Assembly (NCBI GenBank): GCA_036172245.1
Contig: JAYWIR010000004.1
Location: 2,108,001-2,172,000, forward strand
Length of the DNA stretch: 64,000 nucleotides
Reading direction: 5' to 3'
Source of the DNA: Raillietiella orientalis
Lineage: Eukaryota
Every line of letters starts with the position of its first letter. Position 1 is the first letter of the stretch. The notes below the pieces were generated by a model, which saw only the letters and a list, made by a program, of their open reading frames with translations, was not told the origin of the DNA and did no database searches. Both the position numbers and the translations under genes were made by a program. This document shows positions 1-64,000 of this stretch, piece by piece.

Positions 1-1
1 T

Positions 2-532
2 CAGGAGATTTTCTGGATTGCTTTTGTTATAGGAATCATCTGTTTACTAGTGCTAGCCTGTTGCACAGAAATACGTAGAAAAACTCCTCACAATTTCATA
101 TTTTTGGGAATTTTCACTATTGCAGAAGGTTTTATGCTAGGAACTGCTGCAGGTCATTATAAAAGTGAGGAGGTGATACTAGCAGTTGGCATCACCGCTG
201 TAGTGTGCTTGGGACTAACAGTATTTGCAATGCAGACAAAGTGGGATTTCACAATGTGTGGAGGTTTTGTGTTAGTGAGCCTTTTAGTATTGCTTGTCTT
301 TGGAATAATTGCTATTTTCATTCCCAATAAGATTGTCCAGCTGGTGTATGCTTCTATTGGGGCATTGCTGTTTTCATTCTATTTGGTATTTGATACACAG
401 TTGATGCTAGGGGGCAAGCATCAGTATTCACTCTCTCCAGAGGAATATATTTTTGCTGCTCTTAACTTGTATCTGGATATCATTAACCTTTTCCTGTACA
501 TTCTGTCCATTATCGGAAATGCTCGTCGCTGA
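2..532 (+). CDS. Lifeguard / TMBIM (Bax inhibitor-1 family) membrane protein, 3' part (5' end outside the window or in an upstream exon)
   Basis: The frame is open from position 2 (QEIFWIAFVIGIICLLVLACC...) to TGA at 530-532. It has multiple hydrophobic helices and the family motifs RRKTPHNFIFLGIFT, FAMQTKWDFT and YLVFDTQLMLGGKHQYSLSPEEYIFAALNLYLDIINLFLYILSIIG. AATAAA follows at 569-574. Confidence 0.95.
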   Translation, partial: QEIFWIAFVIGIICLLVLACCTEIRRKTPHNFIFLGIFTIAEGFMLGTAAGHYKSEEVILAVGITAVVCLGLTVFAMQTKWDFTMCGGFVLVSLLVLLVFGIIAIFIPNKIVQLVYASIGALLFSFYLVFDTQLMLGGKHQYSLSPEEYIFAALNLYLDIINLFLYILSIIGNARR

Positions 533-2072
533 TCATAGCTTTATATTGCTCTTATGTTTCTAAATTGCAATAAAATTGGCAGGTAATAGAAAAATTGTGT
601 TTAAAGTGTACTCTATTGATATATTGTAAATGTTTAATGAAAATAGCTAATATATGAAAATATTAGATTGAATGTTCAAAAGTATAAATAAATAAAAATT
701 AAAAGCGATAAGGACATTTTTTATTGTTTTAAGGCATGTTCACGATTAGTATTTTCATGTTTAGCTTTCATGATCAGAATCAGAAAGATTAAGCCTGTAG
801 CTGAGTTCAGTGTAATAGGAGATTTTATTCTCAGAGGTTTGCTTATGCAATATATAACTTATGCCAAGAATGTCTCATTATAATACTAGTAGTGAATCGG
901 AATTTCGAATGGGTCATCAATTTGCTTAGGTATTTTTCTTTATGTCATTTTTCTTTATTATTTTCATGTGGTTATTTATTCAGAACAACAAAGAAATGGT
1001 TAAATGTTGCCTTAGGAATATATAATTTTTCAGTGACAGTAATCCACAAGAAATTGGAAAATTTAATGTCAGCTGAACGCAACAGTTTTCATTTTTGTGT
1101 TGGATCCAGTCAGTATTTCTTTGTTGTTCTTCAGTGTGATTAATGTGTGTTTTCCAGGTGACCTTGTTATTCCAGATATTTTCTTTTAAGATCCTATTCC
1201 AGTTTTTTTCCCATTAAGACACCTAGTATTCTCTTGATGTAGTCAAATCATAAAGGTTTATGGAAAATTCATCAGAGAATATTGTCAGCTACTTGATAGT
1301 GTGATCACAGAAGCACTCTTTATTTTATTTTGTTTATGCCTAGCAATCATGTCTTTGTTGTTCAGAAGACCAAGCATTGCTCAAGAGCTTTCACAATATT
1401 TTAGAAAATCCTTGAACTTTGAATTTTTTTCATCATCTTGAATGTTGGATGTTATAAACACATTTGGATCTCTTAATAAGGTGTCACATTGGTGATTCTC
1501 AAAAAAGTTATTTACCCTATTTAGTGTTAAAATCAGTAAAGCACATGAAAGTATTTTGAAATGTTAGTATGTGTGGGAGACTTTGGAATTATTAGGTGAA
1601 TAAAATTAATTTCAGTTCAGAATGCGAGTTACTGCTAATGAGCATTGTAAAGCTCCTAGACAGGCGAATAAGCTGTTAAATGCAATGTTACGTGGAAAAG
1701 AGTATTGATGCTTCGAAGCAGTAAAAGCAAAATTTCGAAGTCTTGGAATGGATGCAAGAGTATTGATACTTGCTGGGATGCAAGTACTTTTTCAATGCAG
1801 AATGGGAGCATGAAAAAAAGTCTGGGAATAAACACTGAAACCAAGAGACCGAGATCCGGAAAACTGAGTGGTTAAAGCACATTCGGTTTTCAATATGAAA
1901 ATAAAGTAATTATCAAGGTCAAGGTTGGTGTGATTGAGTGACAACCATCTTACATGGAAGCACAGGAAAAAAACTATTGTAAGGAGCAGTACAATTCAGG
2001 ATTCAAGTAGCTGGCCTCTGAGATAGTGATGCGAAATTTATTTTCAATAAAAAAGGGTTTTTGTAATTTTGT

Positions 2073-2117
2073 AGTCAAACCAAAACACGAAAATACTTTT
2101 CGTGTTTTGGTTTGACT
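2073..2117. repeat. Perfect 21-bp inverted repeat with a 3-nt loop
   Basis: agtcaaaccaaaacacgaaaa-tac-ttttcgtgttttggtttgact. Confidence 0.95.
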
Positions 2118-4083
2118 TTACTGTTTACAGGTATGCACTACTGACACGTATCAGGTTGTATTGTGCATGCATATCATAAATTTGGGAAGTAAAATTTGTT
2201 AGGAAGGGTAGGATATAACAAGATATTAAATAATCAGTAAATACACATTTTGAACTTAAAAGGAAGTTATAAGGAAAATATAAAAATTTTCAATTTAATT
2301 TTTCAAACACTGGAAGAAGTGAGAGGACGAAACAAACGAACAATAAAGCAGACTGAAAAGTAGGTTAATAGTTATTTAAAGAGCAATAGAAGCATTAAAT
2401 GTATTTCAACTATTTAGATCGATGAAGCAAGTAGTTGCTCCTCAGTGCCTCCAAGTTTGAGAGTATTTAGAGTGTTTTAGGAACTTTCACAGAATTGTTA
2501 CAAATGGCAAGCCAATTCCAATTAGCCTCTTGGCAGACTCTATCTGTATGATGAAGGCGCATCCAAACCTAATCAAGAAGTTTTATGGCAGTTCCCAGGT
2601 TCATTCATTACCAGATAAACATCAAGATTAATGCTTCAGTATACCATTGAAGAAAATGCAAGGGCAAAGTTGAGTTAAAGAGGTGCCCAACACCTTGACA
2701 GGTGGAAATCGACTTGGATTAGTACATAGCACCAATGGTTTTTGAAAGTTGCAAAAATATTAGCTACCAGGCATTAGGTTTGGTGGAAAACTAAATTTGT
2801 TGCCTTGGAAACTAGGGCGGTAATTGGTGGTAGCAGACCAACATCTCTTTCAAAGCCACAATCACGAGTTGCATTCCAAGAAATTTTAAATTATGGTAGC
2901 ATGTGTGCTGAATTGCATTTCCTTGACCTGCCTTTGTAACAGTACACCTTTGTCTCTTATATTTGATGACATTATTGTAATACCATGCTGGTTGTCGAAA
3001 TGAATGTGTGCATACGCACCCTTATTGAGAGAGGCAATAATTCAATATGATTTACAAAATTGTTACCAAAAACAGTATAAATCACCGTTTTTTCAACGGT
3101 TCATTCAAGTTTGTTTCCAAATTTCACAAACTGAGAAGCTTTTATACGTCTAGTTCGCAACTGTGGAACACCTGCTGATGAGTAAGCATTCTGACATGCA
3201 TTCACTTTCATTCATGTAGAATACCTTTAAATCAAACTTTCTGCATTAAAACTTTTTGCCCATTTTTGGAAAGCATCGACTCATTTGGATTCATTGGATG
3301 GGCATAAGTTTTGGGTCCTTTTAAGAATTTTCTTTTCAGGGCTCTTTACTTCATTTGTTGACCTTGCAGTGACATTTATTAGGCGCAAGACATTATTATC
3401 TGTGTTTGTTTATTATGCATGTATGTTACGTACATGCATGTTTGGGAAATTCTTTATTGATTCTCGCAAGTTACAGAACGGTCTCGACTGGGAGTATAAT
3501 GATTGATCATGTAATTCCCGGGCATTCCTCCACAGCGATTGAGGCTGTTTTGTTCCTGGGCGCTGAGGAACTCCACTGCATCAGAATCTTCTTCGAGGAT
3601 GCATAATATCAGCACCATTCACCATCTTCTGCTTTACATAGTTTTTAACTCTTCTTATGGAAGACTGCTCCCATTGTAGAAAACTAGTTTCTCGTGAAAA
3701 ACAGAATGAGGTCTACCTTGCCTGCCGTGTTCTGTTCGAATCTTGCTTTCTCCTTGTTTTCAGTTTGAAAAGCTGTCTGGTAGGAGATTAACCATGAATG
3801 GAAGTGTGCGTGTTATGCTTATGCTCTTTAATCTCTTTACTTTATGACAGACAGACAAAACAAGATCAAGCACTTGATCTAAGTTCAAAACAATAACCTT
3901 GCAAAGGTGAAAACGATGCCCGATAGCGATCGTTCCGATTTAAAGCAGCATGATTACAGTATTTCCGAACACTATCCGATGTTTTTAACTTTCACATAAG
4001 AGGATCGATGAATCTTCCGGAGCATGCGTGCTCCTCAGGTTAAAGACATCATTCAAAGTGTTCGGGAAAAGTTTCCATTCACT

Positions 4084-7000
4084 ATGCGCATAAAGATTGC
4101 ATTATTTCTCACATCTTTACTGTGCCGAATCCAAGGCCCTAACAAAGTTGTTATTTCGAACAGATGCCACAGGGCTCGTTCAAATTTAGTGTTAAAATTC
4201 GTTCGTGCGGTAAGTGTTCCTAAGAAGTTTTTCTTTCCACGGGAAGTTCCTAGAAAATTATTCCCATGATGACTAAGTTCAACGTCAGCCTTCCAGTGGA
4301 TTGCCCTTTGCATCCGAAGAGAGATACGTTTTATGTTTATGAAAACAATAGATTACATCTTGGAAATCACCAGTGGAACTGCGGTTTTTGTGGGAAGTCG
4401 TTCTACGACGATAGCAGTCTAGATCATCATCATCACAGAAGACACTCGGGATTAGAAAAAACGGCAAGTAAAGACATGCTTTGTGTTCTCCATTTTCCTT
4501 GTAAATTCAGTAATCATGGGATTTCCATGGTTGCCCTTTCCTCGGGGCTGCTTTGAATGGTCACTGTGCGTAAGACAAATCTCGAAACTGCAGGCAGACT
4601 CTTGGTCGTTTCACGTTTCCCAATTTTCTCATCATCTCTCGGAAAGCAATCCTTGATCCGCTTCCAGCATGTAAAAGAATTCTCAACTTCTGTGCTTGCG
4701 AGAGCACCGATCCATCTCTGAAACTTGCATCTCTTTACAGAATGCCCCGAATTTCGCTTCCAAACAAAGATTCTTGCATGCTAACCATCAAAGAGGTTGT
4801 TCGAGTTGCGCAGAATAGAGATCGACGTTTGGGGGGCCGCCACAGGAGCTGCTGTTATCCTGCTTTCCGGAACGGGAAGCACGAATCCCTATGTGGCGAG
4901 GAATTCTTTCTGAGAAATCCTTAGAGAGTGGACGGATGGAGTTCGCGCACAGCGTCCCACACAACTGGCAAAATCCAAAGTTGCTGTTGGGGGCCTTCTC
5001 AGGAGCGTTTCCTCTGTTCATTTTCTTGGCCTCCTGTTCGTTCACCACGTTTCAGGGTTCTTGAGGACTGCCTGTTACATGGGTGTAGCTTCGAAGGCAT
5101 CAACGCAAAGGTGGAGGACAGTCTGGCAAGTACAGGTGCACGGCAGACTGTCTTTCACTGGTTCGCGATTGACCCACGACCTCACAATGCCGATGCACGG
5201 ATCGATGTCGGTGTTGTGAGTGGCCAATCATTGACTCCTCTCCGACTGGAACCACTCTCCTTTGTCTCGTATAGTGCTGGTGCAGCCTGCAGTTGTTGTT
5301 TCTCCGTTTTCCTGCAAGAAAGGAATCCCACTGCGAAAAAAGTCGACGGCAACTGCTACCACTGCACTGATTTTGCTATTCCAGGGAACGACTCCCGCTA
5401 GGCAAAATCATCGGAATCCATCGTCATCAAAACGACGCGTTTCCTTTTCTCGTGTGTGCATGAATGGATCCCCCCCCCCCTCCCCCGACTGCATCCGAAA
5501 GTTTTCCAAAGCAGAAGCCTATCCGTCCCTCCGAGAGATGGCGAGTGTTCCTCTCCTGCTATATTGTCGTTTCCATCTGCCACCCGCGAGGGGACACGAC
5601 GCTGCCGTCGATCTCACTGGCTCTGCCTTCAATACGTAGAAGGACGACACGTTGATGCAACTACCAGTAGAAACACCGCGTCGGCTTCCAACTGATGCAG
5701 CCCTACGGAGATGGTAGAGGACTCTCCCGCCGATGTTAGCTTGCTCTTCGCAGCTACTCTTGAATCCTCTTGAGGGAAAACTGGAGTCTCTCTTGCTGAA
5801 GCCCAAGATGTACTCGGGAAACACGAGGGCTCAAGAAAACACCCACAGGGGAAGGTTTCTCCTCGCCGCCTCTGCTGCTTTCCTCTTCTTCCTCATTATC
5901 CTGCATCGCGAGTGTCCTCTCCCTGTCCCCTTCTCCTCTATTCTGTTTCCACTCCCTTCCCTCTCTCTCTTGTTCCCCTTCCTCCAAGAGCTTTTTCCTC
6001 GTACTCTGTCGTCTCCCCCATCGGCTGGACCGTGTACGCTTCTCGTGGCAGCTCCCTGAGTGGCACGTTCCTTTCCCTTGCGGACTCAGGCGAAAAGGAG
6101 GGAATGCCGAAGGACGGAGGAACATCCAGTCCTCTGGAAGGAAGGTCTGGGAAGAGACATCACTTCTCCTCGCTTCCTAGCGGGTCCACAGGCGATGCAG
6201 GAAGACGAGCAGAAGATGACAGGATACCGAGGCCCCGCATTACTTCCATCTTCGTCATTCCCTTCCCTTCCTATTCTCTACCTCGACCTTAATCCCTTCA
6301 CGTCCGCCTGCACCCTCTGCTTTCGCAAAGACCTTCTAGGAAATGAGACAGCGGGAAAGCGAGAAGAGGAGCAGCCTTGTTTCCCTCTCTTCACCCTTCC
6401 CGAAAGTGATGTCGGGTCTTTGCACGATCCGGCAGGCTCGCATGCTCACTCCTTTCGCCCATCAAATTCTAGGAGAGAAGCCCTCCAGGGGAAGAGACGG
6501 GCAAGACGGGTAGACCAGCAAACTCGAGGTCTCTTTGGGGATCATGGCCGATCACTTCCGGGAGTTGCTTATCAAAAACTCCGGACCTTCCCAACGGGAG
6601 CACTTCCGGATGGCGTTCCTTTGGGTCCTTCCTTTTCCCTTATTTCCTCCTCTTCTCCGCCTATCAGGGGAGAGCACCCCAGGCAGCGGAGTGATGGTGA
6701 GACGGCAGTCTTCCCTTCCAGGACGAGGACGCCGTTTGCCTGGCCTCCTTCTGCGACGTCCTGCGCTGCAACGCCTGGCAGCGCAGCGCCGAACGGTGGA
6801 CGCACTCTCTGGCGCCTCCTAGCACGGAGCTCCAGACCTGGCGCGCTCTCCCGAAGCGCGAAGCAACCTCCGGGAGGGAGCGCATCGCCTATTCTCCCAG
6901 GGAAGCACCCCTTTCCCAGGAAGCACCTAGGGTCCTCCCAGAAAGCGAGGACGAACAAGGCGAGGACCGCGGCGGAGAGTGCGACCCCACTCAGATGGAG

Positions 7001-10000
7001 GAGTTGCATGGGCGCTGCGTGGTGAGTGCTCGGAGGGGAAGGAAAGGGGAAAAGCGGGAGCGTAATCGTCCCGCAACGATTGCGCCCGTCCCCGGAGGGA
7101 GAGGGGAGGAGGTGAAAGCGAAGACCTGTGTGCCTCCCGCTTGTGGCACAGCTCCTTCCCCTCTGTACCCTTCGGAGTGGAGCAGAGAGAAAGGGGGGAC
7201 AGGAGCGCGGAGTAGCCGCGGCAACGGAGGTAAACGGGAAGCGGCGAAAGAAGAGGGAGAGCAGAGTTTCCCCTGGAGGTGCGCTGCGTTGCGAAAGATC
7301 CGCCAGGTCGGGGAAGGAATCTCCTGCTCCCGCAGGAGGAGGATGCGCTCCCTCGCTATAGGAAGAGGAAGAAGAGAGGTTTCCCGTTTCCCACCTCTCG
7401 CATTCAGAAGAACTGCTCGCCCTAACCCAGGTCTCCCGCACAGGAAGAGCAGAGAGAGAAAGACAGGAAAAAAAACGAAGTCCAGTCCAAATCCAACCCT
7501 ACAATACAGCGGCGACATTTCTCTAAAGCGCTTCCAGTTGCCAACGGGGAAAACGAACCCTCAGGAAAGTTGACCAAAGTCATTATCGCCCCACGACGAA
7601 AGCGAAGCTCGGCGCCCTCGATGCAACGCCTGAAGCATCAACTGCTTCTCGGAGACCGGAGCTGGGTCGCCGATGGGACGAGCACCAGAAGACCGCGGCG
7701 CCGCGCTCTGGGAAGCGATGATCGGGCCTCCGACACCCCCAGTAGTCCTCCACGGAACGTTTGGAACTAGGGAGATTGCCGTGCGTCGGTTCGCCGACCT
7801 CCTTGCGAGCTACAAGCGGATCTTCTGCAGGCCCGAGGGCCACCACTCCTGGAAGAGGTGGTACCCCTTCCGGCGCCGCGGATCAGGTGGTCCTTCGAGA
7901 CACGAGAGAGCATCCGTGCAGCTTGGCTCGCCTTCCTTCTCGGAAGGAAGGCGAGCGAAGCTTCCGAAAAGTTCCCCGCGGGAACGACGAGCGCTGCCAT
8001 AGCCACTCCTTGGATCCCTCGCTGGAATAAAGAAACCCCATGCTGCCAAGGCAACGCGGCAGCCAGCGGATGCGACCACCCCTGCGATCGCGAGCCGCAG
8101 CTTGCACCCGGCAGCCCGAAGTCACTATGGGGGCGCGTGCAATCGCCATGCTCTACAGGCAAGAATTCTGCCGTCAAGTCGGCAGCACGTCAGGTGGTGG
8201 GTTGTGCATTGGGAGGTCCTGCGCCATCCCAGGCGCCACCAAACTTCAAGCAGGCGGGTGCAACCACGCTGCACTCTCTGAAGAGCTCGCGGTTATCTCC
8301 CCTCCCGTCCGAAAAATCGGAGGCAGAGGAGGAATTCAGGGCGCGGAAGGGGGCGTTGGCGGAGCGGCGGACGGGTCGCTGGAAGGGGCTGCTTTGCCGC
8401 AGAGGACCTTCCCCGAAGGGCTGCTGGTGTGTTGCTTTGCAGGCCATGCTGGACACGTGCGTGTCGCCCCTACTGCTGAACCTGGGAGCACGGGAGTTCC
8501 TCGAGCTCGAAGGTGAGTGCGAGGAGGGTGGGAAGCGAAGACGCTGCAAGCAGGAGGTCGCTTAGGCGTCAACAGGGTAAAGCAAAGGGGAATGAGCGAA
8601 CGAGGAGCCGTGCTCCCAGCTCTGCCTGTCCATCCTGCACCCCCCGTCTCCCAGCTTGCAAGACCCCCTTCGTCGCGATTACTTGGCTGGTCGACCGCTC
8701 ACCGCAGGACGACAATGCATGCTCGGAGGCAGCGGAAATTCCGCGCGTTACGCTAAGGCCGCGCCCTCCAGAAGCGCAGGCGACCCGATCCCACAATCGG
8801 GTTCCATGGGGCGGACTGCAAAACCCGGGATAGGCAACGCGTCCGATCCTACGCCCGAGATCGCCTCCCCTCCCTACTCCCCTCCTCTCAGTGCAGCTCT
8901 CCGGCTACGCTTAACTATCTGCCCAGCAGCCCGGACCCAACCGTTCCGTTCCTAGCGAATACATAAGGCGGAAACGAGCGGTAGGAAGCAGGGCAAGCCG
9001 GGCACGACCCTGCCCCACGCCGCCTGAAGGCGCGGCGCTCCACGACGAACCGCCTAGCGAAGGTTCCACCTTGCCCCGCGCTTTCCTTGGCAGGTCGCGG
9101 CGGCGCACGCAAGAGCAGACTACCGCCGGCCTCCGACTGCGAGCGACGCGGACGCGGACGACTCCGCAGCGGAGCTCCGGAGGGGTCGGCCGATCCGGGA
9201 CAGCGTAGCAGAACAAAACGTTCCTTCAAGGAAGGCTCGTGACTTCCTCCCGCGCTGGCCAAGCCATCCGCTTCGCGGCAGCCTCCCGGCCTCTTCCCGG
9301 CGCCGAACGCCGCGTCACCGCTGCCCGTATCCATGCACACCAGAGCAGTCCCCGCTCACGAGGCTGTGAGGCGTAATTATGACAACCACGTGGTCCCGCC
9401 CGGCAACGTGCAGTTGGTCACGGGAGCGACGTTCCCTGGGAAGTGGAAGCGATAGAAGACTCGTGCGGTGCGCGTGCGAGGCGGCCCCCTGCTTCCCGGG
9501 CGATACTCACCCGCACCCTGCTTCTGTTGCGCGGCTCTCCCGCTGCGCGTTCCCGTGGCGGCTGCCTGCGGCCCGCAGACGCACGTTGGAACGATACCCA
9601 CGTGACTTCACCCGCCCACCTTCGCGCGTGCGATCCCGTGCCTGCAAACGACGTGCACGGCGAACGTTCCACGAGAACGAGCGAGCGGCGGCGCTTCCCG
9701 TTCGCGCCTCGATTTCTACCGCTCGGCTGCTGCCTGCTGACGCTTCAAGGACGTCCGCAGACAACGGAACACCTGTCGGGGGCGACATCGGTGCGTGTCG
9801 TGGGTACCGACGCTACCTCTGCGTGCTCGTTCTCCAGGAAAGAGGGCACCCTACGATGCCAGGAAGGGTGTGTGGACGAAGGAGTCCGTTTCTCTCACGC
9901 GTGGGAACAGCTTCCTTATTCCCTCCGAAGGGATCCCCAGGAAGGCTCCAGTCCTCGTCTTTCGGAAAGGATGCCGCTTTCCTGTTACCCCTCTGGAGAG

Positions 10001-11723
10001 AAACCCGAAGGGTCGCTCCCCGAAGGAAGCACCTCTCTGGAGTGACAGCAACCACATCCCTGGTGCTCGACACGGGCTCCATCTTCACAATCGGAGGAAG
10101 AGGGACTCCGAAGGGAACCGGCCCCTAGTCCATTACCGGAAGGACCCCGGACGGTCCACTTCCGACCCCGAGCGCTCCAAGGGGGCACCCGGCATCCCGC
10201 TTCCCCCGTCAGAGACGCACATGAAACCCATGGGCCGACCAGAGTCTCATCTACACGGAACCCACGATGCACGCGTTCCTCCGGCGTGCATCCTGCACGT
10301 GCGGGGGAATTCGAACCCGCAACGCCACGCGCCGCGACCGCAGCCCAACGGCTACAAACGCGGGTCCGACGAACGGAGCGACCGGCTGCGATCCCGACGG
10401 GACGAGCGTTCCTCCAATTCCTCTCACTCTCTGTCCGTCCAGCGTTGGCCGAGGTCCGCGCTCCAAGTACTGTACGTCGGCAGGGAAACGGAGGGCACTG
10501 GCAGCGATGGAGCGCCCCCGATCTTCTGCGTTACCTTCCCTTTCGGGGACGACGGCTGCTTCTGCTGGCCCAGTGCGTGTCCGGGAAGCGCGCGCGCATG
10601 GACACGGGACAAGGAACCGCCTTGAAAAACGTTGCACAGTGCGTCGGAGAAACGGCATTTTCCTAGGCGCGCGCACGACCTGCAGGTGGTGAGCGCAAGC
10701 GGCAGAAGAGCGAGGGTGAGCGAAAGGCAGGCGGACAAGCGCGAAAAGACAGGAAGGGAAGAGAGAGGCGGGGGTGAAGGTGCGCGGCACGCTCCCGAAC
10801 TGCGCCAGCGGCACGCCCACAACGCTCCGCCCCTTTCAACTCCTCCAGCCCGTGCTCCCCTTTCCAGAGGACTTCTACCGACTGACGTGCTGGTCCCTGA
10901 CCTGCGGCGACCTCACGGACGACAAGCTGACCGAGGTGTGGAAAGCGATCTGGCAACTGGTGCTCATCTTGACGGTGACCTTCGCGGTCGGCTTCTACAT
11001 TTCGTGGGTGGTCTCCGAGTAGGTGACGCGCGCCCCTAGCAGCAAGGTGCACGCGCGCGGGCGACACGCCGCTGGAGGCAAGCAGTCGCGAGCGGACGCG
11101 CGATGGCGCAGCTCGCAGGAGCGTGGCGGAAAGGTCGAGTGGACGGAACGTGTCGTGGGGTTCGAAAGGATGGGTTGCCGCCCGTCCACCTCGACACCGA
11201 CCTGCCCGTGCCAAGTCCGCCTCCGCCCGGGCCACGGCAACCAGAGCTGGAGTGGGAGACGCTGCGACGCATGGCCTTGCCCGGGCTCTCTTCGGAAGGG
11301 TCTTTGGAAGTGAAGGATGCCGTCCTTCTCCTTCCTCCCGAAGCAGCCTCCGGCAGACGCGAGCCGCTCCGGCTGACAGCCCGTGCTTTGCAGACTCGTG
11401 AAGCTGGCGCTCGCGTACCGGAGGCACCGGATCGACTCAGCGGGCGCCCAGCGCCCTGACGGCGACGATCACCGTTCATGCGTCCCTGCCGCGCCACGGC
11501 ACCTCCCAAGGTGAGTCGATGAGCGCCGAGCGTCGACTTCACAGATCGACTCACCCTCCTTCCTAGGTCCAACCTAGAGGACGTCGAAGAATACTTCGAC
11601 GCCTCTTCCGATTTCCTCGAACACCTGTCCCCGAACGCCAACGACTACATCTACGTCACGTGCCCCAGGAATCTCGTGAACAAGTTCAAGTCCCTTCGCA
11701 GCAGTCCCTCCGTCCTGCTGTGA
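4084..11723 (+). CDS. Uncharacterised Cys-rich, C2H2-motif, single-pass membrane protein (7 exons, ~376 aa)
   Basis: Hand-spliced exons: 4084-4209, 4254-4463, 6722-7021, 8443-8512, 10868-11018, 11394-11510, 11567-11723. All intron phases are compatible and the total is 1131 nt. Protein order: hydrophobic N-terminus MRIKIALFLTSLLC, then CHRARS, LPVDCPLHPKRD, WNCGFCGKSFYDDSSLDHHHHRRH (C2H2), AVCLASFCDVLRC, CDPTQMEELHGRC, CVSPLLLNL, LTCWSLTC, then the TM segment IWQLVLILTVTFAVGFYISWVV. The Cys spacing matches my recollection of a conserved plant/invertebrate C2H2-like membrane protein family. The intron 2 donor is GC (gcaagt at 4464). An alternative in-frame ATG lies at 4024. Confidence 0.85.
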
Positions 11724-12119
11724 GACCGACGCAGGCACACCTCTCGCCAGCGCGCTCGTTTCCGCCTCGGTGAACGGGCGACGCCACTGCGGGTCGGCCG
11801 CCAGCACGGCAGGCGCCCTTCGCTCCAGCACGAAAAAGCGGAAGGTGCCTTCCACCAGCCGCTGCTTTGGGCACGCGTACGTCGGCGCCCGCCAACAGGA
11901 GGCGCGAACAAGCTGCTTCTTCCTCTCTTCGACGAAGCTTCCGAAAACACCCCCCTTCCCGTGCTCCGTCTCATCTGGCGCTCGACTGGCACCGTTCGCT
12001 CTTCACCCTTCCGAGTCCTCTCGTCATGCCAGCGCCACGCACCGAGACGACAGCCGTGACTGCTGGAAGCATGGCCGACACCAACTGCTCGCTCACGCAT
12101 TCCACGGACGAATGACGAC

Positions 12120-12125
12120 AATAAA
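12120..12125 (+). promoter_or_regulatory. Candidate polyadenylation signal (AATAAA) of the C2H2 membrane-protein gene
   Basis: First AATAAA I found, ~400 nt after the stop at 11723, in otherwise very GC-rich sequence. Confidence 0.55.
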
Positions 12126-15100
12126 CATGGCGCGTCCTTTTGTTCGAGGACGCCATCCGCGGCTCCTACCAGACACCTCACGGCATCGTCGGCCCGCCGA
12201 CGGCTTTCAGGAGGGTTGGGCGCAGTCGCTGATGGAGATCGCTGGCTGCTTCAGCAGCAACAGTCGATCGGCTCCATGGCATCCGCATCGAGTGAACGTG
12301 GCGGAAACACGACGGGCTGGCGTAGCCAACGCGAATCGTTCCCGCTGGGAAATCGCGCAGCAGACACGATTGCCGGCCACCGTGTCGTCCGTCGTGAGCA
12401 ACGTGAACAGCCAATCGTCCGTCGTCGTCTCCCTCGCTTCTTCCATCGCTCTTCACGGCAACCCCCAACACAAAGATCGAGAGCAACAACACACCTTCCC
12501 TTCCACGTAACCAAGAGATGCCCTTTGTGCTTGCCATCTGCAATGCGCCATTGCGTCGCGCGGCAGACGACAAGCAGCAAATGTTCCGGCGGCAGTCGAC
12601 AGCGGGCCCTGATCGTGAGCTGCTTCGCAAACGCTGCTCAGCGTCCCCACAGAGTGACGACGCGCAAATGCACAAATCCTTTCGTCCACTACCTTTCTCC
12701 TGGACGCGACGCGTCGCCGCCGTGCCGATGCCGAATGGGGAGCGCTGGTTTCTCTCGTTGCCTCGCTTGATCTTTCGGGGTTTGGGTTCCGGGGTCCAAA
12801 ATGGCTGCAAAATGGCTGCTGAGAACAACGCGAGAAGACGCAGGCGACAGACGGGCGACCGCACGACACGCGCTTGGGAATGCTGGGTCGAAGACTGCAA
12901 TTGCAAGGGCTGCATCCTTTCCATCCTGCTCTCGTTCCTCACAGCTCGCGCGCCCGCTTCCCGTCCGGGACGGCAGCGCATTTTCTCATCCACGCCCCAT
13001 CGGTCTTCGGGCGTCGAGCAACGGCTTGCAGTGCCGCCCATGCATTCTGTGCGGTTCCAATTCGCAATCCGCGGTCCAGCAAGACGAAACGGCAGCCCAT
13101 CCAACGTTCTCGAGGGACGCTGCAGTCTTGCAGGGTTCATCCCGCGTACACCCACGCGTGGAAAGGCGGAAAAGAGCATCCCGAGATCGAACATCCGGGG
13201 AGCGAATCTTATCGAACCGCCGAGGAGCACTCGGGTATGCTCCAAACAAAAGCTGCTCAGGTTCTCCAGTCGCAGTTTCCGGATAACCTTTCGTGCTTTC
13301 TCTTCGAACGCAGAAAAGGAAATTCAACTCGCTTGGTGCGCTTCCATTCCCCAGGACGATGTGTCGAAGGGAACGCCACGTCGCTGTCCCCAAGATCCAA
13401 ACAAAACCTGATTCATCGACGAGATGAGGACGTGAGCGCAGCGGGGCCTTCTACTCCCGAGAAGGCGGCTTCGCGCAGCCCCGAATGCGGGCCAAGGGCT
13501 TTCGACCTCTCGGCGCGAAACGTTCGTGCGCTTCTTGACCCGGCTGGAAAGCGAGGCGCAAACGGAGAAGAAACCGCCTCCGGAAATCACTTCGGACAGT
13601 GGGGACGAAAGGCGCTTCTTTCGCTTTCAACTTGGGGGTTGGAACTTCTTGGAGAAGAGGAAAACGCGTACGTACCCTCACGCAGAACGCGGGAAGAACG
13701 GAAAAGTCATCAAGAATAAGGCTGCTATGGAAGAGGGAAGAAACAGATTGGATGGACTGCCATCGCCTGAAGATTTTCTCCCCGTGCAACCAGAGTCGCG
13801 CGGATAGGCGCCCCATCAAAGGGTCCGAAATCGGTGCTGCACGGAAAGGTGGCTCGATGGAATGCCTCATCGTGCTATTGGCAAGGAGAGCTGTTCGACG
13901 TTTCTCCCTCCCCCCGTGTAGCTTTTCCGATCGCAAAGTTCCACGGACAATCAACGGTCACGTGCTGCCCCTGCCTTTCTCCCTTCTCTTTTTCTGCAGT
14001 CTGTCACATGTGCTTCTTCGTTTGCGCCGAATCTTGCGTAAGTCGCGACAAGGCGAAACATCGGATGCAACTCTGTCTGCGAGCGCATTTGCTTGATTGC
14101 ATTCCATGTGCACCCGAAGCAGCTTCAGCTGCACGTTGTGGTGCGACAAAATCGCGCGACCTCGTTCGAACGCTTCGATTCCGGAAAGAGCGCTGTCGAC
14201 TGAAACGCCTCGCGTCTTCCGAGGGGAAATCGGCTCGCCAGCAATACGGGGACAGCGACGGTTGACGCCACGGACGCCAACGAGCCCTGCCATGCTACGC
14301 ATTGCCTGTTCCTTGGCAGCCGAAACACGGAAATTCGGCGACACGTGGACCTGGGCGCTTCGAGCTGGGTGCGTTTCCAGAGATTCGATTCCTGGTTTGC
14401 CCATGCACGCACTCGCGATAACCTGCGGCGCGAGTCGCGCTGCCGTTCTCGCGTGAGACGCGAATGCCGAACGCTTCCGGCGATGTGGACGCGTTCATCC
14501 GTCCACGCTTCAGGAGTGTTCTCACGTGGCCGTGTTTGAAAACGCAACCGCACTTCTGCACGAATGGAATGCACTGCACTTGCCGATCGCGGAACCGCCG
14601 AGCGGCAGCCGACCCTTTTCCGGCAGGCGTCTGCCCTGCCTAGTCGAACGATAGCAGCGACTGATCGAGCTGCCTTGCCGCAGCCACCAGCCCACGTTCC
14701 CGACAAGCAACCTTCGGTGTGGTCAGCAGCAAAGAAAGGAAACTGAGACGAGGAAAGGTGGCAGTCAGGTCGTTGCGGAGATGCCCGCAAAGCCACGGTT
14801 CGACGAAGCACCGTTCGCCTAGGTCAACCCCGAACGACAGCGAATGCACGGGCTAGGTCATCGGGAAACGTTCACCGCTTCAGCACGTGACCTGTCCAAG
14901 CGAAAGAGGCGGCATCTTCGAGAGGGCAAGTCGACGTGGAGATTCCGCAGCGCTTACGGCGACCTCCGCTTGACGCGTCGGCGGCGTCCCGCGCGTTCGT
15001 TGCGAAGTCCCTTTCGAAGACCATCCGTCCGTCCACCGAAAATCCGTTGAAGCAAAAGATGCGACGACCGGGTCGTACCGTCGAACCACTTCGAAAGTAC

Positions 15101-18100
15101 GGATCTTCTAGAAGATGGTCCTCGTTGGAGATCGACTTGTTGGGAGATGGGAGAGGCGATGGCCGTACCGACCACCTTCAGCTACACGTCCTGCCCCGTC
15201 CAGAGTTTGCACTTGGGAGACTTTCCCACGCGTAACTCTTGTTCGACATGCCCCTTGGTGTGCGGATGCATCAGCGCAGTCTTTCGAGTCTCTGCGATAT
15301 CGCCAGGAGGAGGTCTTATCGCCTTCGAATCCACGAACTGGGTGGCGATTTCCGAGACGTCGGAGTTTCCAGGCTTCCGGCTCGCGATCACGTGCGGCAA
15401 CTTGCACGACGCTGGCCATCCGAAGATACGGCGGCGGCACCCAGAACAACACCGCAAAAGAGAGTGCCGAAAGTTGGCCTTTACCGACCCACTATCCAGG
15501 TGATGCGCTCCCGGCAATCTGTACTCCCCAGCTTCCGCTACTGAACCGTTCCTTGCGCACCGATCGGATGCAGCAGCTCATGCAACAAGAGAGGCTCTTT
15601 CCGTCTTCCGCAAAACCAAGAGGGCATCGCCCATCGGGACACTTCCGCTTCTTGGGCTCCGTCCCACTTCCCGTACGCGAAGGCGAGAGGTAGCTCGCGG
15701 GAGGATCGCCTTCCTGCTGCTAGGTGACTGGAAGAGAGTGCGAAGCATTCGTTTTCGCAACAGCGCGCTTCCTCGGAGGTAGTTAACGGCCGAACCGGCT
15801 GTGTGGTCCCAGCACAACCGTCCGCCGCGTGCTGGCAGGAGGCTGACCATCTCGCCACATCCGGACCGGCGCCTTCCGCGGAAGGGCTGCAAGGTGTCCC
15901 TCCACGTGGTTACGGGAAGCATCCGCCGCAGCCACCGGCTGCGTCGCTTCACCTGCCTGAATGGGTATTGTAGGGACGCTGGGGGGTTGAGACGGCGTTC
16001 GCAGCCGGAGACACCCGTTCCGACGTAGCCTTCGTGTGGCGACGGCGACGGGCGATGGACGATGGCGCCACGAACGGGTCCCGTCGTCGTCCGCGCGCGG
16101 TGCCTTTCCAACCAATTTGCTCTGCATCCTGGTGGGGTTTTCGTGCCGTCTTCCTGAGCGTGCTCCTTCCCAGGGTCTTCCCCGTACGCTGCAGCGCGTA
16201 CGTCTTCTGCCTGATTTGGTCCGCCGCCGAATCGCGAGCTCCCGGAAGACTTCCTGCTCGCCCTTCCGATTGCACGGCCCCAACACGCAACTCATGCCCT
16301 TGTTCGTACGGGTCGCGTCCGAACTCTCCCTTCCTGCTCGCCGAAGGAGATCATGGACTGCCCGAGGGAAACCTGGTCGGCACAGAAAAGCCCCCTCTTT
16401 GCTGCAACGACGTAGTCCTCTATGGAAAGCCGGGATAGCCATTAGCCCGAACGATGGCAAATTCACTGCGAGATGGCAGGAAAAAAAAAAGAAGAAAAAG
16501 CGGTTGCGTTGCTGGCGCGTCAACTGGCTGACCTTTCCACTCTTCCCGAACGACTTGTCCGCTGGACAGATGTGCTTGCGTGGAATCCCGTTGCAACAAG
16601 TCTTGATGGTGCGCGCGTCGGAGGCCGTGTGGTTACGGTCCCCTCCGCTCGTGGTGCCATGCACGCGGGTTCGAATACTCCGAAACGAATCGACGAAGTG
16701 CGTGGTGGGTTGGAGTTCCTCCTGCAAGATGACTCTGGTTGACCTCTGTTCATTCGTGTGCCGCACTGGTAGCGCTTCAAAGCGGATGTCCCGGACGAGG
16801 GCCTGGACAATGGGAGTCGAACTTTCTGTCGCGCTTTCAGCAATGAAGGCGTGGAAGTTTTCTTCCGTTTGCGAAGGAGCAAACTCCCCACTGCGAGGGG
16901 AAGCTCCGCGTCGTACTGACGAAATAGGTGTGTAGCCACCATTGCAGTGAGTGCAGCAAAGCGTGCCGCTCGCCTTGCTCTGGCGTTCGCGTATGTCTCC
17001 ATGCTTCCCCAGATGCGTGGCACGTCTCATCGTGGCGACCGCCTCTTTGCGCCGTCCCATGCGATTCACGCCTCCATCCCTGGACCAGGAAACGTGTACG
17101 GGTCGCCACAGTGCGACAGGTTCGGTGGCGAGGGAGGAACCTTGCCTCGCCTGCTTCTGGAGTGCGTTGCACTCCGGTTCTCGCGGGGACGTTCGAACAT
17201 GTCCCTGACCTGAAGTTCTCGGAAGACCGCCCGAACGTCTCTTTCGGACGCCTCCTCACGCGTGACGGGATGTATGCCGCCGTGACGACCGCCGCTCTGC
17301 GCTGCATCCACGCAATGGGGGCGGCATGAGGAGCCGACGGCACAGGCCTCACGTGACAACAGGGAAGCAGCCCTCCCCTTTGTTTCCTCGTTCCTAAGCA
17401 TCGCCTCGAGAGAGATGGTCGCACACGAGGAACAACCGGAAGAAGCCGGTGCCTGCACCCTTCTTGCCTTGAGAGCATGCAGAGGAAACGCGCAAGCACT
17501 CAGGAATCCGATTCGCTTACTTCTGAAACTTGTTGGTACCTTTTTTGTTCCCTTCCCTCTCCCCTGACTTCCCTGCGAGCATTCCTTTCGGAGAATTTAG
17601 CGGGCGCAGGGCTCCACCGGAACACGCGCAAGTGGCGTCACTGCGCTGCCCCGACGGAAATTCCGGACGATTCCCTCGCGAAATTTCCATTCTGCACAGC
17701 AAACACTTCCCAGTGTGACCTGGTGGAAACACTGCCCCGGAGTTGACCGCGATCACCTCCTCCTTCTTTGGGCTCACTCCTGCTCGGCAGCCCCCAGGCA
17801 GGAAACTTCCCGCGTCCCTCTTCCGTTTGTTCGCAAGACCAGGTCCTGCTTCGGACTGCAGTCCGCTCCCGAGATGGACTCGCGCCAACGTGCCAGCTCT
17901 CCCATCGCTGGCCTCCGTCTTGCACCTCGTTGGATGCACCGGCTTCTCCGCACAGCGAGATCTCGGAGCGCTGCTGCGCGTCCGCGGCCTTCACTCACGT
18001 GTCCGGTGTCACCTCCGAAAATTCAGGTTGCGCGTGATGCGGTCCGTCAGCTTCCCGCCGCCCGTGATGTTGTCTACGCAGGCATCGCCGACGAAAACGT

Positions 18101-20480
18101 CGGACTTTCGCTCGTCTGATAGCCATCGCCACCTCGTTAGCGACGCGCCTTATGCGCGTCCCCACTCTTCTTCGTCCGTAGGTTTCCTGCATCCCCTTTT
18201 CGTTTTTCGCGTCTGAGATGGCCACCATCTGTCTCGGGATCTGCGCGCCTCGCACGCCGCCTCGGACGTTCTCCCAGAGACCGCTCCAAATCTGCAGACT
18301 TGCCCGGCGGGCGCCAAGACGGCAAACTTTTCCGGGTGGTCACGTAGGCAGGAGCCATCCGGAGTGAAGACCTCGGTCGACACTCACGACGCTGGGACGC
18401 CACCTGGACTTGCGCGCGTGTGCTCCGTAGGAGGGCGGGCGACACTCGTGGATCCAACATCGAATTTCGCAGTTCCGGATCCCTGCCGTGGTCCGCCCGT
18501 CCTCGGATATGCAAGAGGCTGGGGAAGGAGGTGCACTCTCCGCGTCCCGTTTTTCGTCTTGGACGGCGACCTAGACCTTTTCTTGACGCTGGAATGAATG
18601 GAGCTGCAGCTCGTGTGTTGGGCATCTGCCTGCAGTCGAGGTAAACCTGTACTGCTGTAGGCCACCTGGTTCCCACCTGCACGTCATCTCGTCCAGCATG
18701 CCACGGAGACAGCGATGGTCGGACTCACGCTGCCTCATCCACTGCGGACTGCACATTTGGCGGGTGGCCAAGCTGGCCAGGAACAACGGATGGATCTACG
18801 GTAGTGCCTGGTTTCAGGCAACCGTGCCAAGGAGCCAAGCGACGAACAGGTTCGACGCTTCCTTTACTTGCGTGACAACAGCTGGACGCTCCAGGAGATC
18901 CTGCAAGATTCGGTGAGGAGTGAGAAGATTCGCTCGCGGCGCAGCTGCCGAGCGCTGGCGGGGTCCGCTCGCAATTCGCCGCTCCTTCTCACCGGGGGAA
19001 CGTCCAGCGAAAAGAGCCCAACGGATGGCTTCGCACCCTCGGGAATTCGGATGCCTTGCAAGCATCCCGCCCTCCTTCGTCTTCGCGTGATAGATGGGTG
19101 GCACGCTATGGATCGATTTTCAACCACCGTCGGCGCGCCTCCGCGACACGGATGTCGAACGCTCGGCGTCGACCTTGCCTTGGCCTAATTTGCCCGTTCG
19201 TCGCAATGACAACGCAGCCGTGTCGTACTTGCGTTCTCGCGCGTCACGTCAATAAGGCGATGTGCCGCGAGCGGAAGCACTGTTGGTCGCCAAGCTTCCT
19301 GTCCAACTTTTGGCGAAAGCCGTGTCATCCGGGGAGAGCTCGGAGAATCGCGCTTGGCGCTTCTCCGTCGATCCCGCCCGCATCGTTCCCGTTCGTGGAG
19401 CACGCGAACCGGGAAGCGGCTCTCGCGTCAAGCGGGATCGTTTGCGAACGGTTCCCTTGCAACCGCCGGTTGCTCAACAGCCCGGGACGTGTGGTGGTTC
19501 TCTCTCCTGTCGCAGGAGTCTCCCTTGCGAGAGCACGACTTGCCCGTGAGGGGATGAGGGCTGAGCCGCCGCTCGGCAAGCGGAGGAGAGGGAAGCGCAT
19601 CGCCGAGTTTCGACAAACTGGGGGTCCGGTGAGACGGGAAGCTGAGGGAAGGATCGTCTCCGTGTCGCGCGCGGACAATGCAGGAGAGCATGGAAATGCC
19701 GGCAGGAAAGTGCGCGCGCCCGAGCACGAGGGTTGCGCCCGCAGTTGTCGATGTGCAGGTGGCGCCATCCCCGGACCGCCTGTGGTCTCACCACGTGCAG
19801 ACATGCGTGTGCGGGGCTCCCTCCCTCCAAGCATCGCCGACCTGCTTCTACACTCGTCCGCGCTATTGACGTCATGTCGTCGCACAGCACTCCACATGGC
19901 CACCGAAATCGACGCGCGTCCTTCCTTTTCCCCTTCCCTGCTTTCCTCTCTCCTCGTCCTCTTCCTTCGAAAAGACAGAAGAGCGAGAAGAGGGAAAGGC
20001 GGTTCGCTTCCTTCGTCCGCGGCGCCGCGCTCTGCACCTCTGGAAAGGCGACCGTCCGAACGCGGTGTGGCGGGAACTCAAGAGCAGGGGACTGCGGAAC
20101 ACCACCAGCATGCCATCGCGACCGGCTGCCCCCGGACGGGAACGATTCCGAACGGCAGCCTGCGCAGCCTGCTTGGCGGGCGGAGGGTCGCCTGGCCAAC
20201 GTGCTCTTGCTGTCTGGATGCCAGGAACTTGCGGCAGCCTCGCCGCTCAGCACCGCTCCTCTAGCTCGCTGGTCCCGTTCGTGGGTGCCGAAGCACTGCG
20301 TCGGAGAGAGCATCCGCCTTCCGCAACGTTCGGCACGTCCCCTCTCGCCCGGCTCTTCCCGGAAGAGGGGCCATTCTTCGCCACGCATCCTGGCACCTGT
20401 GTGTCCTGCGGCTTGGCACACTGACGTTTGCTTTTGCGAACGAGGAAACGCGGACGCTTCGCGTTTCCCGTTTGCTTTGG

Positions 20481-21934
20481 CATGTCCACGGCTCCCATCC
20501 TCCGCCCCCTACTTTTTGTTTGCCCCGTCCCAGTGGAAATCAAGAAAAGGACGAAGGATCTCCTCTGCATCGCCCTTTGGGGCAAGGGGAGGCCCCGAGT
20601 CTCTTTGAAGGACTTGTGCGCTCCGCGTCGGGACGGCGATCTTAGCCTCCTGACGCTGGAGCGCGTGGAAATGCATCTGCGATGGCGCACCATGGCCATC
20701 GTAGCGAAGATGTGGAGCACCCCTTGGTGCATTCCGGCCCGCCTCCTCGCCAGCTGTGTGTCTCGGTGCGAAGGACTCACGTCTTTTCTTCTGTGCCCCG
20801 GCCGGAAGATCCGAAGATGCGGCCTACTCCTCGTACGCATGGCAGCCATGGCGAAGAACGGTTGGATGGTTTGCTGCCCCGCCAACTCCCCCGCCTGGCT
20901 GGAGGAGAACATCGGCACGTGGGCAGGGCCACGAGGAGCCACGAGACGTGGATACGCCTGGTACGCGGTCTCTACGCCCGCTGCACCCTGCAGGACCTAC
21001 TGGAGTGTCCTGCTAAGAGCACGTGGGCAGAGACGACCTGCCTAGCTACAGCGTTGCCCTTTCTGAGGAGGGCGTTTAACAGCAGCCGGACGCCACGGTG
21101 GCAGGTCTCCTGCCGTATCGCAGGACGCGAGAAGTTGATTAGCGACTGGACCATGAGAGAACTGGCGGACGCCACGACCCCGAGCGTGCAGCCGAGAGGA
21201 CTTTTGCGATGGGGCGAGCTGCTCACCATCCCAATGGATGAGCTGAAGGTGCCCTCTGTTTTAAGAGAATCGAGGATCCTACTCCTTAAGTGGCAAGAGT
21301 CGGCGTTGCTCCTGTTGCACTGGGGTTTACCCTGCAACGCACGGCGCTTCCACTGGACAAGGGGAGCTGTGGATCCTGCGTGTGCCAGGTGCGGGAATCG
21401 CTCCCCCACTTCATCGTTGACTGTGCTGCCCTCCAACCCCTTTGGAAACGGTTTGGGAGGACCCTCGGGCTCCCGATGGGCAGCGCACCCAGAGACGTTC
21501 TTCGGTATCTCTTCGTGCGGGATGCCCTACAGCCAGCCACTGCCCTAGCAGCATTCTGATGCGTCCGAGGCGTCGTGGCGGCCTGGAGCGACGCCAACAA
21601 CGAAGATCGGGACATGAACGAGAGGGATGCCATCCAGCATGCTGTATGCTTCCTGCAGAGAGCTGCCCGATGGCCCGATCTGGGGAATTTGCGGATGGAC
21701 CTCGAGGGCTTCCTTCGACGGATGAACCCTCCTCCCAGTGAACTGTGATCCCTTTCTGCCCTCCAACTTCTTTTTGTTTTCCTTATGCTTTATTTTTCTT
21801 TTTGTTTTTTCCCCCATCCCCTTTCACTGCCGAGGAGAGTCACCGGCAGGTCCGGTGCCTATGGCCGTGAGCGGGGCCTTGTAACGCGATTGTAGAATTC
21901 TCAATAAACGCACCGGGCGTACCCCGGTGACAAC
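20481..21934 (+). mobile_element. 5'-truncated, decayed Tx1/L1-like non-LTR retrotransposon (post-RT region, CCHC finger, 3' UTR)
   Basis: ALWGKGRPRVSLKDLCAPRRDGDLSLLTL resembles the L1/Tx1 post-RT motif FxWxxxxPRVxxxxLCxPxxxGGLGL. LHWGLPCN...CARCG and, after a frameshift, ESLPHFIVDCAALQPLW form a zf-RVT-like CCHC finger. A T-rich tract, AATAAA (21903-21908) and a terminal hairpin follow. The segment is absent from arm B and is flanked by degenerate direct repeats (catgtccacggc / aacgtccgcggc). Confidence 0.85.
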
Positions 21935-22001
21935 GTCCGCGGCACAGCCCTGTGTCGTGCAGCGATCGGTTCGGCCATCGCAGCAGCATGCGGCGGAGAC
22001 T

Positions 22002-22097
22002 CGCCGCGCTTCCGATTCCTGCCCCGCGCCGCCGGCAGGCACCACCCCGCGCCGCGCTTCCGATTCCTGCCCCGCGCCGCCGGCAGGCACCACCCCG
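22002..22097 (+). repeat. Tandem duplication, 2 x 48 bp (single copy in arm B)
   Basis: cgccgcgcttccgattcctgccccgcgccgccggcaggcaccaccccg occurs twice. Confidence 0.95.
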
Positions 22098-22869
22098 CGC
22101 GCGAGCTGCCGACAACCAGCTTTCCGCAGCTCCACTCGCCTACGAAAGAGGCGTCTTCGTCGCTCGTTGTGTGTGCCACCGGCGCACGGAGAGCCGCAGA
22201 GGTGGTCGGGACCTTCGGACTGCGGAACAGACCGCGGGCGGTGGCCAGCTCGCAGTGCGCAGCTTCCCCTTACCCGAAGAGACCCGACAACACAGCCATC
22301 CGGACCGCGCCTGACCGACCGCACGCCGCACTTTCGGCGGGTCGCAAAAGAAAACGCAGTTCTCCCGATGGACCGCCGCGCGCCCATACCCGTCGCCAGT
22401 CGCTCGCAACCGTTGGCTTCTGCCTCTTCTGCCACGTCCTTCCTTTCGCGGAGGCATCGTCGTTCCGTCGACGCGGACGCTCTCCCCGAGCTCGCCCCCC
22501 ACGCCAACCCGCGGTTTACCGTGCCAGTCTCGCCTGGCTGCCACGCCTGGCCTCTTGCAAGGAAGGATGATGGATGGCCGCGCAGCGCGTTCTGGATGCG
22601 GATTCGTAAGTGATGGAGATCGGGCTTCGGGGAGATGCTTCCTCTTCCGTGGTCGAACGACACTTGGATTGCGCTGCTGATTGGATCTTCAGGCGAAACG
22701 GCATGCGTGGGGAAGAGCGCTGCTCGCACGACGAAGGGTTCTGCGCTTTTGTTGAGGAGCAAGAATCTGCGTTGGTCCATGAAGAGAAAGAACGCGTACG
22801 TATTCGAACGTGGATGAGAGGGAAAGAAAACGGCATTTGTGGGAGTGTTTCTCTTCATAGCAGCGTGGC

Positions 22870-23927
22870 GGTTAAAGGGAACAGCCAACAATCCGTCGCC
22901 GGGCGTGGCCCTTGCGCTTTCTCATGGGAAAGACTGCTGGGCGACAGATGGGTTGTGGACGGTCTACCGCCGTACAAACTCGGTTGTATGGCTGAAGAAG
23001 GCGAAGGACACCTGATGGAATGTTCACCGGAACCCTGAAGATTTCCTGCCTAGCAATCTGAAACAGTATCTGGCTTGGGGAAGGAATGCAGGAGTTCTGG
23101 AATTGGCTCCGACCAGCTGCTGCACCCTTGTCCACAGGTAACGCGGAACTCTCTGAAGACTATTTGCTGAGTTGGGCTGGTGTGAATCCTACAGGAAGAT
23201 CTCGAGTGGCTCCCAGTGCTGAATTACAACAGGGCCCTTCCCCTGAACTGACAGGTGTTGGCACTTCTGCTGTTGCACTGGGGTATCCCGTGCAACGCTT
23301 GCTGCTCCTACTGGATCTAGGGGACACTGGGTCCCAACTTTGCAGGTGCGGGGAACGGGAATTCCTCCCGCACCTGCTCTTGGACTGTGTTGCCCTTCGG
23401 ACCAGGTGGTTGCGTTACGCAACTGCCCTAGTTGCGCCGACGGACAATTCCAAACACGTAATAAATTGCCTCTTTGTGCGCGATGCCCTTTCGCCTGTCT
23501 CATCCCCCAGCAGCTCTTTGCTGCCTACGAGGGATTGTGGTGGCCTGGAGCTACGCAAGAGGAGGACGGAGCGATAGGGACGCCATCTGCTTCGGTCTTC
23601 GCTTCATGAGGACTGCAGCAAGATGTCCCCACCTGAGGCATTCTTGGATGGAACTTGCCGGCATCCTGTAAAGGATGCAGAGGACGTCCACTAGCACCCG
23701 GTAATCCCTTCCTTAACCCTCCCAATTTTTTGTACATATTTTTTTGTTTTATTTTTATTTATGTTTGTCCCCTCCCCCTCCGCTTCCGAGTCGAACCTCG
23801 CCTGCCTGAGTGCCGGTTACTCGGCAGGTTCTGAGCATTTTCGGGCAATGTAGGACTGATGGGCCTACACATGTATGTTTAGTTAATTTTTTATAATAAA
23901 GTTCCCAGCATGACCCGTTGATAAACC
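22870..23927 (+). mobile_element. Second 5'-truncated, decayed copy of the Tx1/L1-like family
   Basis: Across frameshifts it reads LLLHWGIPCNA...CRCGEREFLPHLLLDCVALRTRW...CLFVRDAL, homologous to the copy at 20481-21934. It has the same 3' layout (T tract, cccct..ccga motif, aataaa, ...cccgttgataaac). The 5' boundary is approximate. Confidence 0.8.
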
Positions 23928-26900
23928 AAGCACTCGAGCGAATGGACTATTCCGTTGGGTGAAACGCGCCAGCAGATGAGTTGGTGGTTGGTTCCCTCGC
24001 TGTACTTCGACGGTCACACATCCCATGGTGCGGCGATGCCCTTGCTTTAGTGGTGCCTGCGGTGCCGCGAGAGCGGACACCGCGTGCCATGTTGGGGCAA
24101 CGCGTCACATCCTCGGTTGGAGCACGCGGAAAGAAGTTCCTCCCTCACCAGCGGCTACAGGGTGCTGCGCCTACGTGCTTGGTGGTGGCGCTCAGCTGGA
24201 ACCCAGCTGCGCGCGCGCGCGCAAGACATGCTCGAGGACCTGCTGAGGCGCTTCGCATCAAAGCACGGTCGCCGGCGCTCAACCCTGTGCTGCATCCTCA
24301 ACGGCTCTGCGATTTTCACGTTTGCAGAGAGAATGCATCAGTTGCGTTTGCATTCGATTCTGTACACTTGAACAGGAAATGGTGCCGATGACCACCAAGT
24401 GGCCGTAGCTGATTACAGCAGCGGGAAGGAAGCTCGTTCGCTTCTCTCAGGAAGCATGTGGGAATCACGGCGGGTTGCAGCGGCCACCCAACCCTTTCAA
24501 CCAGGATTCCTGGAGGAGATGTTGTTATTTATTTGTTGTCCTTTCCTTTTACGAATCTGAGACGCCTTCCTATCCGCATGCTGCTTCTCCAAGGGCAGCT
24601 TCTGATTCCATGGATCCGGTAGGAAAAATGCCCTCACTATGGATGTTTTTGTTATCTGCTGTATTGCTTCTCTCATTTTTTCTTCCTTGCTAGCCTCCAC
24701 TGTTTTCCCTTTTCCCATAAGTTTTCGATTTCTTTTCTTGTAACTGCATACTCTAGAAATCCATGGATAGACATATTTTTCGTTTATCTACTTGTAATCT
24801 CTTTGTGCATGGATGATAAGCGGAGGCTCTACTTTAAAGGTGAGCCATCATTTGCATCTTTCATTTTCTTCTTTTGCCTTTTGGGTGTATCAATTTCAGC
24901 ATTCTGAAAATTTCATCTCTTCGGAAGCGGTCCAAAGGCTGCCATTTTGTATATTCGGAGGACTGCATAATCCTGCACAATCTGCACCTGGTTTCTTTTT
25001 GTGCTTTCCTTTTTCCTGGAATTTTCTAAATTGTGAATTTTTCCTCTTTGCCAGATTGAATGGAATCTAAATAGAATAAATTGTTTTGCTGGAATTATTT
25101 GAATAGAGTTCACTCGAATTATTACAGTATTTCAGAACACTTTGCCCTAGCTGTTTATCCTGCAATGAAAGTAACTGTAGGGCGTTAATCTAGGGCGGCT
25201 ATTGTAGTGCATCTTTCAGTGAAAGCAATGATAACTCCCATGACCCATGATTATTCGTTAATCATGGACCATGGGATTCAGTATTTGTTGTTACGAGCTT
25301 TCGGAGAAGGTCATGTTGGTCATGTTGTTTTGATCTTGCACTGACTCAAATCAACCATTCGTGCTGCATCACACAGTTTCAGACTCGGTTTTGGGATAAA
25401 AGCCAAGATAATCAACTAAACTCTTTCTGTTCCAGTCACGCTTTCTGGAAAAGGTATTTCAACTTTCATCTAAAAAGAAAGAAAAAATGCACTGGCTCTT
25501 AAAATTCAGATTCATTTGTATCTGCTTTACCAAAGAGATGATCATGTTTTGTTCTACAAAAGGGATAGATTTTTATCTAGGAGCGGAGTTAAAAGTATTG
25601 AATTTCTTGAATTTCTGTTCCCCCAAAATTACTTGTTTTCATCACGATTAACATCTGTCGATTGCGTTATCTTTATGACTTCAGCGGCTTAACTTTAATA
25701 TAGTTTTCTGGTTGAACAATTTGGTCGCCACGACCAAAGCATCTCGTGCCGCATGCGAGGTCTTCAAAACCAATTTTTCCTGTCTACTCTTTGATTTCCT
25801 TTGCTATTCTGCTTTTTTGGAACTTGGTTCGATTTCTGCGTTGCAGCGCCTTCATTTGAGAAGAAACCTTGGCTGTTTTGCAGAACGTATTCTGTATTCT
25901 TGCGGCGGTGAAGCATTAGATGCTGCCATCCTAGTTACACCGAGTTCTGTTTGAAGACACAAAATAAAATATGAAGGGAAGTATGAAATACATACGGAAG
26001 ATAAGGTAGATCAGTAGAAGACAAGGAAGATCTCAAATGAAGAATAGAACGGCTTCACGGTCGTCAGGTCACAATGGGAGATGGCAGTTCCATCCTGGTT
26101 TAATCCTGACGCTCCCTCTACAAGTCGAACCCTGTCTCCGATATCCAGCAACAGGATCTGTTTCCTCAAAGTTGAGTCTCAGATTTGATTCCAGTCCATA
26201 AAAAGTGGCCTTGCGGAAATGGTTTGTAGGAGGCACTCAATCCCAAATTTATTAATAGGTTTCACGATGGGTCTTTCGGAATATTTAAAGGTTTGTGGGA
26301 AATTTGTAAAGCGAAAAGAATTTAGCCTAAAGCATCACAGTCTCTCTTTTCAACAGACACTAAAGATTAAAGGTAAACATCAAAAGGTGAGATCTCAAAG
26401 AGAATCCAAAAACAAAGCATTCAAAGAAATTAAGAAAATCGTTAATCCTACTTAAGTGATCATATGATAGAATCCGCATAGCATAGACACTCATGATGAG
26501 GATACCGATGAAGTATCACTTACTAACATCTCTTCTTTCTTTCTTTTTTTTTTAAAAAAAAAGACGTTGCAACAAACTGATTGGTTTTCTTCAGCACTGA
26601 CCAGGCTTCATTGAGCATGGTTCAGAAACAAAAGAGTGAATCGATCAGATCAGGAAGCAAAAAAGAGAGAACACTTTTGAAAATGGAATCACAAGGATCG
26701 GAAAATATTGAACATAAAATCGAAAAATATGCCGAGGAAAATATGCTGAGGAAAATATGCTTTCAGAGACGTTCGGATGAAGACGTGGGTCCAATCCCAT
26801 TATGAAATCGTTCAGTAGACACTGAATAGTATGGTTTCCGTTTCTTATGGATTACGTTTGAAATAGTTTAGGAATTCAATCAAATTATGATTAGTATTAC

Positions 26901-27736
26901 GTTCATTTGTTTGCAAGTATGTTTTGAATGTTAACATGAACCAATCTTTGGTTCACAGCTTCCCAAGCAAGTCTCCTTTAGGTCCAACATTGCGCTAAAT
27001 ACTCACGTTGATCTATAATAAGCATAAAACATAACACACGATATGTATGAGCTTAGATATATTTCAGAAAACAGTCTCGTGTTTAGTGAAGACACGTTTA
27101 GATCATTTATTTCGTGTTGCACTCGTGACTTTTTACCAGAGATTGACATTGCATGGATATCTTCAAATTGATGGCTTTTCCCTCTTGTCACAATATCTGT
27201 TCAGAGGTTTTAGAGCATCATCCAAGAAACCTTGCTGTTTCAGTTTTCTCAAACGAAGAAGTAAGGACAACCCCAAATATTCTTTCCAGGAATAATTCAT
27301 GGTCGATGGAAGACCTTCATGAAGTGAAAGAAGAATTCATCTTTTTTTTTTTTTTTTTTTTTTTACAAGAGATAGAGACAAAGTTTCAACCGTGCTTAAT
27401 TTGGAGATATGAACGATTTTAATTCTTAGTTTGCATTAAAATGAGGTGACTTCTACGAATTCTATTTGCATTAAGCATTGCAATGAATTCCCTACACAAT
27501 TCATTGGGTCCGTCTTACACTGAGCGAGTGCGGTGCACACACACATACAAAAAAAAAAAATTCGAATCTTTAGATTAGGGAAGACCTGCAGATGCGAATG
27601 CTGCTCACTTTTCTGATTTTTGTGATCTCAATCATCCTGAAACTAAAGGTAATGATGAACTCTATTTTCAAGATTTGCGCGACACTTTGAAACTTTCCAT
27701 TCGAGTTGTGATTCAATGTACAGATAATGCACTTAC

Positions 27737-28834
27737 CGCTCTCACCTTCGGCAAATACGATTGAGGGCTCCAAAACTTTGTCGTCTTCTGAGGTTGACAT
27801 TCTCTTCTCGCTCTCATCCCTTGTCTCGTTTTTCGTGGCAGGATCACCGGAAATTTCTCCATTTGGGTGCAGGGCAAAGATGGGATCATCAGTTTCTAAT
27901 TCGATTGCCTTCACATGAACTAAATAGGAAAGCAAAGTTCGTGAATTTCATTATCTTCTTGAATACGTAGTCAAATTAATCGCATCAAGCTCATCCCCTT
28001 CCTAAGAAATGTTTGTAACTTCAATCTTATGTTCGACTGTGATGCTTAGATAATGCTTGGATAATCTCTCTGTTTCTGTTTCCTTGCAAAATGTCGGAAA
28101 GAACTGGAATGCTAACGGGCATTTATTGGTTCTGCTACAGTTACAGGGAGTTTGATATCGTTTTGATGGCTGCTGTAACTCTACCAGATGGGTGCTGAGC
28201 TTCACGTGAAAGATGTTGTTGCTCGAGTTTCATGTTTATGGGGAGCCACATCGATTCCTCAAGCAGATTCGCGAATACACGGTGCCATATGAAAATTTAG
28301 TGATGCTCTTGGATGGACACAGTTCCATATCCTTCGGAGGAACATGGGTTTTCTCTTTATGCTTTCTTCAAACGATTGTGGACCAGAGATAAAAAGAAAA
28401 GAAAGCGATTTTCAATTTTTCGCATTCTAAGGTATATTTCAAACGTCAAATGTCTTAATGGACAAAAGCTGAGTAACAAGAAAACAACACTCTGGAGCAT
28501 TGGTTTGTTCCGAAAGCTATATCAAAAAAAATAGAAACAAATTCTTGAATTCATCAAATGTTATTTGATGTATTAGTAATTATTTTACAAAGGGGAAAAT
28601 GTAACCATACACATCACACATTCTGTGATCTGTTATTCTATGATTCTGTTATTTCTGTGATCCACTATTGATAGAAGATGAGATGAATTTATTGGATAAG
28701 AATTAATGAGGAAATTTATTGGGAATTCATAATAAATGTTCTCTGACAAAGGACTGCTTACCAATTCTCATTCTATTTTCAGCTCACCTACCTAATGCAA
28801 TAAACGTGGAAAGAATAAGAGCGAAAGTATCCAT
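27737..28834 (-). CDS. Putative small secreted acidic protein (2 exons identified, 3' end unresolved)
   Basis: Exon 28834-28792 (MDTFALILSTFIAL, donor gtaggt) joins in phase 1 to exon 27919-27737 (acceptor ttcctatttag, donor gtaagt). The product is MDTFALILSTFIALVHVKA-IELETDDPIFALHPNGEISGDPATKNETRDESEKRMSTSEDDKVLEPSIVFAEGES. No homology recognised. Confidence 0.45.
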
Positions 28835-29970
28835 CTTAAGGAAACGAAAGATTCCACTTCCTGAAACAGCACGCATCACTTTTCTAGATGAACGGAAACG
28901 TTGCAAAGCTAAATGATATGGAACCAGGAAAACTCTGGTTTTTGACCATTGAAGAATCAGCAATTCAGTTGGAGTAATCGCTCTTGCACCAATAAACTGA
29001 CATAATTCCAAGTGCTTCATCCCATACATTTGTAAAGCAAGAAATTGGAATGTGAGGCAGAGATGACTACTAAAAACAGCATCAAGAATGTTGGGATGCG
29101 AATGCTCATAAAACCAAAGATTCAAAACAAACGCATAAATCATGATGAGCAACCTCGACCCAAACAACTGGGTCTTCAGTGCTGATGCGGGTAGAAAACG
29201 CTGGTGGTTTGGAGATGTGCCCATATTCGTGGGAGCTTGACCACAGATTTCACGTTTTTTTTTTTTTTCTTTTTTTTTATTTCACTGTGAAATAAGCACT
29301 AGCAAACCAAATGTTTGACTGAAGTGCAGCTTACCCTTTCAGCAGTTCTCTGAACAAAATCCTTTGAACACGTTGCACGCTGTAGCTTGGGAAATCCGAA
29401 TTTCTTGTTTCTGACTTTTTCTATCGCTTTCCAGACTTGTATAATCACCTCCTCAACTCTGCCAAAGTTCCCACGTTTTGAAAACTGGGTTCACTGCAGA
29501 CTCAAAGCTGCCAGCTGACCGAATCAGTCACGAGGCTTTTCCTGACCACCGAATTTCAAAAGAATGTGAGAACGCACTGCTGAAATTCTGAAAGCTCCAA
29601 AGGAGGCACGTGAAAACAGATAAACCTCGACCCAGGGCGAGGCTACGGTACACCGACAGTATTCTGAGTCTCTCTCACTGCAGCACGGTGAAGAAAATTT
29701 CCAAAACGCTTGGTGGCAACACCTGGTGACCACGGCACCGGGAGATCTTTCTTCTGCTGGGACGCAAACCCAACTCGCAGCTCCGCAAAGACACCCCAAC
29801 CGAAGAGACCGGTGGTCTGCCCAGCGAGCAGCGGAGCGCGCGCTTTTGCTTGCCAGGGCTGCGTTTGCACTGAGAGAGCAAAAGTCAAGCGGTTCTGCAA
29901 GACAGAACTCTATAAAACATCTCATTGGACCCTTCGAAATAACGCTGAAAAGGCGCCACAGTGAGCATCC

Positions 29971-29976
29971 AAAAAA
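29971..29976 (-). terminator. RNA polymerase III terminator (T6) of the tRNA-Gly gene
   Basis: TTTTTT lies 4 nt downstream of the discriminator base on the minus strand. Confidence 0.85.
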
Positions 29977-29980
29977 GGCA

Positions 29981-30051
29981 TGCACCGCCCGGGAGTCGAA
30001 CCCGGGTCGCAAAGTTGGGAGCCTTGCATGATACCGCTACACCAGCGGTGC
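29981..30051 (-). tRNA. tRNA-Gly, anticodon CCC
   Basis: GCACCGCTGGTGTAGCGGTATCATGCAAGGCTCCCAACTTTGCGACCCGGGTTCGACTCCCGGGCGGTGCA. Acceptor stem GCACCGC/GCGGTGC, anticodon loop CTCCCAA, T-loop TTCGACT. It closely resembles metazoan tRNA-Gly(CCC). Confidence 0.96.
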
Positions 30052-32489
30052 ACTGCGCTCAGGTTTCTTCCAGCGTGGTTTTAAAATCATAAAAGTTCAC
30101 GTCATGATGCGTGCCTCAAGGGACACTCATTCCGACCCCGTAAATAAATTTGTACAGAACTGTCAGTGACAATGACAAAATTCCAAATTCTTCAATCCAC
30201 TGACGACAGTACACACCAGCATCATCACCGCTTCCGAACGATCGCGAAAGCGTAGATGGAATTTCCATATTCACATCAAACCTTTCATCTCCACGAACCA
30301 CGCGTCTTTTTGACGCCACTCGGAGCAGCATTCAAACTTTCGTTCGTTCAGCAACGGAATTCATCTGCATGATGATAATCACTGACACTTGAATCTGGAC
30401 TCAGAGGCAGATCTCGGGATCCCATAACCTTTCAGTGGTTTGCATCGCGATAAATCATTCGTTTCATCTCTCGTGGTCATTGAAGCTGATCGTTTCCAAA
30501 CAAAAAGTTGTGCAATGATGCTGTAGCACAATTATTCCTTATAAATCCAGGAAAGTGCATCATTCTCCATTCCGCTTTCTTTCAACGTTTGTTCGTTCAA
30601 TTTCTTGATCGCTATTGTTCTCAATGAGAAGGAATAAAAATTTCGATTAATTGAAATATAAATCGGTATTACAGACAGTCAAATTTACTAGTCAGAGCAT
30701 AAAAATTAAACAGTTGATTGAAATGAAAGATTTTCTTCAGAAAAATCAATGTAGATGTGAAAAACTATATATAGTTGAACTTCATTATCATTGATGACTT
30801 TAGAAAGAATAGGAATGTTAATGTATAGCCAACTAAATATTCACAAGTTGAGTATGGAAAATGAGCTAGATTGATGATTCAAATTCGAAAAGTGTTCAGT
30901 GTGGTAAAATTGAATTTGCTATGATTGACTTAAAAGCCAATTTCTTTCTCTTGAATTTTCAGAGATTGCCGTAATGCCAAAAGGAATGGAAATAGTAGTC
31001 TGTTGCTGGATATTATGTTAATCTTAATAAAAAATGCTCATGTGGCTCCCAAACCGAAAATCTCAGGGTTGAACCAACAGATCTTTTTCCTGAAAAGATG
31101 GAACTAATCCAACTGTTTGGAAATTTCCGAGTAGTCTATTCGAAGAAATATCTAAGCTTATATTTAAAATCGGGTAATGACAGCAAATTTATAAAATGAT
31201 CTTCTTTTGATGAGCACATCTTATTTCAAATCTCAGTAGCTATAAAAAGTTGATGCTCGGAATGATGATAAAATGAAGATGAAGCTAGCAGGAATCTTGT
31301 CGTTTGATACAGATTTGCAGACAGGCAAACAGCATGGTTCTTCATTGATTGGGACCTTCAAAATCAAGAAGAATCTCATAAAAAAAAGAAAAGAACAGAA
31401 AAAATCGTCTTTTGGAGAATGAAAACGGCTGGAAGATTGGATCCCATAGTTTAGTGATAGTTTAGATCCCATAGTTTAGTGATAGATCTTTCTAATCAAA
31501 AAGTCATTTAATGTCAATGTATTATTAGAAACAGAAATAAAACGATCTTCTGTAGAGAATCAGGAATAGTCAAAAAAAAAGTTATTGTATCAAGTTCTAG
31601 GTAATGGAGAAATTCTTTTGGCATTCTTAAAACTACAAATTGTCCAACTTAGTAGACAATGGAAGGCAAACCTCTCAACAGGAATGATGAAAGATTTTCG
31701 CAAACCTCTCAACAGGAATGATTGAAAAAAATAGAGCCAAATTTGACTCCAATAAGATTCCAAATAACAATATCCCAATTTCCCGTATAGATCCCAAGAT
31801 ACAAAATAATAGGGAAAATAAGATAGACTTTGTAGAAACTTTTAATACCAGAATTCACTTGTCTAGCTCTTTTTGCCACACAGCTATGCTTAATTTGCTC
31901 CAAATAAAAACTGGATGTCATTTTTAACTTCTACGAACAAAGCACACTGATCCGTCCCAGTCATTTATGAATCTGAAATAACTTGCTTTTGTAGTACTTC
32001 TGTCGTTTCTCAAGAATCCGAGCCACAGGAGATGCCCGCTTGTCTTATGCTCAGAGGCATCGGTGCTTTCTCTCTGCATGGACAAAAACTTCCGGAGATT
32101 ACGCGCGGAAGATTCTGCTTTTGATACCTGAGTGAACCCTAGTTTCGAAAATTTCAGGTTAATTTCAGCCGGTAACATGTGAAATCATTCAAAAACAAGA
32201 TTCAGTAAAGTTGCTAATTTACCATCCATCGATGAGGTATCAATTTCTGAACAAGAGTTTCCTTAGAAAAAATAATGAGGCAAAAACGACACCTACCATT
32301 TACACTGGTATAAATATTTCTGCTAAGCGAAGACATCGGTTATTTTAAAAAACCGTGGTTATTGCACTCGCTACGTTTTCTTAATGAAGTTAGAGTAAAT
32401 GACTTACTGACATGTCATGTGCTACATGCTGCATTGCAGCAAAAAAGAAACTTCATGGACAACTCGGAAGATCACGGATGATGCGACCC

Positions 32490-33190
32490 TGAGTGTCCTA
32501 CCCCAAGGAATTCTACGCTGGGGAGAGCTGCTTGCGATCTCTCCGGAGGACGTGAAGTGACACCTTCCCCCTCAAGTGGCAAGAATTGGTGTTGCATTGG
32601 GGAATCCTATGCAATTCACATCTTAACCATTGGACACGGAGGAGTGTGGACGTTAAATGTGAAAGGTGAGGGGAAAAAGAAACCCTCCTGCACCTGCTGC
32701 TGGACTGTGCTGTCCTCCAATCCCTTTGGGACCTCCTTGCGACTACCTTAGGAATCCCGGTGGGCAGCCTTAGGGACATTTTTAGATGCCTCTTAGTGCA
32801 TGCCACACTGCCACCAGCTGCGTCCCTTGAAGTTCTCTGCTGTCTTCGCGGGATAATGGCGGCCTGGAACGCAGGAAGTGGCCGAAATGAAAGGGACACC
32901 ATCCACTGGGCACGAGTCATGTTGAAGACCGCTACGAGATGGCACCACCTGGTCATCATCATAGGGAACGAACTCGTCAGCATCAAAACTTTGCCACATT
33001 TTTTTGTTTTCGATTTCCTCTTCCCCTTGACTGCCGAAAGGGACCTCGCCAGTCTGCGTACAGGCCTTTGTATTGCTGGACATCAACTTATTCAGGTTCA
33101 TAGCACGTGGTAGAACCAAGTGTTCTACCACAACAATGTATTTTTATTATTTTTTATAATAAGTGCCCGTGCAAAACCCGGTGGAAAACT
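32490..33190 (+). mobile_element. Third 5'-truncated, decayed copy of the Tx1/L1-like family
   Basis: LKWQELVLHWGILCNSHLNHWTRRSVDVKCER*GEKETLLHLLLDCAVLQSLW...CLRGIMAAW is homologous to the other copies. The 3' end reads ccccttgactgccgaaagggacctcgcc ... ataataagtgcccgtgcaaaacccggtggaaaac. The 5' boundary is approximate. Confidence 0.8.
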
Positions 33191-34032
33191 AACATTTTAT
33201 GAGTGATGCCAAGCAAAACAACAAAATATCTCTATCCACAAGTCGGCACTTGAGCCGCAAGTGATCTTTGACTTCAAGAAAGCCGTTTCCGTGGTTGTCC
33301 CTTTTTTTCTTTTTTTAAAGTTTGGCTGATTCTCCCACGAGTCAGCAAAGAAGTTGTTTGCCATCTTTGCAACCACAAGTAATTTTACGCTGGAGACCTT
33401 CACACATCCACAGTGGACATGCAGAATTCGGAAAATTGACATCTTACTTGTCCACAGCATATTCATCTAGAAAAAAAAAAAAAACTTCCGTTGTTCTGAG
33501 AAGATTTGATTATTCGAGCATTTAAATGTTTAATACCAACTAGTACAATTGCCATTCTGGATAGTATGTACTCTTATAAATATATGATTAAGAAAGGAAC
33601 CTTTTTCGCAGGATTTCCTTAAAAAACCTGTTGCAATTACCAAGGTCAGTCATGATAAGACATCCACAGACATGCTTTCCGGTTAAGATGACAGTTTTGC
33701 TGTTCAGCTTTCAAATGACCTCAAGAGCTGCATCGGAATGAGGCATTTACCTTTGAATTTTAGCAATACCTTTATTTTTATTTTATTTTATTTTTTTTTA
33801 GTAATAAGCGATTTTGAAACAGTATTTTTCTTATCATAATTAGGAACCCAAGTAGTTAGGTTATTAAGATGATTGGATAATGAAAATTGGATAATTGGAT
33901 AATTCCATAAAAATGCAAGGTAGTGGCTAGATGTAAACAAAAAGAAGCCTATGGACTCTTCCACTCGACTTATCGACAGTGAGGAGGGCTGAGGACGTGC
34001 AACGTAACGCTGTTTATTTTGAACGAGGTTGG

Positions 34033-34134
34033 TAACACACTACGCCACAAGTTGAGAGGATTGTTTCGTAATTGTGTTCAGAATAAACACAGTTCACGAA
34101 AAACAACCCTCTCATCTTATGACGTAGTGTATTA
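34033..34134. repeat. ~100-nt imperfect hairpin / palindrome
   Basis: taacacactacgccacaagttgagaggattgtttcgtaattgtgtt pairs across the loop cagaata with aacacagttcacgaaaaacaaccctctcatcttatgacgtagtgtatta. Confidence 0.85.
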
Positions 34135-34494
34135 GCACCCCTCGCACGAGCGTGCTGGCGATAGCAGGGTTCGCTGAATTCGCGTTCGTAAACCATCTCT
34201 CGTATGTGGAAAAATATTTCGCAATCAGTGGAATTATCCGTTTAAGCACAGTCCTAATATTGATATTGTAACGAATTTTTGAAACCATGGTGCCAAGGGA
34301 TATTCGTTTCAATCGTGTTGATTCAGTCGGTATGAATGGTGTTCGTAAGATCAAGTTGAATTAAACTTCATTTTTGCCAGTGGAAGTTTGTTTTTATAAC
34401 CGATCCCTAGAAAACCCCGAGTAAGCAGACCGGGCAAAGCAATGGGAATATACGGACTAGTGTTGCAGTGTTCAAGTCTCATGAAATTTGTACA

Positions 34495-35717
34495 ATGAAG
34501 CAATCGAAAAGTCTTATAAATTTGCCAGCAGAATCGATCAGTTCATTCACTAATAAAGCTAGCACTCAAGCCAGTCATGTTGAATCAATGCAAATCAAGA
34601 ATAAGGAGTTGGAAGCAGCAGATGCCCAATGTAACATGCCAATAAAGAAAATCCAGCATAAATGCTACAGTTATGTGGAGGTCTCAGGGCTGGAAGATTG
34701 TGATGCAGCGCATAAATCCAAAATCAAGTTAACATGGAGTCTGTCACCTCATTTGAGCACTTCACTTTTACGGTTGTCTTCATTAATCCTACGGCCATAC
34801 AAAAAAATCATTAAATCACTAAGCTTCACTGAGCTTAGTACATGTTGCTCGTTGTGTCTAAGTACTGTACCCAAGTTCAAACTTCAATTGTGCAATTGTA
34901 ATTGCTGCAAAGCAGTAAGTGAATATTTTTACAAAATTGTATTCTATCCAAAGTAGTGTATGACTGAATATGTTAATCATGAGATTAAAGAAGGAAAAAC
35001 ATTTATGTTTTGTCCATGTTGTTCAGAAGGTCATTTGTTGGATGAAGAGATAAAGGAGCTTACTGATTCCCAATTATGGAATCAGTATTGCCAGCGTCAA
35101 CTTATTCAAAGTAGGTTGTTTGTCTGATTATACTATTTATTCATAGATAACCAGAAATCACAAATGATCCTAATCAAATATGGTGCCCATGGCCTAACTG
35201 CGACACAGCTTGCTTTATTAGTCCAATGTCACGATATTTGCCCATGGCTGTCGAGTGCTCTGTTTGTAAACATCAGTTTTGCTCCTGTTGTAGAAATGAA
35301 TGGCATCCAGCAGAGCTTTGCCGTTTTGATCAGCAACTGTTGAAATTGAATATTAAAAGGTGCCCCAAATGTGAGATTTCTATTGAGAGAATAGATGGCT
35401 GCTCCCAAATTTTATGTTCTCACTGTGGGTATATCTTCTGCTGGAATTGTCTACAGTCTTTAGAAGTGAGTAAAGATCAAAGTTATGTTGAAATCTTTAT
35501 CATAAATATATAATTACAGGGAGATTACTTTCTGAAACATTATGACCAAGGAACATGTAAAGGACAGCTTGGACATTCACAGAGGTCTCTTTTCTGGTAT
35601 CGCATTCAGTTTGTGCTCATCATGTTTGGTATGGGTTTAGCAGTGTTAATTCTATCACCTTTGCTACTACTTGTAGCAAGCTGCTATTGTATTTATTTCA
35701 AATTAAAGAATTCATGA
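34495..35717 (+). CDS. RNF144: RBR (RING1-IBR-RING2) E3 ubiquitin ligase with C-terminal TM helix, RNF144-like
   Basis: Exons 34495-34914, 34957-35110, 35155-35465, 35520-35717 with GT-AG introns of 42, 44 and 54 nt. RING1: CSLCL..CNCNCCKACMTEYV..CPCC. IBR: WCPWPNC..CSVCKHQFCSCCRNEWH..C. RING2: IKRCPKCEISIERIDGCSQILCSHCGYIFCWNC. The tail FLKHYDQGTCKGQLGHSQRSLFWYR plus a TM segment is characteristic of RNF144. The start codon is uncertain. Confidence 0.9.
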
Positions 35718-36866
35718 AACACAATCATTCTTTTCTGAGCATTTTCTAAAGCAACAACCTCACATGTCAACTAATGATTCAGTAATGATGGTAATGTTGT
35801 TCTGCACATTCATTCTGTCAGTCCATTTCATCTACGTATTTGTAAGCTGCACATGCAGTCTACAGATACATAGCTTTGTGATACCATATTTTATTGTTTT
35901 TATTTAATAGAGCTTTTCTGCTTGTAGTATTTCAGAATAATGCAACTAATGCTTAACACAGTTAAAATTATCATAATCAATCCCCCCAATCAGCATCAAG
36001 AAAACTAAAATGATCGACTTCATCTAAAAATACAGCATACTTCATCATACAGCATACTTTTGCTAACCACACTTTTAAGAGACGAATCATGAAGATCTTG
36101 CATACAGATCAACTGAAAATGAAAAACTAAATTTGTCTCAGTGTCTTTCATTTTGATGTTTCATGGTGTCATACAGATTTCAGAAAACATTTTGCAGTTC
36201 CAGGAAAATTATTCAGTGTAATTTCATGGGAGTCCTATGAAATCACCTAATATTTGTTTAGCAAATGTGTTCAAAAATGCCATGATTCGTACTTTTGATT
36301 TTTATTTCTATGTTATTGTTTCAACCCATTACAGTACACACAAAAGCAGTTATTCATGCTGCCACAAGACGGAAGGATGCCTTATGTACGGAAGTTGTTG
36401 TCATTAAGTACAAATGAAACAAACTAAGTTTCATTGCTGTATGGGCAACCACATGATTCTAAAGTTTTTAAAGCCAATATGATTTAGTTCGAACAATTAG
36501 CAAGACACATCGAACAGATGAAAAAAAGAACCAAGAACTTGAAAAAAATGATGGGTGTTGGGGAGACAGTTGGCAAGTCCACAATCTGCATGAGACCATA
36601 TCCAAACAAAGTTTGGATGGACATCCTAACGGATCGTGTTGGGCATGTTCGGTAACTTTTTAAAGTAGATTATAGAGGCAGATTGGACAATCGTGATTAG
36701 TGTTGGCCACTCTTTAAAATATGAAGTCCTTTAAATACCTTCATTTATCCACGAGATTGGGAGGGAAAGGATTACTTTACATTTCCACCCGACGACCCCG
36801 AAAGTTTATTTTATTTTCCAAAGAGTAAAATAAACAAAGTAGGACATGAATCCTATCAGACTTTCT

Positions 36867-37328
36867 GAAACTTCACGAACTCCAATTATTCGTAGAATAA
36901 TACTAGTCGATTCTGTCCAAGACGGACGCTCTCACTACTCCGATAAACCGATGGCCGATGGGAGCTTCCCTTTCAACAGAAAAGCAGTGGAGGCTCTATC
37001 GAAGTCGTTGGGCTACCAGCACTCTCCTGTGGGCTTGTCCTTCGACCGGTAAAGAAAAGCACTTCGTTCATTAATTCGTAGCGGTCATGCTTATTCATAT
37101 GAAATGTTATTAGAGGAACTGGTGGCTTCATCCATTTTGGTGCAGAGTGCCATCAACAGACAGAGATCGTGCCATTTGAAGACAATGCGATGTTCGCCTT
37201 CAAGTTGGATAGGTAAATGTTTTGGTTTACTCTTGGTGTTTTCGTTTCTATGACTTCTGAATTTTGAAGGCTTTCTGAAGCTTGCGCTAACTAACAGTCA
37301 GTGTCCATGGGGGCAAAAATTCCAAATC
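36867..37328 (+). repeat. ~460-bp inverted copy of 41385-41846 (most of exon 5, intron 5, exon 6 and part of intron 6 of the pepsin-like gene)
   Basis: The mirror coordinate sum is 78713. I found one substitution in the ~430-bp core and five near the two ends. Splice sites are retained. Confidence 0.95.
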
Positions 37329-37682
37329 CGAGTATATGAAAGGGCTTTCCGTCAAGGCATGAACCACCGACTCGCAGGTCAGCTACACAAAAGGATAGGG
37401 AGAGTTGAGGGGAAGGCACAATAAATAAATAAGGGAAGGAAGGGAAGATATCGCAGTAAACATCCACCAGGTTTTCTACAGTCTGCCTGCGACGCAAGTG
37501 GCGTGCTTCTTTACTCGTCGCAGATGAGGCTATTTCTCCATTTGCTTTGCATTTTGCAGCTTATTGAACGACTGACGAAGGTGCAGAATGGTACGTTACG
37601 AGGTTACATGCAAACTTGTTCCAGGAAACATGCCAATTCGAATGCAATCCAGATATCATGGAAACACAAAATGGCAATGCAG

Positions 37683-37736
37683 AATGTTTCCCTAAGAACC
37701 AGAGGAGTGTGTACCTCTAGTTCTTAGGGAAACATT
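37683..37736. repeat. 23-bp inverted repeat (1 mismatch) with an 8-nt loop
   Basis: aatgtttccctaagaaccagagg-agtgtgta-cctctagttcttagggaaacatt. Confidence 0.92.
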
Positions 37737-39595
37737 TGACAAAGATGTTAAAATACGGTGCAGATTCCTTGCTGTGCTGTTGCCAAGGTGTCATGGCTTG
37801 CAAAAACCTCATCGTTAGTGGGAATTCCGTGATAACTTGGCTTCCATGGTGATTTTCGTATCCTGATTGCTGAGGGTACATGTTGACTGAACCTCGAAAT
37901 TCTATGGATCGAGGCTGCCAATTTTCCAGATGAATGGGCCATGGTTTGTTCCATGGAGTGGTGCATTACTAAGAGAGTGTATAGGACGATCTGCCATTGT
38001 CATACAGGTTAAGAGGAACTGCAAACGAAAAGAACCCTTCCAAAGAAGAAGAGTGCTGTGGGGCCTGTTGCCAGATTTATGACCACAATTTCCCATGGGG
38101 CATGGTGATTTCTGCGAGTCATATCTCATGCCCAGAAATGCACACGAGATAGTTTGATCGCTAGTGGTTTGTGCGCCATAGACTGTTGTCAGCTCATTGA
38201 TAACAATTTAGGTCCTAATCGAAATTCAGACCAAAATTGCCAGTAGAACCAGAAACCATTTTCCATTATCTCAACACCCCCAAAACTAATGATGAAATGG
38301 AAACTCCAATAGATTATGCATAAGTTGCTCTTAGAATGTCAAGACTCTCATTGCTTCGTACTTTTTTTTTTGGATCAACCGTTCGAAAAGAGAAAAAAAA
38401 CGGATGGATGCTATGGATAGACACTCTTGGCATTTTCAAATCTCTGTCGTAGATTGCTCTGCTTTCGTTTTCTACTGAAAGTCATCTCCCACCCACGTAG
38501 ATATCGCAGTTTGATTGATTCAATTTCCTGGCTACAGAACTAGAGCATGCTGTTGGCCGACCATGTGAAAACGAATGAGCAAACTGGACATAGTTTGCAT
38601 ATAAGCCTCTGCAGTGGTAGATATTTTCTTAGAGCAACAGGAGTAACCCTTGAAACGGCACTTGTTGCCGTCGCAGAGCACGACTGATTCGTCAAGCTAA
38701 ACGGCAAATGCCACCGGATTCTCCCTTTGGATCCTCTTTCGATAAACGCATTGCAGAAAGGTGGACATTGCGTCACATGAAGTACTTTCAGCCTGAGCAT
38801 CTTGAAAGAGTTTTTGAGAAAAAAAGGATTCTTATCGGTAATCTTAAGATGTGGCATAGGGAAAACACGATTTTCGTAACCGACCAAAAGAATGCGTGTG
38901 AACAGATGAGAAACGAAATGGACAGAGCGAGCACCTCCCAGAAGGCAAATAGCGCGAAGAAAAAGTGTACACCACGAAAAATTTCGTCAGGCGTTGGACC
39001 ATCATTAAGCAGAAAGAGTTTTAAGCATTAAATGCAAGCGCTGACATGATGGTGGGATAATCCCCGACGGAGATTGTATTACCTCCCTAGAAGATCGTGT
39101 TCTTCTAAGGAAGTAACAGGCCATGGAGCATTCATTAGTGCGCCTCGTTCGAAGTCCCTAGTTCACCATTAGAACGCTTCGCGTAGTGGTCCATTTGCTT
39201 ACGGAAATCCAAACTGCTATGTTAAGGACTTCTGCAGTTTGTATTGAGTTGAATCTTGCGAGAGCAAGCTTCTGAAACCTTTGTGTTGCGCGCAATTTAG
39301 CATCGAACAGCGACAAAGGCGAGAGTTTTCTTTTGCGTTTTTTGTGCTCTAGAAGAACTTTTCAACATTTCCAGCATTCCCGCTTTGTATCTTGTTCTGG
39401 TAAAACCTCCCAATGTGTTCTCGTTCCAAAATACTTCCCGTTTTAGTTCGTGCAGCGGAAAAAGGAATCTCACTGTGCGCGTTTTCTCTTGATTCGATGA
39501 AGAAATCCAACTCTAAAAGGAACAATGGGATTCATTCTTTTTTCTTTTACTTTTCTACATGCTACGATAGCTCAATCCACCAGTGTTCGTGCTAC

Positions 39596-42500
39596 TCATT
39601 CGTCTGCCTCCATTTCTGATTTCCTATAAAAATCTGTAGTACCGTACGACTCAGTACCCGATGGGTCATGGGAGGACCATGGTGGGTAGGTGTTGGTCTC
39701 TTCTTGGGTGGGATAAGATTGGGGGGTGCTGGTTTCCCACGGATCTTCGGTGAACCATGGCTTGTGAGTGAAATCAGTTGGTCTGCTGTGACTCCATTCG
39801 TCTTCAGTGTGAGTTGTGTAATCGGGGAAGTATGTGGTGTAGGGATGGTCTGTTTGCATGCTAGCCCATGGATCGTGCGGATGATCTTCCTTGGGACAGA
39901 AGCTTATGCCATGATGCTGCAGCAGTATATCTGCTTTCTCCAGAAACATGGGAGAAAGCCCAAGTACTCCTTTATGTGAAATGCCAATAAATTTGAGATA
40001 GCATCTTTTCCCATCCTGAAACAAAGAAAGAAAAACTGAGTAACAGGACGAACGGGGAATCCACCAGGGATGCAACTCTGTTGGCATCTGGTTCAAATTA
40101 CGGGGAGAGCGGCCATTCTCAACATGCGCAGCACTGGTTTGGGAGGCAAGCTGATCGGGAGCCTCCTCTCGCGAGGGGAAAAAAAGGATTCACTTCAGCT
40201 CGAGCTGAGGAACTTCGGTCCTTACGCTTATCGCGTGCAAACCAAAAGGCACATTGGCTTTCTGTTTGACTGGCATCCTAAGCAAGCATCGTTGTCACAC
40301 TGTAAAACAGTGCGTGAATAAAGTCGACCTGACGTTCCATGTCTTCTAGCTCAAGCGAAAGTCCCGGTGCCTCTACGTTTGCAACGAATGCAGGATGGCC
40401 ATCACGGATTACTCGGACCGAGGGAGCTACCGCAGTTTCTGCTAATTTTCCGCTGATGCGCCAAAGCAGAGCCAAAATCCAGTCATCCGTTAAAGGAGTT
40501 CTTGTATGTTTACTTAAAGCTAGATAAAGTTTCACGGAGACCCTATCAGATACGTTCCCTTGGGAAATCTCGTATCTATGAATTGCATAGTCTGCGGAAG
40601 TATATTACGAAAAGACTTTGCCAGATATGAATTCCTTCCTACTGCTCTTTTCCGAAAGTTTTCCAAAAGCACAGGCAACAAGAGGAAATGCTCCACGCCG
40701 AAATTTCAAATCAACAGAATGAGAATCCCCAACATCATTTCATCAGGTTAAACAAATCCCGAAGAGCGAAACTAATCAGCATAAGGAGCCAAACTTTAAA
40801 AAGCTGCCTTACTTTCTGAATGTAATCCTCTCCGGAAAGTGTGATCTTGAAGTCACTCGTGAAATATAAATCAAGCGTTACATCTTGATCGAAGATGACG
40901 TCGCAATTCACCTGGAATTCAAGATCCAGATTTTGCTCGGAAAGACATCGTGAATCATACCCAATGCAGGGATCCATCCCACGATGATTCGGGATCGAGA
41001 GTTACTGCTAGATGTTCAACGAATTCTTTTGGAGCATAACTAAAAGAACTTCCTGTCGCGAGGAATCCCCAAAGTCTTGGGTATCGAGCATAATTGGTAC
41101 CGTCCATGTTGACGAGCATGCTGATTCAACAGGTTTCATCAAATGATGCACATCGAACAGATAAGTTGTATGTCATGCACAATAAATTCAAGGGTTGCAT
41201 CCGAAAAGTCAGACCGTTTATCCATTTCAGTTTGAGTAAGCTTCCCTTTTCAACAAGTGAATTCGCGTAGTGTATGGAAAGCGCTCTTGAAAGACAATTT
41301 CCAAATGAAATGCCCCAATGAAAGAGAGTGAAATAGGTTCGTTTCCTCGATAGGCGAAGTTTTTGTTTGGGAATCCCTAGGTGAGATTTGAAATTTTTGC
41401 CCCCTTGGACACTGACTGTTAGTTAGCGCAAGCTTCAGAAAGCCTTCAAAATTCAGAAGTCATAGAAACGAAAACACCAAGAGTAAACCAAAACATTTAC
41501 CTATCCAACTTGAAGGCGAACATCGCATTGTCTTCAAATGGCACGATCTCTGTCTGTTGATGGCACTCTGCACCAAAATGGATGAAGCCACCAGTTCCTC
41601 TAATAACATTTCATATGAATAAGCATGACCGCTACGAATTAATGAACGAAGTGCTTTTCTTTACCGGTCGAAGGACAAGCCCACAGGAGAGTGCTGGTAG
41701 CCCAACGACTTCGATAGAGCCTCCACTGCTTTTCTGTTGAAAGGGAAGCTCCCATCGGCCATCAGTTTATCGGAGTAGTGAGAGCGTCCGTCTTGGACAG
41801 AATCGACTAGTATTATTCTACGAATAATTGGAGTTTGTGAAACTTCGTTGTCAACGATCAAAGGCACCTGTGAACAAGAAACGTATTTTGCTCTTGCAAG
41901 AACAACATTTTCTTCGTGGAAAGTGTGCAATCGTCAGAAACAAGTCATCAGGCTGCATCCACGACAAGTAACATGCAGGAAAAACTTCGATCGACACATA
42001 TCACGTACACATAAACGTATGATAATTTGATACATGCTGATAATTTCATACATGTTTATGTTTCTTTGTTTTCTTTATCGCTACACTTTGTCTTTCTTCT
42101 CCCTTGGACAATTCATTGGGCGGCTTTATAGACTTTGTCGCGTTGCATAAGAATTATTTTAATGGGAATAGACTCTTTCGAGTTATCATTTTTAGGCGAA
42201 AAAGAAAAGTTTGCTAGCTTTTCTCTTTCGCATATAGCATTTTTCCAAAGCAAAAAAAAAACTTTCTTCGGAGTTGAAAGAATAAACTAGATTACAGTGA
42301 TGAGGTCGACTCCAGGGGTTCCTTTTCCTTTTATTCCGAATAATAACACATCAGTCTTGTCACTGTGGTTTCCATACCACGTACTTGATCGGTGGCAATC
42401 GTATTTCTTCCGTTCCTCTGTGATGAGGGAATGATTCTCCCACATATTTCGTAAAGGACTGAAATAGCCTACCACAGAATTTAGAGGTACAACAGGAACT

Positions 42501-42830
42501 AGCAACCAACAAATCCTCCCTCGTATGATCCAATATCAAATCAAACGGTTCCTGGTAACTGCCGAGAAAAACTCTGAAAAGGTAAAGCCCCTTAAAAATC
42601 CTCAGTGACACTGAATGAAGATAATGATAGCTTTACCTCTCGGTATTCCAAAACTGCACACTGTGTTTCAGGAAGATATTCTCTTGGTTTAGGTATGCTC
42701 TTCACACTATTCAGAAAAGCAGGACAAGATAAGGAAAAGCTAGAATAAAGTCGTTCATCTACCTTGAGATGCACAGAAATCCAATTACAGCAAAGATCAG
42801 TATTTTCCGATGGCAAGTTTCTTTGAACAT
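39596..42830 (-). CDS. Secreted pepsin-family (A1) aspartic protease homolog, predicted catalytically inactive, with a Thr/Pro/His/Asp-rich C-terminal tail (9 exons, ~451 aa)
   Basis: Exons (minus): 42830-42763, 42706-42660, 42610-42473, 42417-42296, 41867-41665, 41599-41501, 41120-40961, 40911-40813, 40015-39596. Phases are consistent, though the exon 2 donor is weak and uncertain. Pepsin-like landmarks occur in order: LYLFRVFLGSYQEPFDLILDHTREDLLVASSCCTSKFC (~IGTPPQxFxVxFDTGSSNLWVPSxxC), KKYDCHRSSTW (~KYDxxxSSTY), GGFIHFG, GFLATGSSFSYAP (~AIxDTGTSLIxGP), VNCD, ITLSGEDYI, CYLKF, GISF. The N-terminus is signal-peptide-like. Confidence 0.85.
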
Positions 42831-44840
42831 CGCTGCTGCAAGCAATTTTTTGCATCAGAAGTAAAGCAGTGAAGAAGAATCTCGAGAATCACGATCGACT
42901 TTTCAATATCTTTGTATAGAGCAATGTTTGAAGCTCCCTTGTCCGTGGTCTGTGGTTCACACGAAATGGTTTCTGAACTTTGTAAGTGCTTTGGGAATTA
43001 TACTTCCCCATTGGAGATGCAGCTGCGTTTTCATGTCCCCCTGTTAATTGAAATTGCCTTGAATGGATTTCAAAATGTTCCCAGAGAAACTCGAATTCAT
43101 GAAAAATCTAATGGAATTCTCTGTGAAATCGATTCATTAGACCGTCATCTTTTTTTGCTCTCCAACGCGATGATGTCGTAATGTTTCTTCAATGCGACCG
43201 AGGGCTGCAAGCGTGCGTCAGACTTGCCTCTTTGAGATGAATATTCTACAGCAGGCAAATCTCAATCTGAGAAACTACAACTCCGCAATGGAATTACCTG
43301 TGTTATTCCAATTGGAAACGGGAACGAAACGAAGAGATCCGTATTCTAGTAGATAGAGATATACACAGGGAAGAGCAAAAGTGTACTCGAGATTGGCTTC
43401 AAAATAAGGAATCCTAAATCTTCATCCTGTATTTTAAAGCTGTACCTGAATCTGGATAAAAATGGGAAACAAGTAAAAGAGGTGCATGGCATTTTAATAA
43501 AATAGGCCAGCCAAAGATGTCTCACTTGGTAGAAGGATTCCCGGGAAAACGGACATTACCTCAAATGGTGTTTTGCTCCCGTTCCTATTGGAAAGAACAA
43601 ATCTTCCAAGTAATTCCTCCATCCGAGACGGAATGGGAGATCAAATTCGTGATAGACGCAGGCATTATCGTAGAAGGGAAATGGGTCACTTTTCAGGAAA
43701 TTCCTTCCTTCCTTCGATGGGCAGTGGCAGCACGAATGCGCTTCTAGCGTTGTGTAAATGAGTTTATCCTTCCTAATTCAAGACAGTACCCTAATGATGT
43801 AAATCACCGTGCTTGTAGATGGTTATGGGAAAGATCTTCAGCTCTTCATCAGTGAAACACGATAAGCTGCAATCGAAGAAAACCTGTTTCCTTACATTAG
43901 TGCTGTACCATCGAGATTTCTGCGCCCTTAGCAAATTGTCAAGCATTCCATCCAAGAAATTCATGCTCATTTCTTCTGCGCTTCTGTCGCTGATTTGTCC
44001 CGAATTATGAAGTTCCTCTTTCAACTGCTAAGGCATACACCATTGCTTACGGTAAATTATTGCTTCTGGTCGGTGGAGTTCCAGCTTCTTTACTCCATTC
44101 AATGACCAGAGAGTGTGCGTGTCTTCGCCCTCCCTTCTGTACGAATTTTTCATCAACTTGAAGTTTGACTTGCTCGATTTTCTCCTCGAGGACTGCACAA
44201 GTCTTGGTATTTCAGATGCGTACAATTGAACACCTTCAAAGCACATCAGAGAAAGAATGATCGAATGAAATCCAAACAGGAAACTGTTCTATTTTGCCTC
44301 AGAACTCAGACATGGAAACGAAGCATGAGATATTATGGCAGATTGCAAGAGGTGCCCATCAATCCGACTGAAAAAATAAGGAACCTCGCGAAAAGTTCCA
44401 CAGCAGCTATGCAAATACACTTAACATTCGCACAACAAAACAAAACACTTCAAAGCTTATGTCGCACGGGCTTATGAAAAGAATACAACTAACAGAAAAG
44501 TAAGTTGCATTTTTTTCTCTTCTACATGCCTCAATGTGCACGTGTCCATCAAACAAGTGCTGTGCTCTGATCGAGAAAAATTCCCACTAGTTGGAAACAC
44601 TAGGCAGTGCCTTACGATTTCGGTCAGTCGCAAACTGATTTCCAGTCTTACATAGCAAAGACCGTAAGAGTCTACAAATGTCAACTTCGTCGATACGTGC
44701 AACATATACATCGTGACGTCAGCTCACGCTGCAATTAAATCATCCTCCTACGAATGAACTGAAATTCAGTGTTGTCTCACTACTCATTTGAAATCAGTAA
44801 TCAACATTCCAAAGTTGAGTACCACAATGAAAATAACAGG

Positions 44841-47800
44841 TGCAATGAATAGAAACACACCCACAAATGCCGTTTTCTTTCCCTCTCATCCACGTTCGAA
44901 TACGTACGCGTTCTTTCTCTTCATGGACCAACGCAGATTCTTGCTCCTCAACAAAAGCGCAGAACCCTTCGTCGTGCGAGCAGCGCTCTTCCCCACGCAT
45001 GCCGTTTCGCCTGAAGATCCAATCAGCAGCGCAATCCAAGTGTCGTTCGACCACGGAAGAGGAAGCATCTCCCCGAAGCCCGATCTCCATCACTTACGAA
45101 TCCGCATCCAGAACGCGCTGCGCGGCCATCCATCATCCTTCCTTGCAAGAGGCCAGGCGTGGCAGCCAGGCGAGACTGGCACGGTAAACCGCGGGTTGGC
45201 GTGGGGGGCGAGCTCGGGGAGAGCGTCCGCGTCGACGGAACGACGATGCCTCCGCGAAAGGAAGGACGTGGCAGAAGAGGCAGAAGCCAACGGTTGCGAG
45301 CGACTGGCGACGGGTATGGGCGCGCGGCGGTCCATCGGGAGAACTGCGTTTTCTTTTGCGACCCGCCGAAAGTGCGGCGTGCGGTCGGTCAGGCGCGGTC
45401 CGGATGGCTGTGTTGTCGGGTCTCTTCGGGTAAGGGGAAGCTGCGCACTGCGAGCTGGCCACCGCCCGCGGTCTGTTCCGCAGTCCGAAGGTCCCGACCA
45501 CCTCTGCGGCTCTCCGTGCGCCGGTGGCACACACAACGAGCGACGAAGACGCCTCTTTCGTAGGCGAGTGGAGCTGCGGAAAGCTGGTTGTCGGCAGCTC
45601 GCGCGCGGGGTGGTGCCTGCCGGCGGCGCGGGACAGGAATCGGAAGCGCGGCGAGTCTCCGCCGCATGCTGCTGCGATGGCCGAACCGATCGCTGCACGA
45701 CACAGGGCGGTGCTGCGGACGTGCCAAAGCAAACGGGAAACGCGAAGCGTCCGCGTTTCCTCGTTCGCAAAAGCAAACGTCAGTGTGCCAAGCCGCAGGA
45801 CACACAGGTGCCAGGATGCGTGGCGAAGAATGGCCCCTCTTCCGGGAAGAGCCGGGCGGGAGGGGACGTGCCGAACGTTGCGGAAGGCGGATGCTCTCTC
45901 CGACGCAGTGCTTCGCCACCCACGAACGGGACCAGCGAGCTAGAGGAGCGGTGCTGAGCGGCGAGGCTGCCGCAAGTTCCTGGCATCCAGACAGCAAGAG
46001 CACGTTGGCCAGGCGACCCTCCGCCCGCCAAGCAGGCAGCGCAGGCTGCCGTTCGGAATCGTTCCCGTCCGGGGGCAGCCGGTCGCGATGGCATGCTGGT
46101 GGTGTTCCGCAGTCCCCTGCTCCTGAGTTCCCGCCACACCGCGTTCGAACGGTCGCCTTTCCAGAGGTGCAGCGCGCGGCGCCGCGGACGAAGGAAGCGA
46201 ACCGCCTTTCCCTCTTCTTGCTCTTCTGTCTTTTCGAAGGAAGAGGACGAGGAGAGAGGAAAGCAGGGAAGGGGAAAAGGAAGGACGCGCGTCGATTTCG
46301 GTGGCCATGTGGAGTGCTGTGCGACGACATGACGTCAATAGCGCGGACGAGTGTAGAAGCAGGTCGGCGATGCTTGGAGGGAGGGAGCCCCGCACACGCA
46401 TGTCTGCACGTGGTGAGACCACAGGCGGTCCGGGGATGGCGCCACCTGCACATCGACAACTGCGGGCGCAACCCTCGTGCTCGGGCGCGCGCACTTTCCT
46501 GCCGGCATTTCCATGCTCTCCTGCATTGTCCGCGCGCGACACGGAGACGATCCTTCCCTCAGCTTCCCGTCTCACCGGACCCCCAGTTTGTCGAAACTCG
46601 GCGATGCGCTTCCCTCTCCTCCGCTTGCCGAGCGGCGGCTCAGCCCTCATCCCCTCACGGGCAAGTCGTGCTCTCGCAAGGGAGACTCCTGCGACAGGAG
46701 AGAGAACCACCACACGTCCCGGGCTGTTGAGCAACCGGCGGTTGCAAGGGAACCGTTCGCAAACGATCCCGCTTGACGCGAGAGCCGCTTCCCGGTTCGC
46801 GTGCTCCACGAACGGGAACGATGCGGGCGGGATCGACGGAGAAGCGCCAAGCGCGATTCTCCGAGCTCTCCCCGGATGACACGGCTTTCGCCAAAAGTTG
46901 GACAGGAAGCTTGGCGACCAACAGTGCTTCCGCTCGCGGCACATCGCCTTATTGACGTGACGCGCGAGAACGCAAGTACGACACGGCTGCGTTGTCATTG
47001 CGACGAACGGGCAAATTAGGCCAAGGCAAGGTCGACGCCGAGCGTTCGACATCCGTGTCGCGGAGGCGCGCCGACGGTGGTTGAAAATCGATCCATAGCG
47101 TGCCACCCATCTATCACGCGAAGACGAAGGAGGGCGGGATGCTTGCAAGGCATCCGAATTCCCGAGGGTGCGAAGCCATCCGTTGGGCTCTTTTCGCTGG
47201 ACGTTCCCCCGGTGAGAAGGAGCGGCGAATTGCGAGCGGACCCCGCCAGCGCTCGGCAGCTGCGCCGCGAGCGAATCTTCTCACTCCTCACCGAATCTTG
47301 CAGGATCTCCTGGAGCGTCCAGCTGTTGTCACGCAAGTAAAGGAAGCGTCGAACCTGTTCGTCGCTTGGCTCCTTGGCACGGTTGCCTGAAACCAGGCAC
47401 TACCGTAGATCCATCCGTTGTTCCTGGCCAGCTTGGCCACCCGCCAAATGTGCAGTCCGCAGTGGATGAGGCAGCGTGAGTCCGACCATCGCTGTCTCCG
47501 TGGCATGCTGGACGAGATGACGTGCAGGTGGGAACCAGGTGGCCTACAGCAGTACAGGTTTACCTCGACTGCAGGCAGATGCCCAACACACGAGCTGCAG
47601 CTCCATTCATTCCAGCGTCAAGAAAAGGTCTAGGTCGCCGTCCAAGACGAAAAACGGGACGCGGAGAGTGCACCTCCTTCCCCAGCCTCTTGCATATCCG
47701 AGGACGGGCGGACCACGGCAGGGATCCGGAACTGCGAAATTCGATGTTGGATCCACGAGTGTCGCCCGCCCTCCTACGGAGCACACGCGCGCAAGTCCAG

Positions 47801-50800
47801 GTGGCGTCCCAGCGTCGTGAGTGTCGACCGAGGTCTTCACTCCGGATGGCTCCTGCCTACGTGACCACCCGGAAAAGTTTGCCGTCTTGGCGCCCGCCGG
47901 GCAAGTCTGCAGATTTGGAGCGGTCTCTGGGAGAACGTCCGAGGCGGCGTGCGAGGCGCGCAGATCCCGAGACAGATGGTGGCCATCTCAGACGCGAAAA
48001 ACGAAAAGGGGATGCAGGAAACCTACGGACGAAGAAGAGTGGGGACGCGCATAAGGCGCGTCGCTAACGAGGTGGCGATGGCTATCAGACGAGCGAAAGT
48101 CCGACGTTTTCGTCGGCGATGCCTGCGTAGACAACATCACGGGCGGCGGGAAGCTGACGGACCGCATCACGCGCAACCTGAATTTTCGGAGGTGACACCG
48201 GACACGTGAGTGAAGGCCGCGGACGCGCAGCAGCGCTCCGAGATCTCGCTGTGCGGAGAAGCCGGTGCATCCAACGAGGTGCAAGACGGAGGCCAGCGAT
48301 GGGAGAGCTGGCACGTTGGCGCGAGTCCATCTCGGGAGCGGACTGCAGTCCGAAGCAGGACCTGGTCTTGCGAACAGACGGAAGAGGGACGCGGGAAGTT
48401 TCCTGCCTGGGGGCTGCCGAGCAGGAGTGAGCCCAAAGAAGGAGGAGGTGATCGCGGTCAACTCCGGGGCAGTGTTTCCACCAGGTCACACTGGGAAGTG
48501 TTTGCTGTGCAGAATGGAAATTTCGCGAGGGAATCGTCCGGAATTTCCGTCGGGGCAGCGCAGTGACGCCACTTGCGCGTGTTCCGGTGGAGCCCTGCGC
48601 CCGCTAAATTCTCCGAAAGGAATGCTCGCAGGGAAGTCAGGGGAGAGGGAAGGGAACAAAAAAGGTACCAACAAGTTTCAGAAGTAAGCGAATCGGATTC
48701 CTGAGTGCTTGCGCGTTTCCTCTGCATGCTCTCAAGGCAAGAAGGGTGCAGGCACCGGCTTCTTCCGGTTGTTCCTCGTGTGCGACCATCTCTCTCGAGG
48801 CGATGCTTAGGAACGAGGAAACAAAGGGGAGGGCTGCTTCCCTGTTGTCACGTGAGGCCTGTGCCGTCGGCTCCTCATGCCGCCCCCATTGCGTGGATGC
48901 AGCGCAGAGCGGCGGTCGTCACGGCGGCATACATCCCGTCACGCGTGAGGAGGCGTCCGAAAGAGACGTTCGGGCGGTCTTCCGAGAACTTCAGGTCAGG
49001 GACATGTTCGAACGTCCCCGCGAGAACCGGAGTGCAACGCACTCCAGAAGCAGGCGAGGCAAGGTTCCTCCCTCGCCACCGAACCTGTCGCACTGTGGCG
49101 ACCCGTACACGTTTCCTGGTCCAGGGATGGAGGCGTGAATCGCATGGGACGGCGCAAAGAGGCGGTCGCCACGATGAGACGTGCCACGCATCTGGGGAAG
49201 CATGGAGACATACGCGAACGCCAGAGCAAGGCGAGCGGCACGCTTTGCTGCACTCACTGCAATGGTGGCTACACACCTATTTCGTCAGTACGACGCGGAG
49301 CTTCCCCTCGCAGTGGGGAGTTTGCTCCTTCGCAAACGGAAGAAAACTTCCACGCCTTCATTGCTGAAAGCGCGACAGAAAGTTCGACTCCCATTGTCCA
49401 GGCCCTCGTCCGGGACATCCGCTTTGAAGCGCTACCAGTGCGGCACACGAATGAACAGAGGTCAACCAGAGTCATCTTGCAGGAGGAACTCCAACCCACC
49501 ACGCACTTCGTCGATTCGTTTCGGAGTATTCGAACCCGCGTGCATGGCACCACGAGCGGAGGGGACCGTAACCACACGGCCTCCGACGCGCGCACCATCA
49601 AGACTTGTTGCAACGGGATTCCACGCAAGCACATCTGTCCAGCGGACAAGTCGTTCGGGAAGAGTGGAAAGGTCAGCCAGTTGACGCGCCAGCAACGCAA
49701 CCGCTTTTTCTTCTTTTTTTTTTCCTGCCATCTCGCAGTGAATTTGCCATCGTTCGGGCTAATGGCTATCCCGGCTTTCCATAGAGGACTACGTCGTTGC
49801 AGCAAAGAGGGGGCTTTTCTGTGCCGACCAGGTTTCCCTCGGGCAGTCCATGATCTCCTTCGGCGAGCAGGAAGGGAGAGTTCGGACGCGACCCGTACGA
49901 ACAAGGGCATGAGTTGCGTGTTGGGGCCGTGCAATCGGAAGGGCGAGCAGGAAGTCTTCCGGGAGCTCGCGATTCGGCGGCGGACCAAATCAGGCAGAAG
50001 ACGTACGCGCTGCAGCGTACGGGGAAGACCCTGGGAAGGAGCACGCTCAGGAAGACGGCACGAAAACCCCACCAGGATGCAGAGCAAATTGGTTGGAAAG
50101 GCACCGCGCGCGGACGACGACGGGACCCGTTCGTGGCGCCATCGTCCATCGCCCGTCGCCGTCGCCACACGAAGGCTACGTCGGAACGGGTGTCTCCGGC
50201 TGCGAACGCCGTCTCAACCCCCCAGCGTCCCTACAATACCCATTCAGGCAGGTGAAGCGACGCAGCCGGTGGCTGCGGCGGATGCTTCCCGTAACCACGT
50301 GGAGGGACACCTTGCAGCCCTTCCGCGGAAGGCGCCGGTCCGGATGTGGCGAGATGGTCAGCCTCCTGCCAGCACGCGGCGGACGGTTGTGCTGGGACCA
50401 CACAGCCGGTTCGGCCGTTAACTACCTCCGAGGAAGCGCGCTGTTGCGAAAACGAATGCTTCGCACTCTCTTCCAGTCACCTAGCAGCAGGAAGGCGATC
50501 CTCCCGCGAGCTACCTCTCGCCTTCGCGTACGGGAAGTGGGACGGAGCCCAAGAAGCGGAAGTGTCCCGATGGGCGATGCCCTCTTGGTTTTGCGGAAGA
50601 CGGAAAGAGCCTCTCTTGTTGCATGAGCTGCTGCATCCGATCGGTGCGCAAGGAACGGTTCAGTAGCGGAAGCTGGGGAGTACAGATTGCCGGGAGCGCA
50701 TCACCTGGATAGTGGGTCGGTAAAGGCCAACTTTCGGCACTCTCTTTTGCGGTGTTGTTCTGGGTGCCGCCGCCGTATCTTCGGATGGCCAGCGTCGTGC

Positions 50801-53800
50801 AAGTTGCCGCACGTGATCGCGAGCCGGAAGCCTGGAAACTCCGACGTCTCGGAAATCGCCACCCAGTTCGTGGATTCGAAGGCGATAAGACCTCCTCCTG
50901 GCGATATCGCAGAGACTCGAAAGACTGCGCTGATGCATCCGCACACCAAGGGGCATGTCGAACAAGAGTTACGCGTGGGAAAGTCTCCCAAGTGCAAACT
51001 CTGGACGGGGCAGGACGTGTAGCTGAAGGTGGTCGGTACGGCCATCGCCTCTCCCATCTCCCAACAAGTCGATCTCCAACGAGGACCATCTTCTAGAAGA
51101 TCCGTACTTTCGAAGTGGTTCGACGGTACGACCCGGTCGTCGCATCTTTTGCTTCAACGGATTTTCGGTGGACGGACGGATGGTCTTCGAAAGGGACTTC
51201 GCAACGAACGCGCGGGACGCCGCCGACGCGTCAAGCGGAGGTCGCCGTAAGCGCTGCGGAATCTCCACGTCGACTTGCCCTCTCGAAGATGCCGCCTCTT
51301 TCGCTTGGACAGGTCACGTGCTGAAGCGGTGAACGTTTCCCGATGACCTAGCCCGTGCATTCGCTGTCGTTCGGGGTTGACCTAGGCGAACGGTGCTTCG
51401 TCGAACCGTGGCTTTGCGGGCATCTCCGCAACGACCTGACTGCCACCTTTCCTCGTCTCAGTTTCCTTTCTTTGCTGCTGACCACACCGAAGGTTGCTTG
51501 TCGGGAACGTGGGCTGGTGGCTGCGGCAAGGCAGCTCGATCAGTCGCTGCTATCGTTCGACTAGGCAGGGCAGACGCCTGCCGGAAAAGGGTCGGCTGCC
51601 GCTCGGCGGTTCCGCGATCGGCAAGTGCAGTGCATTCCATTCGTGCAGAAGTGCGGTTGCGTTTTCAAACACGGCCACGTGAGAACACTCCTGAAGCGTG
51701 GACGGATGAACGCGTCCACATCGCCGGAAGCGTTCGGCATTCGCGTCTCACGCGAGAACGGCAGCGCGACTCGCGCCGCAGGTTATCGCGAGTGCGTGCA
51801 TGGGCAAACCAGGAATCGAATCTCTGGAAACGCACCCAGCTCGAAGCGCCCAGGTCCACGTGTCGCCGAATTTCCGTGTTTCGGCTGCCAAGGAACAGGC
51901 AATGCGTAGCATGGCAGGGCTCGTTGGCGTCCGTGGCGTCAACCGTCGCTGTCCCCGTATTGCTGGCGAGCCGATTTCCCCTCGGAAGACGCGAGGCGTT
52001 TCAGTCGACAGCGCTCTTTCCGGAATCGAAGCGTTCGAACGAGGTCGCGCGATTTTGTCGCACCACAACGTGCAGCTGAAGCTGCTTCGGGTGCACATGG
52101 AATGCAATCAAGCAAATGCGCTCGCAGACAGAGTTGCATCCGATGTTTCGCCTTGTCGCGACTTACGCAAGATTCGGCGCAAACGAAGAAGCACATGTGA
52201 CAGACTGCAGAAAAAGAGAAGGGAGAAAGGCAGGGGCAGCACGTGACCGTTGATTGTCCGTGGAACTTTGCGATCGGAAAAGCTACACGGGGGGAGGGAG
52301 AAACGTCGAACAGCTCTCCTTGCCAATAGCACGATGAGGCATTCCATCGAGCCACCTCCACCACCCAACGTAACAACGTGGGACCATCGAGCCACCTTTC
52401 CGTGCAGCACCGATTTCGGACCCTTTGATGGGGCGCCTATCCGCGCGACTCTGGTTGCACGGGGAGAAAATCTTCAGGCGATGGCAGTCCATCCAATCTG
52501 TTTCTTCCCTCTTCCATAGCAGCCTTATTCTTGATGACTTTTCCGTTCTTCCCGCGTTCTGCGTGAGGGTACGTACGCGTTTTCCTCTTCTCCAAGAAGT
52601 TCCAACCCCCAAGTTGAAAGCGAAAGAAGCGCCTTTCGTCCCCACTGTCCGAAGTGATTTCCGGAGGCGGTTTCTTCTCCGTTTGCGCCTCGCTTTCCAG
52701 CCGGGTCAAGAAGCGCACGAACGTTTCGCGCCGAGAGGTCGAAAGCCCTTGGCCCGCATTCGGGGCTGCGCGAAGCCGCCTTCTCGGGAGTAGAAGGCCC
52801 CGCTGCGCTCACGTCCTCATCTCGTCGATGAATCAGGTTTTGTTTGGATCTTGGGGACAGCGACGTGGCGTTCCCTTCGACACATCGTCCTGGGGAATGG
52901 AAGCGCACCAAGCGAGTTGAATTTCCTTTTCTGCGTTCGAAGAGAAAGCACGAAAGGTTATCCGGAAACTGCGGCTGGAGAACCTGAGCAGCTTTTGTTT
53001 GGAGCATACCCGAGTGCTCCTCGGCGGTTCGATAAGATTCGCTCCCCGGATGTTCGATCTCGGAATGCTCTTTTCCGCCTTTCCACGCGTGGGTGTACGC
53101 GGGATGAACCCTGCAAGACTGCAGCGTCCCTCGAGAACGTTGGATGGGCTGCCGTTTCGTCTTGCTGGACCGCGGATTGCGAATTGGAACCGCACAGAAT
53201 GCATGGGCGGCACTGCAAGCCGTTGCTCGACGCCCGAAGACCGATGGGGCGTGGATGAGAAAATGCGCTGCCGTCCCGGACGGGAAGCGGGCGCGCGAGC
53301 TGTGAGGAACGAGAGCAGGATGGAAAGGATGCAGCGCTTGCAATTGCAGTCTTCGACCCAGCATTCCCAAGCGCGGTCGCCCGTCTGTCGCCTGCGTCTT
53401 CTCGCGTTGTTCTCAGCAGCCATTTTGCAGCCATTTTGGACCCCGGAACCCAAACCCCGAAAGATCAAGCGAGGCAACGAGAGAAACCAGCGCTCCCCAT
53501 TCGGCATCGGCACGGCGGCGACGCGTCGCGTCCAGGAGAAAGGTAGTGGACGAAAGGATTTGTGCATTTGCGCGTCGTCACTCTGTGGGGACGCTGAGCA
53601 GCGTTTGCGAAGCAGCTCACGATCAGGGCCCGCTGTCGACTGCCGCCGGAACATTTGCTGCTTGTCGTCTGCCGCGCGACGCAATGGCGCATTGCAGATG
53701 GCAAGCACAAAGGGCATCTCTTGGTTACGTGGAAGGGAAGGTGTGTTGTTGCTCTCGATCTTTGTGTTGGGGGTTGCCGTGAAGAGCGATGGAAGAAGCG

Positions 53801-56800
53801 AGGGAGACGACGACGGACGATTGGCTGTTCACGTTGCTCACGACGGACGACACGGTGGCCGGCAATCGTGTCTGCTGCGCGATTTCCCAGCGGGAACGAT
53901 TCGCGTTGGCTACGCCAGCCCGTCGTGTTTCCGCCACGTTCACTCGATGCGGATGCCATGGAGCCGATCGACTGTTGCTGCTGAAGCAGCCAGCGATCTC
54001 CATCAGCGACTGCGCCCAACCCTCCTGAAAGCCGTCGGCGGGCCGACGATGCCGTGAGGTGTCTGGTAGGAGCCGCGGATGGCGTCCTCGAACAAAAGGA
54101 CGCGCCATGTTTATTGTCGTCATTCGTCCGTGGAATGCGTGAGCGAGCAGTTGGTGTCGGCCATGCTTCCAGCAGTCACGGCTGTCGTCTCGGTGCGTGG
54201 CGCTGGCATGACGAGAGGACTCGGAAGGGTGAAGAGCGAACGGTGCCAGTCGAGCGCCAGATGAGACGGAGCACGGGAAGGGGGGTGTTTTCGGAAGCTT
54301 CGTCGAAGAGAGGAAGAAGCAGCTTGTTCGCGCCTCCTGTTGGCGGGCGCCGACGTACGCGTGCCCAAAGCAGCGGCTGGTGGAAGGCACCTTCCGCTTT
54401 TTCGTGCTGGAGCGAAGGGCGCCTGCCGTGCTGGCGGCCGACCCGCAGTGGCGTCGCCCGTTCACCGAGGCGGAAACGAGCGCGCTGGCGAGAGGTGTGC
54501 CTGCGTCGGTCTCACAGCAGGACGGAGGGACTGCTGCGAAGGGACTTGAACTTGTTCACGAGATTCCTGGGGCACGTGACGTAGATGTAGTCGTTGGCGT
54601 TCGGGGACAGGTGTTCGAGGAAATCGGAAGAGGCGTCGAAGTATTCTTCGACGTCCTCTAGGTTGGACCTAGGAAGGAGGGTGAGTCGATCTGTGAAGTC
54701 GACGCTCGGCGCTCATCGACTCACCTTGGGAGGTGCCGTGGCGCGGCAGGGACGCATGAACGGTGATCGTCGCCGTCAGGGCGCGGGGCGCCCGCTGAGT
54801 CGATCCGGTGCCTCCGGTACGCGAGCGCCAGCTTCACGAGTCTGCAAAGCACGGGCTGTCAGCCGGAGCGGCTCGCGTCTGCCGGAGGCTGCTTCGGGAG
54901 GAAGGAGAAGGACGGCATCCTTCACTTCCAAAGACCCTTCCGAAGAGAGCCCGGGCAAGGCCATGCGTCGCAGCGTCTCCCACTCCAGCTCTGGTTGCCG
55001 TGGCCCGGGCGGAGGCGGACTTGGCACGGGCAGGTCGGTGTCGAGGTGGACGGGCGGCAACCCATCCTTTCGAACCCCACGACACGTTCCGTCCACTCGA
55101 CCTTTCCGCCACGCTCCTGCGAGCTGCGCCATCGCGCGTCCGCTCGCGACTGCTTGCCTCCAGCGGCGTGTCGCCCGCGCGCGTGCACCTTGCTGCTAGG
55201 GGCGCGCGTCACCTACTCGGAGACCACCCACGAAATGTAGAAGCCGACCGCGAAGGTCACCGTCAAGATGAGCACCAGTTGCCAGATCGCTTTCCACACC
55301 TCGGTCAGCTTGTCGTCCGTGAGGTCGCCGCAGGTCAGGGACCAGCACGTCAGTCGGTAGAAGTCCTCTGGAAAGGGGAGCACGGGCTGGAGGAGTTGGA
55401 AGGGGCGGAGCGTTGTGGGCGTGCCGCTGGCGCAGTTCGGGAGCGTGCCGCGCACCTTCACCCCCGCCTCTCTCTTCCCTTCCTGTCTTTTCGCGCTTGT
55501 CCGCCTGCCTTTCGCTCACCCTCGCTCTTCTGCCGCTTGCGCTCACCACCTGCAGGTCGTGCGCGCGCCTAGGAAAATGCCGTTTCTCCGACGCACTGTG
55601 CAACGTTTTTCAAGGCGGTTCCTTGTCCCGTGTCCATGCGCGCGCGCTTCCCGGACACGCACTGGGCCAGCAGAAGCAGCCGTCGTCCCCGAAAGGGAAG
55701 GTAACGCAGAAGATCGGGGGCGCTCCATCGCTGCCAGTGCCCTCCGTTTCCCTGCCGACGTACAGTACTTGGAGCGCGGACCTCGGCCAACGCTGGACGG
55801 ACAGAGAGTGAGAGGAATTGGAGGAACGCTCGTCCCGTCGGGATCGCAGCCGGTCGCTCCGTTCGTCGGACCCGCGTTTGTAGCCGTTGGGCTGCGGTCG
55901 CGGCGCGTGGCGTTGCGGGTTCGAATTCCCCCGCACGTGCAGGATGCACGCCGGAGGAACGCGTGCATCGTGGGTTCCGTGTAGATGAGACTCTGGTCGG
56001 CCCATGGGTTTCATGTGCGTCTCTGACGGGGGAAGCGGGATGCCGGGTGCCCCCTTGGAGCGCTCGGGGTCGGAAGTGGACCGTCCGGGGTCCTTCCGGT
56101 AATGGACTAGGGGCCGGTTCCCTTCGGAGTCCCTCTTCCTCCGATTGTGAAGATGGAGCCGTGTCGAGCACCAGGGATGTGGTTGCTGTCACTCCAGAGA
56201 GGTGCTTCCTTCGGGGAGCGACCCTTCGGGTTTCTCTCCAGAGGGGTAACAGGAAAGCGGCATCCTTTCCGAAAGACGAGGACTGGAGCCTTCCTGGGGA
56301 TCCCTTCGGAGGGAATAAGGAAGCTGTTCCCACGCGTGAGAGGAACGGACTCCTTCGTCCACACACCCTTCCTGGCATCGTAGGGTGCCCTCTTTCCTGG
56401 AGAACGAGCACGCAGAGGTAGCGTCGGTACCCACGACACGCACCGATGTCGCCCCCGACAGGTGTTCCGTTGTCTGCGGACGTCCTTGAAGCGTCAGCAG
56501 GCAGCAGCCGAGCGGTAGAAATCGAGGCGCGAACGGGAAGCGCCGCCGCTCGCTCGTTCTCGTGGAACGTTCGCCGTGCACGTCGTTTGCAGGCACGGGA
56601 TCGCACGCGCGAAGGTGGGCGGGTGAAGTCACGTGGGTATCGTTCCAACGTGCGTCTGCGGGCCGCAGGCAGCCGCCACGGGAACGCGCAGCGGGAGAGC
56701 CGCGCAACAGAAGCAGGGTGCGGGTGAGTATCGCCCGGGAAGCAGGGGGCCGCCTCGCACGCGCACCGCACGAGTCTTCTATCGCTCCCACTTCCCAGGG

Positions 56801-58870
56801 AACGTCGCTCCCGTGACCAACTGCACGTTGCCGGGCGGGCTTCTCGACGTCAGCCGGAGGCCGGGCGGGACCACGCGGTTGTCATAATTACGCCTCACAG
56901 CCTCGTGCGCGGGGACTGCTCTGGTGTGCATGGATACGGGCAGCGGTGACGCGGCGATCGGCGCCGGGAAGAGGCCGGGAGGCTGCCGCGAAGCGGATGG
57001 CTTGGCCAGCGCGGGAGGAAGTCACGAGCCTTCCTTGAAGGAACGTTTTGTCCTGCTACGCTGTCCCGGATCGGCCGACCCCTCCGGAGCTCCGCCGCGG
57101 ACTCGTGCGCGTCCGCGTCGCTCGCAGTCGGAGGCCGGCGGTAGTCCGCTCTTGCGTGCGCCGCCGCGACCTGCCAAGGGAAGCGCGGGGCAAGGTGGAA
57201 TTTTCGCTAGGCGGTTCGTCGTGGAGCGCCGCGCCTTCAGGCGGCGCGGGGCAGGGTAGTGCCCGGCTTGCCCTGCTTCCTACCGCTCGTTTCCGCCTTA
57301 TGTATTCGCTGGGAACGGAACGGACGGGTCTGGGGTGCTCGGCGTATAGGGAAGCGTAGCTCGTTGGCTGCACTGAGAGGAGGGGAGTAGGGAGGGGAGG
57401 CGATCTCGGGCGTAGGGTCGGACGCGTTGCTTACCCCGGGTTTTGCAACTGGCTCGGTGGACTCCAATCGTGGGATCGCGCACCGCCGGAGTACGCGTCC
57501 TGCGAGCACGCATTGCCTTCCCGCAGCGGGCGGTCGACCAGCCAACCAACCGGGACTAAAGGGCTCGTCTGAGTCGGGAGACGAGGGATGCAGGAAAGAG
57601 GGCTGTCCGTGCTCCCCATTCTCACATTTCCAGAGTGTGTTGGGGGGTGGGTGGGCGGGCGATCCACCTCGGAGCCTCGAATGGGCTCGCTGTTCCAGAA
57701 GGGGTGCTCGAACCGCTCCTCTTAGAGCGGGCGTCCTTGCCCCTCAGCCCTGCTGCAGGAACTGGAGAGGGAGTTGCCGAGCAGCGGCGGCTGCCTCACT
57801 TTGGGCCCGACCACCGGGCACGCGCCACTGGGAGCGGAGTGAAGAGGATAGGGGAATCGAACCGAGTTAGTGGAAAGCCAAGAGGGAGTAAGGAGTGACT
57901 AACCCTCGTAATAAGGAGGGGAAGTCTCCGCCAAGACTTGTGCGGAGGTCTGCTGTCAGGAGCAGCCTCCAGCGCGGAGAAGAGGGAGTTCCGCGTTGCG
58001 CTGGCGGCTGCTTCGAGCCGTGCAGAGTGGCCCGCGGCTATAAGACTCACGGAAAATGAGCAAGGAACAGACGGGATGCACAGAAGGTCCCCTTCCTTTT
58101 CGCGGCGACGGCATTTCTTCTCCGCCCTTCCCCCACGTGCCGTTCTGTAGGTGGCACCTTCCAGCTGGACGCGCGAGGTCGCTTCCCCATCAACCGCAGA
58201 TTTCTTCCAAGAGGGTCGGGAAGAGGGCCTCGAAGGGCCAACGAGCGGCGTGGCGCATCGCATCTCCGTCGGGCTGCCCCGAACGGCAGCGGCAGCAGCC
58301 GTCGCTCCTCGGTGGCGTCTTCTGCTGCTGCTCGACGTTCCTTCCTTCCCCCTTTCTCGTTTCCCCACCTCAAGTAGTCCCGTTTGCCTAGTGCCCCCCA
58401 CTCGGGGTCGACGCCAATCTGCGACCTGCGGGAGGCTGTTAGCATCGGGTTATCCCTTCCTGCACATCCTGGATCCCCTGCGCCGGCAAGCTGATTCTCT
58501 CGGCCACGCCTCCTTCGCCGTCTGAGAAGGGCTGGACCGATCCACCAGTTGTCGGGATGAGCCCGTCCGGGAGCCGCCGCCCGTTGGATGCGAGAGCCCG
58601 TCGGACGGAATGGGAGGGACGGGCACTTCTGGGAGCGCGTACCCTCCTCCTCCCCTTCCATACCTTCCCTTCCTCGGACGCCGAAGCTTCATCCTTGCTT
58701 CCCACCCCGCTCTCCTCGCACTCACCTTCCAGCTCGAGGAGCTCCCGCGCTCCCGGGTCCAGCAGCAGGAACGACACGCATGCATCCAGGATGGTTTGCA
58801 AAGCAACACATCAGCAACCCTTCGGGGAAGGCTCTCCGGAAAAGCAGCCCCTTCCGTGACCCCTCCGCCG
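44841..58870 (-). repeat. Arm B of the ~14 kb inverted segmental duplication
   Basis: Mirror of 8365-22862. It lacks the 1451-bp LINE segment and one 48-bp tandem unit. It has extra 40-bp (~52345-52384) and 30-bp (~56840-56869) segments and about 1 kb of unmatched sequence at ~57600-58690. Confidence 0.97.
54512..58795 (-). pseudogene. 5'-truncated duplicate (exons 4-7) of the C2H2 membrane-protein gene
   Basis: Exons 5-7 (55367-55217, 54841-54725, 54668-54512) are nearly identical to arm A, with one Q>P change seen in exon 6. The exon 4 copy (58795-58726) is diverged (TILDACVSFLLLDPGARELLELE vs AMLDTCVSPLLLNLGAREFLELE) and its acceptor reads tttgcAA instead of tttgcAG. I found no exon 1-3 homologs beyond it. 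Confidence 0.85.
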
Positions 58871-58959
58871 TCCCACCAGCCGGTAGAAGCGCTTTCGCTG
58901 CTCGTCCGCGCACGCGACGTGTTCCGCGACGGCATGTGTGGCGGTGTCGGGGATCGCGC

Positions 58960-59200
58960 CTGGCTCGCCTGGGTGCCAGCTCCGAGGTCGCGGCCTGACA
59001 ACGCAGGGGACCGGCAGCATGGTCGGCTGCCTTCGGGCTCCTGGGTGCAGAGGAGGACGCCCTGCAACCGTCTGATCGCTTCCCCACCACTCCTCACTGT
59101 TTTTTTTCCCTTAAAGTTTGTTTATTTTGTTTTGTTTGCCTCCCCTCTGTTGCCGAAGCGGACCTTGCCGAGTTTTGTTTTCCTCAGTCCGACGCGCCGT
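58960..59200 (+). mobile_element. Possible 3'-end remnant of a related LINE
   Basis: A T-rich tract is followed by cccctctgttgccgaagcggaccttgccg, resembling the 3' UTR motif of the three Tx1-like copies. There is no convincing protein match. Confidence 0.4.
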
Positions 59201-59406
59201 GGGGTGAATTCGTTGCAACAAATCCGAATCCCAGCGCTACAAGAAAAACGACAAACAGTGCAGCATTTTCGCGCGACCACAAATTTGCGTCACTGTTGTC
59301 ACTCCACAGTATTCTGTTCGGGAGTCACTTTGCACGGTTGTTTTGCACCAGGGTTCACACGCATCTGCACATTTTCCGCTATTTTTCTTCTCCAGACTGT
59401 ATCGAT

Positions 59407-60145
59407 ATGTCCAAGTGGCCCCTGCTACTATTTCTTTTTTTTCATTAGTTTCTTCACAGCGTCCGCTGCTGAAACCACTCCTTTTCTTCTTCGTCAGTTT
59501 TGCTCTTCTTATTGCAATGTTCGTGATGAAGAGAACGGTGGGAATGTACCGGGGAACGTTGCCACCCCCTTCAAAGAATCTCTTCAGGATTTCCAGTATG
59601 ACCATTGTACTCAGAGCTGTCACTTCCTTGAGCGCTTTGCAATCTGGACTCAGCGTCGGGCAGATGAGAACGTGGAGCTAAGTTTCCTTGTCTCCTCTCG
59701 CCATGCAGATATCGTCCCTTGGATTCCCCGTCCGATGTTTCGTTCTGAACCACTCAGGATGCCTGCCTTGGTAAAACATGAGGTCATCCTTGGTGTCCGG
59801 TGGTACGTCGCTCCTTCACATTGTTGCTCCGACTGCTCGCTGGTTGGCGTGATGCGCCCCGAAGTGTCCGGCAGCCTTAACAAGGGTGCTGTCGTCCTTG
59901 TGCATATCTGGGATTCAGCTGAGGATGTCAGCTTTGGTCATCAGCATCCACGCATGCGTGATTTTTCCAAAGCTCACAGGCCCTATGAATCTTCCTTTCA
60001 CCGTTTCCGTGTTGCGGAACAGTCGCATTGGATGGCAGTTGCCACTAGCAGCGAACTGTTCGCAGTCACGGATGCTCTATCTGTAACATCCATTGCCACG
60101 TCTCCAGTGGAACAAGAGGGAAGCAAGGAATCATCAAAGTTTTGA
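59407..60145 (+). CDS. Putative single-coding-exon secreted Cys-containing protein (~245 aa), interrupted by a 1-nt frameshift in a T8 run
   Basis: Removing one T from 59435-59442 gives MSKWPLLLFLFFISFFTASA-AETTPFLLRQFCSSYCNV...HCTQSCHFL..., open to TGA at 60145. A strong acceptor (tttttcttctccag, ending 59395) lies just upstream of the ATG. No family recognised. Confidence 0.5.
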
Positions 60146-63100
60146 GTTTGGAGTGTCCGATGGAATTGAGATGGAACTTCCGTTAGTTTCTACCTTACTT
60201 TCAGTGTAACCAGAAACGGTTCCTTCAAACTTTCAGCTTGAGTGAATCGACTCGCCAGCTGAAGGTTCACTCAGCAATAAATTCAGTTCCCTTCTAGTAA
60301 CAGAGTTTTACAAGACCAGTGTTTCTGAGGAAAAAAACCTTCTTAGACAGCGACATGTCCTAAAAATGTGTACTCTGTTTGAATTGCATATTGGTTGCGA
60401 ACATCTTCTCTGACCATTTTGAAATATAAAAACAGAAATAGGCTTACAGATGAAAGTCTTCATAGCCGACTCTTTTTGCTGAAATGAGCAAGCTTGCACA
60501 AAGAACAAGTACAGAAATGTTATTAAGAAACATTTCTATTCCGCTACAATCGTGAAGGGTCAGTTAAGAAAAATTAATACTTTGTATCATGTTTGACATT
60601 GATTTTTTTTCTTTTTTTCCTGGCATGTGCATTACAGGCAAGGATGATTAAAGCCATGAACATATATGGTATGTTCATATCCATTTTTTATTGTTTTATT
60701 AAACATCCTCACAGCTCTAAAAAGGTGAAATGTTTATGCTCAGATAGAGGTGATGTATTTAATCTACTTGAGGAAAATAAATTGTGAATAACAAAACGGA
60801 ATCTGAATATCTGGTGCAACTGAGAAAAAAGCAGTTGCCAAGGTTTTATTTAGAGTTCCAATCCTTTCGTTTCCTCCCAGTAATCGTCCTGTTTCATGTT
60901 TAATGAACATAAGTGTTTGAAAAAAAGCAGTTTCTTCTCCTCCCTCTTTCATTCGTTTGCCTTCGAGCCCATCCTTAGCAATGGCAATTCGAGAAAGACA
61001 GCCAACCTAATCACCAGAAACAGCCGAATTATAGGCGTTCTAATAAAGTAAGACAAAAATCATATAGAAGAATTGTCTGTTATAAATCCTGAATTTAAGA
61101 AGAATTGGCGTTCCCACTCGTGTCCAAAATCGCGACAAGCAGCACATTTTCTGGAACGAACAAGCTAGCTGCTGGGACAAAAAGGCTGGAGACCGCCGAT
61201 CTACAGGAAGTAGATGTGTTGGAATGGAGTGATGCAAAACATCGCATATCGCCTGAGGTTGAAACTGGGACTTAGCAGAACTCCTTTGCAACATCGTTCA
61301 GTTTGATTTATTCACACAAAGCCACACAAATTTTCAAATGAATTAAACCGCAAATGGATATCAGATATCGATTACATGAGTATATTGGATTACTTTATTA
61401 ATGGTAATCAGATATTTAGGACTCCTGGCATCTAACACAACAGGGGGAATTCAAATGTTTTGGTTTATTGACACCATAAACGTAGGGAACAGTGAAGAGT
61501 ATATAATATTCTATAATTCAGCAAGGCTTACTAGAATTGGTAAATATATATTTTGAAAAAAATTATTGGAAATTTAGTGGGAACAGCAATCTTGATTTAC
61601 AGTTTTTGATTGGTATACCCACCATTTATTACAGGAACAGAAGAGTCTCCCGTATCAACCTGATGTTGCATTCATCGGAAGCCGTGTTTCTTAACCAGAA
61701 GTGCCGGTGGCAACAGGGAATCTTGGAAAAATGATGAAAATCGATAGGCCAGCATGCCTGTAAAGGGGGTTGCGTGAAACAGCTTAAGAGTGTCTGTCGG
61801 CCTGGGAGAATGTGGGGAGAATTTCTACGCTAAAGAAGTCGATGGTTCTCAGTGGGGTTCTTAGTGACATTGCGACGATGATGTATCATAAGGGCAAGGT
61901 TTGCAAGGATCCCTGCTTCCTTTCAGATCGATCGTATGATAATTTATTTCAGATTTGGAGTTCATCCTTCAAAGTACTGATAGCAGGACAACCACTGTAT
62001 GCTATCTTTGCTTTGTAGCCTGCCTAGATAAATTCGCTGCGCCTGACGTCTGGGATTCCAACTCGAAGAAAATCAACTCCTACAGTATCTACCATAATCT
62101 CGATAAACACTGGCATTCCTTCCGTTTTCTGAGTCCTGCAGTTTTGATGCTCTAAAGCACTCGAGAGAACTGTTGAAAGCAATGAGGACTGAGGGACTGT
62201 CCTCTAGTTGTCGATTCGCGAATCAGTTAAACCCTCTTTTTTTTAAAAAAAAATCCTTGAATTTCTCTTTTCGTTCGTTACATTTCAGTCCAAACCAACT
62301 TGTTAATTTGGATTTCCATTACAAATCATTGATTAATTTGGAATATTCCATATCGCCGTTGGACCAGAATAAGAGTAATGCAAGTTCATTCTAAGAGAAT
62401 TATACAAAGTTGAATGTAGCAGATTGTGATTGGCAGATTGCAACTGCTAGAAATAATATTAACATCTAAACAGATATTCTGGAAAGAATCTTGTTTACCA
62501 CAGATTTCCACCTCAGTTTGCAAATATGTGAAATGACTTCAGCAGATGTGCTTTCCTGGGAAATATTTCATTTTCCGTGGTGCAGATGAGTTTGTATGAC
62601 AGGCTTGGAAAGGGAATAAACGTCCCCTGGTGTGCAATCATCATTGATCAAGAAAGAAGTAGAGAACCAGAATACATTGATTCGGATGTCCGCATATGGT
62701 TTACAGATTGTGCTCTCATTGTCTCCATTACTTGAGAAAGTCAAAGTCAGTTTCTTCAGTATGGATATTGAAATGACAGATGAGACAATTGTGGTCTCTA
62801 GAATGAGGTTACTGCCATAATCAACAGATATGCACGCCAAAGATGCTCAGAATTTCATGGAGTTTTATGCCTTTTTTCAAGATTACTCTTTCAGAACATT
62901 AACTCAACTCATCAAAAATGAAAGTCTCATGGAAAAAATTACATTTGAGTGACCTTTGAAATGGCCATTGAGTATGGCGCAGCCACTTGTGATTCGTTGG
63001 GGAAAGGATAAGCTGTAAAAACCTCCAATGTTTTGAGAAATAGAAATGAGAACTCTTGAAACTTTTGACCTCCAAACAAAGATTTAATTACTACCACAAA

Positions 63101-64000
63101 TGCAGTTTCTGAGACTAAAGAAGGCACAGACGGAACATCAGATTGGAATTGACCGCAGGGTATCTCGTTACCGAGCTAAAATTCAAGGGTTTGACAACCG
63201 ATGCAAGACTTTCATATGTAACTGCTTTGAATACGACTGTACCTTCTCCAGTGTCCACTCTTTGGAAAGAAGAATTTCACCAAATAAAAAAAGTTCTAAT
63301 GCTGAAGCAGGCCCCGAATCCCAAACAGCTTACCCTAATGTTGTGACAGATTATATGGACGTTGGGATAGCAGTTCTGCTGAGGTGAATTCTATCGTAAC
63401 CTTGCAATTTCAAGCGATCTGTTACTTTCCTTTGGCACTTGTTTCAAGAAAATAACATCATTCGTATTTACTCTAGTGAGAAACCATAATCCATGAACAC
63501 GAAAATCACTCTTTTCAAGCTACATCATCCTCACTTAAAGAAATCATCTGGAACTGTTTGCTAATTATTTATTACTGTTTTCTAATCCTAAACTACCATC
63601 TCACCTCACATCAGATTCGAAACTGATGATCATCTTGGAAGAGAACACATTTGCCTCTTCTTGGAGAAAAGAATAGTCTTCTGCTACCTCAGGATCGAAA
63701 TCGGAGACGATTCCAAAAACTCATTTCTACAGCCATCTTGGAACCAGGTTTCTAAAGCACTTGAAAAAGTTGCATCTGCAACTTTTTCAAGTGTTAAGAA
63801 CAACAGAAGAATAGAGCTGGATAAAGCCTTGGAACTATATGCATGACATCGAATCGAGAAAGATGATTGATTGCTTAGAGGACTCGGAAATATAAGAAAC
63901 TCTTGAAAGCGTGACTCCCTATACTTTTTGCATATTTTTTGCTTTTTTGCGAAGTATACCTTCTCCCCAATGGTAATATGCAATATGCAAGTAGCAGGTA

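Follow-up and report, generated by a model that had tools for sequence, protein, structure and literature searches.

A gene crossing into a GC-rich domain that probably predates its partial inverted duplication

GC domes are usually ascribed to long-term allelic GC-biased gene conversion (gBGC) in recombination-active DNA. The mouse gene Fxy/Mid1 is said to straddle the pseudoautosomal boundary, its highly recombining 3' part being GC-rich at all site classes and its 5' part not; comparison with relatives has reportedly dated the shift, which is linked to an established recombination boundary. The gene described here is like Fxy/Mid1 in that its 3' part is GC-rich and its 5' part is not, in this case known from one sequence alone.

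Wallberg et al. (2015, PMC4406589) report that recombination-linked gBGC drives GC heterogeneity in the honeybee. The locus studied here resembles the situation set out in that paper: the genome is AT-rich with local GC-rich regions, coding, intronic and intergenic sites move together, and CpG is undepleted, honeybee gBGC being reported to favour CpG sites. It is unlike the honeybee in having edges that are sharp over a few hundred bases and a larger amplitude, and in that its mechanism is one that we infer.

For primate X palindromes, Jackson et al. (2021, PMC8981503) give an arm GC excess of 4–5 points, a GC gain of less than 1 point in 29 My and equilibrium GC values of 60.9% for arms and 39.9% for flanks, and they propose that GC was already elevated when the palindromes formed. 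The inverted repeat described below shares with the palindromes of that account large inverted arms, a unique spacer, >99% identity over most of the arms and arms that are GC-richer than the outer flanks. It differs in that the excess is about 23 points (0.62 versus 0.38–0.40) rather than 4–5, in that one arm lies within a larger GC domain reaching 3.5 kb further, and in that the genome is arthropod-like. A further likeness is to the human Y palindrome P6, for which GC-biased arm-to-arm conversion is reported and whose arms are >99.9% identical (Hallast et al. 2013, PMC3723533); P6 differs in its arm GC, on which the effect is small or mixed, as summarized in PMC8981503.

The window (the whole 64,000-nucleotide stretch of DNA that was analysed) contains two GC/CpG-rich domains and two long inverted arms with a unique spacer of about 22 kb between them. 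The following features have no assigned strand.

4800..24600, GC/CpG-rich domain A; GC about 0.61, gradual rise on the left, sharp drop at 24.6 kb
4800..8356, GC-rich shoulder of domain A, unpaired; GC 0.58, CpG o/e 0.86, lacking a counterpart on the arm B side
8357..22862, arm A of the inverted repeat; 14.5 kb
24601..44840, AT-rich spacer; unique, GC 0.40
44.84–59.2 kb, GC domain B; weaker shoulder out to 60.2 kb
44841..58878, arm B of the inverted repeat, equated with GC domain B; GC 0.62, CpG o/e 1.16
57596..58612, segment present only in arm B; about 1 kb, GC 0.64, CpG o/e 0.87

Both domains have a GC content of 0.61–0.62, against 0.35–0.40 in the flanks and spacer, and CpG o/e is 1.06–1.13 inside the domains and 0.46–0.78 outside. 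All site classes (third positions, introns and intergenic DNA) move jointly, GC at third codon positions (GC3) rising from 43% to 86% and non-coding GC from 0.35–0.40 to 0.61. The sequence-only reading had already stated that introns and intergenic DNA shift too, and windowed GC and CpG o/e both do change in non-coding DNA. Its domain limits (~5.5–24.4 and ~44.85–59.1 kb) were close to the 4.8–24.6 and 44.84–59.2 kb found here, its abrupt boundary at ~44850 is now placed at 44841, and the spacer that it called AT-rich has a GC content of 0.40. At 44841, precisely where arm B has its inner end, GC climbs from 0.42 to 0.60–0.68 within 400 bp, and the outer end of arm B lies within about 0.3 kb of the GC-domain edge. 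The 1.7 kb past the inner end of arm A (22863–24600) is moderately GC-rich, partly made up of a LINE fragment (about 23170–23900). If TE fragments are set aside, GC-domain edges fall at three of the four arm ends.

The domain A edge cuts through a small membrane-protein gene, the exons of which, together with two copies in arm B, are as follows.

4084..4209, plus strand, exon 1; 42 codons, ATG at 4084, donor GTAAGT at 4210, signal-peptide-like start, AT-rich side
4254..4467, plus strand, exon 2; single C2H2-type zinc-finger motif, AT-rich side
10868..11018, plus strand, transmembrane-helix exon; within arm A
11567..11723, plus strand, last exon; carries the stop codon, within arm A
54512..54668, minus strand, copy of the last exon in arm B; 11523–11720 and 54712–54515 are 100% identical
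55217..55367, minus strand, copy of the transmembrane exon in arm B; the ORF at 10720–11019 and 55515–55216 are 100% identical

Exons 1 and 2 are separated by an intron of 44 nt ending in AG at 4252–4253. The database matches to exon 2 were C2H2 fingers in every case, and a weak DUF7838 match to this region (E 0.0047) fell under the cut-off. It is plausible that exons 1 and 2 and the 3' exons form one gene, because the predicted splice phases fit from 4467 to 10868 and from 11018 to 11567. A homologue search for the gene found none, and exons 3, 4 and 6, which had been called earlier, hence stand without homology support; a search for an orthologous locus in a relative also found none. GC3 is 17/42 in exon 1 and 31/70 in exon 2 (counted over 4254–4463), the same counts as before, and 45/49 in the transmembrane-helix exon (10868/10870–11018) and 41/51 in the last exon (11571–11723), where 46/50 and 42/51 had been given. 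The best 30-codon window of the transmembrane-helix exon has GC1/GC2/GC3 of 0.53/0.30/0.93. Taken together, GC3 is 48/112 for the AT-side and 86/100 for the GC-side exons (43% versus 86%; Fisher p = 5e-11). Contrary to what had been suggested, the switch within the gene does not track the duplicated domain: GC climbs at ~4.8 kb, 3.5 kb ahead of the start of arm A at 8357.

The arms, 8357–22862 and 44841–58878, form the inverted duplication that had been proposed. The arm core (9451–19980) has 7 mismatches across 10,520 aligned bases (0.07%) and the whole arm alignment 119 in 12,876, identity being >99% over most of the arm. Divergence is 2–3% in transition zones and beside a 1.4-kb insertion in one arm, and 13–20% in the outer kilobase, which is still colinear. 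The arms also differ by indels of 30–48 bp and by the arm-B-only segment, in which no Pfam match was obtained (57596–58612). This graded divergence fits repeated arm-to-arm gene conversion, and the rise from 0.07% in the core to 13–20% at the outer edge is as expected for the repeated exchange that the earlier reading envisaged. The signs that favour conversion over a very recent duplication, all from a single assembly, are the diverged colinear edge, the transition zones, the LINE-adjacent divergence and a decayed target-site duplication. Exons 1 and 2 are present once and the 3' exons twice, the arm B copy being a gene fragment; arm B would be the derived, partial copy, because only arm A has the complete gene context.

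Past 8357/58878 no homology between the two sides was detected, even with 7-base words, the alignment stopping abruptly after a last block of 83% identity. The 4800–8356 shoulder is thus unlikely to be a faded arm. Its inner part (6501–8356) has a GC content of 0.615, and it holds exon-like, GC3-rich ORFs with no partner on the arm B side. The earlier remark that GC-richness extends beyond the alignable arm A is borne out (3.5 kb), but the formerly longer duplication offered for it is at odds with the lack of homology beyond 8357/58878.

Three 5'-truncated LINE 3' ends lie in arm A, in its inner flank and in the spacer.

20496..21932, plus strand, 5'-truncated LINE 3' fragment; arm A only, GC 0.60, CpG o/e 0.85
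23170..23900, plus strand, second LINE 3' fragment; inner flank of arm A, Cys-His motif, GC 0.53
32400..33100, plus strand, third LINE 3' fragment; AT-rich spacer, GC 0.53 over 32570–32871

The first is flanked on both sides by a probable 14-bp target-site duplication, the copies of which agree at 10/14 positions and which is single in arm B (45709–45722). The three fragments match one another at the protein level (E 1e-9 to 1e-21) and could be aligned over about 450 columns; their C..C...H....C motif is presumably that of a LINE ORF2 C-terminus, and no Pfam match to a reverse-transcriptase or endonuclease domain was found in them. They are intrinsically 53–60% GC and raise GC bumps even in the spacer, which also contains a tRNA-Gly, an IBR/RBR E3-ligase exon and a 5-kb element with 457-bp inverted ends. 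None of these three fragments has a partner in the other arm with which to pair. Counted over 400 columns by parsimony, with a star tree assumed, the S>W:W>S ratios were 20:13 and 28:17 for the domain copies and 39:11 for the spacer copy, a marginal difference (Fisher p = 0.055).

The sequence-only reading attributed the GC island itself to conversion between the arms. On this account, AT-rich DNA was duplicated first, both arms then gained about 23 GC points through GC-biased conversion between them, and the GC-rich stretches beyond the arms are remnants of arm that have lost their partner. We consider this unlikely, although the graded arm identity points to conversion, three of the four arm ends match GC-domain edges, and the GC contents of arms and flanks agree with the equilibrium reported for palindromes of primate X chromosomes (PMC8981503). 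In 400-bp windows within the domains, the median GC is 0.623 for unpaired or diverged DNA (n = 14) and 0.618 for homogenised DNA (n = 30; p = 0.58), and the diverged edges have a GC content of 0.63–0.67 in both arms. Over 26 windows of arm A, GC drops slightly with rising arm identity (Spearman −0.41, p = 0.04), and the sites at which the arms differ show no AT/GC asymmetry (52 versus 42 of 119). The arms exceed the AT-rich spacer and the flanks of arm B in GC but not the adjacent unconverted domain DNA, and the 3.5-kb GC-rich shoulder has no partner where homology abruptly ends. CpG behaves differently, its o/e being raised only in homogenised DNA: 1.18 against 0.85 in unpaired GC-rich windows (p = 2e-6; GC-matched p = 7e-5), where the unpaired set comprises three places, one of them a TE fragment, and germline methylation differences would look alike. 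In the honeybee, CpG sites are reported to be preferentially fixed by gBGC (PMC4406589), and the higher CpG o/e could be a minor effect of biased conversion. We also modelled the time needed for two-copy biased conversion to take GC from 0.39 to 0.615. This value was out of reach at a GC transmission of 0.70 or less; with a transmission of 0.75–1.0, 0.56–1.97 neutral W/S substitutions per site were needed between unconverted copies. Since the most diverged alignable arm DNA has K = 0.14–0.23, the model needs 3–10 times more divergence than the arms record, which counts against a conversion-built island, as do the 4–5 rather than 23 points in the palindromes documented in PMC8981503.

The remaining explanations have less in their favour. 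A break-prone, recombination-active dome could be a common cause, GC-rich by allelic gBGC and prone both to inverted duplication and to ectopic conversion, with neither of these building the other; GC-rich sequence has been proposed to be more prone to palindrome formation (Jackson et al., PMC8981503) and an arm end does coincide with a dome edge, yet we hold this to be very unlikely. A broader version, that GC domes and large palindromes are mechanistically linked in this genome, is decidedly unlikely in our estimate: break-prone domes would spawn inverted duplications that exchange with a bias favouring CpG and GC (CpG o/e 1.18 versus 0.85) or, more boldly, the palindrome would sit at the equilibrium of biased arm-to-arm conversion, at 0.62 versus 0.39 GC. 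That the assembly misleads, with arm B a false duplicate (for example, an alternative haplotype) or the core identity produced by polishing with cross-mapped reads, and only dome A real, appears highly improbable. The window is without N and both arm B junctions run into unique DNA, while the 1.4-kb LINE insertion, the 1-kb arm-B-only segment, the 30–48 bp indels and the 13–20% diverged outer kilobase make the arms unlike a collapsed or duplicated haplotype. Finally, a block of GC-rich transposons or foreign DNA is scarcely credible despite the intrinsic 53–60% GC of the LINE fragments. LINE homology is confined to the three short fragments, none of 130 further ORFs of the arms and flanks reached the Pfam cut-off, and spliced host exons lie inside the domain, their third positions being shifted further still than the DNA around them. 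Coding periodicity is confined to the exons of the gene, strand skew is absent, and the arms hold a single 48-bp tandem repeat; the GC-rich domain cannot be recognised as a block of genes, TEs or satellite DNA.

We find it on balance probable that a GC dome of ~20 kb predates the copying, and that it was partly duplicated and its arms then homogenised by conversion. A native GC/CpG-rich domain of about 20 kb (4.8–24.6 kb) would have covered the 3' part of the gene; we infer recombination-linked gBGC as its cause, as well as the order of events. About 14.5 kb (8357–22862) would later have been duplicated, in inverted orientation, to a place in AT-rich DNA 22 kb downstream; the copy would have kept the high GC content and brought the 3' exons of the gene with it in dead form. 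Arm-to-arm conversion would afterwards have held most of the arms near-identical, with the outer ends and one-arm insertions escaping; it would not have created the GC-richness, at most helping to keep it and possibly retaining CpG. A native dome is preferred because the domain outruns arm A by 3.5 kb on the gene side, because GC is independent of pairing and because LINE copies that cannot pair show a marginal context difference (p = 0.055).

Some observations sit less easily with a native dome. The duplication breakpoint coincides with the dome's sharp right edge, which is left unaccounted for. CpG o/e is higher exactly in the homogenised DNA, as a CpG-favouring conversion bias would give. 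The arm and flank GC contents (0.61–0.62 and 0.38–0.40) equal the primate X palindrome equilibrium, so an equilibrium palindrome is numerically possible and, if that reading were true, this would be by far the largest composition shift ascribed to ectopic conversion.

Most likely, the composition shift is of a known kind, a GC dome cutting through a gene, together with a conversion-maintained palindrome. The locus is a natural experiment, in which copies of the same GC-rich sequence can be compared in native and in AT-rich surroundings. Its arms hold both still-exchanging and escaped parts, so that effects of position, pairing and sequence origin on composition are separable; at this locus GC content is independent of pairing and CpG retention depends on it. 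Given an outgroup or population data, the locus could serve to measure the contribution of ectopic conversion to an arthropod GC domain that was already in place.

Most of the window lies at 0.33–0.40 GC, and two blocks stand out from it at 0.59–0.66 GC, at ~5–24 kb and ~45–59 kb. The two GC blocks have CpG observed/expected ratios (CpG o/e) of 1.06 and 1.13; outside them the ratio is 0.46 (left flank), 0.78 (spacer) and 0.66 (right flank). In 200-bp steps, the first block (domain A) starts at 4.8 kb, where GC steps up from 0.43 to 0.54; it is at 0.63–0.66 by 6.6 kb and stops at 24.6 kb, where GC falls from 0.53 to 0.36. The second (domain B) begins with a rise from 0.42 to 0.60–0.68 within 400 bp, at 44.8–45.2 kb, as the sequence-only reading had described in placing an abrupt boundary at ~44850, and ends with a fall from 0.68 to 0.47 at 58.8–59.4 kb, followed by a weak shoulder reaching 60.2 kb. 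Strand skew was looked for across the window and none was found; the window contains no N bases.

Two pairs of exons of a putative small membrane-protein gene lie on either side of the left edge of domain A:

Exon 1, 4084–4209, plus strand: ATG with a signal-peptide-like start, donor GTAAGT; 17/42 codons ending in G or C
Exon 2, 4254–4467, plus strand: one C2H2-type finger; GC3 31/70 over 4254–4463
TM-helix exon, 10868–11018, plus strand: GC1/2/3 0.53/0.30/0.93; GC3 45/49
Terminal exon, 11567–11723, plus strand: GC1/2/3 0.57/0.23/0.80; GC3 41/51

The two 3′ exons are the ORF stretches in the GC domain with the strongest plus-strand codon periodicity, and their GC3 counts are close to the 46/50 and 42/51 counted earlier by hand. 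Combined GC3 is 48/112 in exons 1–2 versus 86/100 in the two 3′ exons (Fisher p = 5e-11); with the blocks seen in windowed GC and CpG o/e, this contrast confirms that the switch in base composition is real. The four exons plausibly belong to one gene, since the splice phases are compatible from 4467 to 10868 and from 11018 to 11567. At just 44 nt, intron 1 (4210–4253, GTAAGT...AG) suggests that introns in this genome are very short, and the same gene may also hold one of >6 kb.

Searches for homologous proteins with the exon 2 and TM-exon peptides found no homologue, and the clusters that a protein atlas gave were all either unnamed or of the C2H2 type (best score 0.92). An exhaustive HMMER search with exon 2 gave 6866 matches, the 150 listed being all long proteins with 8–42 matching stretches over the finger part. 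These look like multi-finger C2H2 proteins, which mask any orthologue among the matches listed, so that none is discernible by HMMER for exon 2. For 60 plus-strand ORFs lying between 3.8 and 12.6 kb, no Pfam match rose above the cut-off; the five weak sub-threshold matches were to DUF7838, LapA_dom (a TM helix), IS481 zipper, EBNA2 and HypF.

Neither a gene cluster nor a TE block, satellite or foreign insert, the GC domain is non-coding host DNA. Among ORFs from the arms and flanks, none matched Pfam at cut-off (0/45 of at least 130 aa, with one sub-threshold match, and 0/85 further ORFs), and tandem repeats are negligible. Exon-like coding periodicity was not found elsewhere in 11.7–24.7 kb, where the maximum of GC3−GC2 is 0.38 (40-codon windows) versus 0.57–0.63 in the exons (30-codon windows). 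On these three grounds, foreign, satellite or TE-block DNA was rejected as an identity for the arms.

The surrounding AT-richer DNA carries other features:

2–529, plus strand: terminal part of a Bax-inhibitor/TMBIM gene (Bax1-I, E 1e-39), local CpG o/e 0.34
29980–30052, minus strand: tRNA-Gly(CCC), in the spacer
35151–35510, plus strand: IBR-domain exon of an RBR-type E3 ligase, in the spacer

The spacer also holds a 457-bp inverted repeat (36872–37328 and 41385–41841, 99% identical) with ~4 kb of 44–46% GC between its copies. Together, the pair and its interior resemble an element of ~5 kb bounded by long terminal inverted repeats; no ORF of at least 70 aa within it matched Pfam.

A repeat search and blastn define the large inverted repeat as arm A, 8357–22862, against arm B, 58878–44841. 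Divergence between the arms is graded along arm A.

Arm-to-arm divergence by arm A interval (mismatches/aligned positions)
8357–8536: 23/177, 13%
8633–8960: 58/292, 20%
8961–9450: 14/490, 2.9%
9451–19980: 7/10,520, 0.07%
19981–20495: 11/515, 2.1%
21933–22862: 6/882, 0.7%

A 1437-bp segment (20496–21932) is private to arm A, and ~1 kb at 57596–58612 (64% GC), without similarity elsewhere in the window and without a Pfam match, is private to arm B; it may be an insertion in B or a deletion in A. Indels of 30–48 bp also separate the arms. One of them reflects a GC-rich 48-bp tandem repeat that differs in copy number, with 2.3 copies at 22002–22112 in arm A and one unit fewer at 45603–45722 in arm B. 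The arms combine old, still colinear edges with a core that is almost identical and with higher divergence next to the heterology, as expected of arm-to-arm conversion of an old duplication, and they have very probably been homogenised by gene conversion; on this point the divergence pattern supports the earlier proposal. The same pattern does not fit well with a simple duplication in the assembly, and we regard arm B as an assembly artefact as improbable. Exons 1–2 are single in the window, whilst the two 3′ exons are present twice, in copies that are 100% identical, so that arm B would be the derived copy, carrying a gene fragment.

Three LINE fragments, which resemble each other at the protein level (E 1e-9 to 1e-21), served as a probe of compositional context:

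20496–21932, plus strand: arm-A-only LINE 3′ end, 5′-truncated, matching the other two at the protein level
~23170–23900, plus strand: LINE fragment in the arm A inner flank, protein-level match
~32400–33100, plus strand: LINE fragment in the spacer, protein-level match

Each is a 5′-truncated 3′ end from the same LINE group; the copies have a 3′ tail in common, are intrinsically 53–60% GC and contain a Cys-His motif that we take to be the LINE ORF2 C-terminus. A 14-bp stretch lies on both sides of the arm-A-only LINE and is single in arm B; the two copies match at 10/14 positions and are a probable decayed target-site duplication. Star parsimony was applied to 400 gap-free columns of the three copies to assign substitutions, in DNA unable to pair between the arms. 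This gave 13 W>S and 20 S>W changes (W, A/T; S, G/C) for the arm-A-only copy and 17 and 28 for the inner-flank copy, compared with 11 and 39 for the spacer copy, a 39:11 excess of GC-to-AT changes. The odds ratio of the two domain copies versus the spacer copy is 2.2 (p = 0.055), a marginal value that depends on the star-tree assumption, and it points to a possible position effect on base composition that would not need arm pairing. The inner flank itself (22863–24600, GC 0.53–0.57) consists in part of the fragment at ~23170–23900, and the spacer copy likewise raises local GC in a bump; because part of this flank is a LINE with its own GC-richness, it was dropped as clean proof that the dome of high GC overruns arm A.

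The sequence-only reading had proposed that the composition switch tracks the duplicated domain, and that a GC-biased form of gene conversion (gBGC) between the arms, after duplication, raised GC and so built the island. Conversion of this kind predicts that arm ends coincide with GC edges, and three of the four arm ends do fall at GC-domain edges once the LINE at ~23170–23900 is discounted. The switch, however, occurs at 4.8 kb, 3.5 kb ahead of the start of arm A, and the intervening shoulder (4800–8356, GC 0.58, with 0.615 in 6501–8356) has no partner beside arm B. The last homology block before 8357/58878 has 83% identity and then ends abruptly, with nothing recovered by 7-base words, so the shoulder is not a faded arm surviving beside arm B, and its interpretation as an eroded arm still visible by arm B was rejected; blastn (word 7, +1/−1 scoring) found nothing convincing as faded homology beyond either pair of arm ends, 8357/58878 or 22862/44841. 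Within the domains, median GC in 400-bp windows is 0.618 for paired DNA (8961–20495 and 21933–22862, n = 30) versus 0.623 for unpaired or diverged DNA (5600–8960, the LINE private to arm A, and arm B's private segment together with the B edge, n = 14; p = 0.58), and GC drops slightly as arm identity climbs (Spearman −0.41, p = 0.04; 26 arm A windows, each 500 bp long). Active conversion does not go with higher GC. Of the 119 sites that differ between the arms, 52 are AT in A but GC in B, 42 show the opposite, and 25 stay in one class; the counts are symmetric and were set aside as a sign of bias, being informative only with an outgroup.

The timescale was explored with a two-copy model in which a new mutation reaches both arms with probability (1±b)/2 and the flank equilibrium is 0.39 GC. 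With a GC transmission of 0.70, GC* is 0.60 and 0.615 is never attained; transmission of 0.75–1.0 requires a time in which unconverted copies would come to differ by 1.97–0.56 neutral W/S substitutions per site, against K = 0.14–0.23 in the most diverged alignable arm DNA. Raising GC after duplication would thus call for very strongly biased conversion, in a palindrome whose age exceeds several-fold anything that the arms record. A study of primate X palindromes (PMC8981503) reports equilibrium values of 60.9% for arms and 39.9% for flanks, equal to arm and flank GC here and in favour of conversion as the cause, but arm GC there is 4–5 points above the flanks, the simulated gain is <1 point over 29 My, and the authors suggest that GC was already elevated at palindrome formation. 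We therefore judge it unlikely that the arms came first and conversion then made them GC-rich, and a common cause linking domes and palindromes is more doubtful still. The most likely history, which we favour with moderate confidence, is that a native GC dome would have come first and part of it would later have been duplicated in inverted orientation, with conversion preserving its GC-richness rather than creating it; this leaves the match of arm ends and GC edges as a coincidence.

A contrast in CpG content weighs on the side of conversion as the builder. Between equally GC-rich regions (8961–22862 versus 5600–8960, 20496–21932 and 57596–58878), CpG o/e is 1.18 (IQR 1.10–1.23) in homogenised windows and 0.85 (0.78–0.90) in unpaired windows, the latter drawn from three places only (p = 2e-6; GC-matched, p = 7e-5; LINE left out, p = 1e-4). 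In honeybee, gBGC is reported to act on transitions and favour CpG sites (PMC4406589), so the contrast is the kind of trace that biased arm-to-arm repair favouring CpG could leave; differential germline methylation would give the same contrast. The locus is a further example of two known things, a compositional domain rich in GC and a palindrome that conversion probably maintains. What is new is small, namely that CpG retention follows pairing whereas GC does not, and it is worth follow-up.

What the first reader, a model, noticed from the sequence alone, without database searches (positions are those of the whole stretch)
8365..58870. ~14 kb inverted duplication with a homogenised core and diverged margins: candidate self-correcting palindrome-like locus
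Seen: from ~14100 to 19900 the arms are essentially identical; I noticed one substitution (17827 vs 48377) and the six-frame ORFs mirror almost exactly. From ~9300 outward to 8365 identity falls steadily until only blocks such as exon 4 align. A single recent duplication would give roughly uniform identity. Established: arm-to-arm gene conversion maintains palindrome arms, for example on mammalian Y chromosomes. Inference: this is an old duplication whose centre is repeatedly homogenised by intrachromosomal gene conversion. Crossover between the arms would also invert the 22 kb spacer carrying the tRNA, RNF144 and pepsin-like genes.
Basis: partly seen in the sequence, partly recalled or inferred. 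Interest (0 to 1): 0.82.

Follow-up and report, generated by a model that had tools for sequence, protein, structure and literature searches.

The report
Old inverted duplication, repeatedly homogenised
A 14-kb stretch of arthropod DNA is present twice in mirror orientation, old and diverged at its edges but almost letter-identical inside, which is the footprint of the two copies repeatedly overwriting each other; this is a known process, seen here in an unusually clean example that no sequencing reads were available to confirm.

Summary
The near-identical core is wider than reported (9451-22843: 17 differences in 11,884 columns). Divergence is high at both ends and beside arm-specific insertions, falling from 10% to under 0.1% with distance from them. 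A decayed LINE found only in arm A, with an eroded target-site duplication, sits between 99-100% identical DNA. One recent duplication does not give this; an old duplication homogenised by several arm-to-arm conversion tracts does. Arms are 62% GC against 34-40%, but single-copy DNA beside them is also GC-rich, so the GC island probably predates the duplication. CpG excess, in contrast, follows the paired DNA closely. Arm B holds only exons 4-6 of a six-exon gene, exon 4 decayed, so no backup function is evident. Spacer inversion and the physical reality of both arms are untested: no reads were listed, no genome is held. The pepsin-like gene was not confirmed. The scan's unchecked notes report several similar GC-rich inverted duplications elsewhere in this genome. 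New member of a known kind.

The parts
8357..22862 (+). Arm A of the inverted duplication (14.5 kb including an A-only LINE)
44841..58878 (-). Arm B (14.0 kb including about 1.1 kb found only in B)
22863..44840 (.). Single-copy spacer, 21,978 bp; GC 0.40 from 24501 on
9451..22843 (+). Homogenised core of arm A: 17 mismatches in 11,884 columns, 4 small indels, plus the LINE gap; longest difference-free run 3,980 bp; GC 0.62, CpG o/e 1.16
8357..9450 (+). Outer graded margin: strata of 18.4%, 4.4% and 1.8% divergence
   Evidence: binary segmentation
22844..22862 (+). Inner eroded edge: 3 mismatches in 19 bp, next to 743 bp with none
20496..21932 (+). 5'-truncated, decayed non-LTR retrotransposon present only in arm A; degenerate 9-14-bp target-site duplication at 20482-20495 and 21933-21946, single site in arm B at 45709-45722
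57600..58690 (-). About 1.1 kb of intron-4 sequence found only in arm B (GC 0.64); separates the exon-4 block from the rest of the arm
4084..11723 (+). Six-exon gene for a 337-aa protein with one C2H2-like finger and a hydrophobic stretch; exons 4084-4209, 4254-4463, 6722-7021, 8443-8512, 10868-11018, 11567-11723; only exons 4-6 lie in the arm
   Evidence: open frame and splice sites; exon 2 and the start of exon 3 match relatives in metagenome contigs; Atlas hit 0.92 to an unnamed eukaryotic cluster; exons 1 and 4-6 rest on frame, splice sites and codon pattern only
58726..58795 (-). Decayed copy of exon 4 in arm B: acceptor AG lost, 13 differences in 69 nt
55217..55367 (-). Exact copy of exon 5 in arm B
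54512..54668 (-). Exact copy of exon 6 in arm B
4800..8356 (.). Single-copy GC-rich ramp outside arm A (GC 0.51-0.66 in 200-bp steps; CpG o/e 0.85 over 5500-8356)
   Evidence: no counterpart found beyond arm B
22863..24550 (.). Single-copy GC-rich zone inside arm A's inner end (GC 0.55, CpG o/e 0.80), holding a second LINE piece; arm B has no such zone (GC 0.41 in 43841-44840)

Best explanation
About 14.5-15.5 kb from the middle of an already GC-rich, roughly 20-kb domain (4800-24550) was copied long ago, in reverse orientation, to a site 22 kb away. The copy took only exons 4-6 of the resident gene. Since then the two arms have repeatedly served as templates for each other in homologous repair, so the interior is overwritten by multi-kilobase non-reciprocal tracts. 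Tracts rarely reach a point where homology stops (the two ends, the 1.1-kb intron-4 difference, the LINE), so the old divergence survives only there. Copying favours G and C, which keeps CpG high exactly where the arms can pair. Shown: the architecture, the divergence profile, the age markers, the composition steps. Inferred: gene conversion as the process, its repeated action (at least one tract on each side of the LINE plus older strata), the direction A to B of the original copy, GC bias of the repair, and that the island is older than the duplication. Inversion of the spacer by crossover follows from established recombination geometry but is not shown.
For: (1) Divergence falls with distance from the nearest break in homology: 15/146 (0-25 bp), 37/385, 24/548, 26/928, 8/1000, 1/1999, 3/4000, 3/3852 (4-7 kb). 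(2) Both ends carry old divergence: 82/445 at the outer end, 3/19 at the inner end (P 2.8e-6 at the core rate; the 19-bp extension is not chance, P 7e-8). (3) The A-only insert is a LINE (58% identity, E 6.6e-42, to reverse-transcriptase protein P0272); its right border is the family's 3' end; it has a 7-bp gap against both other copies and an in-frame stop; its two target-site copies agree at 10 of 14 positions and B's single site differs from both (10/14 and 12/14). Yet the flanks are 98.8% and 99.7% identical (574/581 and 860/863). A single recent copy A to B would have carried the LINE, and B to A would have erased it. (4) B's exon 4 has decayed (about 8 amino-acid-changing and 5 silent changes on 49.7 and 19.3 sites, my count; acceptor lost) while exons 5-6 are exact. 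(5) CpG o/e is 1.16 in paired DNA against 0.85 in single-copy DNA of similar GC (42 and 20 windows, P 1.2e-6; 15 windows and P 2.7e-5 without the LINE); the best step falls at 8700, the homology boundary; it dips in the LINE and recovers in the 930-bp inner block; within the one gene, paired introns exceed unpaired ones (P 0.0014). (6) GC island older than the pair: single-copy exon 3 has GC3 73/96, like exons 5-6 (85/98, P 0.066) and unlike exons 1-2 (44/108, P 5e-7); a simple model lets arm-to-arm bias lift GC only to 0.36-0.50 in the time implied by the margins. (7) The same edge pattern is published for Drosophila duplicates (PMC2588116).
Against: One assembled haplotype only: no reads listed, no genome held, no close relative found (best lifeguard hits 68-70%), so no change could be polarised. 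Arm differences in the margin show no GC asymmetry (35 against 41). The LINE three-copy test for GC bias is weak: GC* 0.62/0.50/0.36 on all 667 columns but not significant on the 324 well-aligned ones. The target-site duplication was recognised after the fact and its last five bases may be element-derived. The distance bins pool edges that behave very differently (20 bp at the inner end, about 800 bp at the outer end), and the edges were chosen after seeing the alignment. Substitutions cluster near indels for other reasons too (recalled, not tested). CpG differences could reflect methylation rather than repair bias. The margin divergence is only a minimum age.
Confidence: 0.68

Rival explanations
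1. Same process, but far older and once wider: the arms formerly covered the whole GC island, arm-to-arm GC-biased conversion itself drove AT-rich DNA to about 62% GC, and the single-copy GC-rich zones are former arm now decaying after deletions in B.
For: GC ramps smoothly from 0.44 to 0.65 towards arm A, and B has a shorter ramp (0.41-0.56 at 59000-60300). CpG, the fastest-decaying signal, is already lower in unpaired zones. A bias of 0.71-0.76 gives equilibrium 0.62, close to the 0.70 bias and GC* 60.9% reported for primate X palindromes (PMC8981503), which also reports arm sequence becoming spacer or flank.
Against: No remnant of A 4000-8356 or of exons 1-3 beyond arm B, at DNA or protein level. 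B's inner end meets AT-rich DNA at once while A's has a 1.7-kb GC-rich zone. The LINE looks never to have been paired yet is 60% GC. The model needs 0.4-1.2 neutral substitutions per site per lineage against about 0.1 recorded in the margins. Unchecked notes describe GC islands without duplication in this genome.
Confidence: 0.14
2. Assembly artefact: two haplotypes mis-joined, or a more diverged repeat whose interior was collapsed by consensus or polishing.
For: No reads could be checked. Core divergence of 0.07-0.14% with a LINE present/absent resembles allelic difference. 13301-19900 (1/6600) is cleaner than 9451-13300 (6/3840; P 0.012), as expected in the part farthest from unique anchors. 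Divergence near unique anchors on a 500-bp scale is also what short-read polishing would leave.
Against: All four junctions are distinct and both ends are eroded, which an exact mis-join would not make. A simple inversion polymorphism cannot supply both inner junctions (reasoning from the junctions). 22101-22843, beside a unique junction and within 930 bp of the LINE, has 0/743 differences (95% upper bound 0.4%), so identity is real where reads would anchor. The arms keep private SNVs and 9-, 40- and 48-bp indels. The CpG step at the homology boundary is a long-term substitution signal.
Confidence: 0.1
3. One recent event: a young 13-kb copy or template switch laid over a small older duplicate at the exon-4 end, with the LINE gained or lost afterwards and extra substitutions arising next to indels.
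For: 10.5 kb forms a single stratum in segmentation (7/10,527). Very long single tracts occur in palindromes (over 9 kb; PMC3723533).
Against: The LINE is decayed and B's empty site has private changes, so it is older than the core identity. There are two intermediate strata at the outer end, and an eroded inner end 14 kb away.
Confidence: 0.08

Closest known systems
Conversion-maintained palindromes of primate X and Y chromosomes (PMC8981503: abstract, introduction, part of methods and passages read; PMC3723533: passages)
   Same: Inverted arms over 99% identical around a unique spacer; arms richer in GC than flanks; multi-kilobase tracts; GC excess larger than conversion alone explains over the dated interval, so GC-rich DNA may be prone to form or keep palindromes.
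   Different: Here the GC contrast is about 22-28 points (0.62 against 0.34-0.40) versus about 5 points (46.3% against 41.2%); arms are 14 kb; the host is an arthropod-like genome of unknown chromosome type; only a gene fragment is duplicated; conversion and inversion were shown there with orthologs and population samples, here only inferred.
Drosophila duplicated blocks with edge degeneration, e.g. Amy and Bob (Osada and Innan 2008, PMC2588116; passages read)
   Same: High identity in the middle, raised paralog divergence at the edges, explained by failing conversion near the limits of homology.
   Different: Those blocks hold complete genes and were dated with orthologs; the quoted Amy conversion rate is about 100 times the mutation rate, while an equilibrium reading here gives about 3,000 (1,400-7,400). 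Here internal indels act as further edges and the block is strongly GC- and CpG-enriched.
Palindromic collinear blocks in a springtail genome (PMC5490193; passages read)
   Same: Gene-scale inverted duplications in an arthropod.
   Different: That paper found a wide range of synonymous divergence and concluded against concerted evolution of those blocks; this locus shows homogenisation at the nucleotide level.
gBGC-linked GC heterogeneity in insect genomes (PMC10978632; passages read)
   Same: GC-rich domains that affect introns, intergenic DNA and third codon positions alike.
   Different: That work treats chromosome-scale, allelic recombination; here the domain is about 20 kb and overlaps an inverted repeat.

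Membership tests
Conversion-maintained large inverted repeats (palindromes) | Long inverted arms, over 99% identical, around a unique spacer | tested here: met
   117 mismatches in 12,858 aligned columns overall, 17 in 11,884 in the core; spacer 21,978 bp
Conversion-maintained large inverted repeats (palindromes) | Duplication much older than arm identity implies (internal markers) | tested here: met
   Both ends 16-18% diverged; decayed arm-specific LINE between near-identical flanks; dead exon 4 beside exact exons 5-6
Conversion-maintained large inverted repeats (palindromes) | Arms more alike within a species than to orthologous arms | not testable with these tools
   No close relative, genome or run available
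Conversion-maintained large inverted repeats (palindromes) | GC higher in arms than in flanks | tested here: met
   0.62 against 0.345, 0.40 and 0.378; but adjoining single-copy zones are 0.55-0.65
Conversion-maintained large inverted repeats (palindromes) | Polarised replacements biased to G and C | tested here: inconclusive
   No outgroup; LINE three-copy proxy significant on all columns, not on filtered ones; CpG step is indirect support
Conversion-maintained large inverted repeats (palindromes) | Spacer inversions by crossover between arms | not testable with these tools
   No reads listed
Sex-chromosome ampliconic palindromes in the strict sense | Complete gene copies on both arms | tested here: not met
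   Arm B lacks exons 1-3 and has a dead exon 4; 0 of 96 frames of 85 aa or more in 11700-22900 reached a Pfam cut-off; codon periodicity marks only exons 5 and 6 in the arm
Sex-chromosome ampliconic palindromes in the strict sense | Location on a sex chromosome or non-recombining region | not testable with these tools
   No chromosome context
Duplicated blocks with edge degeneration (Osada and Innan) | U-shaped paralog divergence | tested here: met
Duplicated blocks with edge degeneration (Osada and Innan) | Ortholog divergence not U-shaped | not testable with these tools
   No ortholog DNA close enough
Giant transposon with long terminal inverted repeats | Arms are the self-contained ends of an inserted element, with a transposase | tested here: not met
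   The host gene's frame runs across arm A's outer end; similarity fades rather than ending sharply there; no transposase family in the arm or spacer frames scanned
Non-LTR retrotransposon (the arm-A insert) | Homology to an RT-bearing ORF, 5' truncation, family 3' end, target-site duplication | tested here: met
   the clade (Tx1/L1-like by recalled motifs) was not tested

The most novel reading that the evidence does not exclude
This arthropod has exceptionally active, GC-favouring recombination between nearby inverted copies, strong enough to drive AT-rich DNA to its conversion equilibrium near 62% GC and to rewrite the codons of resident genes; its many GC-rich islands would then be present or fossil inverted-repeat pairs, with CpG excess marking which DNA still pairs. 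That would make ectopic, not allelic, conversion a main builder of isochore-like domains in an animal genome.
Probability: 0.12. Interest if true: 0.72.

Novelty: new member of a known kind. Interest (0 to 1): 0.38.

Why it matters
It is a clean single-sequence record of concerted evolution in a large inverted repeat outside vertebrate sex chromosomes: an old arm-specific LINE dates the duplication, and each break in homology shows how close conversion tracts can come. It separates two signals that are usually confounded, bulk GC (wider than the arms) and CpG excess (confined to paired DNA), which bears on the open question raised for primate palindromes of whether GC-rich DNA forms palindromes or palindromes make DNA GC-rich. 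If the unchecked notes on other such loci in this genome hold, the question becomes testable genome-wide. As a single locus it is a known process with no evident function.

Tried and rejected
Whole genome: none held. Look-alike stretches in other scanned genomes: nothing to show; word search of findings: 0. Rfam at gathering scores: only the tRNA in 64 kb. Pfam: 0 of 96 arm frames, 0 of 133 frames from 36000-44900 and 57600-64000 (133 of 136 listed, the others partly scanned) and 0 of 71 window frames from 22900-36000 and the LINE reached a curated cut-off. Remnants of exons 1-3 or of A 4000-8356 beyond arm B: none above shuffled controls (9 DNA pieces, 3 exons); the B-only intron piece scored 46 against a null maximum of 36 on A's left flank with only 3 shuffles, which I do not count as homology. 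Full-length orthologs of the gene: not retrieved (none; swamped by multi-finger proteins); 6 metagenome loci matched exon 2, 4 of 6 also the start of exon 3, 0 of 6 exons 4-6, lifeguard or the IBR exon, so exon 4 could not be polarised and gene order could not be compared. Pepsin-like gene: no support from Pfam or PDB; short broken pieces at 40.5-41.1 kb on the minus strand resemble the pepsin C-lobe only by recalled motifs. My first codon comparison of exon 4 was offset by three bases and is replaced; the global alignments of the outer margin misplace exon 4 and are replaced. Rejected: giant transposon ends; hidden RNA-gene or protein-gene array in the arm; uniform recent duplication. Seven literature searches listed no report of a CpG step tracking paired DNA in an arthropod inverted repeat; I saw listings only for most hits, the library lacks most subscription journals, and I opened no supplements.
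Full report
Observation. A self-comparison of the window finds one large inverted pair in three collinear blocks. Local alignments fix the ends at 8357-22862 (arm A) and 44841-58878 (arm B), with a 21,978-bp spacer. The near-identical core is wider: 9451-22843 has 17 mismatches in 11,884 columns and four small indels. Two large differences interrupt the arms: 1.44 kb only in A (20496-21932) and about 1.1 kb only in B (57600-58690).

Host and content. The window is from an arthropod-like animal: the lifeguard gene at its left end matches insects, crustaceans and a chelicerate at about 62-72%, none closer. The arm's outer third holds exons 4-6 of a six-exon gene at 4084-11723. The six exons give an open 337-codon frame with GT-AG introns and one GC-AG intron. 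Exon 2 matches 6 of 6 metagenome loci and the start of exon 3 matches 4 of 6; exons 1 and 4-6 rest on frame, splice sites and codon pattern. Arm B has exact copies of exons 5 and 6, a decayed exon 4 with its acceptor lost, and no trace of exons 1-3. The remaining 11 kb shows no Pfam family at cut-off in 96 frames and no Rfam family. The spacer holds tRNA-Gly and an IBR-domain exon; a pepsin-like gene was not confirmed.

Age against identity. Segmentation gives strata of 18.4% (82/445), 4.4% (10/228), 1.8% (5/279) and 0.07% (7/10,527) from the outer end inward, then 0.9% (13/1379) around the LINE and inner end. The inner end has its own eroded edge, 3 of 19 bases, after 743 identical ones; this is neither the core rate (P 2.8e-6) nor a chance extension (P 7e-8). 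Pooled over all breaks in homology, divergence falls from 10% within 100 bp to 0.8% at 0.5-1 kb and under 0.1% beyond; the edges were picked after seeing the alignment and differ in width. The A-only insert is a 5'-truncated LINE: its 5' part is 58% identical to an RT-bearing protein, its right border is the 3' end shared with two other copies in the window, it carries a 7-bp gap and an in-frame stop, and its target-site copies agree at 10 of 14 positions while B's empty site differs from both. The DNA on either side is 98.8% and 99.7% identical between arms. A single recent copy would have either carried or erased the LINE, and a recent deletion in B would not leave private changes at the site. 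At least two separate recent tracts, and older ones at the outer margin, are therefore needed. That is inference from one sequence, not observation of conversion. If the core were at mutation-conversion equilibrium, conversion would run about 3,000 times the mutation rate (1,400-7,400); a few recent long tracts would look the same.

Composition. The core is 62% GC against 34.5%, 40% and 37.8% in the left flank, spacer and right flank. GC3 in the gene rises from 44/108 in exons 1-2 to 176/216 in exons 3-6 (P 3.5e-13). But GC-rich DNA extends beyond the arms: 4800-8356, the LINE, 22863-24550 and the B-only intron are single-copy and 55-65% GC, and single-copy exon 3 is nearly as GC3-rich as exons 5-6. 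B's inner end drops straight to 41%. A simple model shows that arm-to-arm bias, even complete, reaches only 0.36-0.50 in the time the margins record. So the island most likely came first and B is the pasted copy; unchecked notes on GC islands without duplication in this genome moved me to test this. CpG behaves differently: o/e 1.16 in paired DNA against 0.85 in single-copy DNA of similar GC (P 1.2e-6), with the best step at 8700, a dip in the LINE, recovery in the inner block and a fall at 23000 and 57500; paired introns exceed unpaired introns of the same gene (P 0.0014). The flanks are CpG-depleted (0.51, 0.61) with TpG/CpA excess, which suggests methylation-driven decay (established chemistry, not tested). 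GC-favouring repair between arms restoring fast-decaying CpG is the simplest reading; lower methylation of paired DNA is an alternative. Direct tests of bias were weak: margin differences are symmetric (35 against 41) and the three-LINE comparison is significant only before filtering.

Artefact. No reads were listed and no genome is held, so mis-assembly is not excluded. Against it: four distinct junctions, both ends eroded, private SNVs and indels kept, zero differences in 743 bp beside a unique junction, and a CpG step at the boundary. For it: core divergence is in the allelic range and the cleanest part is the farthest from anchors. I put it at 0.10.

Comparison. It works like primate X and Y palindromes (PMC8981503, read in part; PMC3723533, passages) and shows the edge decay described for Drosophila duplicates (PMC2588116, passages). 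It is not an ampliconic palindrome in the strict sense: no complete gene sits on both arms and chromosome type is unknown. The GC contrast is four to five times that of primate X palindromes, whose authors also found conversion insufficient to explain it. Inverted duplications in an arthropod are reported in PMC5490193 (passages), without concerted evolution. The scan's own unchecked notes list several other GC-rich or homogenised inverted duplications in this genome; these are leads, not support. No supplements were opened.

Verdict. New member of a known kind; interest 0.38, mostly for the clean internal clock and the CpG step.

Noticed in passing
window 36872-37328 and 41385-41841: A second, small inverted pair inside the spacer: 457 bp, 4 mismatches (3 of them within 21 bp of the ends), GC 0.44, close to background; no Pfam family between the copies. 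A possible control for a near-identical repeat without GC enrichment.
   Followed up: partly
window 21140-21935, 23100-23935, 32440-33200: Three 3' pieces of one LINE family, about 60-70% identical, all on the plus strand, whose GC follows position: 0.59 in the island, 0.54 at its edge, 0.51 in the spacer.
   Followed up: partly
window 6722-7021: Exon 3 is 100 codons, against about 45 in a metagenome relative (L002:2922-3060); the extra 50-odd residues are rich in Ala, Arg, Pro, Glu and Ser and GC-rich at all codon positions (GC12 0.62).
   Followed up: partly
window 9394, 13846, 12860, 22002-22049: The small arm differences sit in short direct repeats: a 30-bp extra in B flanked by 9-bp repeats, a 40-bp extra in B flanked by 14-bp repeats, a 48-bp tandem duplication in A; this resembles microhomology-mediated break repair (recalled).
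   Followed up: no
window 4210-4253 and 4464-6721: The gene model needs a 44-nt first intron and a GC-AG second intron; neither is confirmed by RNA.
   Followed up: no
window 2-532: 3' 176 codons of a lifeguard (Bax inhibitor-1 family) gene without introns; GC3 61/170.
   Followed up: partly
window 39599-40189 (-): A 197-codon open frame with Thr/Pro/Trp-rich repeats and no Pfam family, just downstream of the broken pieces that resemble an aspartic protease by eye.
   Followed up: partly
window 23950-24550: A sharply bounded GC-rich patch (0.53-0.64) ends the island on the spacer side; no Pfam family.
   Followed up: partly
window 18587-18930 (+): A stretch that reads like decayed coding sequence by eye, identical in both arms; no Pfam family and no codon periodicity.
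   Followed up: partly
window 29980-30052 (-): Single tRNA-Gly(CCC) with a GC-richer neighbourhood (0.47 in 29001-30000).
   Followed up: no
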